Assembly (NCBI GenBank): GCA_965222275.1
Contig: OZ244941.1
Span: forward strand, 1,079,184-1,143,183
Length of the DNA: 64,000 nt
Source: Nitrospirales bacterium
Lineage (GTDB): Bacteria; Nitrospirota; Nitrospiria; Nitrospirales; UBA8639
Reading direction: 5' to 3'
The notes under the pieces: model-generated
Told to the model about the DNA's origin: nothing
What the model saw: the letters and a program-made list of their open reading frames with translations, nothing else
Database searches by the model: none
Shown here: positions 1 through 64,000 of the stretch, piece by piece
Layout: every line of letters begins with the position of its first letter
Position numbering within the stretch: position 1 is the first letter of the stretch
Translations under genes and position numbers: made by a program

Positions 1-923
1 AGCTGACCCGGCACGGCATTCAGCATTTGCCGGATGGCACCTATCGGTATGAAGACGTGCTCGATGACGACGGCTTTGACGACAAACCGATCGCGATTGC
101 CGTAGCCGTGACGATTGAAGATGAAGAGGTGGTGGTCAATTTTGAGGGGAGTGCGCCCCAGTGCGAAGGAAGCGTCAACGCGGTCTATGCGATTACGGTC
201 TCGGCGACGGCGTACGTGTTTCGATGTTTGCTGGGGCTGGATATTCCCGGTAACAGCGGGTGTATGGTGCCTATCCACGTCCGGGCGCCTGAAGGGTCGG
301 TAGTCAATGCCCGGTTTCCCGCGGCGGTGGCCGCGGGGAACGTCGAGACGGCCCAGCGAATCGTGGACGTCCTGTTGGGGGCCTTGGCGCAGGCCTGCCC
401 CGACCGGGTGCCCGCCGCGAGTCAGGGAACCATGAATAATTTTACGATCGGGGGGTGGGATCGAGAAAAGCAACGGCCGTTTGCGTATTATGAAACGTTG
501 GGCGGGGGCATGGGCGCCGGGGTAGAGCATCCGGGGGCGAGCGGCATTCATTCCCATATGACGAATACGATGAATACGCCGGTCGAGGCCTTGGAGTATG
601 CGTACCCGTTTCGGATAGCCCGCTATGTCCTTCGAGAAGGGACGGGCGGTGCGGGAATCCATGCGGGGGGCAATGGAGTCACGCGCGAAATCGAATTCCT
701 GCAGGACGCTCACGTGACGATCGTCTCCGATCGACGGGAATCGAGACCATTCGGGTTGGCCGGGGGAGAGGCCGGACAATCCGGTCGAAACGTGTTGATT
801 CGGAAGGGCCGCGAAAAGCGGCTTCCCGGGAAAACGACGCTGGCCGTAAGCCAGGGAGATCGTTTGCGGATTGAAACTCCTGGCGGTGGCGGCTATGGTG
901 CAGTGAGAGGGAAGAAGGCGTGA
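1..923 (+). CDS. Hydantoinase B/oxoprolinase family protein (HyuB-like), 5' end outside window
   Basis: The frame is open from base 3 (LTRHGIQHLPDGTYRYEDVLDDDG...). Family-typical strings are present: FEGSAPQ..GSVNA, DIPGNSGC, PAAVAAGNVETAQRIVD, MNNFT, SHMTNTMNTPVEALE. Confidence 0.85.
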   Translation, partial: LTRHGIQHLPDGTYRYEDVLDDDGFDDKPIAIAVAVTIEDEEVVVNFEGSAPQCEGSVNAVYAITVSATAYVFRCLLGLDIPGNSGCMVPIHVRAPEGSVVNARFPAAVAAGNVETAQRIVDVLLGALAQACPDRVPAASQGTMNNFTIGGWDREKQRPFAYYETLGGGMGAGVEHPGASGIHSHMTNTMNTPVEALEYAYPFRIARYVLREGTGGAGIHAGGNGVTREIEFLQDAHVTIVSDRRESRPFGLAGGEAGQSGRNVLIRKGREKRLPGKTTLAVSQGDRLRIETPGGGGYGAVRGKKA

Positions 924-941
924 TGAGCGTCTCTCTGTCTT

Positions 942-998
942 TGTAGGGGCCGCATCTTATGCGGCCCAGAAGAAGCGCCATGAGATGGCGCCGCTACA
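942..998. repeat. Two TGTAG-hairpin REP elements in inverted orientation
   Basis: tgtaggggccgcatcttatgcggcccag followed by gcgccatgagatggcgccgctaca. The same family recurs at 8567, 11704, 13614-13742, 16119 and 63698-63793. Confidence 0.75.
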
Positions 999-1067
999 AA
1001 AGAGGGAGAAGATGGTCAGGTCCTTATACTGTCAACGAATGAAAGAACACATACGGGAGTCCTAAAC

Positions 1068-1337
1068 ATGAAAGAAACTGATCCTGAACGGTTGGAAATG
1101 TTGTATGAACGTTTTTGCGACGTCTGTCTCGTTGAAAAAGAAGTGTGGACGGAAATTCTCCTGCCCCGGCCGGTTGAAAAAGGGGTGATCCTGACCAACG
1201 TGCAAGAGAAGTACGAAGTGGTCATCGACGACCCCGCGATCGAGGAAACGCTTGACGCCAACATCCTCCTCGGTAAATCCTCATTACGAGCGGCCATTCA
1301 GGAATACAGGGATCATATCAGTTTTCATAAAGCCTAG
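1068..1337 (+). CDS. Hypothetical protein (89 aa)
   Basis: ORF with ATG start in an otherwise unoccupied interval. I recognise no motif. Confidence 0.35.
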   Translation: MKETDPERLEMLYERFCDVCLVEKEVWTEILLPRPVEKGVILTNVQEKYEVVIDDPAIEETLDANILLGKSSLRAAIQEYRDHISFHKA

Positions 1338-1360
1338 ACCCGTCGGTCAGGTGAGGTCAG

Positions 1361-1394
1361 GTAGGTCGGGTTAGCCGAAGGCGTAACCCGACAA
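1361..1394. repeat. REP element, GTAGGTCGG-palindrome family
   Basis: gtaggtcgggttagccgaaggcgtaacccgacaat. It is near-identical (one indel) to the reverse complement of 5322-5355; related copies lie at 5432-5463 and 16168-16199. Confidence 0.8.
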
Positions 1395-1407
1395 TCAGAG
1401 GAAAACG

Positions 1408-1785
1408 ATGACGGCTCCCGACGCGTTTATCAAGGCCCTTCAGCACGAACCCATCACCTGTCTTCGGGCGGCTTGCCCCGGACACGTGGACTGTACCGAG
1501 GTCTCTCACCCTCAAGAGCGCGTGAAGGCGTACCATCTCCGGTGTGAGGCATGCGGGTGGGAAGATCACGTCCGTGGACGTGAGGACGGCGCCGCGCAGT
1601 GGGAGGAGGCCGAATTGCAGGCGATTATCGATGAGCATCTCCTGCACCTCCAGCCCGTGTGCCCGTATGATCAGGCCCCCGTGGTGTTTACCTCTCTTCC
1701 GAATCCTCGCCGAAAAGCCCGGTATCGCATTGCTTGTTTTTATTGTGGACGTCAAGTCGAAATGGATTGGCCTCCGCGGTCCTGA
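1408..1785 (+). CDS. Hypothetical Cys-rich protein (125 aa)
   Basis: ORF with paired Cys motifs (CEACGW ... CFYCGR) suggesting a zinc ribbon. No family assigned. Confidence 0.4.
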   Translation: MTAPDAFIKALQHEPITCLRAACPGHVDCTEVSHPQERVKAYHLRCEACGWEDHVRGREDGAAQWEEAELQAIIDEHLLHLQPVCPYDQAPVVFTSLPNPRRKARYRIACFYCGRQVEMDWPPRS

Positions 1786-1812
1786 AAGCATGTATCGCCT
1801 TCCGCCGGAGCG

Positions 1813-3771
1813 TTACATCTCCCAATTGCCTTCCACCCCGAATCGTACCCACGTCCCCGGTGCGCTGAACCCGAGAAAATCTTCGTACGTCACGTTGGTC
1901 AGGTTGTCCACGGCCCCGAAAATTTTCCATGCGTCGTTCAGCGTATAGGTGGTGGCGAGGTCGATTCGATAATACCCCGGCACTCTGGTTTGCGTTGTGG
2001 GAATTTGCAGGTCGAAGCGGTTCCCGACGGCTTGGAATTGGCTGCGTATGGTCAACGCGGGAGTAGCCTGTACCTGCACCGCGAAGCCGCCCGATGCCTT
2101 GGGACGATTCCGGAGCGGGGCGTTCGTCCCTGAGATGCGGGCGTCGAGGTAGGTCAACCAGCCTTCGATAGACACGTTCGGCAATGGGGTGGCGGCCACG
2201 TTCAATTCGATCCCCTGCGTCCTGACCTTGTTCAGATTGACCAGGAGGAAAGTTTTTTGTCTGGCAAGAACGGGGTCCAGGTCGATTTGATTGAAAAAGG
2301 TATTGTGAAACCAGGTCAACTGGATTTCACTATCCCAGACGGGGCTCGACCGGAGGATGCCCACTTCCCATCCGGTGCTGGATTCGGGAGACAGGTGAGG
2401 ATTTCCGATAATGGGATCGCCCAGGGCATTCAGGCTCGGCAATTTGAACCCTTCACCGTACTGCCCACGGATTGTCGTTCGTGGAAACGGTTGGACGCTG
2501 ACGGCGAGACGAGGGGTCACCCGGAGCGGAAAATCTTCCGGGCTGTCCACACGGATACCCGCACTGAGCTGGACCTGCTCGTTCGGGGAGATGATCGATT
2601 CCAGCACCCCTGCCGGCGTGGTGCGTGATCGTTCGAAATCCGTGACGGCTTTTGACGGAAACCCCAGGACGGTCAGGTCCTGTGTCCCGGTTCGCGTTCC
2701 GTTCTCGTGAACCAGTTGAAATCCGCCCGCCACTTTCAAAAATCGTTTCAGGGAAGCCCGAAGCGTCCAATGGAGACGCATCCTGGTAAAGTCCGTCCGG
2801 AAGACCGTCGGAGGGATTCGAAACATCCCGGGTGCGGAAAGAACCCCAGGGTTGTCAACGTCCTGTTCCCGGTGAAACACGTTGCCGGTCAGTTGATTCT
2901 CCCAGTTCGGGGCGAGCGGGAACGTCAGGTTGAATCCGGAAACGACTTCGTTGGTGCGCCGCTGCTCCGGCGTACGGAGAATGGCCAGGCGTGTGCCGCC
3001 ACTGCCTTCCGGAAAGGAACGGGTGTCGGTTGTCGTGTATTGTCCCGTCAGTTCGAATTTGAGCGAATCCTGAAGCGACCAGTTCACATGGCCTCCGATC
3101 GTTCCGGACGCAAACCGGTTTCCCGTGACTTGCCCATCGTTCCGCGTGAAGGCGGCTGAACCGGCATATCGGAACCGGTCGGCGGACCCCGACGTTTGCA
3201 GGACCCCGCGGGTATAACCCCATTGTCCCCCCTCCGTGCGGGCAACCAGTCGATCCGCCGCCGTCCCTTTTTGAGTAATGATATTCACCACGCCTGCCAT
3301 CGCGTCGGAACCATAGAACACGGAAGCCGGTCCCTTGACGATTTCGATCCGTTCAATACGCTCGGGTGTCAGGGACGACAAATCGACTGATCCACCGCGC
3401 TGGTTCGTCGGATCGTTCAACGGAACCCCGTCCAACAGCACCATCGTCAAATTCGGATCAGCCCCACGAATATAGAGTGAACTGATGCCGCTCCGGCCTC
3501 CCATTTCATCAACGAAAATCCCGGGCGTTTGTTGTAAGAGGGTGCCGAGCCTGTTGGGCTGCTGGGGATCAAGTCTCTTTCGCGTGAACACCTTGGTCCG
3601 GATGGGGGTTTGTGATTGGCTTGTTGGCAGGGCCGTGGCCGTGACCACCACGGGGTCGAGCGTTTCAACAGGCGGGGTTTCCGCCGGCCCGGCTGAAGGC
3701 AAGAAGCAGAGTGTGAACCCCAAGACCCCGGTGCCGGTTACAAGAGATTGTTTGGAATAAGCCGGATGCAT
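1813..3771 (-). CDS. TonB-dependent outer-membrane receptor
   Basis: Signal peptide from ATG 3771 (MHPAYSKQSLVTGTGVLGFTLCFL). Plug-domain strings DPVVVTAT, GGRSGISSLYIRGADPNLTMVLLDGVPLNDP and IERIEIVKGPASVFYGSDAMAGVVNIIT are followed by a long beta-barrel region. Confidence 0.85.
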   Translation of the reverse strand: MHPAYSKQSLVTGTGVLGFTLCFLPSAGPAETPPVETLDPVVVTATALPTSQSQTPIRTKVFTRKRLDPQQPNRLGTLLQQTPGIFVDEMGGRSGISSLYIRGADPNLTMVLLDGVPLNDPTNQRGGSVDLSSLTPERIERIEIVKGPASVFYGSDAMAGVVNIITQKGTAADRLVARTEGGQWGYTRGVLQTSGSADRFRYAGSAAFTRNDGQVTGNRFASGTIGGHVNWSLQDSLKFELTGQYTTTDTRSFPEGSGGTRLAILRTPEQRRTNEVVSGFNLTFPLAPNWENQLTGNVFHREQDVDNPGVLSAPGMFRIPPTVFRTDFTRMRLHWTLRASLKRFLKVAGGFQLVHENGTRTGTQDLTVLGFPSKAVTDFERSRTTPAGVLESIISPNEQVQLSAGIRVDSPEDFPLRVTPRLAVSVQPFPRTTIRGQYGEGFKLPSLNALGDPIIGNPHLSPESSTGWEVGILRSSPVWDSEIQLTWFHNTFFNQIDLDPVLARQKTFLLVNLNKVRTQGIELNVAATPLPNVSIEGWLTYLDARISGTNAPLRNRPKASGGFAVQVQATPALTIRSQFQAVGNRFDLQIPTTQTRVPGYYRIDLATTYTLNDAWKIFGAVDNLTNVTYEDFLGFSAPGTWVRFGVEGNWEM

Positions 3772-3789
3772 CACTTCTTCAGTCTCTAC

Positions 3790-3823
3790 CTCCCCTTTAC
3801 CCCTCCTTACAAAGGAGGGGAAC
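3790..3823. repeat. REP element, cccctcc/ggagggg palindrome family
   Basis: ctcccctttacccctccttacaaaggaggggaac. The shared aaaggaggggaac end recurs at 5561-5573; related copies lie at 11636, 15981 and 42716. Confidence 0.65.
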
Positions 3824-3978
3824 TTAAGAAGCACCTCTGATAGGTGCTGAATGAGTACAGCTTCTCATCAACGGCAGATCTGTGTTATACACCCGTTGGT
3901 TTCTTCCGGGACAGCCTTCATATCGGAATAACATCCGTCTGGAGTAGTCGTGAGCCGCGTGGGAGTCGAGATTTCGTC

Positions 3979-5322
3979 ATGAGCAACATCCGATACCGTA
4001 CCGAGCCCGAACGTTCGGGCCGTATGCCGTCCTGCCTCCCGTTCCTGATCGTGAACGAAGCCGCCGAGCGATTCAGTTTCTACGGCATGCGAACGATCCT
4101 GGTCATTTTTATGACCCAATACCTCTTGAACGTGGACGGCACCCTGGACGTGATGAGTGAACCCGAAGCGCGCTCCTATTATCATCTTTTTACGTCCGCG
4201 GTCTATTTTTTCCCGGTCATCGGAGCCCTGATTGCGGATATCTGGTTGGGGAAGTACCGAACGATCATGTCGTTGTCGCTGGTGTATTGCCTGGGGCACT
4301 TGGCCCTCGCAATGGATCAGACCAGGGTCGGACTGGCCGTGGGTCTCACGCTGATCGCCGTGGGTTCCGGAGGAATCAAACCCTGTGTCTCCGCCAACCT
4401 CGGGGATCAGTTCAGTTCGACAAACAGTCATCTGCTCAGCAAAGCCTTTTACTGGTTTTATTTTGCGATCAATTTCGGCGCGGGGCTTTCAACGCTTTTG
4501 ACCCCGTGGCTGCTCAACCATATCGGACCCCATCTGGCCTTTGGCGTTCCCGGGCTGTTGATGCTGCTAGCGACGTGGGTGTTCTGGTTGGGGCGGCGGG
4601 AATATGCGCATATCCCCGCCAGGGGGAAAACGTTTCTTCGGGAATTGCTGACGCGCGACAGCCTGCTGGCCATGTGGCGGCTTACGCCGATTTACCTGTT
4701 TGTGGCCGTGTTCTGGGCGCTCTACGACCAAACCGGGTCGGCTTGGGTTCTCCAGGCAAGAAATATGGATTTATACTGGATGGGGGTGGAATGGCTCCCT
4801 TCGCAAATTCAGTTCGTCAATCCTTTTTTGATTATGCTCCTCATCCCGGTGTTTGCCTACGGCGTCTATCCCGCCATGGACAAGGTGTTTCCCTTGACGC
4901 CCTTGCGGAAGATCAGCATCGGGTTTTTTATGACGGTCATCGCCTTTGTGATTTCCGCGGTGATCGAGATGCAGATTGTCTCGGGACTGCGGCCGAATAT
5001 CGCGTGGCAAATCGCGGCGTTCGTGGTGATCACCGCGGCGGAGGTCATGGTCTCGATCACGTGTTTGGAATTTTCCTACACCCAGGCGCCCAGGGCCTTG
5101 AAATCGTTTGTCATGGCGCTCTTTCTCCTGTCGGTGTCCCTGGGGAACGCCTTTACCTCGTTGGTGAATTTTTTCATTCAGAACGACGACGGCAGCGTGT
5201 GGCTTGAAGGCCCGGATTATTATTGGTTTTTCACGTGGGTCATGCTCGGCGTGTCGATTCTCTTTATCGCGGTGGCCAAACGCTACAAAGGCCAAACGTA
5301 TCTTCAGGGCGGGGAAGGATGA
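3979..5322 (+). CDS. Proton-dependent oligopeptide transporter (POT/PTR2 family)
   Basis: The ExxERFxYYG-type motif EAAERFSFYGMRTIL sits near the N-terminus, and the product is a ~12-TM hydrophobic protein. The ATG at 3979 is preferred over the ORF-track start at 3844. Confidence 0.85.
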   Translation: MSNIRYRTEPERSGRMPSCLPFLIVNEAAERFSFYGMRTILVIFMTQYLLNVDGTLDVMSEPEARSYYHLFTSAVYFFPVIGALIADIWLGKYRTIMSLSLVYCLGHLALAMDQTRVGLAVGLTLIAVGSGGIKPCVSANLGDQFSSTNSHLLSKAFYWFYFAINFGAGLSTLLTPWLLNHIGPHLAFGVPGLLMLLATWVFWLGRREYAHIPARGKTFLRELLTRDSLLAMWRLTPIYLFVAVFWALYDQTGSAWVLQARNMDLYWMGVEWLPSQIQFVNPFLIMLLIPVFAYGVYPAMDKVFPLTPLRKISIGFFMTVIAFVISAVIEMQIVSGLRPNIAWQIAAFVVITAAEVMVSITCLEFSYTQAPRALKSFVMALFLLSVSLGNAFTSLVNFFIQNDDGSVWLEGPDYYWFFTWVMLGVSILFIAVAKRYKGQTYLQGGEG

Positions 5323-5573
5323 TTGTCGGGTTACGCTTCGGCTAACCCGACCTACCAGGCTGACCAGACCAGAATTGTCATTCTGAGCCGCAGGCGAAGA
5401 ATCTCGTAGTTTCAAGTTTTGAGTAGGTCGGATTAGCGTAGCGTAATCCGACATGGAGCATCGACCGTTGCGCTGACCACAAGCGGGGAACCAAGAAAGA
5501 AGGGCCGTCGTTTTCCTCCCCTCCCCCCCTCCTGATCCTTCGGCTACGCTCAGGACAAGCAAAGGAGGGGAAC
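5322..5573. repeat. REP cluster (two GTAGGTCGG-family copies plus one ggagggg-family copy)
   Basis: 5322-5355 attgtcgggttacgcttcggctaacccgacctac; 5432-5463 gtaggtcggattagcgtagcgtaatccgacat; 5513-5573 ttcctcccctccccccctcc...caaaggaggggaac. Confidence 0.75.
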
Positions 5574-5641
5574 TAGGGCACAGAAGGAAGCTGCGGAAAT
5601 TGTCAACGAGTGAATGAACGCATACACGCCTGTCGGGACGA

Positions 5642-6406
5642 TCAGGGTTTGGGGTTCTGGCTGAGATACAGGACCTGGTTGACCCGGAAAGCCTGGGTGT
5701 ACTGGTCGGCCGTGATGTGCTGTGAATGAAAACAGCGCCCATCGAAAATGATCAGACGATTGGGCTTCATGTGGATGAGGAAGAGGAGTTCCCAATAGGC
5801 GTTCCCGTCGTTGATGTAGGCATTCTCCCGGTTGGCGAACAAGGGGTTGAAGATCATGCTGTTCTGAAAATTTTCATAGCCCTCCGCACTGTTGAGAAAT
5901 TCATCGCTGAGTTCCAGCCTGTCGGCCAAATCGCGGATCTCCTGGTCCGGAACGATGGGCACCCGTTCCAATTCCGTGGGCACGTGACGGTACAGGCCGG
6001 TTCCGCCCATGCAGGATTCGGCGGGGTTCAGGTAGACCATGGCGGTCACGTCCTGATCGATATGGGGTTGACGTTGCCCGACGTTGAGGCGGTACGTCTG
6101 GTTGGTGATGCCTTGAAACACGACTGGCTGGGGCTCGAAAAATGGATGCAGCTTCATGCCCCAGAAGTCACTGATCGCATTCACGATCGGCCCGGTCTCG
6201 ACGTTGACCGAAGCCCGAACGCCTGGAAAGTTGCCGACAATCTCGAAGCGATCGGTATACGGAAGCTCCAAGGCCAGTTGAAGGACCTGGTCGGGATGCC
6301 GGTAGAACCCGTCGACCATGACGACCTTGTGGCGGCCCAGGCCTATATGGTCGATGGAAACCTGGCAGTCAGGATTGATCGTGAAGGTTTCAGGAGTGGG
6401 TGGCAC
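5642..6406 (-). CDS. Hypothetical protein, possibly a 2OG-Fe(II)-oxygenase/cupin-like family member (tentative)
   Basis: GTG start with a gggag RBS. The strings VVMVDGFYRHPDQVLQLAL ... NFPGVRA ... HID ... IIFDGRCFHSQH resemble small double-stranded beta-helix oxygenase-like proteins. The family call is from memory only. Confidence 0.55.
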   Translation of the reverse strand: MPPTPETFTINPDCQVSIDHIGLGRHKVVMVDGFYRHPDQVLQLALELPYTDRFEIVGNFPGVRASVNVETGPIVNAISDFWGMKLHPFFEPQPVVFQGITNQTYRLNVGQRQPHIDQDVTAMVYLNPAESCMGGTGLYRHVPTELERVPIVPDQEIRDLADRLELSDEFLNSAEGYENFQNSMIFNPLFANRENAYINDGNAYWELLFLIHMKPNRLIIFDGRCFHSQHITADQYTQAFRVNQVLYLSQNPKP

Positions 6407-6439
6407 GAGCGACTCCCTGTTCCCCGTCGTGGGTTAATG

Positions 6440-6952
6440 CTAATGGTCGCTCATCAGTTCGAGAAACCGCGGCGCCAGGATACGGCTCTGAATCGTCAGC
6501 AATCCACGTTCTCCCAGTTCCCGGTAACTCAGGCTGATTTCGGTGTCCTCGAGACGCCAGGAGTATTCCTGGTTCAGCCCCCGGATCATCGAGCCGGGGC
6601 TGTGTCGAATTTTCCCGAATTCCGATTCCAGCGCCTGCTTGATACGGTTGTGCGTTTCTTCGTTTCGGTATCGGATCATCACACGAGCAAATTGGGCGTC
6701 GATGGTGTAGAGCTTGATGAAATCGACCGGTTCGTTCGCAAACTGCGGCGGGCCTTCCTTATACGCATAAATGTCGACCCGACCGTCGGGCTCGACGAGG
6801 ACGAACTGAGACAATTCCGCCAGCGCACTTCCCCAGGGAATCCCCTGAAAGCCCGGTGGGGGCGCGGGAGTCGTATTCGCGGCGATGAGGAGTTCAGGCA
6901 ACCAGAGGAAGAAGACCAACAGCAGAACGGGGTACGGAACACGACGTGTCAT
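6440..6952 (-). CDS. Hypothetical secreted protein (170 aa)
   Basis: ATG start and an N-terminal signal-like segment (VPYPVLLLVFFLWLPELLIAA). No recognisable domain. Confidence 0.55.
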   Translation of the reverse strand: MTRRVPYPVLLLVFFLWLPELLIAANTTPAPPPGFQGIPWGSALAELSQFVLVEPDGRVDIYAYKEGPPQFANEPVDFIKLYTIDAQFARVMIRYRNEETHNRIKQALESEFGKIRHSPGSMIRGLNQEYSWRLEDTEISLSYRELGERGLLTIQSRILAPRFLELMSDH

Positions 6953-7050
6953 GATCCCGCCACACTAGCATCTCCCTCTTGAGAACTCAACGGCGGTGTC
7001 CGGTTGACAACCTGAGAACGAAAGACGTGAAAACAGGGGAATGGAAGGGA

Positions 7051-8001
7051 TCAGAGCGCAGCGTTTGCAGGGAGAGGCATGGCATGAATCGAATCTTGTC
7101 CATTGGGGACAAGATCGGCTAAATCTGTTGCATGTTTCTCAGGAGGTCCCACAAGGGTCCAGGCCTCGGGGTTGTCCAGGATCGCCTGGACGAGTTGGGT
7201 GTGGAGATGATGGCCTGAACATTTGCCGACAATATGGCCGATGACGTGGATGCCGAGGAGAGAAAAGTCTCCAATGAGGTCCAACACCTTATGGCGAACG
7301 CATTCATCCGGGAACCGGAGCGTTTCTTCATTCATCATTCCGGTCTCCGTAAACACGATGGTGTTGTCCAGGGAACCGCCTTTTCCCAAGCCGCGAGCCC
7401 ATAAGGCTTCTGCTTCATACGAAAACCCAAAGGTCCGGGCATGCGCGATATTGGTTTCGAACTCCACCGCCGACCACTCATGTTCATAGGTTTGCTGTTG
7501 GATCAACAGATGATCGTAGTCGATCGTATAGGTGATCTTGGGAAAGGGGGAGGGAAGAATGGAAATCCCTCGATTGTCATCACCGATATGAATGGGTTCT
7601 ACAATTTTGAGATAGGTTCGAGGACGTTCCTGGGGCAGAATCCCGGCGAGTTGAATGAGTTTGGCAAAGGGTGCCGCACTGCCGTCCATCGCCGGAACCT
7701 CTTCCGAAGCGATATCGATAAAGGCATTATCGATTCTCAAACCCCAGAGGGCGGAAAGCACGTGTTCGGTCGTTTGGATTTGGAATCCATTGGAGCCGAC
7801 CGCCGTGCACAACTCCATGGGCCTGAGATTACGAATCGACGCCTGGCAAGTCTCGACGTGACTGTTGACTTTCCGCCGGAACACAATGCCGTTGTCCACG
7901 GGTGCCGGGGAAAGACTCACCTTCGAAGCACGTCCCGAATGGAGCCCGACTCCGGATACCGAGATGGTTTGCTCAATGGTCTGTTGACGTTGTCCGAACA
8001 T
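7051..8001 (-). CDS. lpxC: UDP-3-O-acyl-N-acetylglucosamine deacetylase
   Basis: MFGQRQQTIEQTISVSGVGLHSGRASKVSLSPAPVDNGIVFRR, TTEHVLSAL, ELPIMDGSA-like EVPAMDGSAAPF, and a C-terminal HK.LD..GD motif (VRHKVLDLIGDF). Confidence 0.92.
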   Translation of the reverse strand: MFGQRQQTIEQTISVSGVGLHSGRASKVSLSPAPVDNGIVFRRKVNSHVETCQASIRNLRPMELCTAVGSNGFQIQTTEHVLSALWGLRIDNAFIDIASEEVPAMDGSAAPFAKLIQLAGILPQERPRTYLKIVEPIHIGDDNRGISILPSPFPKITYTIDYDHLLIQQQTYEHEWSAVEFETNIAHARTFGFSYEAEALWARGLGKGGSLDNTIVFTETGMMNEETLRFPDECVRHKVLDLIGDFSLLGIHVIGHIVGKCSGHHLHTQLVQAILDNPEAWTLVGPPEKHATDLADLVPNGQDSIHAMPLPANAAL

Positions 8002-8060
8002 GTGTATCTGTTTCTCTGAATTGGAATAAATGTTCCACAAACTTGTCACGCACATTAAAA

Positions 8061-8076
8061 TGCAAATTTCGGGCCA
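8061..8076 (-). promoter_or_regulatory. Sigma-54-type -24/-12 promoter-like element upstream of lpxC
   Basis: The minus strand reads TGGCCCGAAATTTGCA, with GG and GC at the exact spacing of the consensus TGGCAC-N5-TTGCW. It lies ~60 nt upstream of the lpxC ATG, inside a ~170-bp AT-rich tract (8040-8212). Confidence 0.3.
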
Positions 8077-8212
8077 TATTGATCATGACATAAGCTTTCG
8101 TAACACATTGAAATATAATGATAAATAAAAACTCGTTTTGCAAGTTAATGAAATTGATGTGAAAAGTCAATAGTGGTGTTGCAAAAAAACAGCATAGCGA
8201 AGCGAGGCATGG

Positions 8213-8539
8213 TCAGGCTCGAAAGGGCTCCAATAAATATCGCAAGGACTCGGGGAACTGATCGATGGCATCGGTGCGTGCGAGTCCGGTGATGATGCCC
8301 CGGTGTTTTTTGTGTAATCCGGAGTCGATAAAGGCCTGGACGTGGAGTTTCCATTTCAAGGAATCATCGCCGAGCAGTTGTGCCTGCTCCTCGGCTGTTT
8401 TGGTTTCGAGCAGGGTGGAGAGACCCCGTATGGTCTTTTCGACGCTATCATAGGGCGGAGCGAGCTTCAACGCAGCATAAAATGCTTCCAGGTTCTGACG
8501 GAATTCGTTGAGGAGGGCCTGATCATCGTGCCGTGACAT
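8213..8539 (-). CDS. Hypothetical protein (108 aa from ATG 8539)
   Basis: ORF MSRHDDQALLNEFRQNLEAFYAAL..., helical-looking, with no recognised motif. Confidence 0.45.
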   Translation of the reverse strand: MSRHDDQALLNEFRQNLEAFYAALKLAPPYDSVEKTIRGLSTLLETKTAEEQAQLLGDDSLKWKLHVQAFIDSGLHKKHRGIITGLARTDAIDQFPESLRYLLEPFRA

Positions 8540-8566
8540 GACGGAGGAGCGTTCCAACCGTTTTCT

Positions 8567-8597
8567 GTGTAGGGGCGGGCCCCTGTACCCGCCCGCC
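8567..8597. repeat. TGTAG-hairpin REP element
   Basis: tgtgtaggggcgggcccctgtacccgcccgcc; the stem is ggcggg/cccgcc. Confidence 0.75.
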
Positions 8598-8613
8598 ATG
8601 ATCCGTGCCCGCC

Positions 8614-9303
8614 TTATTCGGAATTACTGAATCCGTCCAGATCATGCTCTTTCCCGATCATGACCAGGACGTCGCCTTTTTCGATCATATCGCCGGGGGA
8701 GGGAGTGAAATTAAAGGTATCTTCCTTCTTTAATTTTCCCTTGATCATGCGATTCACCTGTTTCTTGATGCCGATGATGTTGAGATTGTGAAGCTCACGG
8801 ATTTTGGTTTCCTCGATGCTCATGCCGGAAAACCGATCCGGCACCGCGACTTCCTCGACACTGTACCCGGGGGCCAATTCGAGATAGTCCAACACCTTGG
8901 GGGAAACCAGTCGATGCGCGAGCCGGATCGCGGCGTCCCGTTCGGGGTAAATCACTTCGGTCACCCCGAGATTGCTGAGGATTTTCCCGTGAGCGTTGGT
9001 CACGGCCTTGGCGATGATGGAGGTGATCCCCATTTCGGTCAACGTTTGGACGATGAGGATGCTCGCTTCGATGTTTTCGCCGATGCTCACCACCGCCACG
9101 TCGACGTTTTGGGTGCTGACGGCTTTCAGGGCGCGTTCATCCGTCGCGTCGCACTGAACCGCAAAGGTCGCACTATCACTGATGGCTTGAATTTTCGCCT
9201 CTTCCCGATCGATGGCGAGGACTTCACATCCTTTTTGAACCAACGATTCCGCGACGCTATAGCCGAATCGGCCCAGGCCGATGACCGCAAACAGCCGCTT
9301 CAT
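8614..9303 (-). CDS. TrkA/KtrA-type potassium-transport regulatory protein (RCK: TrkA-N plus TrkA-C)
   Basis: Rossmann motif AVIGLGRFGYSVA, ...VLAID..., and a C-terminal TrkA-C-like segment (IEETKIRELHN...GDVLVMIG). No TrkH/KtrB membrane partner is in the window. Confidence 0.8.
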   Translation of the reverse strand: MKRLFAVIGLGRFGYSVAESLVQKGCEVLAIDREEAKIQAISDSATFAVQCDATDERALKAVSTQNVDVAVVSIGENIEASILIVQTLTEMGITSIIAKAVTNAHGKILSNLGVTEVIYPERDAAIRLAHRLVSPKVLDYLELAPGYSVEEVAVPDRFSGMSIEETKIRELHNLNIIGIKKQVNRMIKGKLKKEDTFNFTPSPGDMIEKGDVLVMIGKEHDLDGFSNSE

Positions 9304-9354
9304 GGTTGTATGCCACTCATCTGATGATGTGGGTCGTGGTGGAAGACGTCCTAC

Positions 9355-10170
9355 CTATGCTGAAGAGGAGTCTTCAGGTGGGGGTGGCGCTTTTGATGGT
9401 TCCGGGTTTTTAAGAAACGGGCTTAATAAGTCGATGGGCAAGGGAAACAGAATGATGGAATTTTTATCCCCGGCCACGTTCATGACGGTTTCCATATACC
9501 GTAATTGCAGGGCGGCCGGATTCTGGCTCAGGATGTTGGCGGCATCGGAGAGGCGCTGGGAGGCCTGAAATTCTCCTTCGGCATGGATGACTTTCGACCG
9601 CCGCTCCCGTTCGGCTTCCGCCTGCCTCGCAATCGCCCGCTGCATTTCCTGGGGGAGATCCACGTTCTTGACTTCGACGGCGGACACCTTGATGCCCCAG
9701 GGTTCGGTGGCCTGGTCGATAATCCGCTGCAAGTCCGCGTTAATTTCATCCCGTTTCGAGAGCAGGTCATCCAAGTGACTCTGGCCCAGGACGCTCCGCA
9801 AGGTCGTTTGGGCGATCATGGAGGTGGCATAATAATAGTCCTCCACCCCGACAATGGCTTTTTCCGACTCCACCACGCGAAAATAAATCACCGCGTTGAC
9901 TTTGACCGACACGTTGTCTTTCGTGATGACGTCTTGGGGAGGCACGTCCATGGTCACGGTTCGGAGGCTCACGCGAAGCAGTTTATCGATCAACGGGATG
10001 ATGATAACAATGCCGGGTCCATTCTTCCCGATGAGGCCTTTGGCCAGACGGCCCACGCGAAAAATGACGGCTCGCTCATATTCCCGCAGGATGTACAACC
10101 CTTTCGAGATGATGATGACGAGTCCCAGGAACAGGATAAACAGCATGGTGGAATTCAAGGGTGACTCCAT
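9355..10170 (-). CDS. SPFH/band-7 (stomatin-like) protein
   Basis: An N-terminal TM is followed by [26 protein letters not shown], and a coiled-coil tail [23 protein letters not shown]. The start lies 2 nt after the nfeD stop. Confidence 0.88.
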
Positions 10171-10172
10171 GG

Positions 10173-11501
10173 TTATGGACTTTCGTTTTGAGGTTCTACG
10201 GGTTTGACGTGGACCGTGAGACCCTCGACTTGCGTGATTTGAATAGGCTGTCCTTCTGTCACCGGCGCCGAACTGACGGCATCCCAGATTTCACCTTGGA
10301 AAAAAATTTTCCCGGTCGGTGTCAGACTCGTTTTCGCGGATCCGATACGACCGATCATCCCTTCGCTGCCGGTGGACGCCTGCCGGCGTAAGGCACGGAC
10401 GCCGAAATTGACCACGAGAAACGTAAACCCGACCGCCAGGGCGATGACGGGAAGCATAACAGACCAGGAGATCTGATAATAGGGGAAATCCTCGTTGAAG
10501 AGAAAAAGCGACCCCAGAATCATGGCGGTAACCCCGCCGATGGCCAACAACCCGTAACTGGTGACGGTGACCTCCAGGATCAACATGACGATGCCCAGAA
10601 TGAACAACAGCACCCCCGCGTAGTTCACGGGAAGGGACTGGAGGGAATAAAAGGCAAGGATCAGGCTGATGGCGCCCACCACGCCGGGCAAAATCGCACC
10701 CGGGCTGTAGAGTTCCGCGATCAACCCGATGGTGCCGATGGTCATGAGCACGTAGGCGATATTCGGGTCGCTGATGGCTTTCATGGTTTCGAGTCGCCAA
10801 CTCATGGGAAAATCCCGGGTGCGCGCGTCCTGAGTCAGAAGGGTGACGGTCTGTTCACCAAGGGAGAGTTCCCACCCGTCGAGTTGTTGGAATAAGTCAT
10901 TGAGGTCCGACGCAATCAGATCGACCACGCCCAACTCTTGGGCTTCCGTGGCAGTGGCCGAGACGCTTTTCTTGACGGCGTTTTCCGCCCATTCGACGTT
11001 CCGGCCCCGACGTTCGGCAATGGAACGGATATAGGCGACCGCGTCATTCTCCACCTTTTCCTTCATCACCTCGTCCATTTCCCCGCCTCCCATGGCCACG
11101 GGGTGGGCCGCTCCAATATTGGTCCCCGGAGCCATGGCCGACACGTGCGCCGCCAAGGTGAGGAAGACCCCGGCCGACGCGGCACGCCCGCCGGTAGGGG
11201 CGACGTAGACCACAATGGGAAGTTGGGCCCCCGTGATATCTTTAATCATCAAACGCATCGACGTGTCCAGTCCTCCGGGCGTATCGAGTTGAAATACGAG
11301 AAGCTGGGCGCGTTCCTGCTCGGCATGGGCAATGGCTTCGTGGAGATATTCGGCGGCGACGGGATTGATCACTCCTTCATAGGCGGCGGTGACCACCAGG
11401 GAAGGTTCAGCCCGGGAGAGGCCGATGTGACAAGAGAAAAACAGAACGCTCAGCGCGATGAGCGTGCGTCCTTTCCGATTTTGCCACACGGAAACAGGCA
11501 T
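10173..11501 (-). CDS. NfeD-family membrane-bound ClpP-class serine protease
   Basis: ClpP-like N-domain ([21 protein letters not shown]), a central multi-TM block, and a C-terminal OB/NfeD beta domain ([14 protein letters not shown]). It forms the classical operon pair with the downstream SPFH gene. Confidence 0.85.
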
Positions 11502-11635
11502 GGGCCCAAACCGGAAAGAAGTTGTGCGAAAGATAGTCAATGCGGAGGAAACCTCCTACACAAACAATCTTACGACCCTCTCCGAAGGCTGTCAAGAAAA
11601 TGCACCCGTTCGGTAGACCTGAGAATCCTTTCCAT

Positions 11636-11728
11636 ACCCTCGCCCCTGGCGGGAGAGGGCTGGATGAGGGGGAATCCAGCGTCTTTGATCTTTGTCTTTT
11701 GTATGTAGCGGCGTCATCTCATGACGCC
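11636..11728. repeat. REP cluster (ggagagg-family plus TGTAG-hairpin)
   Basis: ccctcgcccctggcgggagagggctggatgaggggg and tgtagcggcgtcatctcatgacgcc. Confidence 0.65.
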
Positions 11729-11846
11729 TTTTCTCTTCTGTCATCCCCGACCAGATCGGGGATCCAGGGTTTTTGTCTTTGCATTCGTGGCCGTGACCTC
11801 CCTGCTCGGAGGCAGGGACATACCTGATATCGGATCATGGTGTGAA

Positions 11847-11880
11847 AAAAGAAAGGCAGCCACGTGGCTGCCTTTCTTTT
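11847..11880 (-). terminator. Rho-independent terminator downstream of the TbpB-like gene
   Basis: Perfect hairpin aaaagaaaggcagcc-acgt-ggctgcctttctttt with flanking A/T runs on both sides, 50 nt after the stop at 11930. Confidence 0.7.
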
Positions 11881-11929
11881 GACCTGCGGTAAGAATGTGC
11901 CCCGCCATGCCGGACTACGGATGAGATTA

Positions 11930-13279
11930 TTACTGTTTATACGCGCCGAAGACGCCGACGAAGTTTACGGCATCATCCGTAGAGTTTCCACCGAACGTTC
12001 CGCCGACCGAACCCGGTCTGCCGTCCGACTCCCCGTTGCCGAAAAACTGGCCGCCCCAGTTGCCCACGTACGTGCGCTCACTGTCGGCGCCGGTCACTGC
12101 ACCCTCAAAGAAGCCGCTGTTCTGCGAACCGATGGCGGCCGTTCCGAGATTCAACCTCCCCGTATCCGGTTCACCATCGACCACAAAATTGGTGATCGCT
12201 CCACTGATCGTGCCAAGATCGCTCGCGCCGCCGAAGTTGGCCGTCAGCGCAACGTCGCCCTCGAATTCCCCAAGAGCGGTTGTTGTGGCAGTCTTCTCCG
12301 CATAGACACCAACCGCATTCCCGCGATACGTGGCCGAGCCGGTAAGTGGCATGAGGTTCGCCTGCATGAAGGGATCGTTCCCATCGCCAAAGACACCGAA
12401 CGTGTAGCCGTCAGCATTGCGCGTATTGGTAGGAACGACCAGCCATACTCCACCCGACAGATAGTCGGTGTCGTTGACCGTCACGGTCTGCGTGCCACCA
12501 GACACTGGCATCGCACCCGAGGGAAGGGCAAGGATTTCCCAATTCCCATCAGCATTCTTTCTCGCCGAGAATCTACTGATGTTCAGGCCTTGACCCGCAC
12601 AAATACCCACACCAAAACAGCCGAATCCATCTGGTCGGACCGTAAAGGTAAACATGTTTCCGCCGCCTTCATAGCGGATGGATTGGCCTGGAGCCACAAT
12701 GGACCCCACGCCGCCCGCGGCGCTGGCTGACTGCTGGGTCGTCGACGCTTTGATATCCGAGTACGCGGCCACGTACACCGTGCCGCCGGTGACGCGCTTA
12801 CTCAACTCGGCACCTTTCCACGGAGGCGTAGTCTCCTCAATCTGTTCGGGATTGCCTTCCCCCATGGCAAATGACCAGGCCGTGCCATTCCGAACTGCAA
12901 ACCGGGGTCCGCTGGCGCTGTACGCCGTCGTGACCTCCACCTGATCGGTCGTGACGCCATTACTGTTCACATTCGATGATTGTGTGACACTGCCGGCACG
13001 GGGTGTGGCCCGTGCAGCTTGTCCGATTACGGCCACGATGTTATCAGCCTCCTCCTGGGTGGCCGATAAGTCGCCGAAGACTGAGACCGACGGCATCGTC
13101 CCATCGCCTGGCTGTTGGGCAGGTGGTTGTTGAGAGTCCGGCATTGAGCCGCCGCCCCCGCCGTTACCTCCCATCTGATCCATTGAACTCATCGAGCCGC
13201 CACCCCCGCCGCCGCCGCATCCGGCCAAGACCATGGTAGTAATTATAATCAAAGTACAGACCAATCTTTGCAAGTTCAT
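11930..13279 (-). CDS. Surface-lipoprotein-like protein with TbpB/fHbp-type C-terminal beta-barrel domain
   Basis: ATG 13279 gives MNLQRLVCTLIIITTMVLAGC, with lipobox LAGC followed by a poly-Gly linker. The C-terminal signature is LTGSATYRGNAVGVY...GDVALTANFG...ISGAITNF...WGGQFFG...GGTFGG...VGVFGAYKQ-stop. Confidence 0.75.
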   Translation of the reverse strand: MNLQRLVCTLIIITTMVLAGCGGGGGGGSMSSMDQMGGNGGGGGSMPDSQQPPAQQPGDGTMPSVSVFGDLSATQEEADNIVAVIGQAARATPRAGSVTQSSNVNSNGVTTDQVEVTTAYSASGPRFAVRNGTAWSFAMGEGNPEQIEETTPPWKGAELSKRVTGGTVYVAAYSDIKASTTQQSASAAGGVGSIVAPGQSIRYEGGGNMFTFTVRPDGFGCFGVGICAGQGLNISRFSARKNADGNWEILALPSGAMPVSGGTQTVTVNDTDYLSGGVWLVVPTNTRNADGYTFGVFGDGNDPFMQANLMPLTGSATYRGNAVGVYAEKTATTTALGEFEGDVALTANFGGASDLGTISGAITNFVVDGEPDTGRLNLGTAAIGSQNSGFFEGAVTGADSERTYVGNWGGQFFGNGESDGRPGSVGGTFGGNSTDDAVNFVGVFGAYKQ

Positions 13280-13613
13280 AATGTGTCTCCCGTAACCCCT
13301 ACCTTCTGAAAAAATAGGATAGATGAAGTAGATGAATAAGTGACCGCGACCGGAATGGTCGGGCCAACCCGTATCACCCAGGTAGTGTGGGAGACCCTGC
13401 GTATTCACCGTTAAAATCGATCTGCTAACTCTGGGAGCTACCCAGGTCGGCGAGATCAGGTTGTTGTATTAAGCAGGCGACCCGACGAGGGCAACCTGAG
13501 TAATACGGGCAGGCAAATGTTAGCAAACTCAATGAGGTATGTCCAGAGCCATGACTTGGAATGCGGTACCGACAAATGCAATGGCGTGAGAGGTGGGTTC
13601 AGGAATAACACAA

Positions 13614-13742
13614 TTGTAGGAGCAGACCCCCGTGCCTGCCCCTACAAGGCGGCTCCCGGGTTACGGCAGCAGGGCGGGCACAGGGGCCCGCCCCTACTGA
13701 TAAAGAACACGGGGTTGTAGGGGACGGCCCCTGTGCCGTCCC
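13614..13742. repeat. Three TGTAG-hairpin REP elements in alternating orientation
   Basis: 13614-13647 ttgtaggagcagacccccgtgcctgcccctacaa; 13672-13697 gggcgggcacaggggcccgcccctac (reverse orientation); 13715-13742 ttgtaggggacggcccctgtgccgtccc. Confidence 0.8.
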
Positions 13743-13794
13743 AAGTTCGGGAATCACGCGGCACAAGTTGCAACCCCAGGGGCAGGCTCCTAGA

Positions 13795-14673
13795 ATGCGG
13801 GCGATGCCCACGTTTCAATCAGGTCAACGCGTCCATCTGGTCGACAAGAAAGGGCGGCAGTATGCCCTTACGCTCAAAGCCGGCGATCGGTTTCAACATA
13901 GCGGGGAGACCATTCCGCATGACGACCTCATCGGACAGCCTGACGGGACCATGGTTCGTCTTTCAGGGGGGAAGACCATGATGGCCTTGAGGCCCACCTT
14001 GGCGGAATACACGCTGAAGATGCCTCGTGGCGCGCAAGTCCTCTACCCCAAGGACATCGCCATGATCCTCATGTGGGCCGACGTGTACCCGGGTGCCTCC
14101 GTGTTCGAGGCGGGGGTCGGCTCCGCGGCCTTGACGCTGGGGTTGCTGCGCGCGGTGGGCGACCGCGGGCGAGTCGTGAGCTATGAAAGACGGGAGGACT
14201 TCGCTCGAACCGCGATAAAAAATATCGAGAGATTTCTGGGCCCCGTGGCCAACTTTCATTTGGTGCAACGCGATGCACATGAAGGCATTGGCTGGGACGT
14301 GGACGGCACTCCTCACGTCTTCGACCGGGTGATCCTGGATTTGCCGGAACCCTGGAACGTGGTGCCGCATGTGCCGGCTGTGCTCAGGTCCGGCGGCATT
14401 TATCTGAGTTTTGTCCCGACGGTGCCCCAAGTGGTTCAGACGGTGGAGGCCCTGCAACGGACCAGGGCTTTCGGACTGATCGAAACCTTCGAGACCCTTG
14501 TGCGCCATTGGAATATCGACGGGCGCAGCGTGCGGCCGGACCTGCGGATGATCGCCCATTCTGGATTCATCACCGTCGCCCGGCGCATGGAAAAGGGCGA
14601 GGCCCCTGCGGAGCCCGCTGTCGTATCCGGTGATGAAGGCGAAGCCGAAGACCCGGTGTGTGATGGCGGCTGA
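13795..14673 (+). CDS. trmI: tRNA (adenine-N1)-methyltransferase (TrmI/GCD14 family)
   Basis: N-terminal beta domain FQSGQRVHLVDKKGRQYALTLKAGDRFQHSGETIPHDDLIG, SAM motif VFEAGVGSAALTLGL, and DRVILDLPEPW. Confidence 0.85.
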   Translation: MRAMPTFQSGQRVHLVDKKGRQYALTLKAGDRFQHSGETIPHDDLIGQPDGTMVRLSGGKTMMALRPTLAEYTLKMPRGAQVLYPKDIAMILMWADVYPGASVFEAGVGSAALTLGLLRAVGDRGRVVSYERREDFARTAIKNIERFLGPVANFHLVQRDAHEGIGWDVDGTPHVFDRVILDLPEPWNVVPHVPAVLRSGGIYLSFVPTVPQVVQTVEALQRTRAFGLIETFETLVRHWNIDGRSVRPDLRMIAHSGFITVARRMEKGEAPAEPAVVSGDEGEAEDPVCDGG

Positions 14674-14738
14674 ACCCGTTCCATCCGATGCGGACCTGCC
14701 GGGGCAGGCCGTAGGGGCGGTGTCCGCCCTGTGAGGCG

Positions 14739-15116
14739 ATGAAAACACTCCTCATAGCAGACGATGATCCCGATCTCCGGTTGTTGCTTCAAACCACCCT
14801 GGAAGATCCGGCCTATCGCATCCTGGAAGCCTCGGACGGGGAATCGGCCTTGCACCTGGTTCGTCAGGAACGGCCGGACGTGGTGATCCTGGATCGGATG
14901 ATGCCCAAACTCAATGGCCTGGAAGTGGCCCGAGCCGTGCTGGCTGATCCGGCCATCCGGCATATCCCCCTGATTCTTCTGACGGCCCTGGAGCAGCCTG
15001 CGGCCGGCGACGGTGAGCCGGCACCGGAGGTCTTTGCCTATCTGGTCAAACCCTTCAGCCCCTTGCAACTGCTCGAAACCGTCCGGCAGGCGCTCGGCCA
15101 AACGAGCATAGCCTAG
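14739..15116 (+). CDS. Single-domain response regulator (CheY-like receiver)
   Basis: [27 protein letters not shown] (phospho-acceptor Asp), PLILLTA and LVKPF. Confidence 0.85.
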
Positions 15117-15129
15117 CCCCTGGTCACCG

Positions 15130-15969
15130 ATGAAACTCTCTCAGGATTTCGTCCCGGATGATGATCTCAATAAACAACTGCGTTCGGCCAAGTCGCAACT
15201 GGCCCTGTATGCCAAAGATCTGAAAGCCCTGTTGTCTCGTGAACGGAAAAAATCGCACAAACTGGAAACGACGAATAAGCAGTTGCAGGCCTATGCCCAG
15301 GACCTGAAGGCGGCCTATGCGACCCAACAACACAAAACACGGGAACTCGAAAAAGCCTATGCCGACACCGTGGTCCGCCTGACCCTGGCTTCCCGGTACA
15401 AGGACGAAGAGACCGGCGCGCACATTCAGCGCCTGAGTCACTACAGCAAAATCCTGGCGCTGGTCATCGGACTCGATGAACAGGACGCACAACTGATTTT
15501 CGACGCGGCGCCCATGCATGACGTGGGGAAGGTCGGGATCCCCGACGGGATCATGCAAAAACAGGGACCGTTGGATGAACAGGAATGGGAAATCGTCAAA
15601 CGACACCCGATCCTGGGAGCCAATCTGTTGGCCGGTTCCCCGTCGTTGTTATTGCAAACCGCGCGAGACATCGCCCTCACGCATCATGAACGGTGGGATG
15701 GGAGCGGCTACCCGCAAGGGTTGAAAGGCGAGACCATTCCATTGGGCGGGCGTATGGTCATGTTGGGGGATACCTATGATGCGCTTCGGAGCGTGCGACC
15801 GTATAAACCGGCCTTTTCCCATGAAAAAGCCTGTGACATCATCCTGAATGGCAACGCGCGAACCCAACCCCGGCATTTCGATCCGACGCTCCTCGAAGCC
15901 TTTCGGGACAAGCACCTTGAGTTCGATCGGACTTTTTCGGAAATCAGAGAGGAAGAATCTTCGCCCTAG
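15130..15969 (+). CDS. HD-GYP domain phosphohydrolase (putative c-di-GMP phosphodiesterase) with N-terminal coiled coil
   Basis: [22 protein letters not shown] and [24 protein letters not shown] (the HD...GYP signature). The start lies 13 nt after the receiver gene. Confidence 0.85.
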
Positions 15970-15980
15970 CCCTGTCTTGA

Positions 15981-16199
15981 ACCCTCGCCCCTAGTCCGAA
16001 ATGAGGCGAAGCCCCCGACATTTTTAATCGGGGGGGAGGGTGAGGGGGAGATGACAGGGATGGCACGACTACAAAAGGAGAGGAAAAAGACGATCATTTT
16101 TCCCCTGTTCCCCCTGAATTGTAGGGACAGGCCTCTGTGCCTGTCCGTGGGGAAGTAGAGCGCACAAGATGTCGGATTACGCGACGCTAATCCGACCTA
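15981..16199. repeat. Composite REP cluster containing all three REP families
   Basis: 15981-16050 ccctcgcccc...gggggggagggtgagggggag; 16119-16146 ttgtagggacaggcctctgtgcctgtcc; 16168-16199 atgtcggattacgcgacgctaatccgacctac. Confidence 0.75.
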
Positions 16200-16223
16200 C
16201 GGCCTGCTCGCGGCGTGCAACGC

Positions 16224-16652
16224 TCAGCGCCGCGGGGAATCGACCGGGTATCCGGCTTCGGCCCAGGCGTTCATGCTCCCCATGACGTTATACACGTATT
16301 GGTATCCGAGGCTGGCCAGCGTTTCGGCGGCGATGTTGCTCCGGTGACCGGATTGACAATACACGACAATATGATCGTCGAGCCTTGCACCGATTTCCAC
16401 GTGGCGACGGCCGATCTCCCGAAAATCGATATTGCCATCGGTGCCGGGAATGAAGCCCGTCATATGTTCATCTCCGGTGCGGACGTCAATCAGAAAAAAC
16501 CCTTTCTGCTGGAGGCTCGGGGCTTTTTGAAGTCCCCGGTTCAACTCCTGGACGGTCAGCACGTACGTTTGTTGAGCCGAGACGGAACCGCCCAGCACCA
16601 TCAATGCGAGTGAGAGACCCATGAGGCCACTGAGGATTGTCCGGATCTTCAT
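16224..16652 (-). CDS. Periplasmic rhodanese-domain sulfurtransferase
   Basis: Signal peptide MKIRTILSGLMGLSLALMVLGGSVSAQ, FLIDVRTGDEH..GFIPG, and active-site loop VVYCQSGHRS. Confidence 0.8.
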   Translation of the reverse strand: MKIRTILSGLMGLSLALMVLGGSVSAQQTYVLTVQELNRGLQKAPSLQQKGFFLIDVRTGDEHMTGFIPGTDGNIDFREIGRRHVEIGARLDDHIVVYCQSGHRSNIAAETLASLGYQYVYNVMGSMNAWAEAGYPVDSPRR

Positions 16653-16725
16653 ATATAACCTCCCTGTCGAAATAGTGTGGAGGAGAATCAGGAACGACAT
16701 GCACTTCCTGCGTATAGAATATCCT

Positions 16726-17055
16726 ATGCCCACTTTCGGAATTTGGTCAAGAGCAGGCGTGACTCTCATCGTCGCGATGGGGTTCGTGATGGGGGGATGT
16801 GGCGGCGGCGTTCAGGTCATTCGAGAGAGCCCGGATTCTGGAGTTGTCCGGTATCTGTACAAGGGAGATGATGGACACCTGTACACCTCCAAGCGCGGCG
16901 AGGCGTTTGACAAGATTCGCGAGTTCTGTCGTGGCCCGTACCAGGTGCTTAAAGAAGGAAAAACGAAAGGCCGGCAACGGGTGGTCGAGGGCATGGGAGG
17001 CACCGAAGTCGTGACCGAAGACTGGTGGGGCATCCGGTTTCAATGCACGAAGTAG
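16726..17055 (+). CDS. Small lipoprotein of unknown function
   Basis: MPTFGIWSRAGVTLIVAMGFVMGGC (lipobox). The C-terminal string FCRGPYQVLKEGKTKGRQRVVEG has a decayed paralogous copy at 35213-35272. Confidence 0.6.
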   Translation: MPTFGIWSRAGVTLIVAMGFVMGGCGGGVQVIRESPDSGVVRYLYKGDDGHLYTSKRGEAFDKIREFCRGPYQVLKEGKTKGRQRVVEGMGGTEVVTEDWWGIRFQCTK

Positions 17056-17114
17056 CGGAAGGCGCTATGAGGCCTCTCCCTGCCCCCGAGCAGGGATGGT
17101 ATGGCTGCAAATAT

Positions 17115-20100
17115 CTACCGGGACGACAACATACCGGATCGGTTCGGTTCGAAGCCTTTCGTCCCGGCTTCGACACGCATGCCGCGCGATTTCCTGCCGG
17201 GCATATACCAGGCCCGCTTGACGTAGCAGTTCGGGCCGCGCGCTTTGATTGCCGCACAAAGGGCGGCGGCCGCTTTGCGTATGGAAAAGGCATTCGCGAC
17301 CACGACCCGCGAGAGGCCGCCTTTCTTCGGCGCGGCGATGGCCAGCATGGATTTGTCGTGACGGCGGAAGAGGCCCGACAGATCGCCGGCCAGTTTCGTC
17401 CTGGCCCTGACGGCGTTGGCATGACGCGAAAACGCCCCGAGCTGCACGAAATACCGCATGCTGCCAATCCGCTTTCGAGACTTCTCCGGTACCGAAGAAG
17501 ACGGCGCGGCAACGACCCGGTGCTTGGCTGCGAGCGGAGCGGGCGAGGCCGGTTGTTCCCGGGCCGTGGTCTCCGGAAGCAGGGCCGGCGGCGCAGTGGC
17601 AAACGTGTTGACGGCGGATCGGGACCGTACCGGTGCCGCCTGCGAAGGGGGCATACCGCTGGCCCCGCCAAACCCTAGTTGGACATGGAGGTTGACGCGA
17701 TGTTCCGGTCTGCCGAAGGGGTTCTCCATGCGCTCGCCAGCAAGCTCCACGCGCAGATCTCCTCCACGCGTTCTCGGCCGGTCGAAGACGAGGCTGACGC
17801 GCGACCGCGAGCGGCCTTCGTCCGTGAGATCCAGCCCGGTGAACGGCGTCACCGTGCCTCCCATTGATGGAACCCAAAAGCCGTAGCCCAGTTCCATGGC
17901 AAGGCGGCCGGTCGGATCGGCATTGTTGTTCGCCGCCAAGCCCGCCGTATCCTGCTGCGACCAGAGACGCTCCACCCCGCTCGATGCCGCCCCCCACGTC
18001 GGCGTCAGGGTCAGTGACAGGCCTTGGCCCGCGGTCCCCGGGTCCACCCGGACCGAGCCGCTGACCCCCCATTCCTCATAGTTGGTATCCTCGTGCGCGA
18101 GCAGTCCACGGGCGGCTCCTTCGACCGTCAGGCCCAGCCCCGGGTCTGCGTAGCGCACCCGCCCGCCCAGCTCCACGCCCAAGCCCGTCTCCGCGTCGCC
18201 CCAGTCATGCCGCAGTCCCAATTCCACCGAGGGCGCCAGCATCCGGCCCGCACTCAATTCAAACCCCCGGGAACCTTCCAGGATCAGCCGCAGCCGGTTC
18301 GCGTCCGCCTCCGCCGATTCCAATTTGCCGGCCCCGGTAGTCACCGCGTCCGAGGTCATCCGTGTCAGCATGGCTTCCGACCGCGCCGTCAGTTCGAAGC
18401 CGTCGTTCTCTCCTGCCGGCAGCAGCACGCCTCGACCCCCGAAGGCGCCCATGACCAGATCCGTATCGGTCTCGAGGGCGGCTTGGGCGTTGGCCTGCTC
18501 CAGGGTCAGATCGCCCCACCCGTACCCGAGCAGGCCCCACACGTCCAGCCGCTCGGTCATCTGATAGCGCAAATAGGGATGCACACTCGTCAGCGAGTTC
18601 TCCAACTCGCCCCGGTCCCCGGCTCCGGCCTGGGTCATGGTATACGAGCCGTCGCCCCGGCTGTGCGAGACCGAGAGTCCAGCCAGCCACCGGTCCCATT
18701 CGCCATCCACGCCCAGCGTGCCCGTCAGGACGTCGCCCTCCAAGGACAGGGTGCCATCCACCCCGTCGAACCGCGTGGCCGCCACGCGGCCCCAGGCCGT
18801 CCAGCGCGTGCCGGCCCGCCCGTCGTCGTCCGCGCCCAGGGTCAACCGGAAGGCACTCCCTACCAGGAGATCACGGCCAGTCAGGGTCCGGGAGGCGCCC
18901 GCGCGCCGCTCGGCCCACGGCCAGCCGTTCCCCGGCGCCGGCCCCCACCCGCCAGTGCCCGGCTCCGTGGAGCCCAGTGCCCCGACCCCCAGCGGCAGCC
19001 GGGTCTCTCCCAGCCCCGCCTCTGGCGTGCCCGCTGACCCGGATTCCAGCGACATCCTCCTCCCGCCGACCGTCACATACGAGCCCGGTGACCCCCGCAG
19101 CCGTTCCCCCACCGCATCCACCACGTGCGTCGCCACCGTGCGCCCGAACCGCGCCAACCACGCCTGCGGTAACGGATCGCTATTGACGATCGTGCCCACG
19201 GCCTCGGCGTCGGTCAGCGTCGCGCCCGTGGCGTTGCTGAGCCGCAGCGTGACCGTCTCCTCGCCCTCGTCATGCGCGTCATCCAGCACCGTCACCGCGA
19301 TGGTCTGCTCCGTCTCGCCGGGCGCAAAGGTCACCGTGCCGCTGGCCGCGGTGTAGTCCTCGCCCGCCGTGGCCGTGCCGTCTGCCGTGGCATAGGCCAC
19401 CGTCACCGGCGCGGGACTCGCCGGGCGCAACGTTACCGTGAACCCCAGCGTCGCGTCCGGGCCTTCGTCCACCCGCGCATCCGCGACCGCCAGCGCGTGC
19501 GGCTGCACCGTGAACGTCACGCTCCGGGCCACACTCGCCGTGCCCCCCAGGTCCCGCTCGGGGTAGGGCGAGGCCGTGACCGTGTACGTGCCCGCCGGGA
19601 ACGCTTGCCCACCCTTGTCCCCGAACAGCGCGTAGGGGACCAGATTCTCGGTCCGCGCCGAACTCTGTGTCCCCGTTAACTCCATCTTCACGCTCCAGAT
19701 CGCCGCGTTGGCCGACACCTCCGCCCGGATGTTGAGCCGGGCCGAGGCCTGGGCGGCCAGCACCATGCCCTCGGCCAGTGCAACGATGTCTGTCTGGCTG
19801 CCGCTGTCGAACAGCGTGAAGCCCGTGAGCGGGCTCGGGGGCGCCGCCGGCACCGGCGCGTGGTTGGCGATCGTGCCCACGGCTTCGGCGTCGGTCAGCG
19901 TCGCGCCCGTGGCGTTGCTGAGCCGCAGCGTGACCGTCTCCTCGCCCTCGTCATGCGCGTCATCCAGCACCGTCACCGCGATGGTCTGCTCCGTCTCGCC
20001 GGGCGCAAAGGTCACCGTGCCGCTGGCCGCGGTGTAGTCCTCGCCCGCCGTGGCCGTGCCGTCTGCCGTGGCATACGCCACCGTCACCGGATCAGCACTC

Positions 20101-23100
20101 GCCGGGCGTAGCGTCACCTGGAATTCCAGAACTGCATCGGCGGCTTCTCTCACCCGTGCGTCGGCGATCAAGAGCCGCGGCCGCGCCGGGTCCGTGCCCG
20201 CCACGACGCGGATCGTCCCGCCGTTCAGGGAGAGGCTGTTCGCCACCAGGCCCACTTGACCGGTGTCGCGGTCCGCCGTGGTCACCGTGTACGTGAACAT
20301 CAGCCGGGCCGTGCCCGTGCCGCTGGCATAGGTCGCCTGGCGTGCCGTGCCGCCCACCGTGATCCCGATCGACGGCGTCCCGTTCGTGGTGTCCACCGTG
20401 ACCGGCGTCTCGAACTGCACCGTCACCTCGATTTTCTCGCCCGGCGCGTACGCGCCGCCGCTCTCGGGCGACGACGTGATCGCCACGCTGCTGACCGTTG
20501 GGCCTGGGGCGCGGGCGCCCGATGGCTCAGCGTCCTGGCCCGCCGCCACCGTGAACGCCATGGTCCGCGTCGGCCCGGGTGTGCCGCCCAGGTTCGGCTC
20601 GGGATAGGGGGTGGCGGTGATCCGGTACCCTCCCACCGGGAAGGCCTGGCCGTCCTTGTCCCCGAACAGCGCGTAGGGAACAACGTCCGCGGTGCGTGCC
20701 GCTGTCTGCGCGCCCGTCAACTCCAGGCGCATGCTGCCGATCTGCTCGTCCGGTGCGATCTCGGCCCGGACGTTGAGCCGATCCAAGGACAGGCCTTCAA
20801 GCACTGTGCCATCGGCCAGCGCCCGGACGGCCTCCCCACTCGCGGGGTCGAACAGCGTGAAGCCCGTGACCGGACCACGCGCCGGCAGCGAGATGGTGAA
20901 CGGCTCCGACGCCGCGTTGGGGTTGCCCGCCACGTCCGTCGCGACACCGTCCGGCACCGTGATCGACATCGTACCGCTCACATCAGGATACAGCGTCACG
21001 TGGACCGTGTACTCGGTGCCGTACCCCGTGCCGTCGCTGAAGCTTGCCATGCGCGAAGCGTAGCCGTTGTCAATCACTAACTCCGACATGTCGAATCCCG
21101 ACGTCGGTTCGCTGAACGTTACCGCGATCGGGAACTCGCCCGACACCGGCGCCTCGGCCTCGCTCGTCACCTCCACCGTGGGCGCCAGAAGATCGGCGGC
21201 GATCCGCAGCGGCTGCGATGCCAGGTTGCCCGCGCCATCGCCGTCGCGTGCCGCCTCCGCCGGCACCGCGACCGTGACCGTGCCCTCGAAGCCCGCCGCC
21301 GGCTCGATCTCTGCCGTGTACGTCGCGCCGTCCACGCGCGCGAGCGTCTCGTCCGAGAGCGCGCCATTGCCGACCTCCACGTCCTCCCAGGTGAAGCCCG
21401 TCACTTCCCGGTTGAACGCGAACCTCGCCTCGAAGCGCTCGCGCACCGGACCCTCCGGGCCCGTGATCTCGACCGTCAATGCCTCGCGCGAGCGGGCCGA
21501 CGTCAGGAGCTGGACGCTCAGCGTCGCCGCCTTGTTGGCGATTTCCTTCTTCATCGCTTCGCCTGCCTTGACCGTCGCCATACCGGCGGCCACGCTCAAC
21601 ACCACCTCGGTGGCGCCCGAGTCCGGCGTGATCTCGAGGGTGTGTGCGGCGCCCTCGTAGCTGGTGCGGAGCGAGCTCCCCTTCGTGCCGCCCGTCACCG
21701 TGATGTCGTCCAGCGAGAAGCCGTCCACGGCGATCCCGCAGACCTCGCAACCCGGCTGGTGAAACGCAAACAGCACGTCGAAGGGCCCCCGGTCCACCGA
21801 ATCGTCTTCGTTTCTGTCCCAGGCGTGAACCACGATAGTCAGCGCCACCTCGTCCGCTTCGTCGTCCTCGATCGTGCCTGTCGCTTGCGCCCTGCCGAGG
21901 ACCGCCTGCTCCGCAGAGGTCAGCGTCACCTGGAAGACTTCGTCTTCTGGCCGCCAGTTCCTCTCGAACTCGTACAAGTCGTCCTGCAGAATCGGCACCT
22001 CGATCGTGCCGCTCATCTCCTTCGCCGCGATCATCAGCGTGTCGTTCATCGCCGTGTAGTCCGCCCCGGCGGTCGCGGTCCCGTCCGACGTCTCATACGC
22101 GACGCTCACCTCGAAGCTGCTCGCCGCCGACAGCGACACCGTGAACGACATGGATCCGTCGTCCTCCGAGGCCGTCGCGTCCTCGATGGAAACCTCCGGG
22201 GCCGGACTCAGGTCCGCGGTCACGGTTGCGGTCTCCGACGCCTGGTTCCCGTTGTCGGCGTTCGCGGCGTATTGCGCGACATCGGCGGCAACGCTCACCG
22301 AGACTTGGCCGGACGCGGCGGGCATGATCGTGGCGACGTACTCCCGCGCGTTGGTCGCAACGAAGGCGGTCACCGCGCCGTTCCCGACCGTGATGTCGCT
22401 GTCCACGAAGCCGGTCACGTCGTGGCTGAAGGCGACCCTCGCGTCGAAGGGACCGCCGACCGGCCCATCGGGCAGCACGACCGTCGTCGTCACCCGGACG
22501 CCGTAGACCTTGTGCCCCGCGTCGTCGGCGAAGCCCTTGTGGTCGAGCACCGCGCCGTTGCCGGCCGCGTCCCGGATCCTGCCGCCGTTCGGCCTCATGG
22601 GGTTGGCGGCGACGGACACGCCGTCGGTGTCGAGATCGCCGGCCACGACCACGTAGCGGAACTCCTCGCCGTCGAGGACATCGAAGACTTTCACCGTGCC
22701 GTGATGCGGCGCCTGCCGCGACTGGCCTCCCAGCATGAACTCGATGGAGGGGTTCCCCTCCACCACAACGTCCTCGCTGAACAGCGTCACGAACAAGATC
22801 GGGTCCCCCGCGGTGTAGATGCGGTCCTCGCCGATACCCGCCTCCGACCCCTCGGCGATGGACAGCGCGATGAGACTGGGGACGATGCCGTCCACCTTGT
22901 GTCCGGCCTGGCCGGCCTTCGCGGCGTACTCGCGTTCCGCGTCCGTCTCGGTGCCGCTCTTCTTGATGGTGGCGCCCGAGGGGAGCGTCAGCCCGTTCGC
23001 CGCGATGCCCGCGCCGTCGCTGTCCTCGTCGCCCGCCACCACCACGTACTCGAAGGTGAGCGTGGCCGTGCCGTGGCCGCCGGTATAAGTGGCCTGCCGG

Positions 23101-26100
23101 GTCGCGGCGCCGATCGTCAGGTCCACCGTGGGCGTCCCGGTGACGTCCACCGCCTCGCTGAACGCCACTTCCACCTCGATCACGTCGCTCAGTTTGTAAG
23201 TGTCGTTCTGCCCCGCGGCCGGCGTCGAGGTGAACGACACCTCCGAGACTGCCGGCACGGTGGCCGACGCCTCGGTCGGCGTGGCGGCGATCGGGTCGGA
23301 GGCCGGGCCGTCGCCTGCCGCGCTCTTCGCCCGCACTTCGAAGGTGTATTCGGCGCCGTTGGTCAGGCCGTCCACCGTCGCGGTAGCGCCCGCGCCCGCG
23401 TCCGTCCACCCGCCGAAGGCAGCGTCCCCGTCCGCCTTGTACCGGTAGTCGTAGCCGGTGACCGGCGAGGTGCCGGTCTGGGTGGGCGCGGTCCAGGTCA
23501 AGGTCACCTGGGCGTTGCCGGGGGCCGCCGACGAGATGACGGGTTTGCCGGGAAGCTCGTCGTCGTCGGTGACTGTCTGGAACGCCGACGCCGGCGTCCC
23601 CACGTTGACCGAGACCATGGAGTCGTCGCTGTTCAGGAACCCGGTCACGGCCGTGATCGAGACGGTGACCGTGCTGTCGAGCTCGTCCGCGGCGTCGCCC
23701 GCGGTGGGGAGCGACAGCACGTTCGCGCTCCCGCTCAGCACGTCGGTCCCGCTCAGCGCGGTGGCGGGGGCTTCGTAAGCCGAGGTGGTCGGGTTGTACT
23801 GGAAGCCGAAGCGCTTCGTCCCCTCGGTTGCCGCCTCCAGCATGTCCCCGCCCGTCTCGATCACCGACAGGGTCGCCGTGTAGCTCGTCGTGGCGGCGGG
23901 CAGCGGGTCCACCGTCAGGGTGAAGGCGAGCGCGGTCCCTTCGGTCACCGACGCCCCCGCCGCGATGCCTGCCGTCGCGATGATCGGAGGGGCCGCCGTG
24001 GTCCCGGTCCCGGAGTCGGACCAGGCGCCGTCCCCCTCGGCGTTCCTCGCCCGCACCTGCACGTCGTAGGCGGTGGAAGCGGTCAGCCCCGTGATCGTCG
24101 CGGTCGTCGCCGTGCCATCGTGCGTCCACGCGGCGAACGTGTCGCTACCGGTGCGGTACCGCACGTCGTAGTCCGTGATGTCCGGCCCCGTGTTCTCCGG
24201 CGCCGTCCAGGTCACCGCCAGGGTGGTCGAGGTCGTTCCCGAAAACGTCGGCGCGGCCGGCTTGCCCGGCGCCTCGGCCACGTCGGTCACCGTCACGGTG
24301 ATCGTCTGGTCGGTGGTCCTTTGCCGGTCCCCGGTCCCGCTGGTCGCCCGCACGATCACGATGTAGGCGCCGTCCCGGTCGGCGTCCCGGAGGTCCTCGA
24401 AGTTCGGCGCGCTGGCGAAAACCAGCTCCCGCGTGCTCGGATCGAACGTGAACTTCGACTGGTCGGCCCCCCCTTGGAGCGCGTAGCCCGTCACGTCGTC
24501 GCCGGTGTCGTCGTCGGTTGCCGCCACCGTGAGCACCGCCGTCGTGTTTTCCGCGACGCTCGGGTCGGCGGCGCTCGTGAAGGTCGGCGGGTTGTTCGCC
24601 ACCGGGGTGGCGGTAGTCTCGGCCGTCTCGCCCTTGCCGACGGCGTTGACCGCCCGCACCTGGAAGGTGTACTCGGTTCCGTTGGTGAGGCTGGAGATCT
24701 CCTTCTCGAACACGTTCCCGGCGTCCATCCAATCGGGGCTCCAGGTCGTCTTGCCGTCCGCGCTCACCCGGTACTCGTAGCTCGTGATCGCCGAACTGCC
24801 GGGGTCCGCCGGCGCCAGCCAGGTGAGCGTCACCTTGCCGTCGGCCGGGGCCGCGGTCAGCGCCGGCAGGCCCGGCGCCGAGTCGTCGTCGGTGATGGTC
24901 ACCGTGGCCGTGGCCGGGGCGCCCGCCGAGACCCCCGCCGGCAGGGTGGCGCCGAAGCCAAGCTCCACCGTCTCGTCCTCCTCGGCCGCGGTGTCCTCGG
25001 TGGTGGTGAAGGGGACCGTCTTCGAGATCTCGCCGCTCGCGAAGCTCACGCTCTCCGGCGCCGTGAACTCCGTCGCCTCCGCGCCGGTTCCGGGGGTCGC
25101 GGTGAGCGGAATCTCCACCGAGCGCTCGGGATCGGCGCTGAGCGTCACCGTGACCTCCACGTCCGCGCCCTCCGCCACGCGGTAGTCCGCCGCGCCGAAG
25201 CTCACCGTCACCACCGGGTCGTCGTCGTCGGTGATGGCCACCGTGGCGGCGGGGCGGGCGCCCTCCGTGACCGCGAACGGCAGCGTGCCGAAGCTCAGGG
25301 CCACCGTCTCGTCGTCGTCGTCCTCGGTGTCCCCGGTGGCGCCGAAGGTCAGGACCTTCGACATCTCGCCGGAGGCGAAGGTGACGGTGTCGGCCACCGT
25401 GTAGTCCGCGGCCGAGGCGCCGTCGCCCGGGGTGGCGACGATCGGAATCGTCACGCCGCGTTCGGGGTCGGCGCTCAGGGTCACGGTGACCTCCACGTCC
25501 GCGCCCTCCGTCACCGTGTAGTCCGCCGCGTCGAAGGTCACCGTGACCGTCGGCACCGATTGGTTCGTGACCGCCTGGTCCGTGAAATCCGCCGCCGGGT
25601 TGCCGGCGAGGTCCTGGAGGGCGCTCGCGCCCGACGGCGCGGTGTAGCTGATGGTGAGGGTGTCCTCGCGGGTGGTCGCGCGCGACAGGGTCAGGGTCAC
25701 GACCGTGCCGCTGACCGCGACGCCGCCGATCGTGGGGGTCGTCCCCGTGCCGGTGTACCCCAGCGCGAAGGCGGAGGCCGCCGGCGTGGCGCCGGAATTC
25801 AGCGCTTCATCCCAGGTCAGCACCAACTGATCGCCGCTCACCGTCGCGGTCCGGAGCGCCGGCGCCGCGCCGTCCACCTGCTGGCCGGACTGGCTCGCGA
25901 GCGCGTCGAGCGCCAGGTTCGCGTCCTGGGTGGTGCTGTCCTGCTTCCGGATCGTCCCGCCCGCGAGCTTGAGGGCGTTCGCCGAGACGCCGGCGCCGTC
26001 CCGGTCCACGTCGTCCGCCTGCACGGTGTAGGCGAAGGTCAGGGTGTCCGTGCCCGTGCCGCCGGTGTAGCCCGCCGCGGCGGTGTCCGAGCCGACCGTC

Positions 26101-29100
26101 AGGTCGAGAGTGGGGGTCCCGGTGACGTCCACCGGCTCGCTGAACTTCACCTCCAGCGTGATGGTGTCGGCGAGCTTGTAGGTACTGCTCTGGCCCGCCG
26201 GCGGGCTGGAGGTGAACGAGACGCCCGTCACCGAGGGGATCGTCGTCATGAGGGTCAACGCCTCGGAGGCCGGCCCCGGGCCCACCACGCTTTTCGCGCG
26301 CACCTCGAAGGTGTGGGCGACGCCGTTCGCGAGGCCCGTGACGGTGTAGGTGGTGACGTTGCCGACGTCGGTCCAGTCCGGCGGCCAGGTGGTCCCCCCG
26401 TCGGTGCTCCGGCGGTACTCGTAGCTGGTGATGCTCGAGGTCCCGGCGTCCGGCGCGGTCCAGTTCAGGGTCACCTGGGCGTCGCCCACGGTCCCGGACA
26501 GGACGGGCTTGCCCGGCGGCTCGTCGTTGTCGAGGATGGTGATGGTCAGGTCCGCCGGCGGTTCGACCTGGAAGGACCCGGCCGTGCGCTCGGTCTTGAT
26601 CCGGAAGGTCTCGTCCGGCTCGTCCTCGGTGTCCTCGAGGATCGCGATCGAGAGCGCCTGCTCCCGGACGTTCTGGTTCACGCTCGCGGTGTACCGATTC
26701 CCGTTGGCAGTGGGCGTGAAATCGCCGGTGCGGATGTAGATGATCTCGCTCAGCGCCGTGTAGTCCGCCCCCGCGCTCGCGTTGTCGGATTCCGTCCTGA
26801 TGCTGAAGGTGATGTCCCTGTCCGGGCGCACCGTGCCTGCGGTCGCCGCGGTGTAGGTGATGCCGATGTCGCCCTCGTCCTCGTCCACCGAGGCCCCGGG
26901 GTCGAGCTCGATGGTCACCATGATCCCCGCCACGTCGTTGTCGAGCAGCTCCAGGCTCGCCGACGCCGGCGTTCCGGCGCGGTAGTCCGCACGCGGGGTA
27001 ACGGTCACCTCGAGCCGGCCGTCGGGCTCGTCAATTTCGTCGTCATCGGTGGAGATGACGAGCGCCTTCTCGCTCTCGTCCGCCGCGAACGTCACCTGCC
27101 TCGCCAGGTCCGCGCCGCCCGCGAGGAAGCTCGTCGCCGTGATCTCCAGCCCCACCACCAGGTCCTTGGCCGCGTGGTTCGCGCGGGTGACGGTGAAGGT
27201 CGCTTCCCCGCCCTCGAAGAGCCGCGCCTGCGCGGTGGCCACGGTCACCACCGGCAGGTCGTCGTCGGTGATCGTCCCCGTGGCCCGCGCCCTGGCGAGG
27301 TTCGCGCCCGGACTGTCGCCGAGGGTGAGATCCACGTGGAACGATTCGCTGTCCTCCTGGATCTGGTCGCTCAGCAGCGCGACGCGGATCTCCTTGCTGG
27401 TTTCGCCCACGGCGAAGGTCAGCGCGCCCGAGCCCGCGGTGAAGTCGACGCCCACCGTCGCCGTGTCCGCGACGGTCGCCCAGCTCGCCTCCACCTGCCG
27501 CCCGCTCGCCGGGCTGAGCGTCACCGTGAACACCATCTCCCCGTCGGCCTCCCCGGCCGTCACGTCCGCGATCGAGAGCGCCGGCTCGGCGTCGTCGTCC
27601 ACGATGAGGCCGTCGGCGAACGGCGCCGCGGGCAGGCGGGCGTTCGAGGGCGAGTGGATGGTGAGCCGGAAGCGCTCGGTCGCCTCGTTGACGGTGTCTT
27701 CCACCGTCGCCACCGCAACGTCCTTGGAGGTCTCGCCGGGGTCGAAGGTCAGCGTTCCGGTGACGGCGGTGTAGTCCTCGCCGTCCACGGCGGCTTGAGC
27801 GGCCGTATCCGCCGGGCCGTCGCTCGTCCGGTACTGCACCGTGACGGTCTTCCCGCTCGCGGGGGTCAGGGTCACCTCGAAGGTGGCCGGATCGCCTTCC
27901 GGCGGGGACGCGCCCTGGACCCCGAGCAGGGGCGGGTCGTCGTTGTCGTCGATGAAGCCGGTGGCCTCGGGGTTCGGGAGGGTCGCGTTGACGGGGTTCG
28001 CGAGGCGGGCCAGGAACTGTTCCCGGTCCTCGTCGGAGTCGTCGTCCACTACGGGTACGGCGAACATCCGGCTGGTGGTCCCCGGCGCGAAGGTGAGGGT
28101 CCCGGCGATGTCTTCGAAGTCGATCTCCAGCGCGGCGCTCCAGCTCACGACGCTGTAGTCCACGGTTACCTCCCGGTCGCTCGCGGCGCTCAGGTTCACG
28201 GTGAACTCGACTTCCCCGGCGGTCTCGGAGCCGGTGGCGTTCACGAAGCTCAGGGCAGGCTCGGGGTCGTCGTCCTGGATGGTGATCGTCGCCTCCCGGG
28301 CGCCCACCAGGTAGGCGTTGCTGTCGTTGAGCGTGGCGGTGAGCGTGCCGTCGTCCTCGTCGCGGGTGTCGTCGTCGGTGGGGATCGTGATGAGCACGTG
28401 GTCGTCGTTCGCCTCGATGGAGAACTCCCTGGCGGGGCCGAGGTCCGAAGCCGGGTTCTTGACGTGCTTGCCGGTCGCGGCGATGGCCACGAAGAAGCTG
28501 TCGTGGACGCCCAGGTAGCCGGAGCGGGTCAGCTTGAAGACCGCGTCCGTTCCCTCGGGCACCGTTGCGTCAACGGCCTCGACGGAGACGGTCGGCCGGT
28601 CGTCGTCCTTGATGGTCCCGGTGGCGGTCGGGGGGGTCGGCAGCGTCGCGTGCGTGGCGCTGCTCAGCGTCATCGTGAAGGTCTCGGTGTCGGCTTCGTC
28701 CGCGGTGTCGGCCACCAGGGTGACCACGATCTGCTTGCTGGTCTCGCCGGGGTCGAAGGTGAGGGCGTCGCTCGCGGCGGTGTAGTCGGCGGGGGCCTCC
28801 GCCGTGCCGTCCGCGGTCGCGTAGCTGACGCTCACCGGGTAGTCGCTGGCGGCGCTCAACCCCACGGTGAAGGTGAGGGCGCCGGCGGACTCCTCGGCCT
28901 CCACGTCGCCGATGCTGAGCACCGGCGGGTCGTCGTTGTCGCGGATGGTGTAGGCGGCGGTCGCCCTGGCGCCGTCGATCCCGTACGAGTCATCCGTCGG
29001 GGCCACCAGGGTGGCGGTGACCGCGCCGTCCGGCTCGTCGGTGCTGTCCTCCGTGGTGACCTGCGAGCAGCCCACCGCGGAGGTCGTGGCGACGACTCGC

Positions 29101-32100
29101 TCGTTCGCCAGGATCGTCACCGTGCAGGTCTGGCCGTCGGTGGGCAGGTAGTTGCCGTTGTCCTCCAGCGTGAACCGGACGGTGAGCGGATCCGCTACGA
29201 CGGCGGTCTCGCGGCGCACCACGAACCAGAGCTGCGCGCCCTCGTTCACGACACCGCCCTGGAAGTTCGTGGAGCGCTCGATGCTCACCTTCGCCTGGTC
29301 GTCGTTCGTGATCGTGCCGGTGACGATGTTACTGCCGGAAGCGAGCTGGGCGTTGCCGACGCCAAAGACGCGCAGGGCCACCGTCTCGTCCCGCTCGTGC
29401 ACGTCGTCCACGACCACCGGCACCTCGATGACGAGGTCGGCCGTGGACCCCGCGGTGATCGTGATCGCGGCGGCGGTGGGCGTGTAGTCGTCCGTCGGCG
29501 CCGCCGTGCCCCGCGAGGCGGCGTCCGTCTCGCCGGACTCGATGGTCTCGTACTGGAAGGTGACGTCCTTGCCGCTCGGCGCGCTGAGCGACGCCGTGAA
29601 GCGGAGCGGCCCGGCGTCTTCTGCGACGTCCGCCACGGTCACGGTGAGGGTCGGCTCGGGGTCGTTGTCCACGATGGTGCCGACGGCCTCGGACTTGCCC
29701 AGATCGAGCACGGCGTTCAACGACGGCGACTCCAGCACGATCAGGAGGGTCTCGTCCACCTCGTCGAGGGCGTCGTCCACCAGGGCGAGCGAGATCGCCG
29801 CCTGTGTCTGGCCGGCGCTGATCGTCGCCGTGGTCGTTCCCGTCGGCGCGCTGGTGAAGTCCGCCGCCGACGCCGTGTCGTATTCGATGCGCCAGTCGAA
29901 GGTCGCGTTCTGGGAGTGCGTCCGGCTCATCTCCACCGTGAATTCGAGCGAGCCGGCGTTCTCGGAGGCGCTGGCTGGCTCGATGGAGAGCAACGGGGAG
30001 ACGTCGTCCTCCTGGATGAACACGAAGAACCGGGGCGGGACCGGGAGCAGCGCCGGGCCGGTGGGGGTGTGCAGCTCGACGTAGAACACCTTGCCCGTTT
30101 CGGCCAGGTCGTTGTCGATGATCGGGATGGAAACGGTCTGCTGCGTCTGCGGGGGCGCGAAGGTCAGGGTGCCGCTCGAGGCCGTGTAGTGCGTCCCCGC
30201 CACGGCCTCGTCCGCCCCGGTGGCGTCGGTGTCGCCGGCCGGTTTCCCCGTCGTCCGCCACTGCACCGTGATCTCCTCGCTGGCGGGGTTCAAGAGCGTG
30301 ACCGGGATCACCGCGTCGCCGACGGACTCCAAGACCTGGGCCGGGTTGATGACGAAGTGGGGCTGGGGGTCGTTGTCGGTGACGGTGACCGACGCCTCCC
30401 GGGCGTCCGCCTTGGGGGTGTAGGTCCTCAGCGTGCCGACCTCGTTCACGGCGCCGGCGGGCTGGTCGGCGATGCTCACCTTGAGCGCGCCGTCCGCCTC
30501 GTGGACGTCGTCGTCCACGGTGGGCAGGCTCAGCGTGTAGGTGGTCGAAGCGACGGTGCCCGCAAACTCGATGTATCCGGGGATGGTGATCGTCCGCTGC
30601 CCCGCGGTTGTGTCGAGGTAGTCGCCCGTCTGCTCCACATCGAGGACAATCTTCAGGTCCTGCGAGGCCGCCAGTCCGTAGCCGTCGTGCCTGGTGATCT
30701 CGAAGGCCACGGTCGTTCCTTCTCCGACGGAGGAAACGTCGCCCGCGACTGCGATCGTCACGGTCGGACGACTGTTGTTGATTTCCACCTGGTAGGATTT
30801 CGCCTCCCCGAGCGTGTACCGGGGCTGGAACGGGAAACGCGTCTCGTCGAAGGGCAGCAGTTCGAACGTCCGCCGGACGCCGAGTGGGCCTACCCTCGTC
30901 GGGGTGTAATACCGATTCTCATAGACGGACTCGATCACTCCCACCGGCAGGCCGCCAGTGACGGTGTGGATCCGGCTGTCAGACACCGACCTCACATCCT
31001 GGTCGGGCGGGAGGTACCGTTCCAGGACGGTAGAGATGTAGTCGTAAGAAAGCAGTGTCTCGGAGTAGGCGGAGCGGGCGACCCTCTGAGTGAAGAAATC
31101 TCCTTCGAACATCTCGGTCTTGTCCGTAGTCGCCGTCAGGATGGGAATGTCGTCGTCCCTGACCAACATGCTGGCTGACCTCGCCGTGTCGCCGGCCTGG
31201 TAGTTGGCGCCGGCGGCGATTTCGGCGGTGATCTCGCCGTCGCCCTCGTTGAACTCGTCGTTGATGCTCGGGAGCGAGAACTCGGCGCCGGAGCTCCCGG
31301 CGGCGAAGGTGACCGACCGCGATTCCGTGGTGGTCTGCAGGAAGAGCGAAGTCGGGATCGTGGCGTGCTCGGTGAAGATCTTCGTGTGGTAGGTCAGGCT
31401 CAGGTTGACGGAGAGCGCGACCGCAGTGCCGCCGGTGCGGGTCAGGTCGAAGACGGCGGGGCTGCCCTCGTCCACCTGCTCGGCGCGCGCGGCGATGGTG
31501 ACGGTCTCGTTGTCGTTGTCGAGGATGGCGACGGTGGTGGCGGCGGGCGTGCCCTCCGAGACCTTCTCCGGGAGGGTCGCGCCGAAAGTGAGCCGGACCG
31601 TCTCGCCGTCGTCGTCCTCGGTGTCGTCGGTGGCGGTGAAGGTGACCGTCTTCGAGGTCTCGTTGGCGGCGAAGGTCACGTTCGTGGGCACCGTCGAGTC
31701 GCCGCTGGCGGCGCCGTCCTGCCCCTCGGCCTCCAGCGGAATCGTCACTTCGCGGCCGGGCGCGATGTCGAGCTGCACGGTCACCTCTGCCGTACCGCCC
31801 TCGGAGACCTCGTAGGTTGCCGCGTCGAAGGAGACGGTCACCTCGAAGAGGTCGTCGTCCTCGATGGTCCCGGTCGCCGTGGCCCGCGCGATCTGCGCGT
31901 TCGCCGGCGAGGTGAGGGTGACGGTGAAGGTCTCGTCCGGCTCGATGTCCGTGTCGTCCCGGATCGTCACCGTGAAGGTCGCGCTCGTCTGCCCGGCGGG
32001 GATCGTCAGCGTGCTGCTGACGGCGGTGTAGTCCTCGCCGGCGGTGGCGGTCCCGTTCGAGGTCGCGTAGTGCACCTCCGCGTCGAAGTCCGTCGAGCCG

Positions 32101-33992
32101 GTGCGGGAGACCGTGAAGGTCATCGAGCCCGCGTCCTCGGCCGTCGTCACGTCCGCGATGGAGAGCATCGGCGTGGCGGTCGAGCCGAGTATCTGGTTCT
32201 CGGCTCGGCCCTGGGCGGCGGGGTGGTCGAGGACGGCGTCGTTGCCGGCCGCGTCCTTGAGCGTGGCGCCGCTCGGGAGCGAGATGCCGTTCGCGGGGAC
32301 GGCGATGCCGTCGGGGTCGTAGTCGCCGGCGACGATGGTGTAACTGAAGACCACCACCCTGGTGCCCGCGATGTAGATGAAAAAGGCCGCAGTCCGGGTC
32401 CGGGTTCCCACCGTCAGGCCGAGCGACGGGTTGCCGCCGGCGAACACGAGCGGCTCCGAGAACTGCATGCTGACCTGGAAGGTGCCGTTGTCCGTGAAGG
32501 TCTCGACGTTGCCGCGGTTCGACGGGATCTGCACCAGGGTGATCGTGGGCGCGACGCCGTCCACCTTGTGGGCGGAGTCGGCGGCCACTGCGGTATGCGT
32601 CAGCACTGCGTCCGTACCGCCGGTGCTCCGGATGCTGGCGCCGGTGGGAACCGTCAGGCCGTTGGCGGCGATGGCGGCGCCGTCCGTGTCCTCATCGTCG
32701 TCGGCCACCGTGTACTGGAAGGTCAGGGTGGTGGCGCCGGCGCCCCCGCGGTAGGTGGCCTGCCGGGTGTTGGCGCCGATCACGAGGTCCAGGGTGGGCG
32801 CCCCGGTGACGTTCACCGCCTCGCTGAACACCACCTCCGCCGAGATGGTGTCGCCCTGCTTGTAGAACCCGTTCTGCCCCGCGGGTGGCATCGAACTGAA
32901 CGACACCCCCGAGACCGTCGGGCCACCGGGGCCGTCGTCGCCCTGTTGCCGGGCGCTGACCAGAGGGTCATCCCCTCGTGGAGCGATGCGCCGCGGCTCG
33001 TCTCGTGCGGCACGTCGCAAGGCGCGATGTCGGACCTCGCGGGCCACATCCATCTCGAACGGCGCCCGATCGTCCACGCTGGCCAGCGCGTAAGCGAGGC
33101 GGGCCACGCTGCCGGCGTTCGTCGTCGTCCACTGCCTGGCCGCGGCTTCGAGGCTTGCCGCTATCTCCACGTCGGCCCGGTACATTCGCTCCTTCGCCGT
33201 TTCCTCGCTCGCGCCACGCTGGCGGTGCGGCAGCCGTCCGGCGGCGGCCGGGGTGCTCCCCTGCCGAGCGGTGCGGATTACCTCGGACCCGTTCACCCTG
33301 ATTCTTATCGGGTTGCCCGTACCCCACCAGCCGTCCGTGGTTCCACGAGTACGAAACAGCGGAGAATCGGCTATACTCCATCCCGCCGCCGCGCCGGCAT
33401 CTTCCTTATGACTTGTGGTCACGCTAAGCCGAGGGGTCGTTTCCCCTGCCGTGCGGGTATATTCCATGACCACGAAGTACGTGGTGTTTGCCGCAAGCAT
33501 GGTGTTTGTCGAAGCGGTGAACGCCTGGCGTCCCCTCGACAGACTACCCGGATTCGTGAAGGTGTGCAGAAGTTTGCCTGGTCGATACGTGTTGCCTGGG
33601 GACCACAGGGCTACGGTCAGGTTGGCGGGATTCCCGGGTGCCCGGGCCAGATTCACTTCGATGCTGCTCAGGGTGTAGCCAGATGGATTCGAGCCGGCGG
33701 TGAATCCTTGCGCAATGACACGATCACCTACTATTGCCGTCGTGACTTCCTTTTGACCATCGTTGCTCCCGAGTACGGATGCTTGCGCCTGCGCGGGTGT
33801 ACTGACACCAAGCAGGGCGGCGCCTGCGAGTACGAAGGCGGCGAGGGGGCGCCGGACCGGACCGAGGGTCGGGGAGCGCCCGGGGCTCGAAGGAGGGGGT
33901 GCCCGCCGGTTGCGGATGCGCCGGGATGCTCGGGCGCCACGGTCCGAAGCGCCGGCGCGCTCGGCCCCATCGCTTTCCTGTCGCGGAATCAT
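17115..33992 (-). CDS. Giant (~5,625 aa) modular adhesin-like autotransporter: Calx-beta x~20, FN3 x4, cadherin-like x1, unassigned Ig-like modules, autotransporter beta-domain, C-terminal SPOR
   Basis: One uninterrupted ORF. ATG 33992 precedes an Arg-rich leader and the hydrophobic core AAFVLAGAALLGVSTPAQAQA. Repeated ...A.GTI.DDD module ends, PGKP..VTL.WTAP FN3 starts, NNPPTFTSAADPSVAEN (cadherin-like), AWLARFGRTVA...HVQLGF (translocator) and YFVQLGAFSRHANA (SPOR) are all visible in the translation. Confidence 0.9.
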   Translation of the reverse strand: MIPRQESDGAERAGASDRGARASRRIRNRRAPPPSSPGRSPTLGPVRRPLAAFVLAGAALLGVSTPAQAQASVLGSNDGQKEVTTAIVGDRVIAQGFTAGSNPSGYTLSSIEVNLARAPGNPANLTVALWSPGNTYRPGKLLHTFTNPGSLSRGRQAFTASTNTMLAANTTYFVVMEYTRTAGETTPRLSVTTSHKEDAGAAAGWSIADSPLFRTRGTTDGWWGTGNPIRIRVNGSEVIRTARQGSTPAAAGRLPHRQRGASEETAKERMYRADVEIAASLEAAARQWTTTNAGSVARLAYALASVDDRAPFEMDVAREVRHRALRRAARDEPRRIAPRGDDPLVSARQQGDDGPGGPTVSGVSFSSMPPAGQNGFYKQGDTISAEVVFSEAVNVTGAPTLDLVIGANTRQATYRGGAGATTLTFQYTVADDDEDTDGAAIAANGLTVPTGASIRSTGGTDAVLTHTAVAADSAHKVDGVAPTITLVQIPSNRGNVETFTDNGTFQVSMQFSEPLVFAGGNPSLGLTVGTRTRTAAFFIYIAGTRVVVFSYTIVAGDYDPDGIAVPANGISLPSGATLKDAAGNDAVLDHPAAQGRAENQILGSTATPMLSIADVTTAEDAGSMTFTVSRTGSTDFDAEVHYATSNGTATAGEDYTAVSSTLTIPAGQTSATFTVTIRDDTDIEPDETFTVTLTSPANAQIARATATGTIEDDDLFEVTVSFDAATYEVSEGGTAEVTVQLDIAPGREVTIPLEAEGQDGAASGDSTVPTNVTFAANETSKTVTFTATDDTEDDDGETVRLTFGATLPEKVSEGTPAATTVAILDNDNETVTIAARAEQVDEGSPAVFDLTRTGGTAVALSVNLSLTYHTKIFTEHATIPTSLFLQTTTESRSVTFAAGSSGAEFSLPSINDEFNEGDGEITAEIAAGANYQAGDTARSASMLVRDDDIPILTATTDKTEMFEGDFFTQRVARSAYSETLLSYDYISTVLERYLPPDQDVRSVSDSRIHTVTGGLPVGVIESVYENRYYTPTRVGPLGVRRTFELLPFDETRFPFQPRYTLGEAKSYQVEINNSRPTVTIAVAGDVSSVGEGTTVAFEITRHDGYGLAASQDLKIVLDVEQTGDYLDTTAGQRTITIPGYIEFAGTVASTTYTLSLPTVDDDVHEADGALKVSIADQPAGAVNEVGTLRTYTPKADAREASVTVTDNDPQPHFVINPAQVLESVGDAVIPVTLLNPASEEITVQWRTTGKPAGDTDATGADEAVAGTHYTASSGTLTFAPPQTQQTVSIPIIDNDLAETGKVFYVELHTPTGPALLPVPPRFFVFIQEDDVSPLLSIEPASASENAGSLEFTVEMSRTHSQNATFDWRIEYDTASAADFTSAPTGTTTATISAGQTQAAISLALVDDALDEVDETLLIVLESPSLNAVLDLGKSEAVGTIVDNDPEPTLTVTVADVAEDAGPLRFTASLSAPSGKDVTFQYETIESGETDAASRGTAAPTDDYTPTAAAITITAGSTADLVIEVPVVVDDVHERDETVALRVFGVGNAQLASGSNIVTGTITNDDQAKVSIERSTNFQGGVVNEGAQLWFVVRRETAVVADPLTVRFTLEDNGNYLPTDGQTCTVTILANERVVATTSAVGCSQVTTEDSTDEPDGAVTATLVAPTDDSYGIDGARATAAYTIRDNDDPPVLSIGDVEAEESAGALTFTVGLSAASDYPVSVSYATADGTAEAPADYTAASDALTFDPGETSKQIVVTLVADTADEADTETFTMTLSSATHATLPTPPTATGTIKDDDRPTVSVEAVDATVPEGTDAVFKLTRSGYLGVHDSFFVAIAATGKHVKNPASDLGPAREFSIEANDDHVLITIPTDDDTRDEDDGTLTATLNDSNAYLVGAREATITIQDDDPEPALSFVNATGSETAGEVEFTVNLSAASDREVTVDYSVVSWSAALEIDFEDIAGTLTFAPGTTSRMFAVPVVDDDSDEDREQFLARLANPVNATLPNPEATGFIDDNDDPPLLGVQGASPPEGDPATFEVTLTPASGKTVTVQYRTSDGPADTAAQAAVDGEDYTAVTGTLTFDPGETSKDVAVATVEDTVNEATERFRLTIHSPSNARLPAAPFADGLIVDDDAEPALSIADVTAGEADGEMVFTVTLSPASGRQVEASWATVADTATVGVDFTAGSGALTFAVGETSKEIRVALLSDQIQEDSESFHVDLTLGDSPGANLARARATGTITDDDLPVVTVATAQARLFEGGEATFTVTRANHAAKDLVVGLEITATSFLAGGADLARQVTFAADESEKALVISTDDDEIDEPDGRLEVTVTPRADYRAGTPASASLELLDNDVAGIMVTIELDPGASVDEDEGDIGITYTAATAGTVRPDRDITFSIRTESDNASAGADYTALSEIIYIRTGDFTPTANGNRYTASVNQNVREQALSIAILEDTEDEPDETFRIKTERTAGSFQVEPPADLTITILDNDEPPGKPVLSGTVGDAQVTLNWTAPDAGTSSITSYEYRRSTDGGTTWPPDWTDVGNVTTYTVTGLANGVAHTFEVRAKSVVGPGPASEALTLMTTIPSVTGVSFTSSPPAGQSSTYKLADTITLEVKFSEPVDVTGTPTLDLTVGSDTAAAGYTGGTGTDTLTFAYTVQADDVDRDGAGVSANALKLAGGTIRKQDSTTQDANLALDALASQSGQQVDGAAPALRTATVSGDQLVLTWDEALNSGATPAASAFALGYTGTGTTPTIGGVAVSGTVVTLTLSRATTREDTLTISYTAPSGASALQDLAGNPAADFTDQAVTNQSVPTVTVTFDAADYTVTEGADVEVTVTLSADPERGVTIPIVATPGDGASAADYTVADTVTFASGEMSKVLTFGATGDTEDDDDETVALSFGTLPFAVTEGARPAATVAITDDDDPVVTVSFGAADYRVAEGADVEVTVTLSADPERSVEIPLTATPGTGAEATEFTAPESVSFASGEISKTVPFTTTEDTAAEEDETVELGFGATLPAGVSAGAPATATVTITDDDSAPGLPALTAAPADGKVTLTWLAPADPGSSAITSYEYRVSADGKTTWSPDWMDAGNVFEKEISSLTNGTEYTFQVRAVNAVGKGETAETTATPVANNPPTFTSAADPSVAENTTAVLTVAATDDDTGDDVTGYALQGGADQSKFTFDPSTRELVFASAPNFEDLRDADRDGAYIVIVRATSGTGDRQRTTDQTITVTVTDVAEAPGKPAAPTFSGTTSTTLAVTWTAPENTGPDITDYDVRYRTGSDTFAAWTHDGTATTATITGLTASTAYDVQVRARNAEGDGAWSDSGTGTTAAPPIIATAGIAAGASVTEGTALAFTLTVDPLPAATTSYTATLSVIETGGDMLEAATEGTKRFGFQYNPTTSAYEAPATALSGTDVLSGSANVLSLPTAGDAADELDSTVTVSITAVTGFLNSDDSMVSVNVGTPASAFQTVTDDDELPGKPVISSAAPGNAQVTLTWTAPTQTGTSPVTGYDYRYKADGDAAFGGWTDAGAGATATVDGLTNGAEYTFEVRAKSAAGDGPASDPIAATPTEASATVPAVSEVSFTSTPAAGQNDTYKLSDVIEVEVAFSEAVDVTGTPTVDLTIGAATRQATYTGGHGTATLTFEYVVVAGDEDSDGAGIAANGLTLPSGATIKKSGTETDAEREYAAKAGQAGHKVDGIVPSLIALSIAEGSEAGIGEDRIYTAGDPILFVTLFSEDVVVEGNPSIEFMLGGQSRQAPHHGTVKVFDVLDGEEFRYVVVAGDLDTDGVSVAANPMRPNGGRIRDAAGNGAVLDHKGFADDAGHKVYGVRVTTTVVLPDGPVGGPFDARVAFSHDVTGFVDSDITVGNGAVTAFVATNAREYVATIMPAASGQVSVSVAADVAQYAANADNGNQASETATVTADLSPAPEVSIEDATASEDDGSMSFTVSLSAASSFEVSVAYETSDGTATAGADYTAMNDTLMIAAKEMSGTIEVPILQDDLYEFERNWRPEDEVFQVTLTSAEQAVLGRAQATGTIEDDEADEVALTIVVHAWDRNEDDSVDRGPFDVLFAFHQPGCEVCGIAVDGFSLDDITVTGGTKGSSLRTSYEGAAHTLEITPDSGATEVVLSVAAGMATVKAGEAMKKEIANKAATLSVQLLTSARSREALTVEITGPEGPVRERFEARFAFNREVTGFTWEDVEVGNGALSDETLARVDGATYTAEIEPAAGFEGTVTVAVPAEAARDGDGAGNLASQPLRIAADLLAPTVEVTSEAEAPVSGEFPIAVTFSEPTSGFDMSELVIDNGYASRMASFSDGTGYGTEYTVHVTLYPDVSGTMSITVPDGVATDVAGNPNAASEPFTISLPARGPVTGFTLFDPASGEAVRALADGTVLEGLSLDRLNVRAEIAPDEQIGSMRLELTGAQTAARTADVVPYALFGDKDGQAFPVGGYRITATPYPEPNLGGTPGPTRTMAFTVAAGQDAEPSGARAPGPTVSSVAITSSPESGGAYAPGEKIEVTVQFETPVTVDTTNGTPSIGITVGGTARQATYASGTGTARLMFTYTVTTADRDTGQVGLVANSLSLNGGTIRVVAGTDPARPRLLIADARVREAADAVLEFQVTLRPASADPVTVAYATADGTATAGEDYTAASGTVTFAPGETEQTIAVTVLDDAHDEGEETVTLRLSNATGATLTDAEAVGTIANHAPVPAAPPSPLTGFTLFDSGSQTDIVALAEGMVLAAQASARLNIRAEVSANAAIWSVKMELTGTQSSARTENLVPYALFGDKGGQAFPAGTYTVTASPYPERDLGGTASVARSVTFTVQPHALAVADARVDEGPDATLGFTVTLRPASPAPVTVAYATADGTATAGEDYTAASGTVTFAPGETEQTIAVTVLDDAHDEGEETVTLRLSNATGATLTDAEAVGTIVNSDPLPQAWLARFGRTVATHVVDAVGERLRGSPGSYVTVGGRRMSLESGSAGTPEAGLGETRLPLGVGALGSTEPGTGGWGPAPGNGWPWAERRAGASRTLTGRDLLVGSAFRLTLGADDDGRAGTRWTAWGRVAATRFDGVDGTLSLEGDVLTGTLGVDGEWDRWLAGLSVSHSRGDGSYTMTQAGAGDRGELENSLTSVHPYLRYQMTERLDVWGLLGYGWGDLTLEQANAQAALETDTDLVMGAFGGRGVLLPAGENDGFELTARSEAMLTRMTSDAVTTGAGKLESAEADANRLRLILEGSRGFELSAGRMLAPSVELGLRHDWGDAETGLGVELGGRVRYADPGLGLTVEGAARGLLAHEDTNYEEWGVSGSVRVDPGTAGQGLSLTLTPTWGAASSGVERLWSQQDTAGLAANNNADPTGRLAMELGYGFWVPSMGGTVTPFTGLDLTDEGRSRSRVSLVFDRPRTRGGDLRVELAGERMENPFGRPEHRVNLHVQLGFGGASGMPPSQAAPVRSRSAVNTFATAPPALLPETTAREQPASPAPLAAKHRVVAAPSSSVPEKSRKRIGSMRYFVQLGAFSRHANAVRARTKLAGDLSGLFRRHDKSMLAIAAPKKGGLSRVVVANAFSIRKAAAALCAAIKARGPNCYVKRAWYMPGRKSRGMRVEAGTKGFEPNRSGMLSSR
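17205..17459 (-). other. SPOR (peptidoglycan-binding) domain at the extreme C-terminus of the giant protein
   Basis: MRYFVQLGAFSRHANAVRARTKLAGDL...GLSRVVVANAFSIRKAAAALCAAIKARGPNCYVKRAW. It is separated from the barrel by a ~70-aa Pro/Ala/Ser-rich linker. Confidence 0.7.
17670..19175 (-). other. Autotransporter (type Va) linker plus beta-barrel translocator domain of the giant protein
   Basis: PLPQAWLARFGRTVATHVVDAV..., alternating-hydrophobic beta strands (TRWTAWGRVAATRFDG, GTLGVDGEWDRWLAGLSVSHSRGDG, VHPYLRYQMTERLDVWGLLGYGWG) and the terminal RVNLHVQLGF. Confidence 0.8.
19188..19409. repeat. Near-identical 222-bp intragenic repeat, copy A (Calx-beta module)
   Basis: It differs from 19869-20090 at 2 positions by eye, and both copies encode ...VTVAYATADGTATAGEDYTAASGTVTFAPGETEQTIAVTVLDDAHDEGEETVTLRLSNATGATLTDAEAVGTI. 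Confidence 0.9.
19869..20090. repeat. Near-identical 222-bp intragenic repeat, copy B
   Basis: See copy A. The offset is 681 bp (227 codons, in frame), and flanking sequence of the 681-bp unit is much more diverged. Confidence 0.9.
33780..33992 (-). other. Extended 71-aa signal/leader region of the giant protein
   Basis: MIPRQESDGAERAGASDRGARASRRIRNRRAPPPSSPGRSPTLGPVRRPLAAFVLAGAALLGVSTPAQAQA|SV. Confidence 0.55.
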
Positions 33993-34388
33993 CTTGTGAT
34001 GCTCCCCAGATTCTTGCCTCCGAGTCCGCCGTTCCCATGCCCAGATTCGCACTACACGGGAGCATGGCAGTTTTCCCTGTGCCATGTATACGTAACTATT
34101 GGATATTATTGTAATATGCACACGTGTCACCATCAAGCGCTATGTGATGATGGAGGACGCTTCGAAAGAATCAGAAACAGCGTCAGACCCAGGTCGGGCG
34201 TCGGACCTTACGCTCCGGTTGGTCATTCATCCGTGACGGCCTTTCCCTGGCCGCCTGTGCAACGTCCCGTAGCCGTTGCTGCAACACAAAAGCCGGAGTC
34301 CCTTCCTGATTTCGACCCGGACCATCCTCAGGCCAAAGGGATCATTCTCTCATTTCACCGCTGGCCTGATGAAGGGGAACAAACAGTC

Positions 34389-34556
34389 ATGCTTGAAAAG
34401 ACAACGGAAGCGGGGCTGATGAAGAAAGAAGAGATCCCCCGTTTCAAAACCTGGGTTTTTGAATGGGGCGAATGGCGAAAGGCGGCAACGGCTCAGAAGG
34501 TCTGCTTCAGCCTGCAGGACCTTTCCTCCCTGGAGGCCCGTGAGCCGGATTATTGA
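34389..34556 (+). CDS. Possible small ORF (55 aa)
   Basis: MLEKTTEAGLMKKEEIPRFKTWVFEWGEWRKAATAQKVCF... is the only non-GC-shadow part of the long plus-strand ORF 31365-34556. The RBS is weak. Confidence 0.2.
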   Translation: MLEKTTEAGLMKKEEIPRFKTWVFEWGEWRKAATAQKVCFSLQDLSSLEAREPDY

Positions 34557-34770
34557 CTTGGCCCCGCCACCGGCTCTCTAAAGTAAAGAAAAATAACGAG
34601 CGAAAAGCTCCACCCGTCTCACCGAGCGCGCCTGCGACAACCGCAAGTCCGCCGCTCAATCCGAATCGGACGGCGAAGCCCCGAATAGGAACCCGACAAG
34701 ACATGCAAGCGCATAGATGCTAAGATGCGCTGTTCATACGGCATCCATACTGCAAAAAGGAGGTGCGAAG

Positions 34771-35205
34771 ATGTTTGGTAATCCATCGTTGACCACCCGA
34801 ATCGCCGTCGGAAAGGCCGTCGGCTTCCTGATCGGCCTCGCTGGGTTTCTTTCGCTACCCTGGTTTATGCCCGAAGCGGGTTGGCTGATCCGATGGGGAA
34901 TCTTGCTTTGGTACACCACGCTGGGAGCGCTTATCGGGGTATTCGGGGTGCTCACCTGGGACCCCGTTTTGAAGCTGCCCATGCCTTGGTGGGTTCGCGC
35001 ACCGTTTCTTGGAGCCTGGATGAATTTTGTCCTGACATTTTTCGCCTATGACATGTTGAAACAGGCGATGGAGGCCATGTTCGGTCTTGATGGCGTCCTC
35101 AACTCGCCCTTCTGGTTCGTGGCCGAGGGCGCTGTCGTTGGGCTCATCATCGGCTATTTCGCGACACGCTTCGGCGGCGAGGGCGTAGAGACCGCTGGCC
35201 GGTGA
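34771..35205 (+). CDS. Hypothetical 4-TM membrane protein (144 aa)
   Basis: Strong RBS aaaggagg 7 nt upstream of ATG 34771, and four hydrophobic segments. No family recognised. Confidence 0.6.
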   Translation: MFGNPSLTTRIAVGKAVGFLIGLAGFLSLPWFMPEAGWLIRWGILLWYTTLGALIGVFGVLTWDPVLKLPMPWWVRAPFLGAWMNFVLTFFAYDMLKQAMEAMFGLDGVLNSPFWFVAEGAVVGLIIGYFATRFGGEGVETAGR

Positions 35206-35212
35206 ACGGTCA

Positions 35213-35272
35213 GTTGCTGCCCCAGTACCAAGTGCTCAAAGAAGGAGAAACAAAAGGCGGGCAACGGGTGGC
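35213..35272 (+). pseudogene. Decayed 3' fragment of a paralogue of the 16726-17055 lipoprotein gene
   Basis: ccccagtaccaagtgctcaaagaaggagaaacaaaaggcgggcaacgggtgg versus 16935-16990 cccgtaccaggtgcttaaagaaggaaaaacgaaaggccggcaacgggtgg (about 85% by eye). It encodes PQYQVLKEGETKGGQRV. Confidence 0.55.
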
Positions 35273-35590
35273 TCAGGCAATCGCCTGCAAGCCCTTCTCC
35301 TGAACCAGCGCCAAAAGTTTGAGAGAGGCACCGGCAGGGTGCTTCTCTCCGCGCTCCCACTGGCTGATAAGGCCCGTCGAAACATTCAGGTGAAGAGCGA
35401 ACACGGCCTGACTCACGCGCTCGCGTTCACGGAGCGCACGAATGTCACCCGGTTGCATCGAGCGCACCGGGGTCAGGCAAAGTTCGTCGAACCTGCGCAG
35501 TGTCCGCTTATCCATGAGGCCCGCGTCGTGAAGATCTGATGCCGTCTCATGGATCGCCCCAAGGGCGTCACTTTTATATGTCTTATTCAT
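35273..35590 (-). CDS. XRE-family HTH protein, HigA/COG2944-like antitoxin type
   Basis: MNKTYKSDALGAIHETASDLHDAGLMDKRTLRRFDELCLTP...SQAVFALHLNVSTGLISQWERGEKHPAGASLKLLALV. No intact toxin ORF lies next to it. Confidence 0.75.
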   Translation of the reverse strand: MNKTYKSDALGAIHETASDLHDAGLMDKRTLRRFDELCLTPVRSMQPGDIRALRERERVSQAVFALHLNVSTGLISQWERGEKHPAGASLKLLALVQEKGLQAIA

Positions 35591-35879
35591 GACGTGGCCG
35601 TAGAGTTTCTCAGGCCAATCACCTGCTCTTTCTACCAAAAAACAAAGGCCGTTCGTTTCCACGAACCGCCTGTTGAGCATGTGACTGGAAATATGGAACA
35701 AGCTACATCAGGAGCTTGTATTGGAATTGCCCGCCCGAGTGCGAGGATTCACTTCCGGCCTGACCCCCGGTGGTTTTTGTTCGTTCATGGGGACTTGAGG
35801 CCCCACTCGTTTTTCCGATGCCCCGCGTTTTTTCCAATCCTCGTAGTTTTCAGTTGTGTGGTTCCTGTCCCTATTGAAT

Positions 35880-36068
35880 TTATCCTCCACCATTAGACTT
35901 ACGTCCCGTTCTTATCCAAATTCGGATTGCCGCCGATAGAACTATATCATGACACACCGGCGCAAGTTGTTCCACGGTGAACAGGCCATCGCGAAACTCC
36001 ACTATTATTCTGGAAGAAAGCACTGTGTTTTTAGAAGCCAGGTTATTTTTACTCCCCAATAGACTCAT
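35880..36068 (-). CDS. Micro-ORF (62 aa) translationally coupled to the nuclease gene
   Basis: Its ATG overlaps the upstream TGA as ATGA (36065-36068). It lies in lower-GC sequence and carries no motif. It could be a remnant. Confidence 0.35.
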   Translation of the reverse strand: MSLLGSKNNLASKNTVLSSRIIVEFRDGLFTVEQLAPVCHDIVLSAAIRIWIRTGRKSNGGG

Positions 36069-36727
36069 CCAATTTTCAGAAAGGCGTGGTGCATTTCTAT
36101 CGGCGGAGTATTTGATCGACGATGACTGCTTCTCCAAACCCAAGGCTCGTCAATCAAGTTCGACCGTTTCAATTCTTCATCGAGGCGTCTCTTGCTGTTC
36201 AGATAGTGGTTGATGCCAGCTACAGCGGCAGCAGCGGAACCTGCGACCAAGTATCCGACCATGAATCCGGTGGAGTGGTTGCCCGCGTACTTGCCGTTTC
36301 GGAAGCGGTCAATGCCTTCCTTGACGTATTCGCGGCAGAGTCGGGAATCCCCGCCGGCGATGCGTTTGCATTCGATGATCGCATGAGGATCGTGTTCGCC
36401 AAACCGCAGGCGTATCTCAATTAGCAGAATCGGGATGTCGGTTCGACCGTCCGGCAGCAATACATCCGGGCGAGAACGAGATTCGGTACCGGGAAATACG
36501 ACCATAGTCTGGCCCCATGGAAATTCGCCACTGTTCAGAGCCGAGCGCATGCCGTCGCGTAGCCGCTCGGTTATCGCCACCTCTCTGGCATCCGCGTTTA
36601 CGTCCAGCGACTGCGATGCAAGCTTCCAGCCAGCCTCGACGGTTCGCAGGATCGTCGTTGCGATCTCAGGGGCAAGGTCGATGAACTGGCGGCCATTGGT
36701 AGCGGGAACGTCAAACGGCACCCTCAT
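36065..36727 (-). CDS. PD-(D/E)xK superfamily nuclease-like protein (220 aa)
   Basis: The motif string is RPDVLLPDGRTDIPILLIE...HAIIECKRI, followed by GIDRFRNGKY. The start overlaps the methyltransferase stop as ATGA (36724-36727). Confidence 0.7.
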   Translation of the reverse strand: MRVPFDVPATNGRQFIDLAPEIATTILRTVEAGWKLASQSLDVNADAREVAITERLRDGMRSALNSGEFPWGQTMVVFPGTESRSRPDVLLPDGRTDIPILLIEIRLRFGEHDPHAIIECKRIAGGDSRLCREYVKEGIDRFRNGKYAGNHSTGFMVGYLVAGSAAAAVAGINHYLNSKRRLDEELKRSNLIDEPWVWRSSHRRSNTPPIEMHHAFLKIG

Positions 36728-39669
36728 GCAATCGTTCCGGTGAAACTTTCAACGATGACGGCGTCCGCGTCTTCGAGCGCAGACACACCCATCCAGTGTC
36801 GGCGGGCAGCGGGCTTGACGATTACGACTTCGTTGCGGCCGTACACTCGTAACTCGCGCTGACCGATCAGGGATGTCGCAAGCGGATAGTTCAGGCGATT
36901 GCCGATCTGGTCGAGAACGTCTCTCAGGTTCCCGTCAGGCGTTACAAACTCCGGTACGGAGGGGCCTGAGCGTTCTTCAAGAACGAAACGAACGACCCGG
37001 AGTAGCGCGCGCTCGGGAAGATCGAAAACTTCGGCTCGCATACGGCGTCGATTCGACGCGGTGAGCCATACGTCCACTGCCGCCAGAAACACGCGGGCAT
37101 ATTCCATCAGGTACGGGTCCGTGTCCGCCGCCGCTACGGACTTATCTCTGCCGGGTTTCCACTGCCAGCTCGCGCGGAACAGGCCGTCACGAGCAACGAT
37201 GCGATCGGCTTCGTCCATGTCGTACAGATCGAAAACGGCTTCATCAAGCGTTTGCCAATCGACGTCGCGTGGGGACCTTCGCTGTAACTTCTGGGCGAGG
37301 CTGGTCAGGCGTCGGCCAGCTTTGGAACGTAATACCTCTTCAAGATCGGGAGTCGGCATGTGCTCGATGTCGCGAAGCAGGAGTCGTCGCTTCCACAGTC
37401 CGAAAGCAGAAGCGGTCATCAGGAAGAACCAGGATGCAAGCGACGAACTGAGAATGGCGGCGATAATGTGGGCAGCCTCGCGGCGTTCTGGTGGAAACGC
37501 CGCTCCGAAATAGGCATCCCTGAAGACGGTATCACGATCGGCGACGGCAACGACGGGACGAGGGCCGCCTTTCAGGACCTCCTGGACGATTAGCAGAGGT
37601 GCTCGATAGATCTCGCGATTGCGAGTTCCCTCTGCCCTGGTCTCGTCAAACGCCCTTAAATCGATTGGCACGAAGAACGGTCGGAGCTCCCTCGTGTCCA
37701 GAAACGGGATGCCTCGAAGGAAACTCGCATTGCGGCTTCTGTTACCGAATTTCAGTCCCGCGCGGAGTTGTGTATTGATCTGGCGGAGTCTGGCGTCCAG
37801 CGGCGCATGACTCGATGTGAGTCGGTCCAATAACGCCAAGTCGCGGGGAGATCCGAAAAACGCCGCTTTCAGAAACTCTGGTTTCCGCTGCCACTCGGCC
37901 AACGGCACGGTGACGATGTCGCTGGGTGCTATTTCGAAGGTGTGGCTCCGAGCGCCGCTAGGAGACCAGGGAACTTGCACGGTGGTTATCGTGTTGAACG
38001 TCGTTGTCCGGTGTCTCGCGAAAAGCACGACCGCGGGCATATTGGCATTTGAAAACAGCCAATCGGATTGGTTTGACAGATTGACCAGCGTCACCGGAGA
38101 CAGCTTTTCAATAAGTCGACGCGAAGTGGCCGCGCCGGTACCGCTCCGGCTGAAGAATTGGACGGCGCTCAGGATCAACCCGAATCGAGTCTCGTCGGAG
38201 GCGAAGTTTATGGCCCGAGAGGCGAAATCGAGACTTTCCCCGCGTGGCGCAAGCACATTGTCTTCACTGTCCCCCACGTGGCGCGTCGTCGTCGCCTCCT
38301 TGCCGCGATAGCTCCATGGCGGATTGCCGACGATGATGTCGAACTTCCTCGTAGTGCCTCGTTCGGTCAACGCCGCCTGACCATCGGCCATCTGCTCCAT
38401 GTTTCGCGCGTCGTTGACAATGAGCGTTTTGCCGATCAGCGGCTTGAATTTCAGAGCCTGCGGTGGTTGTGGGTCCGGGTCGAGTTCCAAAGCCGCCAAG
38501 TAGAGGCTAAAGGCCGCAACGCGCACGGCGGCCTCACTGATGTCTACTCCGTAGATCTGCCTATGCAGCGTGGATCGGATTAGTTGGCGGCTCGGCTCAG
38601 CACCGCCTGATCGGATACGGACGAGCCTGCGCAATGCTTCGACCAGGAAAACACCGGACCCGCACGTCAGGTCGAGTACGGTTTCCTCGCCGGTCAAGCC
38701 TTTCGTGATCTCATCAAGAACCAGGGAAACGAGTGGTAGCCGGGTGTAGAATACGTCCCTTCCGTCGCTATTGTCGTGGGTCGGCGAGTCTTCCTGTGCG
38801 AATTGCTCGTAGATCGAGCTGATCAGTTCCACCGGTATCACGTCAAACTGGTACGGAAAGAGCGTTGTTTGTCCCGACTCGGGGTCCACGGCCTCGAGAA
38901 AGTCCGCGACCCGGCCGAGGTGGTTGGTGCCTGGTGCGGACGAATCCTGCGATGGGAACATGTCTCCATTGAAGATTTCCCGAAGCCAATCGAACAACCG
39001 CTTCGTGGTGCTGCGATCACGCAGTATGGACGCCAGGGTTCCGTGGCCGTAAACACGTTCAAGATGCCCCGTTTTTACGATCCGCCGATCAATGAGGTAC
39101 TGGGTAAATATCGATCGGCCGATTAGCCCCTGGGCGTCTGATGGGCGCATGTCCGCCGATACGAGATCGCACTCAAGCACGGCGAGATCGGACAATAACT
39201 GTTGATCAACGCTGGTTTTTCGATCGACTTGGCGTGCAAGTGGCTCTTGCCAGAAGCGGCCGGTCTCCATGGCGAGTCGTCCGGCGAGCGCATCGAGTTC
39301 GTCCAACGCGCTTTTGATCCTTTTAAAGGTCTGCAGTCGGTGTGCGTCCGCATCCCCGGTCTCTTGGGGCAAGCCAAAGCCGTTGTAGAGTTCGATTTTT
39401 TCCGGCGAAATCACCCACAGCAGTGGAGCGAACCCCTGGTTCCAGATCTCCCTGCGCCACTCGGCGACCTGTTCGTGAGACGGAACTTCTGGTTCGAGCT
39501 TGAAGTAGACGGTAAGAGCCGATTCGCCTCTCCATCGGGCGTCAGGGCGAAAATTCCGTGTGCGGTACCTGCCGCGAGCGGCGTCACCCAGATGCACACC
39601 GTGGGCTGGTTGGCCATTGACTAGGTAACCGGTAGCTTCAAGCACCTCGTGCAGCGCTTGTATGGTCAT
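36724..39669 (-). CDS. Large (981 aa) N6-adenine DNA methyltransferase with unassigned N- and C-terminal regions
   Basis: Motif I VLDLTCGSGVFLVEA, motif IV IIVGNPPWSY. About 330 aa upstream and about 500 aa downstream have no motif I can name. Confidence 0.85.
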   Translation of the reverse strand: MTIQALHEVLEATGYLVNGQPAHGVHLGDAARGRYRTRNFRPDARWRGESALTVYFKLEPEVPSHEQVAEWRREIWNQGFAPLLWVISPEKIELYNGFGLPQETGDADAHRLQTFKRIKSALDELDALAGRLAMETGRFWQEPLARQVDRKTSVDQQLLSDLAVLECDLVSADMRPSDAQGLIGRSIFTQYLIDRRIVKTGHLERVYGHGTLASILRDRSTTKRLFDWLREIFNGDMFPSQDSSAPGTNHLGRVADFLEAVDPESGQTTLFPYQFDVIPVELISSIYEQFAQEDSPTHDNSDGRDVFYTRLPLVSLVLDEITKGLTGEETVLDLTCGSGVFLVEALRRLVRIRSGGAEPSRQLIRSTLHRQIYGVDISEAAVRVAAFSLYLAALELDPDPQPPQALKFKPLIGKTLIVNDARNMEQMADGQAALTERGTTRKFDIIVGNPPWSYRGKEATTTRHVGDSEDNVLAPRGESLDFASRAINFASDETRFGLILSAVQFFSRSGTGAATSRRLIEKLSPVTLVNLSNQSDWLFSNANMPAVVLFARHRTTTFNTITTVQVPWSPSGARSHTFEIAPSDIVTVPLAEWQRKPEFLKAAFFGSPRDLALLDRLTSSHAPLDARLRQINTQLRAGLKFGNRSRNASFLRGIPFLDTRELRPFFVPIDLRAFDETRAEGTRNREIYRAPLLIVQEVLKGGPRPVVAVADRDTVFRDAYFGAAFPPERREAAHIIAAILSSSLASWFFLMTASAFGLWKRRLLLRDIEHMPTPDLEEVLRSKAGRRLTSLAQKLQRRSPRDVDWQTLDEAVFDLYDMDEADRIVARDGLFRASWQWKPGRDKSVAAADTDPYLMEYARVFLAAVDVWLTASNRRRMRAEVFDLPERALLRVVRFVLEERSGPSVPEFVTPDGNLRDVLDQIGNRLNYPLATSLIGQRELRVYGRNEVVIVKPAARRHWMGVSALEDADAVIVESFTGTIA

Positions 39670-39810
39670 GGCCTTTCTCTTCTCGTTTCAACCCTTTTAC
39701 AGAACCGGCGTTCAATACCCCCCGCCAGTGGCCAAATGTCCGGGCACGGGGGGAGGTGGTATTGAGGCGAAAAGCAGCATATACGTCAAGTTAAATTAAT
39801 CACTATACTG

Positions 39811-40101
39811 CTAATCATGATTATTTTCCACCGTTGCGATTTCTTCCGCCGTCAGGTCGTAGCGCTGATACACTAGTTGGTCTATCTCCCCTTCTTGTTC
39901 GCTGGTGTCCGCGGAAGGGTTGTCGGCTTTGGCTTCGAGGATGCGGTCAACCAAGCGGATAAACGGCCCCTGCTCCGCGGCGTTGATTTTGGGGATGGGT
40001 ATTGTTTCAACTATCAGGCTACGGTAAATTGGGCCAAGCCGAGCCGAATCTGATTTGCCACGCCGAAATGGTTCCCTGAGGAAGTGTGCTAGAACTCGCA
40101 T
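39811..40101 (-). pseudogene. C-terminal stub of a type IIG/TaqI_C-type restriction-modification enzyme
   Basis: It ends ...IPIPKINAAEQGPFIRLVDRILEAKADNPSADTSEQEGEIDQLVYQRYDLTAEEIATVE, the canonical tail of Eco57I/PglX-like enzymes. No methyltransferase body lies upstream. Confidence 0.6.
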
Positions 40102-40121
40102 AGCCGAGACTGAGCGGAAAA

Positions 40122-41000
40122 ATGGACTGGAAGCAATACGAGCAGGAAGTTTACGACGAACTCGTTTCGTTGTTTCCCGATGCGCGTGTCCTCCGAGATC
40201 AGAGGAGGATAGGGCGGTCCGGGATCATGAGGCAACTCGACATCCTTGTGGAGGAGCGTGTTGCTGGACGCCCGCTGTCCATTGTTTGGGACGGGAAATA
40301 TTTTTCCTACAAGGTAGATATCGGAGAGGTCGAGGCGTTCACGGGTTTGGTTCGAGATGTCGGTGCGCACAAGGGTGTCCTTGTGACCAATGTCGGTTAC
40401 ACGGCCGGTGCGTTGAAGCGGGCGCAAAGCGAGGAGTGGGACATTGAGTTGGACATCCTCACCCCCGCGGAATTAGTGAGGTTTCAGGCCAAGTGCGCGA
40501 TACCCTATGCTGACTCATGGGGCGTTTTGTTGCCCGCGCCGTTTGGATGGTTGGTCGACGGCTCCAGATTATCCGGCGGTGGGCCTTTGGCTGTCATGTA
40601 CCGTCGGGGATTATGCTCCTTTACTGACGCTCAGCATGAGACCGAATTCATGTATGTAGACTTCTGGAATAAACGTAACAAGACGGACACGCTGAATAAC
40701 TTGCTGGCTCAACAAAAAACGTACTTGAAGGATTACTATTCCGGAAAGGTTGAAGTGACGTATCCCCCCTCCCTAATGTTTCGACGGGATGCGGAAACTC
40801 GCCTTCGGCTCGCACGAATTTACAACAAGGCAGGGAATGTCCTGTTGGAATATAGCGGATTTGTTGATTTCCCAGGGTTTGTTTTCTTCGTAGTTCTCTT
40901 GACGCAGGAAACGACGGCAATGAGAAATTTGAGAAAACTTGAGTACGTCATAGAAAGGGTGCTTCCCATACCAATCGTGCATTCCTCATCGCCCGCCTAG
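40122..41000 (+). CDS. Mrr-type restriction endonuclease domain protein with unknown ~170-aa C-terminal domain
   Basis: WKQYEQEVYDELVSLFP, RQLDILVEE, LSIVWDGKYFSYKVDIGEVEAFTGLVRDVGAHKGVLVTNVGYTAGA (the Mrr_cat pattern D...(D/E)xK). I do not recognise the C-terminal half. Confidence 0.7.
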   Translation: MDWKQYEQEVYDELVSLFPDARVLRDQRRIGRSGIMRQLDILVEERVAGRPLSIVWDGKYFSYKVDIGEVEAFTGLVRDVGAHKGVLVTNVGYTAGALKRAQSEEWDIELDILTPAELVRFQAKCAIPYADSWGVLLPAPFGWLVDGSRLSGGGPLAVMYRRGLCSFTDAQHETEFMYVDFWNKRNKTDTLNNLLAQQKTYLKDYYSGKVEVTYPPSLMFRRDAETRLRLARIYNKAGNVLLEYSGFVDFPGFVFFVVLLTQETTAMRNLRKLEYVIERVLPIPIVHSSSPA

Positions 41001-41028
41001 CAGTCCGTTGAGTCAGTTCGCGTTTTCG

Positions 41029-41085
41029 TTCCACCGGTGCGACTTTTTCGGCAGTCAGGCCGTAGAGGCTATAGACAAGACAGGG
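41029..41085 (-). pseudogene. Second decayed RM C-terminal stub
   Basis: The minus strand encodes CLVYSLYGLTAEKVAPVE. It is about 80% identical by eye to 39827-39887. Confidence 0.4.
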
Positions 41086-41106
41086 GCACGTCTCCACGAT
41101 CCTGCA

Positions 41107-41282
41107 GGGGGCCAGGCCCCCTCGCGCCGTCGCTTCGCGCCGGTCACCCCATGAAGGGGGAATACCCCCTTCAGAACCCCCGTTCGAACCCCACCCTCTT
41201 CTACAGCCTGTGGTTGTGGCGGTGGCTCCACTCTGTATAGCACGGCTCTTGATATTGTGGCGGAGAGGGTGGGCATTCGAAG
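41107..41282. repeat. Distal copy of a ~175-bp direct repeat ending in a copy of the tRNA-Ser 3' end (att-like scar)
   Basis: It ends ...gtggctccactctgtatagcacggctcttgatattgtggcggagagggtgggcattcgaag, versus the tRNA-proximal ...gtggctccactctgtatagcacggctcttgacattatggcggagagggtgggattcgaac. Confidence 0.8.
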
Positions 41283-41313
41283 TCGCGCGGCGGTTGCCTT
41301 CGCGCTCCCGCTA

Positions 41314-41488
41314 GGGGGCCAGGCCCCCTCGCGCCGGCGCGGGGCGCCGGTCACCCCCTGAAGGGGGCGCACCCCCTTCAGAACCCCCGTTCGACTCCCA
41401 CCCTCTTTTACGGCAATTGGTTGAGGCTGTGGCTCCACTCTGTATAGCACGGCTCTTGACATTATGGCGGAGAGGGTGGGATTCGAAC
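41314..41488. repeat. Proximal copy of the ~175-bp direct repeat, overlapping the 3' 24 nt of tRNA-Ser
   Basis: See the distal copy. The offset is 207 bp, and each unit contains the hairpin ctgaaggggg-N-cccccttcag and the palindrome gggggccaggccccc. Confidence 0.8.
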
Positions 41489-41552
41489 CCACGGACCGTT
41501 GCCGGTCAACGGTTTTCGAGACCGCCCGATTCGGCCACTCTCGCACCTCTCC
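41465..41552 (-). tRNA. tRNA-Ser (anticodon CGA), CCA encoded
   Basis: The minus strand reads GGAGAGGTGCGAGAGTGGCCGAATCGGGCGGTCTCGAAAACCG-TTGACCGGCAACGGTCCG-TGGGTTCGAATCCCACCCTCTCCGCCA. Features are acceptor GGAGAGG/CCTCTCC, anticodon loop CT-CGA-AA, a long variable arm and the T-loop GGTTCGAATCC. It is very close to E. coli tRNA-Ser(CGA). Confidence 0.92.
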
Positions 41553-41570
41553 GTGTATAGGTGAGCCCTC

Positions 41571-42074
41571 TCAGCTCATGGTGAGGGGCTGGTCGTGCCT
41601 GAGCCGTTGAAAGAAGCGTTGTAGAAGGTCACGACTCTCGTTTTCCAATATGCCGTGCGTGACGGCGATCTGGTGATTCAAGCGGGTATCCTCATGGAGC
41701 GCAAACAGGGAACCACATGCCCCGGCTTTGGGGTCCCAGGTGCTGAAGACTACACGAGGAATCCGCGCTTGCAGCATGGCGCCGGCACACATGAGACAGG
41801 GTTCCAGCGTCACGTACATGGTTGTGCCAGTTAATCGCCAGGATTGCAACTTTTCGGCAGCTTCCCGGATCACGATGAGTTCTGCATGGGCCGTCGGGTC
41901 CTGTTGGCGTTCTCTGGCGTTTCGTCCCCTGGCCACGATGGTATGCTCACGCACGAGTATCGCCCCCACGGGGACTTCACCGTCGGAAGCGGCTTGTTCC
42001 GCTTCCAGCAGCGCTTCGTGCATGAAGGCTTCATCGGCCGGTGGATCTTGCTTCGCCGTCGTTTCGAGGCCCAT
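41571..42074 (-). CDS. tadA: tRNA adenosine(34) deaminase
   Basis: FMHEALLEAEQAASDGEVPVGAILV, HAELIVIREA and TLEPCLMCAGAM (the CDA zinc motifs HAE...PCxxC). Confidence 0.9.
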   Translation of the reverse strand: MGLETTAKQDPPADEAFMHEALLEAEQAASDGEVPVGAILVREHTIVARGRNARERQQDPTAHAELIVIREAAEKLQSWRLTGTTMYVTLEPCLMCAGAMLQARIPRVVFSTWDPKAGACGSLFALHEDTRLNHQIAVTHGILENESRDLLQRFFQRLRHDQPLTMS

Positions 42075-42151
42075 ACCGCTCCTTTGGTTTACACGGGAAT
42101 CATGGTAACATAGGGCCGCCTCATACTCCATGAGGATCCGTGTTGAGGGAC

Positions 42152-42793
42152 ATGGCGCTTCGCACTCCAATCAACGTTTCCCTTTCCGTCGAACACCTTC
42201 AGTCGATCTGGCAAGCGTTGAACGATTCGTATTTCCGGAACCGGCTGCCGGCCATTGATATTCAATGGAGCACCCGTCTGACGGCGTCGGCCGCCCTCTT
42301 TCGGAGCCGAACGGGTCCGCGCACCTCTTGGGTGGCTCCGGAGGAACGGCATGGCAAAGGACGAGTCATTCGTCTGTCGGTCCCGCTCCTTTCCGGGCAA
42401 TCTTTTGAGGAAATACGGGGGACCTTGGCCCATGAGATGATCCATCAATGGCAGTTTGACGTAAAAAAATATTGTCCTTCGCATGGGCGGGAATTTCGAC
42501 GGATCATGGCCCTGATGAATGACGATGGTTTGGGGATCACGATTTATCATACGCTGGCCGAGGAAACCCAAGCCTCCGCGAAGTTTACGTGGCATTGTGC
42601 GTGGTGCGGGCACGCGTATCATCGCCAACGAAACACCCTCTCAACGAAACGGCATCGCTGTGGGTTGTGCCGGGGGCCGCTTCAGGAAATTATTGCCCGT
42701 AATACGGGCGGGCAACCCTCACCCCAGCCCTCTCCCGGGGGGAGAGGGAGCATTAAGCAGGGTGGCCCTATTCAACTGGCCCTTGATTTTTGA
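42152..42793 (+). CDS. SprT-like zinc metalloprotease domain protein
   Basis: LAHEMIHQW (HExxH) and a C-terminal zinc ribbon (WHCAWCGH...HRCGLCRG). The last ~25 codons read through a REP element (GGQPSPQPSPGGRGS) and overlap the convergent TPR gene. Confidence 0.75.
   Translation: MALRTPINVSLSVEHLQSIWQALNDSYFRNRLPAIDIQWSTRLTASAALFRSRTGPRTSWVAPEERHGKGRVIRLSVPLLSGQSFEEIRGTLAHEMIHQWQFDVKKYCPSHGREFRRIMALMNDDGLGITIYHTLAEETQASAKFTWHCAWCGHAYHRQRNTLSTKRHRCGLCRGPLQEIIARNTGGQPSPQPSPGGRGSIKQGGPIQLALDF
42716..42750. repeat. REP element (ggagagg family) inside the 3' end of the SprT-like ORF
   Basis: ccctcaccccagccctctcccggggggagagggag. Confidence 0.65.
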
Positions 42794-43592
42794 ACGTCGC
42801 AGGTGGTGGCGTGGACGAGCCCCGAGCCTCTTTTCCCCGGGCGTGGAGGAGGGCGAGGCGTTTTTGATCGTTCTCGATTTCCGGCAGGTGATACCGCCTG
42901 TCAACCTGGACGGCCCGTTCCAGGCAGCGCAACGCGGACACGTGGTCGCCTCTGGTTGCGTAAATATCGGCCAGGAGGCGGAGCACCGCGGCTTCGCCGG
43001 GTTCCTGCCCCAGTTTGATGAAATGTTCGCTGGCGTTATTGAGACAGCGTTCCGCTTGCTGCAGGTCTCCTTGAGAGAGCAGGGCCTTGCCGAATTGGCT
43101 GAACGTGTTGGCCAACCCCGATTCATCGCCGACCATGCGGTGGCACTCGAGTGCCCGTTGAAAATGCGAGATGGCTGCGTCGGGTTGCTTGGTGGCGAGT
43201 TCCATCAACGCCAGATTGTTATACAGAATGCCTAAGGCGCGATGGTGTTCAATGGGGTGAAGGACGTCAAGGGCCTCCAAATAATAGGCCTTGGCCGTTT
43301 CGAATTGGCCCGCGTCGGCTTTGAGATTGCCGAGATTGACCAATGTTTCTCCAACGATTGACGGATCATGTTCACGGCGTTGAAGCGTAAGCACTTCGTG
43401 ATAACAGGCTTCCGCTTCGGCGTACTCTCCCAGTTGCGCGCACACGTTGCCGAGGTTTCCCAACGCGGTGGTCAGGGCCTGACCCGTCTCGTTGTTCCGG
43501 GCTTCTTGCACGGCTTCCCCGTACCAATGGCGCGCTTGCGTAAGATTGCCGCGATGCAAATGAATGCGGGCGCGTTGTGAGGCGTGGCTCAT
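42768..43592 (-). CDS. Tetratricopeptide-repeat protein
   Basis: Six to seven consecutive 34-aa TPR units (AL.NLGNV....G.Y.EA...Y.EAL). Confidence 0.8.
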   Translation of the reverse strand: MSHASQRARIHLHRGNLTQARHWYGEAVQEARNNETGQALTTALGNLGNVCAQLGEYAEAEACYHEVLTLQRREHDPSIVGETLVNLGNLKADAGQFETAKAYYLEALDVLHPIEHHRALGILYNNLALMELATKQPDAAISHFQRALECHRMVGDESGLANTFSQFGKALLSQGDLQQAERCLNNASEHFIKLGQEPGEAAVLRLLADIYATRGDHVSALRCLERAVQVDRRYHLPEIENDQKRLALLHARGKEARGSSTPPPATFKNQGPVE

Positions 43593-43734
43593 GATGGGGA
43601 AGGCATGGAGAAAACGGAGAGAGGGGCTCCCTCACGAATCGCAGAAACGTCGAGCGCACGGTGTTGCCAAACCATGCCGGGGTTTGCTACCTACGCATTT
43701 GAGCCCGTCCGGGTCCCCGAGCGGAGATACCGTA

Positions 43735-43887
43735 TCACCGGCGAAAGGCATCTTTGCCTTTCACAATGTTGGAGAGCAGTTCATCGGCTTGTTTGGCCGC
43801 CTTTCGCTTGCGCCACCACCGGATTCCGAATCGGCAGGCAAGAATCCCGGCCAGACAACCCACGACGATTCCCATCTCATCACTCAT
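43735..43887 (-). CDS. Possible small single-TM protein (50 aa)
   Basis: Hand translation gives MSDEMGIVVGCLAGILACRFGIRWWRKRKAAKQADELLSNIVKGKDAFRR-stop. It is too short for the ORF track. Confidence 0.3.
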   Translation of the reverse strand: MSDEMGIVVGCLAGILACRFGIRWWRKRKAAKQADELLSNIVKGKDAFRR

Positions 43888-43989
43888 GACGATAGTCTAG
43901 TGCAACCTCATCCTGTGATCAAGGCGGTTCCTCGGTGATTCCGGCCTGCCGTTCCACCGATAACGGCTCGTAAAAGAAAGCGTCACTCT

Positions 43990-44994
43990 ATGGAATTGTG
44001 GGTGTTACTCATTTCGTTGATTGTGATCCTGATCGGCGCGGAAACGTTTACCAATGCGCTCGAGCATTTCGGACAACGGTTACGCATTTCCGAGGGAGTC
44101 ACGGGATCGGTGTTTGCGGCCGTGGGCACGGCATTGCCGGAGACGATGGTCCCGATCGTGGCCGTGTTGGCCGCCAGTGGGGATTTATCGGTTCGGCATG
44201 ACGTCGGGGTGGGGGCCATTTTGGGTGCTCCGTTGATGCTTTCGACCGTCGCGTTTTTTTTAATGGGAACGTTCGCCGCCCAGCGTCGTGGGTGGGCTCA
44301 AGCCTTTCGTCCCGAGCCCACCGGCGTGCACCGGGACCTGGATTGGTTTCTCTTTGCTTTTGCGTTGGCGACCCTCGCGATCTTCGTGCCTCCGGAATGG
44401 CGCTGGGCACGCGTGTCGTTGGCGTTGGGATTGACCCTGAGTTATTTTATCTATTTGCTGTTGACGATTCGCGCCTCACAGGGTCTGGTTGAGCAGGGCC
44501 ATGGAACCGAGGCGGATCACCCGCTGTTTTTGAGCCGGTTCCGCATCCCCGAGAACCTTGCCACGATTCTCTTGCAACTGGTCCTCGGATTCGGGTTGAT
44601 CATTGGAGGGGCCAAGGGCTTCGTTTACGGCGTGGAGCATTTAGCCGCCTGGCTTGGGCTTTCCACCTTGGCCTTGTCGTTGTTGATTGTACCGGTGGCG
44701 ACCGAATTGCCGGAAAAAGTGAATAGTATTATTTGGGTGCGGCGGGGCCGGGATACCTTGGCCTTTGGCAACATCACCGGGGCGATGGTGTTTCAAGGGA
44801 GTCTGCTCCCTGCCTTGGGGATCTTGTTGACGCCCTGGGTTCCACGAAAAGAAGCCCTGTGGGGGATAGGGTTGACGTTCCTTGCCGCGGTCTATCTCAA
44901 ACTTCGTTTGCGGTCCCGGCCCTTGAGGCCCTACCATCTGATTTTCAATGGCCTGTGCTATCTCGCTTTCGTCTTACTCATTGCTTTTGGGTAA
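43990..44994 (+). CDS. Sodium/calcium exchanger (CaCA family) membrane protein
   Basis: Two alpha-repeat regions: GAETFTNALEHFGQRLRISEGVTGSVFAAVGTALPE and LLIVPVATELPEKVNSI. Confidence 0.8.
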   Translation: MELWVLLISLIVILIGAETFTNALEHFGQRLRISEGVTGSVFAAVGTALPETMVPIVAVLAASGDLSVRHDVGVGAILGAPLMLSTVAFFLMGTFAAQRRGWAQAFRPEPTGVHRDLDWFLFAFALATLAIFVPPEWRWARVSLALGLTLSYFIYLLLTIRASQGLVEQGHGTEADHPLFLSRFRIPENLATILLQLVLGFGLIIGGAKGFVYGVEHLAAWLGLSTLALSLLIVPVATELPEKVNSIIWVRRGRDTLAFGNITGAMVFQGSLLPALGILLTPWVPRKEALWGIGLTFLAAVYLKLRLRSRPLRPYHLIFNGLCYLAFVLLIAFG

Positions 44995-45138
44995 ATGAGC
45001 GGATGGAAGTGCCGGGATTGTGGAGCCGTATTCGGGATGAAAATGTTTGTAGTCTCTCTCCGGTTTTTTATACAATAGCGTTCTTGCCGGGTCGTCTTTT
45101 TGCTTTTCATCCGAAACTTGCGTGGTTTTGAGGGGCAT

Positions 45139-45759
45139 ATGAAATCACCCGTGGTGACCTGTTTGGATATGGAGGGCGTGTTAACGCCGGAAATTTGGCT
45201 GGCGTTGTCCGAGAAAACGGGGATTGCCGACTTACAGGTCACCACCCGGGACATTCCCGACTATGACGAACTCATGAAGCTTCGCCTGGACATTCTGGCT
45301 AAATTCCATCTTAAGCTGTCGGATATCAGTGAGGTGGTTGCGGGGCTGAAACCCCTGGATGGCGCCGTGGAATTTTTGACGTGGTTGCGAGAGCGGTGTC
45401 AGGTCATTATTTTGTCGGACAGTTATTATGACCTGGTCAGTCCCCTGATGAAACAACTGCACTATCCTTCCATATTTTGTCACACCCTGGAGATTGACGA
45501 CGAAGGATACATTCGGAACTATTCGCTCCGGCAAAAAGACCAGAAACGCCATGCGGTGGCAGCCGTCAAGAGCCTGAATTTTCACGTATTGGCTGCGGGA
45601 GATTCCTATAACGACGTGTCGATGCTGCAAGAGGCCGATGCCGGATTTTTCTTCCGTCCTCCGGAGACGATTTGTTCCGAATATCCTCAATTTCCGGTCA
45701 CCCGTTCCTATCCTGAACTGATGGAACAGTTCGTGTGTGCCGGAGGGTTACGTCACTGA
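45139..45759 (+). CDS. thrH: Phosphoserine phosphatase / homoserine phosphotransferase (ThrH type, HAD superfamily)
   Basis: It is collinear with Pseudomonas ThrH as I recall it: CLDMEGVLTPEIW, TTRDIPDYDELMKLRL, VIILSDSYY, AAGDSYNDVSML, EYPQFP. Confidence 0.75.
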   Translation: MKSPVVTCLDMEGVLTPEIWLALSEKTGIADLQVTTRDIPDYDELMKLRLDILAKFHLKLSDISEVVAGLKPLDGAVEFLTWLRERCQVIILSDSYYDLVSPLMKQLHYPSIFCHTLEIDDEGYIRNYSLRQKDQKRHAVAAVKSLNFHVLAAGDSYNDVSMLQEADAGFFFRPPETICSEYPQFPVTRSYPELMEQFVCAGGLRH

Positions 45760-45884
45760 GGTCACAACGTCAACCCGTTACGCATGAATCCGGTCGGTCG
45801 CGGCAAAACGCGAAGCAGGTGTCGTTCATGCATTACCCATCATTGCAACGGTTGGAAACTGTTGCTTGCCAAAGGAGGCAACAT

Positions 45885-46628
45885 ATGAGTCGCCTGTCTG
45901 TCGTGCACAAGGCGTGTGGTATTCTTCTGATCGTGTCATTGACGATAACGGGCTGCTTAGGCTCACGGGATTGGGAGTACCCGCCTCCCCCGGATAGGAC
46001 GTATTTGAACGTGACGGCTGACCAGAAGGTTGCCGGCAGTCTGGTGGTCGTTCCTCTTGATGATAAGCGGGGCACGGAGGTGCGCGAACAATATTGGGCA
46101 GCCGTGATTCCCTTCGTTCCTCATGCCTCCACGGTCTATGATCGACCTGAGACGGTTTCGAGCCCTGCCCCCGTTGACGGAGTGTCCTTTGCCCCGTCAC
46201 GCGATTTTGCGCGTGCCTTGGCGGATGAAATTCGAAAGACGAATATGTTTTCTTCCGTGACGTTTGTCGACCAGGACCAACCCCTGCCTCCCAGTGATTT
46301 TGTCTTGCAAGGGCGTCTCTATTCGACGCGGTGGGAGCGGAATATTTCCACGTATCTTTTAGGTCCCGTCGGCACGGTTTTGTGGATAGCCGGCCTGCCG
46401 CTGGGAACGACCGAAACTGAGGTGGAAATGGATCTGCAATTAACCCCGGCGGGGGAGCCGGGCAACGTGCTGTGGGGCTTTGCCATGGAATTTGAAGCGC
46501 AGGAAACGGATAGCCTCTATCAGGGGTTGGAGGATTCCGTGACGAATTACCCGAGAGGCCTTCAGGATGGGCTGCGGCTTGCCATTAACGATTTGGTGGC
46601 AGAAGCGCCCGCACGCCTCAAGCGCTGA
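45885..46628 (+). CDS. Hypothetical lipoprotein (247 aa)
   Basis: RBS aaaggagg, and MSRLSVVHKACGILLIVSLTITGC (lipobox). Confidence 0.6.
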   Translation: MSRLSVVHKACGILLIVSLTITGCLGSRDWEYPPPPDRTYLNVTADQKVAGSLVVVPLDDKRGTEVREQYWAAVIPFVPHASTVYDRPETVSSPAPVDGVSFAPSRDFARALADEIRKTNMFSSVTFVDQDQPLPPSDFVLQGRLYSTRWERNISTYLLGPVGTVLWIAGLPLGTTETEVEMDLQLTPAGEPGNVLWGFAMEFEAQETDSLYQGLEDSVTNYPRGLQDGLRLAINDLVAEAPARLKR

Positions 46629-46678
46629 GACGGCAAGAGGTTCCGAGGGGGCTTTGTCTCGCAAGGTGGGTGTCGGGC

Positions 46679-47002
46679 ATGGGAGCAGTTGTTGTCCTGG
46701 TAACGGCTTCGAGCCAAGAAGAAGCGCTGCTGATCGGGCGCCGCGTTGTGGAAAAAAAGCTGGCGGCTTGTGTCACGGTCGTGCCCCAAGTCATGTCCAT
46801 TTTTGAATGGGAAGGCAAAGTCTGCGAAGAACATGAATGGCTGCTGGTCATGAAATCGGATGCCGACGTCTACGAGGCCCTGGAAGCTGAAGTGAAAACC
46901 CTCCACGGCTATGAGGTCCCTGAAATTCTCGCCCTGTCGGTCGTGAAGGGCTCAAGCGACTATCTGGCGTGGGTCAAGGCCATGACCCGGGTGCCCGGTT
47001 AG
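46679..47002 (+). CDS. cutA: Divalent-cation tolerance protein CutA
   Basis: VVVLVTASSQEEALLIGRRVVEKKLAACV...IFEWEGKV..EHEWLLVMKS...HGYEVPEILAL. Confidence 0.85.
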   Translation: MGAVVVLVTASSQEEALLIGRRVVEKKLAACVTVVPQVMSIFEWEGKVCEEHEWLLVMKSDADVYEALEAEVKTLHGYEVPEILALSVVKGSSDYLAWVKAMTRVPG

Positions 47003-47160
47003 CCTGCCTGCCGTTCTCCCTCAATTCTCCGGATGATGGGGAGGCGAGCCGTTTGTCAAAAGGAATACACAGGAGTACCCCGTATTGACCCTAGCGGACT
47101 GTGTTCAGTACAGTAGTGCGTCGAAAGCCAAGCGAACAATCGTGAACCCGGGTTGCTCTC

Positions 47161-48168
47161 ATGAAACCCTCTGCTGACAGATGGACGGTGGTGTTGTTTC
47201 GGGGTACGACCGGGAACCCGCTCGGAACCACCGGGAACCCGCTCCGGATCAGTGTGCGCAAGACGACGGTCAAGCGCGTGCTGCTGGCGGTCGTGATTCT
47301 GGCGGTCGTGCAAGTGGGGGTGCTGGTGCAATACGTGGTGCAGACGACCCGGGTGACGAACCAGGGTGCCGAACTCGAAGGGTTGAAGGCAGAACTCAGC
47401 CAGTCCAGAGAACAAGCGGTTGGGTTTTCCGCAGCCATCGATGACATGCAGCAGCGTGTCCTGACGATCCAATCGTTAAACGAAAAATTGCAAGTGATGT
47501 TCGGGCTGGAACCCGAGAAAAGGGCGGACGCGGACGGCAAAGGCCAAGGCGGCGAAGAGGTGCCGTATGAAGCGGCCCTTGATCGGGTAACGGGGATCCG
47601 GGCTTTCGACTCGCTCGCGGCGGATGGAGCGGGCGCGTATCCCGGTAATTCCGATGCCACGATGGCGGCGGACATCAAAGAGAGACTGTCCTGGCTCGAG
47701 CGCCAGACCGTGCGCCAACTCCACATGCTGGCCCGGTTGGAACAAACAGCGGGAGAACGGGTGGGCCTGTGGGCTGCGACCCCGTCCATCTGGCCCGTCA
47801 AAGGCCCCGTGTCCTCAAAGTTTGGGCCACGCATTTCACCCTTTACCGGCAAGAAAGCCTTCCATGCGGGCGTGGATATCAGTGCCCCACGCGGGGAAAC
47901 CGTGCGGTCCCCCGCCAAAGGCAAAGTCGTCGTGGCCGCCTATGATTCGAAGATAGGAAATTACATTCGGATCAATCATCGGCATGGCGTCGAGACGACC
48001 TACGGCCATCTGTTCAAAATACTCGTGCGCTACGGCCAGGAAGTGAAACGGGGCGACGTCCTGGGCCAGGTCGGCAGCACCGGCCGGTTTTCCACCGGTC
48101 CGCACCTGCATTACCAGATAGCCGTAAACGATAAAGTCGTGGATCCGCTCCAGTATATTTTGGATTAA
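47161..48168 (+). CDS. M23/LytM-family peptidoglycan endopeptidase with coiled-coil N-region
   Basis: SKFGPRISPFTGKKAFHAGVDISAPRGETVRSPAKGKVV...GHLF...GSTGRFSTGPHLHY (the HxxxD...HxH metal motifs). Confidence 0.85.
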   Translation: MKPSADRWTVVLFRGTTGNPLGTTGNPLRISVRKTTVKRVLLAVVILAVVQVGVLVQYVVQTTRVTNQGAELEGLKAELSQSREQAVGFSAAIDDMQQRVLTIQSLNEKLQVMFGLEPEKRADADGKGQGGEEVPYEAALDRVTGIRAFDSLAADGAGAYPGNSDATMAADIKERLSWLERQTVRQLHMLARLEQTAGERVGLWAATPSIWPVKGPVSSKFGPRISPFTGKKAFHAGVDISAPRGETVRSPAKGKVVVAAYDSKIGNYIRINHRHGVETTYGHLFKILVRYGQEVKRGDVLGQVGSTGRFSTGPHLHYQIAVNDKVVDPLQYILD

Positions 48169-48641
48169 TGTCTGCATACGCTGATTCGTCCTGGGATTGA
48201 GCACCTCACAAAAAATGCGACGCGACGAGGTGTTCCCGCGTCGTGTTTCGTCGAAACAGGAGAATGGGGCCAAAGGCCTAGCCTCCAAATCCCTGCATAG
48301 GGCTTCTTTGTAAAGAGGTGGGTCTTCTTTTTTGTTGCCTTCTGCCATGGTTCGGTCTTAGGATAACCGTGTGGTCCTTGGCGTAGAGGGTCTGCCGGAG
48401 TGTCTTACCGAACAATGAAGGATCGTATGCTTCTCCGGAAAATCGGGAGGCGAGGAAACGGGTGGGATTCTCAGAGGTCTTTACTAGAGGCCCCCATCTA
48501 CGCTAAGGTTGTGGAACCGTACCGGAAAGACAACGAGAAAGAGAGCAGAGGACCAGAGAGAACGCAGTCGATTTTCCGGGCACGCTGCCGATGGGCTGAG
48601 TCGCTAACGTAATAAAAACGTATCAAGAAGGGGGATCTACG

Positions 48642-49532
48642 ATGAGCCTCGATTATGTTAAGTTTACACCAGGCTTTGGAAAGTTCATGCCGAAAGAATA
48701 TCGGGATATGGTGGAGCATGGTCCATTTGGGAAAAAAATCTCAGTATCTCAAGTGGGAACCTTTAAGGAGATTTTAGAAGAACACCCAATGTGTGCGGGA
48801 TGTGCCATGACCCTCTTCATTCGGCTGGCTATCATTGCTTTTCCGAATCCGGAAGATACCATCACGGTCGGGACGGCGGGTTGTGGCCGGCTGGCGATCT
48901 CGCAAGCAGCCATCCCATTCGTGTACGGCAATTATGGGGACCAGAATGGGGTCGCCAGTGGATTGGCCCGCGGCCTTCGTCTGCGTTTTGGTGATAAACC
49001 AAAGGACGTGGTCGTGATGGCGGGAGACGGCGGCATGGCTGATATCGGGTTCGCCCAAACCCTGCACTCGTGGTTCAGAAAAGAAAAATTCACCACCATT
49101 ATGTTGGACAATGAGGTCTATGGAAATACCGGCGGCCAGGAAAGTGGGATGACGAACAAGAATCAGGTATTGAAAATGGCGCCGCTCGGGAAGAAGTTCG
49201 AGAAAATGGATATGTTGGGTATGGCAAAAGTTGCCGGTTGCGCGTACGTGGCGACGGTGGTTCCCAATAACCCACGGCGAGTTGAAAGTGTGATCAAAAA
49301 GGCCGTGCTGGTCGCAAGAGAAATCGGCCCCAGCTACATCCAGGCCTACACGTCCTGTAATATCGAATACGCGATTCCAACGGACAAGGTGCTGGAAGAC
49401 TGCAAAACCGTGGAGACCGACCGCTACAAATTTTCGGAATACATTACGGATGAAGCCAAGGAGTGTTTGGCCCAGTTGTACGGGTACAAAGAATATCTCC
49501 CGAAGCCTGCGGCCGCCCTAGAAAAGCGGTAA
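48642..49532 (+). CDS. 2-oxoacid:ferredoxin oxidoreductase, beta (TPP-binding) subunit
   Basis: CAGCAMT, GCGR, and the TPP motif GDGGMADIGF...LDNEVYGNTGGQ. Confidence 0.88.
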   Translation: MSLDYVKFTPGFGKFMPKEYRDMVEHGPFGKKISVSQVGTFKEILEEHPMCAGCAMTLFIRLAIIAFPNPEDTITVGTAGCGRLAISQAAIPFVYGNYGDQNGVASGLARGLRLRFGDKPKDVVVMAGDGGMADIGFAQTLHSWFRKEKFTTIMLDNEVYGNTGGQESGMTNKNQVLKMAPLGKKFEKMDMLGMAKVAGCAYVATVVPNNPRRVESVIKKAVLVAREIGPSYIQAYTSCNIEYAIPTDKVLEDCKTVETDRYKFSEYITDEAKECLAQLYGYKEYLPKPAAALEKR

Positions 49533-49593
49533 GTGTGGTCGACTGAGAGAGGAAGGATTGGTGCGTACGTGACGAGAGAGGAGGGTGAAGACA

Positions 49594-50298
49594 ATGGCGA
49601 TTCGTTTTAACATTCGTATGGCAGGAGTTGGAGGACAAGGGGTCGTCACGGGCTCTCATATCTTCAGTACAGGGGTGATCAATGCCGGCGGAGAGAGCAC
49701 GATCGTGCCTTTTTATGGTTCCGAAAAGCGAATGGCGCCAGTGGAAAGTTACGTGAGGGTCTCTGACGAGCCGATTTATGAAATCGGCGAAATCACGTTC
49801 CCCCACATTATCATGATCTTCCACCCGCAGGTGATTACCCATGGGAAAAGCTACACGAATCCGTTTTACTTTGGATTGAAAAAGGACGGGATTGCCCTGA
49901 TCAACCACGATGGTCCGATGAGACTCGAGCCTGACCAGGAGCGTGAACTCGCCGAATTGAACGCCAAACTGTTCTATTTGCCCGCAACGACACTTTCGCT
50001 TGACGTGGCCGGAATCGACTTGGCCACGAATATGGCCATGGTGGGCGCCATGGGCGCCATTACGAGTCTTACGAATATGGAGGCCCTGGCCCAAGCGGTG
50101 AAGGATCGATTCCTCGGAAAAGGATTTGTGGTATCCGGAGGCACGGCAGCCTTGGATAGTGTGGTCGAGAGAAAGTTCAAGAAGAAGCAGGATTTGATCG
50201 AGAAGAATCTGGCGGTGGTCCAGGCGGCCTGGGAATATGCCGTCGAACACGATTGGGTTCAAGCGAAACGGACGTCCACCACGCCGGCCATGGCGTAA
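49594..50298 (+). CDS. 2-oxoacid:ferredoxin oxidoreductase, gamma subunit
   Basis: IRMAGVGGQGVVTGSHI and the length (~234 aa) are typical of the POR/KOR gamma domain. Confidence 0.85.
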   Translation: MAIRFNIRMAGVGGQGVVTGSHIFSTGVINAGGESTIVPFYGSEKRMAPVESYVRVSDEPIYEIGEITFPHIIMIFHPQVITHGKSYTNPFYFGLKKDGIALINHDGPMRLEPDQERELAELNAKLFYLPATTLSLDVAGIDLATNMAMVGAMGAITSLTNMEALAQAVKDRFLGKGFVVSGGTAALDSVVERKFKKKQDLIEKNLAVVQAAWEYAVEHDWVQAKRTSTTPAMA

Positions 50299-50324
50299 TG
50301 CGCTAACCGACGAGAGAGGCCTGT

Positions 50325-50654
50325 ATGTATTTAGTTGCGAATATCGATACCGAAATTTGTGCAGCCACGAGTTGCAAATTGTGCACGCAATATTGTCCTG
50401 AGGCCAATACCATCCTGTATGACAATGCGGCCGGCGAGGATAAAGGGTTCAAATATGGAGCCGCCTATGTTGCCGTGGATCGCTGTAAGGGATGTGCGCA
50501 GTGTGTCTGGGTGTGCGACAACATGGCCAAGCACAATGCCATCAAAATGGAAATGATTGATCAAATTGGTGACACGGCCCTGACGGAAAACGTGACCTAT
50601 GGTGAAAAAACGAGCCATGCACTCTTAGCCAATCCCGTTCGAGGGCAAATGTGA
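50325..50654 (+). CDS. 2-oxoacid:ferredoxin oxidoreductase, delta (2x[4Fe-4S] ferredoxin) subunit
   Basis: Two cluster motifs: C..ATSCKLCTQYCPE and CKGCAQCVWVCDN. Confidence 0.85.
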   Translation: MYLVANIDTEICAATSCKLCTQYCPEANTILYDNAAGEDKGFKYGAAYVAVDRCKGCAQCVWVCDNMAKHNAIKMEMIDQIGDTALTENVTYGEKTSHALLANPVRGQM

Positions 50655-50720
50655 GGGATTGCGTGTAGATCACAAGGACGGTATTCGTCTCAACCCGGAA
50701 AAATTGAGTGGAGGACATAA

Positions 50721-51476
50721 GTGGAAGCAACCAAGTTAGAAAGAATCGTTGAACCGGGTCCGGCTGGATTTCACCCGCCATCCGCGGCCGAATTGGGTGT
50801 CCTTCCCCCGGTACCGGAGCATGGACTGACGTTTGGCCATGAAGTTCCGGAAGAACAGGCGATGGAAGAAATGGCCAGAGCCATGTTCACGAGAAAAAAT
50901 GCGACGATTTTCCCCGGTCCCCTGGTGTTATGGAATTGGAATGGGCACGCGGCCGAGAAGGCCAAAGCCGTCTTGGAACTCGCGGCCCAAATCCCGGAAG
51001 TGCTCATTATCCCGATGCCCGATTATCGTCCCAAATATCCGAAGATCGAGCCGGAGGAAGTGATCAACCCCAATCATCCCAATCTCACGATATGGGGCAA
51101 TAAAATAGAAGCGTGTATTTTCATTGGCGTGCATTGTCATTACGCCAATCTGACGCTGAAAATGATTCGAGCCGGGACGAATTGCTGGACGTCGGCGATT
51201 TGCGCGGAACAAGGCCATGAAGATGCCATGTTCACGGTTCGGGATTCCGATGCAGCCAAGATTCGAAAAGTGACGCAGGTGTTCAAACGCGTTCGTGAGG
51301 AAATGGGGATTGCGTTGCCGGACAATGGCGAGAGTGTCCGTTTCACGGGGTTGCAATCCCGCGTGCATGACGGCAAAACGCATACGAATCCCTTGGACAT
51401 TCCACTGGGAGAAGACGGGACGGCAAGTGCTGCGGCCTTCGGGCATAAAGCCGAAGATATGCAGCGTGAGGGCTAG
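50721..51476 (+). CDS. Fifth (epsilon-type) subunit of five-subunit 2-oxoacid:ferredoxin oxidoreductase
   Basis: GTG start with RBS ggagga. It is embedded between the delta and alpha genes, as in the Hydrogenobacter-type five-subunit POR/OGOR enzymes. It has no cofactor motif, so the call is by position. Confidence 0.65.
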   Translation: MEATKLERIVEPGPAGFHPPSAAELGVLPPVPEHGLTFGHEVPEEQAMEEMARAMFTRKNATIFPGPLVLWNWNGHAAEKAKAVLELAAQIPEVLIIPMPDYRPKYPKIEPEEVINPNHPNLTIWGNKIEACIFIGVHCHYANLTLKMIRAGTNCWTSAICAEQGHEDAMFTVRDSDAAKIRKVTQVFKRVREEMGIALPDNGESVRFTGLQSRVHDGKTHTNPLDIPLGEDGTASAAAFGHKAEDMQREG

Positions 51477-51547
51477 GCCTATTATGTTTGATCACACAAC
51501 CCCGGAAATTTGGTCTGGGATTGTCGCCACCCTGGAGGGGGTAAGCC

Positions 51548-52894
51548 ATGAGTGAAGCATTAGAAACGGAAGTCAAAACCAATCCGCAAGGCGACCCGAT
51601 TACCAGTACGGCTCCTGCACCTTCCAGTCCGGGAAAGAAACAGGATCCTCATGCGGACGCCAAACGGCAACAGGTGGTTTCCCCGGAGCACATGTTTTTC
51701 GAGGCGCCGCGTGAGCGGGAATTCATTACGGGCAGTGAAGCCGCCAAAGAAGCCGTTCGCCGGTCCAACGTTGATCTCTCGATCGCCTATCCGATTACAC
51801 CCCAAAGTGAAACCATGCAGTTGATCGGGGTGTTGTATGGAGAAGGGTACGTCAAGGAATATTATCGGGGCGAAGAAGAATACGGCGTCATGTCGGCCAT
51901 TGCCGGCGGGTCCCGTTCCGGCGTGCGGTGTTTTACCGCGACGGCCGGACCTGGTACGCTACGAGGGCTTGAACCGATTGCCTCATGGCCGGGACATCGC
52001 CTTCCCGCCGTGGCCATGTTTACCTGCCGGGTGGTGAATGCGCCGTTAGCCATTCAGCCTGACAATATTGAAGTCGCGTACTTATTGAATTGCGGCATGA
52101 TCGTCTTTCACGCCGAGAATCAGCAGGATTTGTTTGATTACATCATGAAGGCGTTCATTATCAGTGAAAGGAATGACGTGACCCTACCGGTTGGGGTGTG
52201 CTGCGATGGGTTTTTCGTGACCCATGCACGGGGCTATTGTTCCATGCAGGATCGAAGCCTCAAATTGCCGCCGCGAGATGCCTGGAGAGGTGCGGTTCCC
52301 GTCTTGGATGCGGAAAATCCTCCGGCCAGGTTGTCGCGGGATGCGCCCGTCCAAAAATCGAATTTTATGGCGTACAATATCCACGCCGTGTGGCAACAAG
52401 AGATCTGGGCGGCGGTGGAACGGTCACGGAAATACATCGAACAATACATGGACGGCTTGATCGAGGCGAAAGACGTTGAGGGTGCCGACGTGCTGCTGAT
52501 TGCGTCGGGAAGCGCCGCGGCGCAGTCACGCGAAGCCATCCGGATGTGCAAAGACAAAGGCATTCAGGCGGGGTTGATTAAGGTGAAATCGCTTCGACCG
52601 TTCCCGACCAGGGAATTGCGGAAATTGTGCGCCAAGGCCAAACTGATTGTGGTGCCGGAATTCAATTACGTCGGGTGGTTGGCCAAAGACGTGGCGACGG
52701 CCATTTATGGCTACTCGAAAGCCAAAATCGTGGCAGGACCCCACGTCTATGGTGGCATGTCCATGCCGGTGGAAATGATCTTCGACGAGATCGAATGTGG
52801 GCTGACCGGGAAAAAGTCAGCGACGGTTCCTTCTTCCGCCATAATGGGCGCTGTCGACCAGGAAGCCGTGACTCACTTTATGCAAAATATTTAA
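51548..52894 (+). CDS. 2-oxoacid:ferredoxin oxidoreductase, alpha subunit
   Basis: FITGSEAAKEAVRRSNVDLSIAYPITPQSE and ATAGPG. The N-terminal ~45 aa form a low-complexity extension. Confidence 0.88.
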   Translation: MSEALETEVKTNPQGDPITSTAPAPSSPGKKQDPHADAKRQQVVSPEHMFFEAPREREFITGSEAAKEAVRRSNVDLSIAYPITPQSETMQLIGVLYGEGYVKEYYRGEEEYGVMSAIAGGSRSGVRCFTATAGPGTLRGLEPIASWPGHRLPAVAMFTCRVVNAPLAIQPDNIEVAYLLNCGMIVFHAENQQDLFDYIMKAFIISERNDVTLPVGVCCDGFFVTHARGYCSMQDRSLKLPPRDAWRGAVPVLDAENPPARLSRDAPVQKSNFMAYNIHAVWQQEIWAAVERSRKYIEQYMDGLIEAKDVEGADVLLIASGSAAAQSREAIRMCKDKGIQAGLIKVKSLRPFPTRELRKLCAKAKLIVVPEFNYVGWLAKDVATAIYGYSKAKIVAGPHVYGGMSMPVEMIFDEIECGLTGKKSATVPSSAIMGAVDQEAVTHFMQNI

Positions 52895-52932
52895 AAAAGT
52901 TTGTCATACTGTCTGTTGCGATTTTCGAAAAA

Positions 52933-52967
52933 AGCCTGCCTCAATTCCGTTGAGGTAGGCTTTTTTA
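52933..52967 (+). terminator. Rho-independent terminator of the oxidoreductase operon
   Basis: agcctgcctcaa-ttccg-ttgaggtaggct followed by tttttt. Confidence 0.75.
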
Positions 52968-52992
52968 TTGGACGGACGTATCACGGTTCGGG

Positions 52993-53763
52993 ATGAATAT
53001 CTTAATCACCAATGACGACGGCGTCGAATCGTCCGGTCTCCGCACCCTGGCGAAACACCTGAAGAAACTCGGCAACGTGTGGGTGGTGGCTCCCGAACGA
53101 CCACAGAACGCCATGGGGCGAGCCATTACCCTGCATAAGCCTCTCCGATTGAAGCAAATCGGTCGGCAAGTCTTTTCAGCGAACGGAACGCCGTCGGATT
53201 GCGTCATCTTGGCCGTGGGACAGGTCCTTCGGGATCGGCCGATCCATTTGGTGGTGTCGGGGATCAATAAAGGGCTGAATCTTGGTGACGACGTGACCAA
53301 TTCCGGAACCGTGGCCGCGGCTCTCGAAGGCGCGATCCGCGGCATTCCCTCGATGGCCGTGTCGCTGGATGGCCTGAAAAGATTCCGATTCCCGGCGGCG
53401 GCCATGGTCGCGGTCGAGGTGGCAACCCTGGTGCTAAAGGATGGGTTGCCGACCGATACGTTATTGAACGTCAACGTGCCCGACGTTCCGGCTGAAGCCC
53501 TGACGGGGATGCAGGTCACGTCGTTAAGCCGGCGACAGTATCGCAATTCCGTTATTGAAAACGTCGACCCACGGGGGAACGCGTATTATTGGATCGCAGG
53601 AGAACAGGTGACCTGGAACCGAAGAAAGAATTCCGACGTGGATGCCATTGCCGACAAAAAGGTCTCCCTGACGCCGCTGCATTTCGATATGACGCAGTAC
53701 CGCGCCATGAAAAAGTTGACGGCATGGGAATCCGCGTTGTCAACGCGAACGAGGTCATCCTGA
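52993..53763 (+). CDS. surE: 5'/3'-nucleotidase SurE
   Basis: MNILITNDDGVESSGLRTL, SGINKGLNLGDDVTNSGTVAAALEG and DVDAIADKKVSLTPL. Confidence 0.92.
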   Translation: MNILITNDDGVESSGLRTLAKHLKKLGNVWVVAPERPQNAMGRAITLHKPLRLKQIGRQVFSANGTPSDCVILAVGQVLRDRPIHLVVSGINKGLNLGDDVTNSGTVAAALEGAIRGIPSMAVSLDGLKRFRFPAAAMVAVEVATLVLKDGLPTDTLLNVNVPDVPAEALTGMQVTSLSRRQYRNSVIENVDPRGNAYYWIAGEQVTWNRRKNSDVDAIADKKVSLTPLHFDMTQYRAMKKLTAWESALSTRTRSS

Positions 53764-53782
53764 GGGGTGGCGACGGGACACC

Positions 53783-54391
53783 ATGCTCCAGGCACTGTAT
53801 CAGTGGATGGTCTCCTGGTCGGAATCGCCGTACGCGGACCCCGCGTTGTTTCTGCTGGCGTTTGCAGAGTCCTCCGTCTTTCCGATTCCCCCTGACGTCT
53901 TACTGATGGTGTTGACCCTGGGGAATCCATCGTGGGGCCTGTATTACGCGGCGATCACCACCGTCGGCTCCGTCTTGGGGGGCATGTTCGGCTATCTCAT
54001 CGGGTGGTGGGGAGGGAAGCCGCTCCTGCTTCGGCTGATGGGGCAAGACCGCGTCTCCAAAGTCCATGACACGTTTCAACGGTATGAGGGCTGGGCGATC
54101 CTGATTGCAGGCCTGACCCCCGTTCCCTATAAAGTGTTTACAATCGGGGCCGGCGCGTTCTATGTTAATTTTCGAGTATTCGTCGTGGCGTCTCTGGTCA
54201 GCCGGGGCGCCCGGTTTTTTCTGGTAGCCGGTACGTTGCAACTGTTGGGTCCATGGGTCAAAGAAGTCCTGGAGCAATACTTCAATCTGTTCACCGTCGT
54301 CTTGGTGACGTGCCTGGTTCTCGGATATTGGATCGTCAAACGGCAAACGAAAAAGGCCCTGAACCCTTCCGCTTCGCCGAACGCTGAATGA
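53783..54391 (+). CDS. DedA/YqaA (SNARE-associated, PF09335-type) membrane protein
   Basis: FLLAFAESSVFPIPPDVLL, GYLIGWWGGKP, LIAGLTPVPYKVFTI. Confidence 0.75.
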   Translation: MLQALYQWMVSWSESPYADPALFLLAFAESSVFPIPPDVLLMVLTLGNPSWGLYYAAITTVGSVLGGMFGYLIGWWGGKPLLLRLMGQDRVSKVHDTFQRYEGWAILIAGLTPVPYKVFTIGAGAFYVNFRVFVVASLVSRGARFFLVAGTLQLLGPWVKEVLEQYFNLFTVVLVTCLVLGYWIVKRQTKKALNPSASPNAE

Positions 54392-54398
54392 ACGCTCC

Positions 54399-55859
54399 GT
54401 GAAGATTTTCAACACCCTGACGAATCAAAAAGAACCGTTCGTTCCCATCACGCCTTCCCGCGTGGGCATCTACGTCTGCGGTGTCACCGTGTACGATGAA
54501 TGTCATGTGGGCCATGCCCGAAGTGCGATCGTCTTTGACGTGCTCCGGCGGTATCTCGTGTATCGAGGGTATGACGTGACCTACGTCAAAAACTTCACCG
54601 ACGTGGATGACAAGATCATCAACCGGGCGGCGGAGGAAGGCATCCCCTGGGACGGAGTCGTCGAGAAATATATGCAGGCGTACGCCCGTGACATGAAAAG
54701 GTTGGGCGTCGGCATTCCGGACGTTGAACCGCGGGCCACGGAACACATGCCGGAGATTCTTCAGATGATCCGCACGATGCTGGAAAAAGGATTCGCCTAC
54801 CGGGTCGACGGCGACGTCTATTATCGGGTGTCGGCTTTTCCGGAATATGGCCGGTTGAGTAAACGTCACCTCGAAGACATGCAAGCCGGGGCGAGAGTCG
54901 AAGTGGATGAACGAAAACAGGACCCCATGGACTTCGCCTTATGGAAAGCGGCCAAACCCGGGGAACCGGCCTGGGAGAGTCCCTGGGGACCGGGCCGGCC
55001 CGGCTGGCACATCGAGTGTTCAGCCATGTCCGTACGCCATTTGGGTGCAACCTTCGACATTCATGGAGGCGGCAAAGATTTGACCTTTCCTCACCATGAA
55101 AATGAAATTGCGCAGTCCCGTGCCGCAACGGAACAGGCGTTCGCCCGATATTGGGTGCATAACGGGTTCGTCACCATTGACGAAGAAAAGATGTCGAAGT
55201 CGTTGGGGAATTTTTTTACCGTACGGGATATTTTCGATCAGTCGAATTGCCCGGAACCCGTGACGGCCGAGGCGATACGCTACTTTTTGCTCTCGACCCA
55301 TTATCGTGGAGACGTAAATTTTTCCAACCTGGCAGTGGCAGAAGCCAAATCCGCATTGGATAACGTCTATGACCTTTTCAGCCGTCTCTCCGAGAAGCCT
55401 GGTCCCGGTCCGGACCCCAAGGCTTCTTTGGGAAATGCCATGACTCGATTTCAGCAGGCTTTTGAAGAAGCCATGGACGATGATCTGAATACACCCAAGG
55501 CGTTGGCGGAATGCCAGCAACTTCGGGCCGTGACCAACCAAGTCCTTCAAGGGGGGCTGTCCGAGAAGGGCCGGCAGGAGATTCGAGAAATTTTTCGGCA
55601 ATGTGGCGCGCCGTTGGGCTTGTTTCAACTCAACGAAAACGAGTGGGTGTTTCGTGAGTTGGATTTTGGCTTGGAGCAATGCCGGATGCGCGCTGAGCAG
55701 GAGTGCACCGATGAGTGGATTCAAGAACAGATTCAACAAAGGGCCGAAGCGCGGGAGCGAAAAGACTTCGCCGCCGCCGACCACATCCGAGAAGCCTTGG
55801 CGGCCAAAGGGATTCTCCTCGAGGACCGGCCGGACGGAGGCACCAGGTGGAAGCGGTGA
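54399..55859 (+). CDS. cysS: Cysteine--tRNA ligase
   Basis: GTG start. YVCGVTVYDECHVGHARS (HIGH region), GWHIECS, KMSKSLGNF (KMSKS). Confidence 0.95.
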   Translation: MKIFNTLTNQKEPFVPITPSRVGIYVCGVTVYDECHVGHARSAIVFDVLRRYLVYRGYDVTYVKNFTDVDDKIINRAAEEGIPWDGVVEKYMQAYARDMKRLGVGIPDVEPRATEHMPEILQMIRTMLEKGFAYRVDGDVYYRVSAFPEYGRLSKRHLEDMQAGARVEVDERKQDPMDFALWKAAKPGEPAWESPWGPGRPGWHIECSAMSVRHLGATFDIHGGGKDLTFPHHENEIAQSRAATEQAFARYWVHNGFVTIDEEKMSKSLGNFFTVRDIFDQSNCPEPVTAEAIRYFLLSTHYRGDVNFSNLAVAEAKSALDNVYDLFSRLSEKPGPGPDPKASLGNAMTRFQQAFEEAMDDDLNTPKALAECQQLRAVTNQVLQGGLSEKGRQEIREIFRQCGAPLGLFQLNENEWVFRELDFGLEQCRMRAEQECTDEWIQEQIQQRAEARERKDFAAADHIREALAAKGILLEDRPDGGTRWKR

Positions 55860-55872
55860 GGCCGGCGACTTC

Positions 55873-56643
55873 CTGTTTGGGATTCGGGCGGTCACGGAGG
55901 CGTTGCGATCCGGGTCGCGAACGTTTATAAAAATCTTCCTGTCGCACCGCCATCGTCAATTTTCCCCGATCATTCGTTTCGCCAAAGTCCAAGGCGTTCC
56001 CTTGCAGGTTCAACCGCGTGAACGACTCGACCGACTGGTCCTCTCCGGAAATCATCAAGGCGTGGTGGCCCTGGTGGCGGCGAAGTCCTATGCCTCGGAG
56101 GATGAGATCCTCGGGCTTGCCGCGCAACAAGGGGAGCCGGGGTTTTTCCTTGCGCTCGACGGGGTGGAGGATCCGCAAAATTTCGGGGCGGTCCTCAGAA
56201 CGGCTGCCACGGCGGGCATTCATGGGGTGTTTATTCCTGACCGTCGAGCCGTAGGCTTGACGGCGAGTGTGGCAAAAGCGTCCGCCGGCGCCGTCGAGCA
56301 CGTTCGGGTGGCCCGGTGCGCCAATATCGGCAAACTGATCGAACGCTTGCAGGATCGTGCCGTGAACGCCGTGGCGTTGGATCCTCGCTCTCCCCGACTC
56401 TATACCGAGCTGGATTTCAAGGGACCGACTTTATTGGTGTTTGGGGGAGAGGGAAAGGGACTCCGATCGAGGATCGTCGAGCATTGTCATGCTCACGCCC
56501 GCATTCCCATGCACGGGCAGGTGAACTCGCTCAATGTCTCGGCCAGCGTTGCCGTGGTCGCGTATGAAGTGGTTCGTCAACGGATGGAGGGAGCGAAGGC
56601 GTTACCGAATTTGGATCAGCCCTTCTTGAATAGCCGCGTTTAA
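55873..56643 (+). CDS. rlmB: 23S rRNA (guanosine-2'-O)-methyltransferase RlmB (SpoU/TrmH family); start uncertain
   Basis: LFGIRAVTEAL, NHQGVVALV, LDGVEDPQNFGAVLRTA and IPMHGQVNSLNVSASVAV. No ATG/GTG/TTG lies between the cysS stop and the conserved LFGIRAV, so the candidates are CTG 55873 or ATG 55711 (149-nt overlap with cysS). Confidence 0.8.
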   Translation: MFGIRAVTEALRSGSRTFIKIFLSHRHRQFSPIIRFAKVQGVPLQVQPRERLDRLVLSGNHQGVVALVAAKSYASEDEILGLAAQQGEPGFFLALDGVEDPQNFGAVLRTAATAGIHGVFIPDRRAVGLTASVAKASAGAVEHVRVARCANIGKLIERLQDRAVNAVALDPRSPRLYTELDFKGPTLLVFGGEGKGLRSRIVEHCHAHARIPMHGQVNSLNVSASVAVVAYEVVRQRMEGAKALPNLDQPFLNSRV

Positions 56644-56865
56644 GAGTTGGGCGGCATTCGATACCCGTACCTTTTTCATCATATTGGCACGATGGGCTTC
56701 TACGGTTTTGACGCTGATCCCGAGACGTTCGGCGATTTCTTTATTTTTGAGGCCGGACCAAATCAGTTGAAGGATTTCCTGTTCCCGTTCGGTGAGCGCT
56801 TCGGGGCGTTTTCGCCGCATCGGAAGCAGGTCTCTCTTTTTGCTCACTTTTGTTTGGACGGCCAT
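56602..56865 (-). CDS. LuxR/FixJ-type HTH transcriptional regulator (stand-alone DNA-binding domain)
   Basis: LTEREQEILQLIWSGLKNKEIAERLGISVKTVEAHRANMMKKV. The 3' end overlaps rlmB convergently by 42 nt. Confidence 0.8.
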   Translation of the reverse strand: MAVQTKVSKKRDLLPMRRKRPEALTEREQEILQLIWSGLKNKEIAERLGISVKTVEAHRANMMKKVRVSNAAQLLNAAIQEGLIQIR

Positions 56866-56995
56866 CGGGCACCGAATTTTTTCTCAAGATGAATTATCTA
56901 GGTAATACTAGCAGGGTGTCCATTGAAAAGTAAAGCACAGAAAAGACGTTCGAGGCGCAATAGACGAGAGTTTTTGTGGAGTCACGACATATAGA

Positions 56996-57772
56996 ATGAT
57001 GGAGGCATCAGGCGTCTATATTTTGTTGTTTGTGGTGGGATTGGTCATGGGGAGTTTCCTGAACGTGTGTATTCTGAGAATCCCCCACGGTCAATCCGTC
57101 ATTCGGCCCGGGTCCCGTTGCCCGCAATGCAAGACGTCCATTCGCTGGTTCGATAACGTTCCGCTCTTGAGTTTTTTCTGGTTGAGAGCACGCTGTCGAT
57201 GGTGTGGGGGAAAGATTTCATGGCGCTATCCCCTGGTGGAATGTCTGAATGGAGCGGGCTATCTCGGGATCGTCTATACGTTCGGCTGGAACCGCAGCGC
57301 CCTCGTGTATGCGCTGTTGTTGTCGTTGCTGTTGGTCGTGACGATGATTGACGTCGATCATCTCGTGATCCCGGACGTCATTTCTCTCCCGGGCATGGGC
57401 ATCGGCTTTTTCGCGGCGGCATTCATTCTTCCTTTGGGTTGGGTCGGTTCGTTGCTGGGCATCGCGTTGGGAGGAGGGATCCTTTGGATGCTCGCGGTCG
57501 CCAGTCCTTATCTGTTTGGAAAGGAGGGGCTGGGCGGTGGAGACATTAAACTCCTGGCGATGATCGGCGCGTTCCTCGGTTGGCAGCACGTGTTCATGAC
57601 CTTGTTTCTCGCATCATGTGCAGGGGCGATGGTCGGCATTGGCCTCATGGCCTTCCGTGGTATGGAGCGCGGTCAGTACATCCCGTTTGGTCCGTTCCTG
57701 GCGTTGGGGGCGGTGGCGTCAATGTTTTTTTATCAGGAGCTGTTTGGCATGTATGAGACCATGTTTTCGTAG
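56996..57772 (+). CDS. pilD: Prepilin peptidase (A24 family)
   Basis: N-terminal Cys pairs CPQC...CRWC, MIDVDHLVIPD and GGGDIKLLAMIGAFLG (the two catalytic Asp motifs). Confidence 0.9.
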   Translation: MMEASGVYILLFVVGLVMGSFLNVCILRIPHGQSVIRPGSRCPQCKTSIRWFDNVPLLSFFWLRARCRWCGGKISWRYPLVECLNGAGYLGIVYTFGWNRSALVYALLLSLLLVVTMIDVDHLVIPDVISLPGMGIGFFAAAFILPLGWVGSLLGIALGGGILWMLAVASPYLFGKEGLGGGDIKLLAMIGAFLGWQHVFMTLFLASCAGAMVGIGLMAFRGMERGQYIPFGPFLALGAVASMFFYQELFGMYETMFS

Positions 57773-57851
57773 CGAAAGCAGGGAAGGATCGTTGAGCAGG
57801 CATTCTTGCAACCCCGGACGTTCCGTCTTGTGGAGACCCTTACACAAACCA

Positions 57852-58325
57852 GTGTGCACTCTTGCGTGTCCGACGGATGAGCCATCAGGGTATACGCTGA
57901 CGGAATTAATGATTGTCCTTGGTATTTTGGCGGTCGTGTTAGGGTTGAGCGGAACCTGGCTTGCCTCGCAACTGCCGCAGTATCGTCTGAATGGGGCGGT
58001 CCGGCAAATACGCGCGGACCTCTTGGCAGCCAGGGCACAAGCCGTCAGACAGGGCAATGAAGTCCGTATCTTTTTTACGGACCCGGAGCAGTATGATATT
58101 TTGGATGACGACAACAATAATGGAAGAGCCGATCCCGGTGAAGCCGTCGAATCCCGCTCGATCCGTGAGGATTTTGCAGGAGTCGAGATTCAGTCCAACA
58201 ATAATCCGATCTTCCATCCGAGGGGCACGGCCTCAAGTCTTGCCACGGTCAGGGTTTCCAATGCCTCGGCAGAAAAAGCGATCACAATCAGCATTACGGG
58301 TCGCGTGAAAGTCAAAACCTCCTAG
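57852..58325 (+). CDS. GspH/FimT-family minor pseudopilin
   Basis: GTG start. Prepilin leader ...DEPSG|YTLTELMIVLGILAVVLGL, then LNGAVRQIRADLLAARAQAV, typical of FimT/GspH. Confidence 0.7.
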   Translation: MCTLACPTDEPSGYTLTELMIVLGILAVVLGLSGTWLASQLPQYRLNGAVRQIRADLLAARAQAVRQGNEVRIFFTDPEQYDILDDDNNNGRADPGEAVESRSIREDFAGVEIQSNNNPIFHPRGTASSLATVRVSNASAEKAITISITGRVKVKTS

Positions 58326-58332
58326 AATCCTC

Positions 58333-58716
58333 GTGTGCCTCGCGACAAACCATAAGGGGTTAACCCTCCTGGAGGCCGTCATTGCCATGGCTCTCTTTCT
58401 TGTCGCCGTCTTGGCCCTTTCAGGGCTGGCGGTCACGGCGAGTAAAGGCGCGGCAGCGAGTAAACATCTGACCATTGCCGCGACCCTGGCCCAGGATACA
58501 CTGGAACAGGTGAGAAGCACCGGCTACGACGCGGGGTTGACGGCTCCCCTTGAAACCACGGAAGCCTATAACGCCATTCCGGACTTTCCCTTGTATCAAC
58601 GCGTCGTCAGGATGCAGCCCAACCAGCCCGTTCCAGGGCTGCAAACGGCGACGGTCACGGTGTGGTGGGCGGACGACCGACACTCCGTGTCCGTATCCAC
58701 GATTCTTGCACCTTAG
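58333..58716 (+). CDS. PilV-like minor pilin
   Basis: GTG start. The leader is ...NHKG|LTLLEAVIAMALFLVAVLAL, and the length is 127 aa. Confidence 0.65.
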   Translation: MCLATNHKGLTLLEAVIAMALFLVAVLALSGLAVTASKGAAASKHLTIAATLAQDTLEQVRSTGYDAGLTAPLETTEAYNAIPDFPLYQRVVRMQPNQPVPGLQTATVTVWWADDRHSVSVSTILAP

Positions 58717-58722
58717 AAAACG

Positions 58723-59331
58723 ATGGGTTCCATGCCCGTGACCAATCAAAGAGGAGTCACCTTAACGGAACTGCTGATAGCCTTGGCACTGGGTCTGTTC
58801 ACCGTTGGTGCGGTCTATGCGGTGCACCTGAATCAGGTGAAGCGCCAGATCGTTCAAGAGGACGTGTTGGCCATGCAACAAACCGCTCGTGCCGCATTGG
58901 ACATGATGGCCAGGGAGATCCGCATGGCAGGCTACGATCCCATGGGGGTGAATCGGGATACCGATCCCTCGAATGATTTTCATGGGCTCAGCTATCATCC
59001 CACGGAGTTGCTTGTTCGAGCTGATTTGAACGGAAACGGCGTGCTCACCGATTCGAAAGAATCCATTGTCTACCTGTATGACGAGTCGACCTCCACGTTG
59101 CGACGCAAAGTGGGAGGTGGGGGGCGACAACCCATGGCGGAGCATATCGAGGCCTTTACCTTTTCGTATCGTGACGCCCTGGGGCGTCCAACGACGCACG
59201 CGCCGAGTATTCGGGCGGTTGACGTGCAGGTGACGGCCCGGTCCGCCCACGCCGACAGCCGCTATCCCGAAAACGGAGGCTATCGGACGTTGACCCTTCG
59301 ATCCCGTATTACCCCGAGAAACCTGCCGTGA
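58723..59331 (+). CDS. PilW-like minor pilin
   Basis: MGSMPVTNQRG|VTLTELLIALALGLFTVGAVY, followed by MAREIRMAGYDP, typical of PilW. Confidence 0.65.
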   Translation: MGSMPVTNQRGVTLTELLIALALGLFTVGAVYAVHLNQVKRQIVQEDVLAMQQTARAALDMMAREIRMAGYDPMGVNRDTDPSNDFHGLSYHPTELLVRADLNGNGVLTDSKESIVYLYDESTSTLRRKVGGGGRQPMAEHIEAFTFSYRDALGRPTTHAPSIRAVDVQVTARSAHADSRYPENGGYRTLTLRSRITPRNLP

Positions 59332-59460
59332 CGGTTCACGCACCGTCTATTTCCTCTTCCTTGACGCCTCGGCAACGCTCCACTAATATCCGCGCCAATG
59401 CGAATCGGTCGATTCTTTCTTTCACATTCACAGTTCGCCGACGGCGGGAGGAGCGCGAAG

Positions 59461-60603
59461 ATGAGAACGATTTTTACCCTGGCTTGCTTCATCCTGAGTC
59501 TTTGCTATTGCGGGATGGCGGTGTCCCAAGACCTGCCCGATGATATTCTGGCGGATCAATACCTGTTGGAAGCGAAAAAGGCCCTTGCAAGCGGCGAGCC
59601 GCAGATCGCGAGACGGGCGTTTGGGAAAATCGAAGCCTTGGATACCGAACCGCCGTTGGAGTTCTTCTTTTTTTACGGCAAACTTCTGGTTGAATACGGG
59701 ACGGCAGAGGATGACGTCCGCCAGGGACAAGCCTTGCTCAAACAATTTGTCGTCAATATTGCAAAAGACTCCGAGCATTATATGCCGACTCTGGAACTGC
59801 TTTCCGTGGCAGGGGGAAAAATTGAAAAAACCGAGCGACAGCGAGCCGAAGAAGCAACACGACAAGCCGCGGCGCAGCAACGAGCCGCCAAGCTCAAGGA
59901 ATTGTTGCCGTCGTTGTTAGCAAGTCTCAAGCAACAGATGGTCACCGTCCCGGGCGGCACGTTCACGATGGGCTGTACGGAGGAGCAGAGCAGTTGTGAT
60001 GATGACGAAAAGCCGGTCCGTCAGGTACAGGTGGGCAGCTTCAGCATTGGCAAGTATGAGGTGACCCAGGATCTGTGGGAAGCGGTGCTGGGCAAGAATC
60101 CGAGCAAGTTCCGGAACTGCCCCCGGTGTCCCGTAGAGCACCTGGGTTGGGATGAAGCCAAAATGTTTCTCAAGGAATTGAACGCGCTGACGGGAGAACG
60201 GTATCGGCTGCCGACCGATGCGGAATGGGAGTATGCCGCCAGGGGCGGGCCAAAGAGTCAAGCGCACCTCTACGTCGGGAGTGATGACCTGGATTCGGTC
60301 GCCTGGTATGACAAGAACAGCGGGAACAAGGTCCATCGGGTCGGGCAAAAGCAACCCAATGGTTTGGGACTGTACGACATGAGCGGGAATGTCTGGGAGT
60401 GGGTGGAGGATTGTTGGAACAAGAAGTATCCGGGCCCCCCGACTAATGGGAGCGCGTGGAAGAGCAGGGATTGTTCACGGCACATGTTGCGTGGCGGTGC
60501 CTGGAGCAGCTACCCGAGGTACCTGCGTGCCTCGAATCGCTACAGGGAATTGTCCTCCTTCCTGCGCTACGACGTCGGGTTTCGATTGGTCGGGACGCCT
60601 TAA
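59461..60603 (+). CDS. Formylglycine-generating-enzyme (SUMF1/FGE-sulfatase) domain protein with N-terminal TPR/coiled-coil region
   Basis: Signal peptide MRTIFTLACFILSLCYCGMAVSQ. The FGE domain shows GGTFTMG, YEVTQDLWEAVLG, YRLPTDAEWEYAARGG, GNVWEWVEDCW, RGGAW. Confidence 0.82.
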   Translation: MRTIFTLACFILSLCYCGMAVSQDLPDDILADQYLLEAKKALASGEPQIARRAFGKIEALDTEPPLEFFFFYGKLLVEYGTAEDDVRQGQALLKQFVVNIAKDSEHYMPTLELLSVAGGKIEKTERQRAEEATRQAAAQQRAAKLKELLPSLLASLKQQMVTVPGGTFTMGCTEEQSSCDDDEKPVRQVQVGSFSIGKYEVTQDLWEAVLGKNPSKFRNCPRCPVEHLGWDEAKMFLKELNALTGERYRLPTDAEWEYAARGGPKSQAHLYVGSDDLDSVAWYDKNSGNKVHRVGQKQPNGLGLYDMSGNVWEWVEDCWNKKYPGPPTNGSAWKSRDCSRHMLRGGAWSSYPRYLRASNRYRELSSFLRYDVGFRLVGTP

Positions 60604-60696
60604 GTCATGAATCAGTGAGACGAAAACACCCAACGACACCCTGAATCCGTCATCCCGCCCCTTCACCTTAAGCAGTTTTAGAAAAGGAGAAACCGT

Positions 60697-61065
60697 ATGA
60701 GTGCACCAGGTCACCCCCATGCGATTACCATCGAGAAAAATCCCAATCGCATAAAGGTCGCGTTTAACGGAACCGTGATTGCCGATACCACCCAGGCCCT
60801 GGTTCTGAAGGAAGGCCCGTTGCCGCCGGCCACGTACATTCCCCGTGAAGACGTGCAGATGTCCTATCTGCAGCGGACGGACCACTCCACCCACTGCCCA
60901 TTCAAAGGCGATGCGTCATATTTCTCCGTCCACGTCGATGACCAAAGAGCCGACAACGCCGTCTGGACCTATGAAACCCCCATCGACGCCGTGCCGCAGA
61001 TTAAAGATTACCTGAGTTTTTACGTGGAAAAGCTGAACGTGATCGAAGAATCGCCGGAGAATTGA
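60697..61065 (+). CDS. DUF427 domain protein
   Basis: RIKVAFNGTVIADTTQALVLKE...YIPREDV...HCPFKGDASYFSV...AVWTYETP. Confidence 0.75.
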   Translation: MSAPGHPHAITIEKNPNRIKVAFNGTVIADTTQALVLKEGPLPPATYIPREDVQMSYLQRTDHSTHCPFKGDASYFSVHVDDQRADNAVWTYETPIDAVPQIKDYLSFYVEKLNVIEESPEN

Positions 61066-61161
61066 TTAACCGCCCGGTAAATCCCATTGCACGCCATAGA
61101 ATTGTCGAATCAAGTCGGCACCGTACGCCAAGGATGGCAACTGCGGTTCGCTAAAAACGCA

Positions 61162-61194
61162 CGAGCCCTGGCAGATGCTCTCTGCCAGGGCTCG
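61162..61194 (-). terminator. Hairpin terminator between convergent DUF427 and icd genes
   Basis: cgagccctggcaga-tgctc-tctgccagggctcg. On the minus strand it is followed by CGTGCGTTTTTAG. Confidence 0.55.
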
Positions 61195-61227
61195 GCATGC
61201 GGTCTGCCTTAATACAGGCTGATTGGG

Positions 61228-63543
<2,316 letters not shown>

Positions 63544-63697
63544 CTAGAGAGAACCGGCATTCGACGCAATCAACCGAAAGCCCCAGTGCCTATCCAACGA
63601 AAGGACCAGAATGGAATGGGTCCGATAGGCAGACAGGACACGCTCCTTCCGTCACCCCCGTTTTTCCCTCTCCTGGCGCTTTTTCCCTTCCCTCTCC

Positions 63698-63793
63698 TCT
63701 GTAGTGGCGCCATCTCCTGGCGCCTTCCTCCGTCCCCCTCCTATGTACCCGCGCCATCTCATGGCGCTTGCCTGCCTCCTCTTCTGTAGGCGC
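63698..63793. repeat. Three TGTAG-hairpin REP elements (ggcgccatctc-atggcgcc subtype)
   Basis: ctgtagtggcgccatctcctggcgcc, tatgtacccgcgccatctcatggcgc, and ctgtaggcgcc (partial). Confidence 0.7.
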
Positions 63794-63895
63794 CTTCCTC
63801 CCTTTCTATCCCTGCGGGTCCCGCTTATTGTAGAACAATCCAGGGTCAGGGGCTGGCGAAGGTGAAAGGCTCCGTAAAGCTGATAGCAAGCCGGG

Positions 63896-64000
63896 TTATC
63901 CGCCGTCGAGAGCCGTCAGCCGCTCGACCGCCTTCCGGTGAATGATCCGATCGTGGGCGTCTTTCGACGGTAGTTTTATCGCGCGCTCGAGCAGGTCGCG
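63896..64000 (-). CDS. 3' end of an unidentified gene continuing beyond the window
   Basis: Hand translation of the minus strand gives ...RDLLERAIKLPSKDAHDRIIHRKAVERLTALDGG-stop. Too little sequence to name. Confidence 0.25.
   Translation of the reverse strand, partial: RDLLERAIKLPSKDAHDRIIHRKAVERLTALDGG

Follow-up and report, generated by a model that had tools for sequence, protein, structure and literature searches.

The window analysed here, a stretch of 64,000 nucleotides, contains on its minus strand a single open reading frame (ORF) of 16.9 kb (positions 17115-33992) that encodes a protein of 5,625 aa and stays in frame without a break for 17 kb. Both this ORF and, to a large extent, the list of modules that had been read from it in the original prediction proved to be correct. 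Since LpxC and a TonB-dependent receptor are also encoded in the window, the host is a diderm bacterium. In the direction of transcription, the locus consists of the following features:

34103..34136, minus strand: a pair of sigma-70-like promoter sequences, overlapping each other and located 5' of the start codon (TTGATG-17-TACAAT and GTGACA-16-TAATAT; consensus matches only)
33780..33992, minus strand: start codon (ATG 33992) and 71-aa leader, in which 46 aa rich in Arg and Pro precede a Sec-type signal peptide with AQAQA at its end
33288..33767, minus strand: choice-of-anchor R domain (aa 76-235), placed at the end of the passenger farthest from the membrane (NF041539 with a score of 100.3 bits, cut-off 30 bits)
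32223..32915, minus strand: two 'VSF' modules of about 90-110 aa (aa 380-464 and 502-589), found by a self-built profile and negative in Pfam, NCBIfam and PDB sequence searches
26523..32180, minus strand: main Calx-beta array of 15 modules (aa 605-2490), each with E 1e-23 to 1e-38 by self-built profile; PF03160 covers 9 stretches in that half of the protein
23292..26516, minus strand: mixed segment (aa 2493-3567), by self-built profiles and Pfam
20907..23240, minus strand: two VSF modules (aa 3585-3817), then four Big_12 modules with one Calx-beta module between them (aa 3833-4362), by self-built profile and Pfam
19176..20876, minus strand: membrane-proximal segment (aa 4373-4939) in the order 'CBM-like', VSF, Calx-beta, 'CBM-like', Calx-beta, by self-built profile
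19098..19172, minus strand: amphipathic helix AWLARFGRTVATHVVDAVGERLR at the junction of passenger and barrel, conserved in the family and predicted as a helix by AlphaFold (pLDDT 86-91 in model 2)
18885..19046, minus strand: Gly/Pro-rich linker from helix to barrel, predicted to be disordered (pLDDT <50 in both models), variable in length and rich in indels in the family alignment
17673..18863, minus strand: outer-membrane beta-barrel of about 395 aa with about 18 predicted strands (TIGR01414, Foldseek, DSSP strand count)
17466..17672, minus strand: disordered linker rich in Pro, Ala and Ser that is predicted to lie in the periplasm (pLDDT 20-33), variable among the SPOR-tailed relatives
17208..17459, minus strand: SPOR peptidoglycan-binding domain (PF05036; AlphaFold pLDDT 80-90)
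17115..17117, minus strand: stop codon, from ORF calling

The maximal ORF extends from 17115 to 34136 on the minus strand, where a TTG start would yield 5,673 aa. An alternative start that removes the long leader was rejected, since there is no in-frame ATG, GTG or TTG between position 33992 and the hydrophobic core of the signal peptide. The lack of an in-frame alternative, the sequence GGGGAG 9 nt 5' of ATG 33992, and the sigma-70-like sites together make this ATG, which had also been chosen in the original prediction, the most plausible start codon and support the Arg-rich leader of 71 aa predicted with it. By inspection of the sequence, the leader reads, behind the 46-aa extension, RRPLAAFVLAGAALLGVSTPAQAQA with the cleavage point directly before the following S, and it includes an N-terminal Sec signal peptide as found in type Va autotransporters. 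Long Arg/Pro-rich leaders ahead of the signal peptide were repeatedly seen in paralogues. In analogy to the extended signal peptide region (ESPR), long leaders are known to accompany long passengers (bioRxiv 10.64898/2026.01.22.700529); however, in contrast to type Va proteins, the leader found here is rich in Arg and Pro and had no ESPR match in Pfam.

Our analysis demonstrated that the gene is not a one-off oddity but a member of a very large, uncharacterised family of type-V-like adhesins. At 50% identity, proteins with this barrel form 8,109 clusters, the longest members of which reach 5,491 aa. Their passengers are of the Calx-beta, FN3, cadherin, LRR, SRCR or He_PIG type, so that the combination of domains regarded as unusual in the original prediction is in fact common. 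Relatives of 3-5.5 kaa were found in long-read chromosome-level MAGs as well as in metagenomes. In MAGs of sponge-type Nitrospirales, 6-14 or more copies per genome are scattered around the chromosome, and the family is present in five other phyla besides Nitrospirota. The family has thousands of members, many copies per small genome and a spread over six phyla that are typical of sponge microbiomes. No description of it was found in literature searches on autotransporters in connection with SPOR domains, Calx-beta domains, sponges or Nitrospirales. Textbook type Va passengers are beta-helical and shorter, a picture that is challenged by a family which routinely pairs an autotransporter-type barrel with beta-sandwich passengers of 1-5.5 kaa.

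With a GC content of 0.67-0.72, the gene differs from its flanks (0.52-0.60), and its GC3 of 0.90 exceeds that of the neighbouring genes (0.54-0.72, about 0.65). In addition, an antisense ORF of 3,178 aa runs along the plus strand from 21642 to 31178; it is read in the frame that sets its first codon positions opposite the GC-rich third positions of the sense codons, and such an ORF is therefore an expected by-product. A foreign origin of the gene had been deduced from its GC richness and the antisense ORFs. The contrast in composition is real, but all 47 of the 47 full-length relatives examined, which come from six phyla, are equally rich in GC3 (mean 0.88, compared with flanks of 0.60 GC), and GC3 in the gene itself is host-like over the first 300 or so codons and declines gradually through barrel and tail, with no step at the gene borders. 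The high GC3 thus appears to mark the family rather than a recent import of this copy. Nevertheless, several observations favor the view that the gene was recently acquired by horizontal transfer from a donor of high GC, which would explain its composition. Apart from the GC3 contrast itself, the locus is a variable hotspot, since its place is taken by other family genes, on the opposite strand, in a sister genome whose flanking proteins are 95-98% identical, and it adjoins a restriction-modification/Mrr island and a tRNA-Ser gene. Moreover, barrel identity across phyla (48-56%) equals that among paralogues of one genome, and lateral transfer of cadherin-type attachment proteins among sponge symbionts is reported in the part of PMC10947273 that cites Robbins 2021. 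On the other hand, high GC3 is shared by the relatives in every host including the scattered paralogues, the gene had at most 78% nucleotide identity to any of 74 related loci in a blastn comparison, and no att-like or terminal repeats of at least 11 nt, direct or inverted, were found at the island borders. A family-intrinsic process, such as GC-biased gene conversion among repeats and paralogues, fits the data equally well. On balance, we consider a recent import of this gene doubtful.

The passenger spans about 4,850 aa and about 45 beta-sandwich beads. In a module census based on self-built profiles and Pfam, 21 Calx-beta, four FN3, four Big_12, one cadherin-like and one SWM_repeat/Big_5 module were identified, together with about six 'VSF' modules (about 110 aa) and two 'CBM-like' modules that are both without library match. 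The Calx-beta family PF03160 scored above its gathering threshold in both halves of the protein (401 and 229 bits), and the 21 modules were resolved by the self-built profile; the main array is interrupted once, by a gap of about 120 aa (aa 949-1071) without module match. While the number of Calx-beta modules thus agrees with the approximately 20 predicted earlier, the strict GTIxDDD ending that had been ascribed to them occurs in only 6-8 of the 21. The four predicted FN3 modules were recovered as four stretches by Pfam (fn3, 154 bits), and about six VSF modules, as predicted, by the self-built profile. The mixed segment is arranged in the order FN3, VSF, SWM/Big_5, two Calx-beta, FN3, cadherin-like, FN3, degenerate Calx-beta, and FN3, with Pfam scores of 56.7 bits for SWM_repeat and 29 bits for Big_5. 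Its cadherin-like module (aa 3146-3236) is indeed a single one, but with 25.7 bits (E 1.5e-5) it remains below the PF00028 gathering threshold of 28.8. The Ig-like Big_12 modules (PF19078) reached 93 bits over four stretches. Likewise, both predicted CBM-like modules are present (aa 4373-4483 and 4720-4830) and are near-identical in type; their designation as carbohydrate-binding, however, is unsupported, since the CBM-like modules, like the VSF modules and the gap at aa 945-1075, gave no match in Pfam, NCBIfam and PDB sequence searches. The choice-of-anchor R domain at the tip had been missing from the earlier list; the motif 'LVSNxGQ' found in it also opens paralogues.

At the junction of passenger and barrel, the residues W, R, F, G, R, H, D and R of the amphipathic helix are nearly invariant among 102 relatives. 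The barrel that follows belongs to a C-terminal region whose AWLARFGRTVA...HVQLGF stretch had been taken for a classical type Va translocator. The stretch is present, and its end (...NLHVQLGF) constitutes an internal beta-signal, behind which another 187 or so residues, the linker and SPOR domain, follow; most relatives end in ...LQxxWGF, the canonical beta-signal with terminal Phe. The assignment as a classical translocator did not hold: PF03797, the domain on which it had been made to depend, had no match in the whole protein, in the last 761 aa (E <=10), or in 30 relatives (E <=0.1), the number of predicted strands is about 18, and the SPOR tail lies behind the barrel. The autotransporter model TIGR01414 (NCBIfam), the only model to recognise the barrel family, scored 14.9-15.2 bits in this protein, just short of its cut-off of 16, but exceeded the cut-off in eight of ten relatives (18.9-26.6 bits) and matched 19 of 30 relatives at E <=0.1, with a best value of 2.1e-7. 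In every relative the alignment is confined to model positions 152-376 of 432, which correspond to the first, autotransporter-like two thirds of the barrel; past this part, the barrel has about 170 residues where the model has about 60, and is thus about 110 aa longer than the model allows. The best Foldseek matches were the barrels of NalP, BrkA, EspP and AIDA-I, although with low TM-scores of 0.34-0.56. No match of the family profile to PDB sequences was obtained at E <=1, and an hhalign comparison of the 102-sequence barrel alignment with the beta-domains of Ag43, YfaL, YpjA and YcgV from E. coli K-12 was non-significant (E 0.57), the power of this comparison being low with a family Neff of 2.1 and a template of four sequences. 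Taken together, these results suggest that the barrel is related to the beta-domain of autotransporters (type V), although divergent and probably enlarged, and they support the original view of a giant surface protein that depends on Sec and on an outer-membrane barrel of autotransporter type in its C-terminal region.

In its order of signal peptide, passenger, helix and C-terminal-region barrel, the protein resembles type Va autotransporters (NalP, BrkA, EspP, AIDA-I, Ag43), and recognition of the family by TIGR01414, the Foldseek ranking and the terminal Phe of most relatives agree with this resemblance. In contrast, type Va barrels have 12 strands in about 270 aa, the type Va pore helix is not separated from the barrel as is the helix here by about 80 residues predicted to be disordered, a beta-helix takes the place of the approximately 45 beta-sandwich beads, and the SPOR domain after the barrel is a further difference. 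The barrel might therefore represent a distinct class outside type Va, a channel of about 16-18 strands with its own pre-barrel helix and a conserved loop of 27 aa, which may have arisen by addition of strands to an autotransporter beta-domain and whose wider lumen or different mechanism would permit the export of multi-kaa strings of Ig-like beads. AlphaFold, run twice on different alignments, gave about 18 strands over about 395 aa each time (by DSSP) at a moderate pLDDT of 62-68, a count unlike that of any solved type V barrel to our knowledge; the limited TIGR01414 alignment and the negative PF03797, hhalign and PDB profile searches point in the same direction. In addition, AWLARFGRTVATHV and GQGLSLTLxPTWGAASSGV are nearly invariant in the family alignment, and we know of no counterpart of these motifs in type Va barrels. 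However, the middle third of the barrel is of low confidence (pLDDT <55 in the model from the deeper alignment), the extra strands could be beta-hairpins that extend a 12-strand barrel on its extracellular side, and type Va translocators remain the best structural neighbours, which makes a separate class unlikely in comparison with an enlarged type V relative.

PF05036, already named in the original prediction, matched the C-terminal tail above threshold (31.9 against 21 bits), and the AlphaFold model of this part has the SPOR fold (E-H-E-E-H-E, that is, beta-alpha-beta-beta-alpha-beta). The tail also scored 34 bits with NF050813, the C-terminal half of Caulobacter-type FtsN, while PDB sequences gave no significant match, the nearest being the CwlC SPOR domain (E 0.69). 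Since the number of strands in the AlphaFold models is even, the SPOR tail would be located in the periplasm. Such tails were found in 18 of 277 family members (the present protein and 17 others), each time after the barrel. A single gain is not claimed, because the SPOR-tailed members are scattered in a crude NJ tree of the barrels. Literature searches for SPOR in combination with autotransporter gave no report of a peptidoglycan tether of this kind. It is highly improbable that the gene is an assembly artefact, either through collapsed repeats or as a chimera, for example of a high-GC adhesin fragment joined in frame with a SPOR/FtsN-like gene of the host. The lower GC3 of the SPOR tail and of the N-terminal 300 aa relative to the core, the FtsN-like tail, and the repeat-rich nature of the gene could be seen in this light, but the order of barrel, linker and SPOR recurs in the 17 independent proteins from other assemblies, the GC3 shift is gradual, and the flanking regions have the same order as in a chromosome-level MAG. 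Moreover, the internal DNA repeats are mostly only 60-80% identical, with the exception of one pair of about 300 nt at 90% in the membrane-proximal segment (19161-19460 and 19842-20141), a divergence that makes collapse or misassembly unlikely.

The observations as a whole are best explained by a gene for a giant surface adhesin that is exported through a type-V-like barrel and anchored by its SPOR domain, an interpretation to which we assign a probability of roughly 0.65. The ORF, its domains, the family, synteny and composition were observed directly, while the route of export, a dependence on Ca2+, the function as an adhesin and anchoring by SPOR are inferred from them. According to this model, the Sec signal peptide with its Arg-rich extension would guide the precursor of 5,625 aa through the inner membrane, the barrel would be inserted into the outer membrane by BAM, and the passenger of about 45 beads would be threaded outward with its C-terminus first. 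Sequential folding outside the cell, with Ca2+ bound at the acidic Calx-beta junctions, might drive export and stiffen the stalk, consistent with the concept of Ca2+-rigidified Calx-beta/Ig extenders (PMC12153261). The resulting stalk would be about 0.2 micrometre long and present the choice-of-anchor R domain at its tip. As the last barrel strand would end in the periplasm, the flexible linker and the SPOR domain could tie the barrel to peptidoglycan and pass the load on the long fibre to the cell wall. Export by a type I secretion system (T1SS) as an RTX-type giant adhesin similar to LapA, SiiE or MpIBP, with an incidental barrel, would agree with the resemblance of the bead string and its acidic Ca2+ junctions to RTX adhesin extenders (PMC12153261) but is effectively refuted by the N-terminal Sec signal peptide, the absence of RTX nonapeptide repeats in Pfam searches of the protein, a C-terminus of barrel and SPOR instead of a T1SS secretion signal, and the absence of ABC, MFP and TolC genes, or any other T1SS component, from the 20 flanking ORFs scanned, as had been noted from the start.

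Other type V proteins, too, bear periplasmic modules that bind peptidoglycan: LysM in inverse autotransporters, and an SLH or OmpA domain after the barrel in trimeric ones (bioRxiv 10.64898/2026.01.22.700529). Similar to the giant adhesin, type Ve proteins such as intimin, invasin and YeeJ have a barrel that exports a long Ig-like string and bears such a module (bioRxiv 10.64898/2026.01.22.700529); however, their barrel and LysM are N-terminal, whereas here the order is passenger, barrel, periplasmic domain, the barrel belongs to another family, and SPOR takes the place of LysM. The trimeric type Vc proteins of Negativicutes and Streptobacillus share the C-terminal peptidoglycan-binding domain directly after the barrel, on which the stability and localisation of these proteins have been shown to depend (bioRxiv 10.64898/2026.01.22.700529), but contribute four strands per chain and have coiled-coil stalks, in contrast to the single large predicted barrel, bead string, SPOR domain and Nitrospirota host found here. 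With the T1SS substrates LapA, SiiE and MpIBP and with BapP of Pseudoalteromonas tunicata, the protein has in common a tandem array of Calx-beta, cadherin-like and Big beads, acidic and putatively Ca2+-binding sites between the domains and, presumably, a life on the surface of marine hosts (PMC12153261), although these either are exported by T1SS or, as BapP, lack a barrel altogether, and none has a C-terminal beta-barrel or a SPOR domain.

The host is probably a sponge-type (lineage IVb-like) Nitrospirales bacterium, and the window would then be of sponge origin. In line with this, the flanking proteins are 95-98% identical to those of the Nitrospirales MAG OZ253473.1, the GC content of about 56-57% and the size of relatives (2.2-2.75 Mb) agree with the values for 'Ca. 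Nitrosymbion' (PMC11812461), and Nitrospira bin75, a carrier of the family, derives from the sponge Aplysina aerophoba (PMC5649159). Variable loci, deviant GC3, (GA)n tracts, copy number and cross-phylum spread point to a fast-evolving surface repertoire. Sponge symbionts are known to be enriched in FN3, cadherin and 'eukaryotic-like' domains, and this repertoire might be the reason. The enlarged-looking barrel and, in one sub-branch, the C-terminal SPOR domain offer concrete hypotheses for type V secretion. Tentatively, and with all of its parts taken together rather improbable, the family might form an undescribed branch of type V with an approximately 18-strand barrel, an invariant junction helix and loop, and export of multi-kaa Ig-like beads, in one sub-branch of which a SPOR tether would position or fasten the fibre where peptidoglycan is denuded, at the septum or the poles. 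The family as a whole would be an adhesin repertoire that spans phyla, is exchanged horizontally, has a GC bias and is in part phase-variable. If so, sponge symbionts would use this repertoire to hold on to their host or to be recognised by it, and phase variation would come from the (GA)n tracts that were found in some of the paralogues.

The giant gene is a single minus-strand ORF of the window, with its stop codon at 17115-17117, a first TTG at 34136 and an ATG at 33992, and its uninterrupted frame down to 17115 bears out the original prediction that the ORF is real. The ATG at 33992 was accepted as the probable start of a protein of 5,625 aa, because no canonical in-frame start was found between this position and the signal peptide's hydrophobic core, GGGGAG is located 9 nt upstream, and two sigma-70-like matches (34136-34103) lie 5' of the gene start. 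The leader of the protein comprises 71 aa, consisting of an Arg/Pro-rich extension of 46 aa followed by RRPLAAFVLAGAALLGVSTPAQAQA|S. The reading of this protein as a giant bead-string (putative) adhesin carrying its own barrel was correct.

Passenger modules of the giant protein, counted with profiles built from its own sequence
Calx-beta: 21 modules
FN3: 4 modules
Big_12: 4 modules
Cadherin-like: 1 module
SWM/Big_5: 1 module
VSF (~110 aa, no family assignment): about 6 modules
CBM-like (no family assignment): 2 modules

Pfam confirmed Calx-beta (401 and 229 bits) as well as fn3, Big_12, SWM_repeat and SPOR in the giant protein, while the cadherin match (25.7 bits) was slightly under threshold. 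The strict GTIxDDD ending was found in only 6-8 modules. Since the CBM-like modules, similar to the VSF modules, had no match in Pfam, NCBIfam or PDB sequences, the name 'CBM' is a guess. In addition, a choice-of-anchor R domain, which had been overlooked, occupies aa 76-235 (100 bits).

When the barrel served as query in an exhaustive phmmer search, 8,109 clusters (50% identity) were returned at E up to 1e-3, 3,879 of them at E up to 1e-30. The longest members found reach 5,491 aa, and the passengers across the family include Calx-beta, FN3, cadherin, He_PIG, LRR and SRCR domains, so that the pairing of passenger and barrel, which had been assumed to be unusual, is not rare. Among GTDB representative genomes, Nitrospirales MAGs of 2.2-3.2 Mb carry 6 to 14 or more family loci each, and the family is also present in Binatia, Thermodesulfobacteriota, Latescibacterota, Gammaproteobacteria and Acidobacteria. 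One carrier, Nitrospira bin75, originates from the sponge Aplysina aerophoba (PMC5649159), and the sponge lineage 'Ca. Nitrosymbion' (PMC11812461) is matched both in GC content (~56-57%) and by the genome sizes of the closest relatives. We infer a sponge origin of the window.

Along the giant gene, GC3 starts at 0.62-0.70 over the first ~300 codons, rises to 0.9-1.0 across the bead array and then drops to 0.80-0.85 (barrel) and 0.72-0.80 (tail). In 47 full-length relatives mean GC3 was 0.80 at the N-terminus, 0.88 in the middle and 0.87 in the barrel, compared with a GC of 0.60 in the flanks, a contrast that holds whatever the host. Because these relatives are GC3-rich in whichever host they occur, high GC is a signature of the family. 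The GC richness had been taken as a sign of foreign origin; however, as this state is common to the family, GC alone does not prove recent import, and recent horizontal transfer is a somewhat unlikely cause of the giant gene's composition. Its nucleotide identity to any relative is 78% at most. Barrel identity across phyla (48-56%) equals that of paralogues within one genome and thus fits frequent exchange in a shared gene pool, while GC-biased conversion among repeats is an equally good explanation. An antisense ORF of 3,178 aa inside the giant gene (21642-31178, plus strand) has its first codon positions paired with GC-rich sense third positions; since sense GC3 near 0.93 makes stop codons rare, this frame is a compositional by-product and no gene.

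The proteins flanking the giant gene are 95-98% identical to those of MAG OZ253473.1 (locus L001), and the regions are collinear. The interval between the shared rhodanese gene and a shared hypothetical gene measures 17.9 kb in the window (16770-34716) versus 11.8 kb in OZ253473.1 (7616-19428), where it contains a 477-aa ORF and two smaller family genes on the opposite strand, encoding 1,059 aa (8420-11599) and 903 aa (15006-17717). With other family genes lying there between the same flanks, the site is a replacement hotspot for the family. No repeats of 11 nt or more were found at the borders of the giant-gene locus. A 492-aa ORF (11930-13408, minus strand) without counterpart in the otherwise collinear L001 matched TbpB_B_D, a transferrin-binding-protein-B lobe, at 23.5 bits (threshold 26) and may encode another variable surface protein. 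Moreover, a small island of defence/mobility type adjoins the giant gene.

Features of the island (window 35273-41552)
Within 35273-41552: HTH protein
36724-39669: type IIG Eco57I/MmeI-like restriction-modification enzyme, 981 aa
40122-41000: Mrr-like endonuclease
41465-41552: tRNA-Ser(CGA)

The translocator is autotransporter-like and, contrary to the original prediction, not classical, since PF03797, that prediction's own test for this claim, matched neither the giant protein nor any of 30 relatives. Likewise, the family barrel profile had no match among PDB sequences, and hhalign comparisons with four E. coli autotransporter beta-domains were non-significant. The NCBIfam autotransporter-barrel model TIGR01414 gave 15.2 bits for the giant protein (cut-off 16) and 18.9-26.6 bits for 8 of 10 relatives; 19 of the 30 relatives matched at E up to 0.1. 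These alignments always covered about positions 152-376 of the 432 model positions and never reached the model end, and they were followed by about 170 residues in the barrel versus about 60 in the model. The first two thirds of the barrel are probably homologous to the autotransporter beta-domain, and the whole extends about 110 aa beyond what TIGR01414 allows. AlphaFold was run with alignments of 30 (pLDDT 62) and 102 sequences (pLDDT 68), and in both models a 25-aa helix, predicted with confidence, spans the invariant AWLARFGRTVATHV motif; it is followed by ~80 disordered Gly/Pro-rich residues and then by about 18 strands, antiparallel to each other, that cover ~395 aa. Foldseek ranked BrkA first for model 1 and NalP, BrkA, EspP and AIDA-I highest for model 2, with TM-scores of only 0.34-0.56. 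The barrel may close with 12 strands or with more; that it represents a new enlarged-barrel subclass is unlikely. Between predicted strands 13 and 14 both models place a conserved 27-aa loop of low confidence with short helices, whose motif GQGLSLTLxPTWGAASSGVxxLWSxQ (17900-18000, aa ~5336-5360) is nearly invariant in the family barrel alignment A2. To our knowledge, this motif has no known counterpart in solved autotransporter barrels.

Most relatives end with ...LQxxWGF; in the giant protein the barrel end ...NLHVQLGF is followed first by a Pro/Ala/Ser linker of ~70 aa and then by a SPOR domain (PF05036, 31.9 bits, threshold 21). This tail resembles the C-terminal half of Caulobacter-type FtsN and has a predicted beta-alpha-beta-beta-alpha-beta fold (pLDDT 80-90). 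Since 17 other proteins from independent assemblies share the barrel-linker-SPOR arrangement, the tail is a genuine variant rather than a fusion artefact; SPOR-tailed barrels are scattered in a crude tree. That the giant ORF as a whole is an assembly artefact is highly improbable; the internal repeats are diverged (60-80% identical at the DNA level), with the exception of one 300-nt pair at 90%, which speaks against a collapsed assembly. Least probable of all is that the giant protein is a T1SS adhesin. Because the predicted strand number is even, the SPOR tail would be located in the periplasm. Inverse autotransporters provide a precedent for a peptidoglycan-binding module on a type V barrel, although theirs is LysM, and trimeric autotransporters of Negativicutes and Streptobacillus likewise carry such a module after the barrel, in their case SLH or OmpA, which affects stability and localisation (bioRxiv 10.64898/2026.01.22.700529). 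We found no autotransporter with a SPOR tail reported in the literature. The closest SPOR-tailed relative in the homologue search, P0001 (L079, 5399-11702, ENA contig ctg578307), has three gene calls with SWM_repeat and FN3 domains ahead of it on the same strand, which together with P0001 look like one larger gene split by frameshifts or sequencing errors. In another locus, L005, the SPOR tail likewise seems not to be in frame. Downstream in a relative's locus is an FGE-sulfatase gene, and the window too has such a gene (59398-60603).

By analogy with established type V and Ca2+-adhesin biology, Sec would carry the giant protein over the inner membrane and BAM would insert the barrel in the outer membrane, whereupon the passenger would be threaded C-to-N, pulled by beads folding one after another outside the cell. 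Ca2+ bound at acidic Calx-beta junctions might then stiffen the resulting stalk, which with about 45 beads of ~4 nm each would be roughly 0.2 micrometre long and would display the choice-of-anchor-R tip, with the FN3, cadherin-like and unassigned modules as putative further binding surfaces, while SPOR would tie the barrel to peptidoglycan.

The family is very large, uncharacterised and type-V-like, with an apparently enlarged barrel and an optional putative SPOR tether, and it bears hallmarks of a fast-evolving surface repertoire of symbionts. Paralogues in related Nitrospirales MAGs contain perfect (GA)n tracts of 12-40 units at the ORF 5' end, coding for (ER)n in the leader ahead of the signal peptide; these are candidate slipped-strand phase-variation switches.

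(GA)n tracts in loci of relatives (coordinates local to each locus)
L016: 7241-7306
L011: 7754-7783
L012: 7062-7105
L015: 7270-7315
L017: 2873-2920
L021: 846-925
L036: 5459-5494
L054: 8356-8379
L061: 3807-3864
L067: 6610-6659

The giant gene itself has no (GA)n tract. At the 5' end of the relative in L030 (OZ241905.1), the leader carries a 12-nt tandem repeat coding for (PTDR)n in place of (GA)n, so that the family has two kinds of simple-sequence tract at this leader position.

Follow-up and report, generated by a model that had tools for sequence, protein, structure and literature searches.

A SPOR domain follows an autotransporter-like barrel in a giant adhesin from a Nitrospirales bacterium

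The window analyzed here, a stretch of 64,000 nucleotides of DNA from a Nitrospirales bacterium, contains a giant adhesin gene whose open frame occupies 17115..34136 on the minus strand and comprises 5673 codons when counted from the first TTG (34136). Translation probably begins with MIPRQ at 33992, and the adhesin has a length of about 5,600 residues (Table 1). The preliminary description of this DNA had left the strand unstated, and the range that it named (17205-17670) spans the linker and the SPOR domain. Judging from its composition, the N-terminal leader is taken to be a Sec signal peptide. Over the whole protein, Pfam matched 12 Calx-beta, four fn3 and four Big_12 modules as well as Cadherin, SWM_repeat and SPOR. 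The alpha-helix at the boundary of passenger and barrel (AWLARFGRTVATHVVDAVGERL) is nearly invariant across the barrel family. Behind the SPOR domain, the adhesin has the motif P.K.SRG.(H/R)V in common with P0003, P0004, P0079, and P0123. A scan for terminators and promoters around the gene end remained at chance level.

Table 1. Parts of the giant adhesin gene, with positions counted from the first letter of the window.
Feature	Position	Strand	Basis
Giant adhesin gene	17115..33992	minus	ORF reading and Pfam
Arg-rich N-terminal leader, hydrophobic segment then AQA (LAAFVLAGAALLGVSTPAQA)	33780..33992	minus	Sequence reading
Passenger, string of Calx-beta, FN3, Big_12 and cadherin modules	19176..33779	minus	Pfam
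Conserved alpha-helix (AWLARFGRTVATHVVDAVGERL), passenger/barrel boundary	19101..19175	minus	AlphaFold2 helix, residues 2-26, pLDDT 85-89
Variable insert between helix and barrel, predicted disordered	18888..19043	minus	AlphaFold2 pLDDT <50, residues 46-97
Outer-membrane beta-barrel, autotransporter-like, ~18 predicted strands, end ...HRVNLHVQLGF	17670..18803	minus	AlphaFold2 and fold search
Flexible linker, 70 residues, Ala/Pro/Ser/Arg-rich	17460..17669	minus	AlphaFold2 pLDDT 27-41
SPOR domain, MRYFVQLGAFS...LCAAIKARGPNCYV	17220..17459	minus	PF05036 and AlphaFold2 fold
Basic post-SPOR tail, KRAWYMPGRKSRGMRVE..., 34 residues, predicted disordered (AlphaFold2)	17118..17219	minus	Sequence and model
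Stop codon	17115-17117	minus	ORF

A SPOR domain behind the barrel had been proposed from the letters of the DNA, and it proved to be genuine, in frame and conserved. When the tail was searched alone, PF05036 matched residues 75-155 with 35.2 bits (E 1.6e-8), which exceeds the gathering score of 21, and in longer sequence contexts the same profile scored 31.5, 32.0, and 30.6 bits. FtsN-type and RlpA-type matches of NCBIfam to the tail were both sub-threshold. The segment, which ends in GPNCYV, adopts the SPOR fold beta-alpha-beta-beta-alpha-beta in the AlphaFold2 model with a pLDDT of 85-93, and DSSP assigned its elements to E574-583, H586-599, E612-615, E623-627, H634-645, and E652-657 of that model. 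Sequence matches of the SPOR profile to solved structures in the PDB were weak (CwlC 1x60, E 0.003; FtsN 1uta, E 0.7). Across 20 aligned homologues, the Gln of VQLGAF and the Arg of GLSRV either never vary or show a conservation of at least 90%. FtsN Q251 and RlpA Q270 are the counterparts of the Gln in VQxGxF; both touch the lactyl group of NAM and correspond to Q351 in DamX (PMC6895207), and the Arg of GLSRV is probably equivalent to RlpA R309. A pair of Cys in the SPOR domain is invariant among the aligned homologues, and the domain is probably stabilized by a disulfide.

The codon of the barrel-terminal Phe (17670-17672) is followed by 184 further in-frame residues with no stop between. 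It had been considered that this junction might be broken by a stop or frameshift in other reads; however, it is covered from 17013/17026 to 18021/18210 without a single difference by independent contigs from three public runs, which represent two samples and two studies, and these contigs are identical across 17026-18021. Since no fewer than 19 homologues also show the same order of barrel, linker and SPOR domain, the fusion cannot be put down to the assembly or to a missed stop codon. The opposing explanation, according to which a once separate downstream SPOR gene was joined to the barrel by a missed or lost stop or a frameshift, or the gene is decaying, with a tail that is not made or is nonfunctional, is hardly credible and already largely refuted. 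It could draw on one long chromosome assembly (L002, OZ253473.1) in which the SPOR part lies in another frame, and on 13 family members with truncated tails that lack SPOR. Yet the L002 gene has a near-identical counterpart in P0079 that stays in frame, the in-frame fusion with a conserved SPOR domain is present in twenty proteins of independent assemblies, and at three loci with tail-less barrels (L003-L005) no separate SPOR gene was found in the 6 kb downstream. The tail also lacks both a signal peptide and a membrane anchor, so that a free-standing, exported SPOR protein could not have been its origin. Independent translation of a SPOR protein from the Met codon at 17457-17459 was likewise dismissed, because such a protein would be without signal peptide or anchor and because the homologues have Arg, His, Lys, Tyr, Gln or Trp at the position of this Met.

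The homologues that share the order barrel-linker-SPOR, all of them from metagenome assemblies, are 45-70% identical in the SPOR domain, have differing passengers and come from independent assemblies, one of which is a named Nitrospirales MAG. Their linkers range from 29 to 181 aa with an identity of only 13-41%. A profile built from an alignment of three tails led to five related loci. Among the 203 family members whose barrel end is complete, 20 have a SPOR-containing tail longer than 100 aa, whereas the terminal W-G/N-F ends the polypeptide in 169; since these 169 lack a tail and the tail is truncated in 13, the tail is dispensable for barrel function. The barrel-end Phe is kept in nearly all SPOR-tailed members. 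Pairwise distances of barrel and SPOR domain are correlated (Mantel r 0.48, a value reached in none of 5000 permutations). Because the SPOR-tailed members branch basally within the barrel family, the tail seems to be ancestral and to have been lost repeatedly. The fusion is thus no one-off: it recurs within a large barrel family in Nitrospirales MAGs and is probably the ancestral architecture there.

The barrel itself is autotransporter-like, but it is not the canonical type Va barrel that the preliminary description had assumed. PF03797 did not match the barrel of the adhesin and matched one of 44 barrel-family members (3.8e-8), and TIGR01414 gave 14.7 bits (E 0.012), which does not reach its cut-off of 16. 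The best fold match in the PDB is the BrkA beta-domain (3qq2; E 2.4e-6, about 20% identity), with a TM-score of 0.60 when normalized to the target but only 0.40 when normalized to the query; further matches are the beta-domains of NalP (1uyn), EspP (2qom) and EstA (3kvn), and the target-normalized TM-scores of these autotransporter matches lie at 0.46-0.60 with 15-20% identity. A profile of the family sequences, searched against the PDB, retrieved Calx-beta structures only and no solved autotransporter, so the homology to autotransporters rests on the fold search and on the near-threshold HMM.

Two separate AlphaFold2 models agree on 18 long strands, and the hydrophobic alternation in these predicted strands is compatible with amphipathic strands, although it is a weak discriminator. 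In addition to the approximately 18 predicted strands, the AlphaFold2 model contains one short conserved strand (FRLTLG). The conserved helix lies about 100 residues ahead of strand 1, with the disordered insert in between (AlphaFold2). The predicted number of strands (about 18) is even, but it is not the 12 of type Va. With an even number, the last strand should return to the periplasm; to our knowledge, all known bacterial outer-membrane barrels are even-stranded and have both ends in the periplasm. Were the C-terminus outside, the SPOR-like domain might be exposed on the surface and bound to another glycan such as a host or matrix polysaccharide. We regard this as improbable, even though the short FRLTLG strand makes the parity of this atypical barrel uncertain and about 100 residues separate the helix from strand 1, since it runs against both the even-stranded barrels known so far and the best fold matches, which are autotransporter beta-domains with a periplasmic C-terminus. 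It would also depart from the ligand of all characterized SPOR domains, which is denuded peptidoglycan (PMC6895207; abstract of bioRxiv 10.1101/2022.07.01.498525).

How BAM would recognize a beta-signal that lies inside the polypeptide had been raised as a question, but it is not a new one. OmpA has its last barrel strand inside the polypeptide. A recent preprint describes the same situation for inverse autotransporters and for trimeric ones in which SLH, OmpA or coiled-coil domains follow the barrel (bioRxiv 10.64898/2026.01.22.700529). As OmpA and both of these autotransporter types already have an internal beta-signal, the one of the adhesin poses no puzzle.

Taken with the periplasmic C-terminus predicted from the barrel, these data make it probable that the adhesin combines a barrel with a periplasmic SPOR tail that binds denuded peptidoglycan and thereby anchors or localizes the adhesin. 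The polypeptide would consist, in this order, of a Sec leader, a passenger of about 5,000 residues, the helix, the enlarged barrel, the Ala/Pro-rich linker and the SPOR domain. The passenger with its Calx-beta, FN3 and Ig-like modules would be displayed on the cell surface, and the last strand would lead back to the periplasm, where linker and SPOR domain would hang and bind peptidoglycan glycan strands without stem peptides. In this way the barrel of a very long adhesin might be coupled to the cell wall. The SPOR domain could act as a load-bearing anchor, or it could place or retain the adhesin at denuded glycans of the septum or the new pole, or both. BAM would assemble the barrel via the retained, now internal, beta-signal ...Q-L-G-F. 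Periplasmic location, peptidoglycan binding, the anchoring or localizing role and this mode of assembly are all inferred. A periplasmic tether or locator on denuded peptidoglycan is the most likely function of the tail, which would resemble in this the SLH and OmpA tails of trimeric autotransporters, the LysM of intimin, and OmpA, and the periplasmic, peptidoglycan-binding role suggested earlier is kept as the best reading.

It is rather unlikely that the tail serves mainly as an element of biogenesis or stability, for which peptidoglycan binding would be secondary or absent. It might then protect the protein from periplasmic proteases, or hold the C-terminus during assembly by BAM and threading of the 5,000-residue passenger. 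Deletion of the post-barrel periplasmic domain of Veillonella trimeric autotransporters reportedly led to marked degradation, although secretion and trimerization do not require this domain (abstract of bioRxiv 10.64898/2026.01.22.700529), and several tailed relatives have very long passengers (total length 2,000-4,260 aa). However, the tail-less P0216 (5,491 aa) and P0219 (4,888 aa) are also long, so that the presence of the tail does not simply track passenger length, and the invariant residues are the glycan-binding Gln and the sheet Arg of SPOR domains, which argues for maintained ligand binding (PMC6895207).

The preliminary description knew of no example of this architecture, and its view is borne out by the literature searched, in which we found no description of an autotransporter-SPOR fusion or of a single-chain autotransporter-like protein with a SPOR tail; the searches covered autotransporters with SPOR and monomeric autotransporters with a periplasmic peptidoglycan-binding domain. 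Coupling of type V proteins to peptidoglycan is known through LysM in inverse autotransporters, through SLH and OmpA tails in trimeric ones and through the partner protein TpgA. The adhesin would extend this principle to SPOR on a single-chain autotransporter-like barrel and to a phylum outside those surveyed. The ligand of SPOR domains is spatially restricted, namely to denuded septal glycans, and adhesins with such a tail should therefore be placed or held at division sites. The natural pairs of tailed and tail-less proteins in the family offer material on the role of a post-barrel domain in assembly and stability. The barrel also seems to be much larger than one of 12 strands, which, if confirmed, is relevant to the passage of very long passengers through the outer membrane.

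A more far-reaching idea, which we put forward as speculative and rather doubtful, is that the SPOR-tailed proteins stand for the ancestral state of a separate, type-V-like secretion class that combines a single-chain barrel of about 18 strands with a built-in locator for septal peptidoglycan. If true, this class, so far seen in Nitrospirales MAGs, would have a barrel larger than that of any known autotransporter, its giant adhesins would enter the membrane or be kept at division sites with a mechanical link to the sacculus, and the many paralogues without a tail would have arisen by its loss.

Among known systems, the type Vc adhesins with SLH tails (Veillonella and other Negativicutes) and OmpA tails (Streptobacillus) are surface adhesins with a post-barrel, periplasmic peptidoglycan-binding domain and an internal beta-signal, as is proposed for the adhesin described here (Bechon et al. 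2020, PMC7549365; Dorison et al., bioRxiv 10.64898/2026.01.22.700529). They form trimers, have a YadA-type anchor of 3x4 strands, carry a coiled coil ahead of the SLH or OmpA domain, and are almost confined to groups other than Proteobacteria (Negativicutes, Fusobacteriia, Synergistia and cyanobacteria). The adhesin described here, in contrast, is a single chain from Nitrospirota whose large barrel is followed by a disordered Ala/Pro-rich linker and SPOR; Pfam detected no YadA anchor in it, and the linker, predicted by AlphaFold2 to be disordered, contains no coiled coil. Moreover, the SLH tail keeps Veillonella adhesins out of the septum, which is the classical target of SPOR domains, and the predicted placement at division sites would thus run counter to the exclusion that is reported for SLH tails.

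Inverse autotransporters (type Ve: intimin, invasin, YeeJ) are type V adhesins that resemble the adhesin, as it is read here, in carrying their own periplasmic peptidoglycan module and in having an internal last strand, but their LysM is N-terminal to the barrel, their passenger C-terminal, and fold and ligand preferences of LysM differ. The type Va proteins BrkA, NalP, EspP, and EstA have an N-terminal passenger like the adhesin, a helix ahead of the barrel, which in the adhesin is predicted to lie about 100 residues before strand 1, and a terminal aromatic residue like most family members. Their barrels have 12 strands and about 250-280 aa, compared with about 18 predicted strands and about 380 aa here, and they end at the barrel aromatic, which the adhesin overruns by its long C-terminal extension. 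TpgA-AtaA of Acinetobacter couples the barrel of a very long adhesin to peptidoglycan, as is proposed here, although in trans, via a separate periplasmic protein with BamE-like and OmpA domains.

In RlpA, FtsN, DamX, and DedD, as in the adhesin, a flexible tether links a SPOR domain to a membrane anchor, and the adhesin has the conserved Gln of strand beta-1; at the position of FtsN S254 it has Ala, like RlpA (PMC6895207). RlpA is an outer-membrane lipoprotein with a C-terminal SPOR domain and, additionally, a lytic transglycosylase (DPBB) domain, while FtsN, DamX, and DedD reside in the inner membrane. The anchors of these four proteins are a lipid or a transmembrane helix instead of a beta-barrel, and their role is in cell division, not adhesion. 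OmpA, finally, has an outer-membrane barrel, a Pro/Ala-rich hinge, a C-terminal periplasmic peptidoglycan-binding domain and an internal beta-signal, the arrangement proposed for the adhesin; however, its barrel has eight strands, it carries no passenger, and OmpA_C binds peptide stems (DAP) rather than denuded glycans.

The giant adhesin is encoded on the minus strand by a very long ORF (17115..34136, 5673 codons counted from the first TTG) with a probable start at the MIPRQ at 33992; the Pfam matches of its passenger comprise 12 Calx-beta, four fn3 and four Big_12 domains, as well as cadherin. The preliminary description had placed a SPOR domain after the autotransporter barrel in this one ORF, which was correct as written, the strand being the only addition. 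The reading frame stays open for 184 residues past the Phe of the barrel, to the 3' end of the ORF, and residues 75-155 of this tail match PF05036 (SPOR) with 35.2 bits (E 1.6e-8), against a gathering score of 21; in NCBIfam, the same stretch has sub-threshold matches to FtsN and RlpA. A small convergent ORF with a lipoprotein-like start (16621-17055, plus strand; VAMGFVMGGCGGG) terminates 60 bp away from the adhesin's stop codon, and no link between it and the adhesin was found.

Features at the 3' end of the giant adhesin gene (window positions)
Feature	Position	Strand	Basis
Barrel	17670-18803	-	AlphaFold2, ~18 predicted long strands
Barrel end ...HRVNLHVQLGF, Phe codon	17670-17672	-	Translation of 17115-19700
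Linker, 70 residues, Ala/Pro/Ser/Arg-rich	17460-17669	-	Translation
SPOR part MRYFVQLGAFSRHANAVRARTKL...RVVVANAFSIRKAAAALCAAIKARGPNCYV	17220-17459	-	Translation
Basic tail after SPOR, 34 residues	17118-17219	-	Translation
Stop codon of the giant gene	17115-17117	-	

In the AlphaFold2 model of the tail, based on a 44-sequence alignment, a disordered linker (pLDDT about 30) leads into a confidently predicted beta-alpha-beta-beta-alpha-beta unit (pLDDT 85-93), after which the chain is again disordered. SPOR identity to the window's protein is 45-70% across 20 homologues, as against 13-41% for the linker, whose length ranges between 29 and 181 residues and which is always rich in Ala, Pro, Ser, Thr and Arg; such a contrast is typical of a constrained domain carried by a flexible spacer. 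The SPOR columns with at least 90% conservation include Y.VQ.G.F in beta-1, the Arg of GLSRV and two Cys ten residues apart. The conserved Gln is the counterpart of FtsN Q251, RlpA Q270 and DamX Q351, a residue that contacts the MurNAc lactyl carboxylate in SPOR-glycan complex structures and is required for septal localisation (PMC6895207), and RlpA also shares with the window's SPOR an Ala three residues past this Gln. A disulfide, and with it an oxidising, extracytoplasmic location of the SPOR part, is suggested by the two invariant Cys. Solved SPOR domains resemble that of the family weakly by sequence (CwlC, E 0.003; FtsN, E 0.7). In the basic segment that follows, predicted to be disordered, the motif P.K.SRG.(H/R)V is common to the window's protein and the homologues P0003, P0004, P0079 and P0123.

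Contiguity of the junction was borne out by contigs of three public sequencing runs from two samples and two studies, of which the best-covering ones may represent the window's source sample, the third run belonging to a different study. Single contigs reach from 16900, 17013 or 17026 to 18021 or 18210 with zero substitutions, indels or junctions, and, which weighs more, the in-frame SPOR recurs in independent homologues: Nitrospirales bacterium MEX2-MAG12 carries the same barrel end, a linker of ~120 aa and SPOR in a single frame. The barrel-plus-tail query retrieved more than 1,100 family members, and an exhaustive HMMER scan gave 7,963 (representatives of 50%-identity clusters, E <= 0.001); most align to the barrel only (73% of the query), a subset all the way through SPOR. 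In one long Nitrospirales chromosome assembly (OZ253473.1, locus L002) the SPOR part lies in another frame, with two frameshifts in the linker/SPOR region at 6001-6836 of the locus versus its in-frame orthologue P0079. Since P0079, from another assembly, is near-identical to the L002 protein and in frame, we take the shift to be a long-read sequencing indel or a local pseudogenisation of the tail. A missed stop between the barrel and a separate SPOR gene is effectively excluded by the intact contigs and the recurrence, and because the tail itself bears neither signal peptide nor anchor and no separate SPOR gene was found within 6 kb downstream of the tail-less barrels in the homologous loci L003-L005.

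Barrel and SPOR HMMs were built and run against 247 retrieved proteins, 203 of which have a complete barrel end. The barrel is followed by 0-3 residues in 169 of these 203 (typical ends ...LQVTWGF or ...WNF), by a SPOR-bearing tail of more than 100 residues in 20, the window's protein among them, and by 10-105 residues without SPOR in 13. The SPOR-tailed proteins come from different ENA samples, range from 498 to 4,260 aa and have diverse passengers (fn3, He_PIG, cadherin, Calx-beta, Big_12); passengers also vary highly in the retrieved family as a whole (Calx-beta, fn3, cadherin, He_PIG, LRR, Big). Those family matches that belong to a named genome record are from Nitrospirales MAGs, and on the basis of such homologue records the window, too, is probably of Nitrospirales origin. 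In a midpoint-rooted FastTree of 205 barrel domains the SPOR-tailed proteins form a basal comb on either side of the root, with a 127-member tail-less clade nested inside, and parsimony requires the SPOR state to change 11 times. The pairwise distances of the barrel correlate with those of SPOR (Mantel r 0.48, 0/5000 permutations as high), and the mean divergences of the two are alike (0.44 vs 0.47). Read most simply, these data point to an old tail in the barrel family, co-inherited with the barrel and repeatedly lost, with truncated tails as intermediates; the tree has an uncertain root, several tailed sequences on long branches and at least one member that looks mosaic (P0010). Eleven proteins (P0006, P0009, P0015, P0025, P0030, P0032, P0035, P0113, P0119, P0133 and P0157) have the last strand of the tailed type (...LQLQF.FG) and a linker of 20-105 residues without SPOR; they look like decay intermediates, and some may be gene-call truncations. 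P0010 has the last strands, linker and SPOR of the P0127 type, but its barrel groups within the large tail-less clade (compared with P0059, P0127, P0019 and P0128), which suggests recombination within barrel genes. Nearly every tailed member keeps the aromatic Phe of the terminal strand, with Gly, Asp, Pro or Asn as the next residue; the beta-signal is therefore preserved as an internal motif.

The assignment to autotransporters held at the level of the fold but not of the sequence profiles. PF03797 has no match to the window's protein and is found in only 1 of 44 family members (generic OMP_b-brl in 19), TIGR01414 scores 14.7 bits, below its cut-off of 16, and a sequence search of the PDB with the family profile found no solved autotransporter. 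Fold searches with both models returned autotransporter beta-domains as best PDB matches, BrkA first (3qq2; E 2.4e-6, target-normalised TM-score 0.60, ~20% identity), then NalP, EstA and EspP. This match spans only ~250 of ~400 residues (query-normalised TM-score 0.40), and no solved barrel in the PDB gives a global match, 22-strand TonB-dependent transporters coming closest by query-normalised TM-score (0.46). Concerning strand parity, 18 long strands (pLDDT mostly 76-95), an even number, are predicted in each of the two AlphaFold2 runs, together with an extra short conserved strand (FRLTLG); strand count and closure of the barrel are both predictions. A conserved helix (19101-19175, minus strand) is predicted ~100 residues upstream of strand 1, with a disordered, variable insert of 50 aa between them. 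We file the barrel as autotransporter-like (type-V-like) and non-canonical as type Va. Classical autotransporters have 12 strands, whereas about 18 long ones are predicted here, and the family may represent a larger-pore autotransporter-like class; the apparently oversized barrel may prove more novel than the SPOR fusion.

The best-supported explanation of the gene is a surface passenger, an outer-membrane barrel and a periplasmic, peptidoglycan-binding SPOR domain. The passenger would be a surface-displayed adhesin of the Ca-binding bead-string kind; an even strand number, as predicted, would return the C-terminus to the periplasm, as the tether model requires, where linker and SPOR would hang and attach to those glycan strands of the sacculus that lack peptides. 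Such binding would anchor the barrel against pull on the ~5,000-residue passenger, and could concentrate or retain the adhesin at the denuded glycans made by amidases, at septum and new poles. In a rival reading, the folded tail would chiefly protect the protein or aid its assembly, as suggested by a 2026 preprint in which Veillonella adhesins without their periplasmic domain are degraded (bioRxiv 10.64898/2026.01.22.700529). To judge from the sequences, the tail is clearly dispensable for the barrel family as such, because most members lack it. For a SPOR tether, the choice of this domain gives a sharp localisation prediction, and the family supplies natural comparisons of tailed and tail-less proteins.

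The same logic of barrel, hinge and peptidoglycan domain is known from OmpA. Among trimeric autotransporters, ~12% have a periplasmic extension beyond the barrel, nearly all of them in taxa other than Proteobacteria, with a coiled coil alone or with SLH (Negativicutes) or OmpA (Streptobacillus) domains in addition, and SLH tails keep these adhesins out of the septum; inverse autotransporters differ in having their periplasmic LysM at the N-terminus, and TpgA does the equivalent job for AtaA in trans (bioRxiv 10.64898/2026.01.22.700529). The text of this preprint, whose survey of periplasmic domains covers trimeric autotransporters only, contains neither "SPOR" nor "Nitrospir". RlpA is a SPOR protein with an outer-membrane anchor (PMC6895207). 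In the full texts searched, neither a fusion of an autotransporter with SPOR nor any monomeric autotransporter that has a peptidoglycan-binding domain after its barrel is described, although other literature or domain databases may contain them. How BAM recognises an internal beta-signal, raised at first as an open question, is answered in principle by known systems with an internal last strand, since the SLH- and OmpA-tailed trimeric proteins and the inverse autotransporter, RlpA, OmpA and TpgA analogues show that it is no obstacle to BAM. On evidence that comes throughout from uncultured organisms and predictions, the SPOR-tailed barrel is both real and conserved, and a variant of the known coupling of type V adhesins to peptidoglycan.
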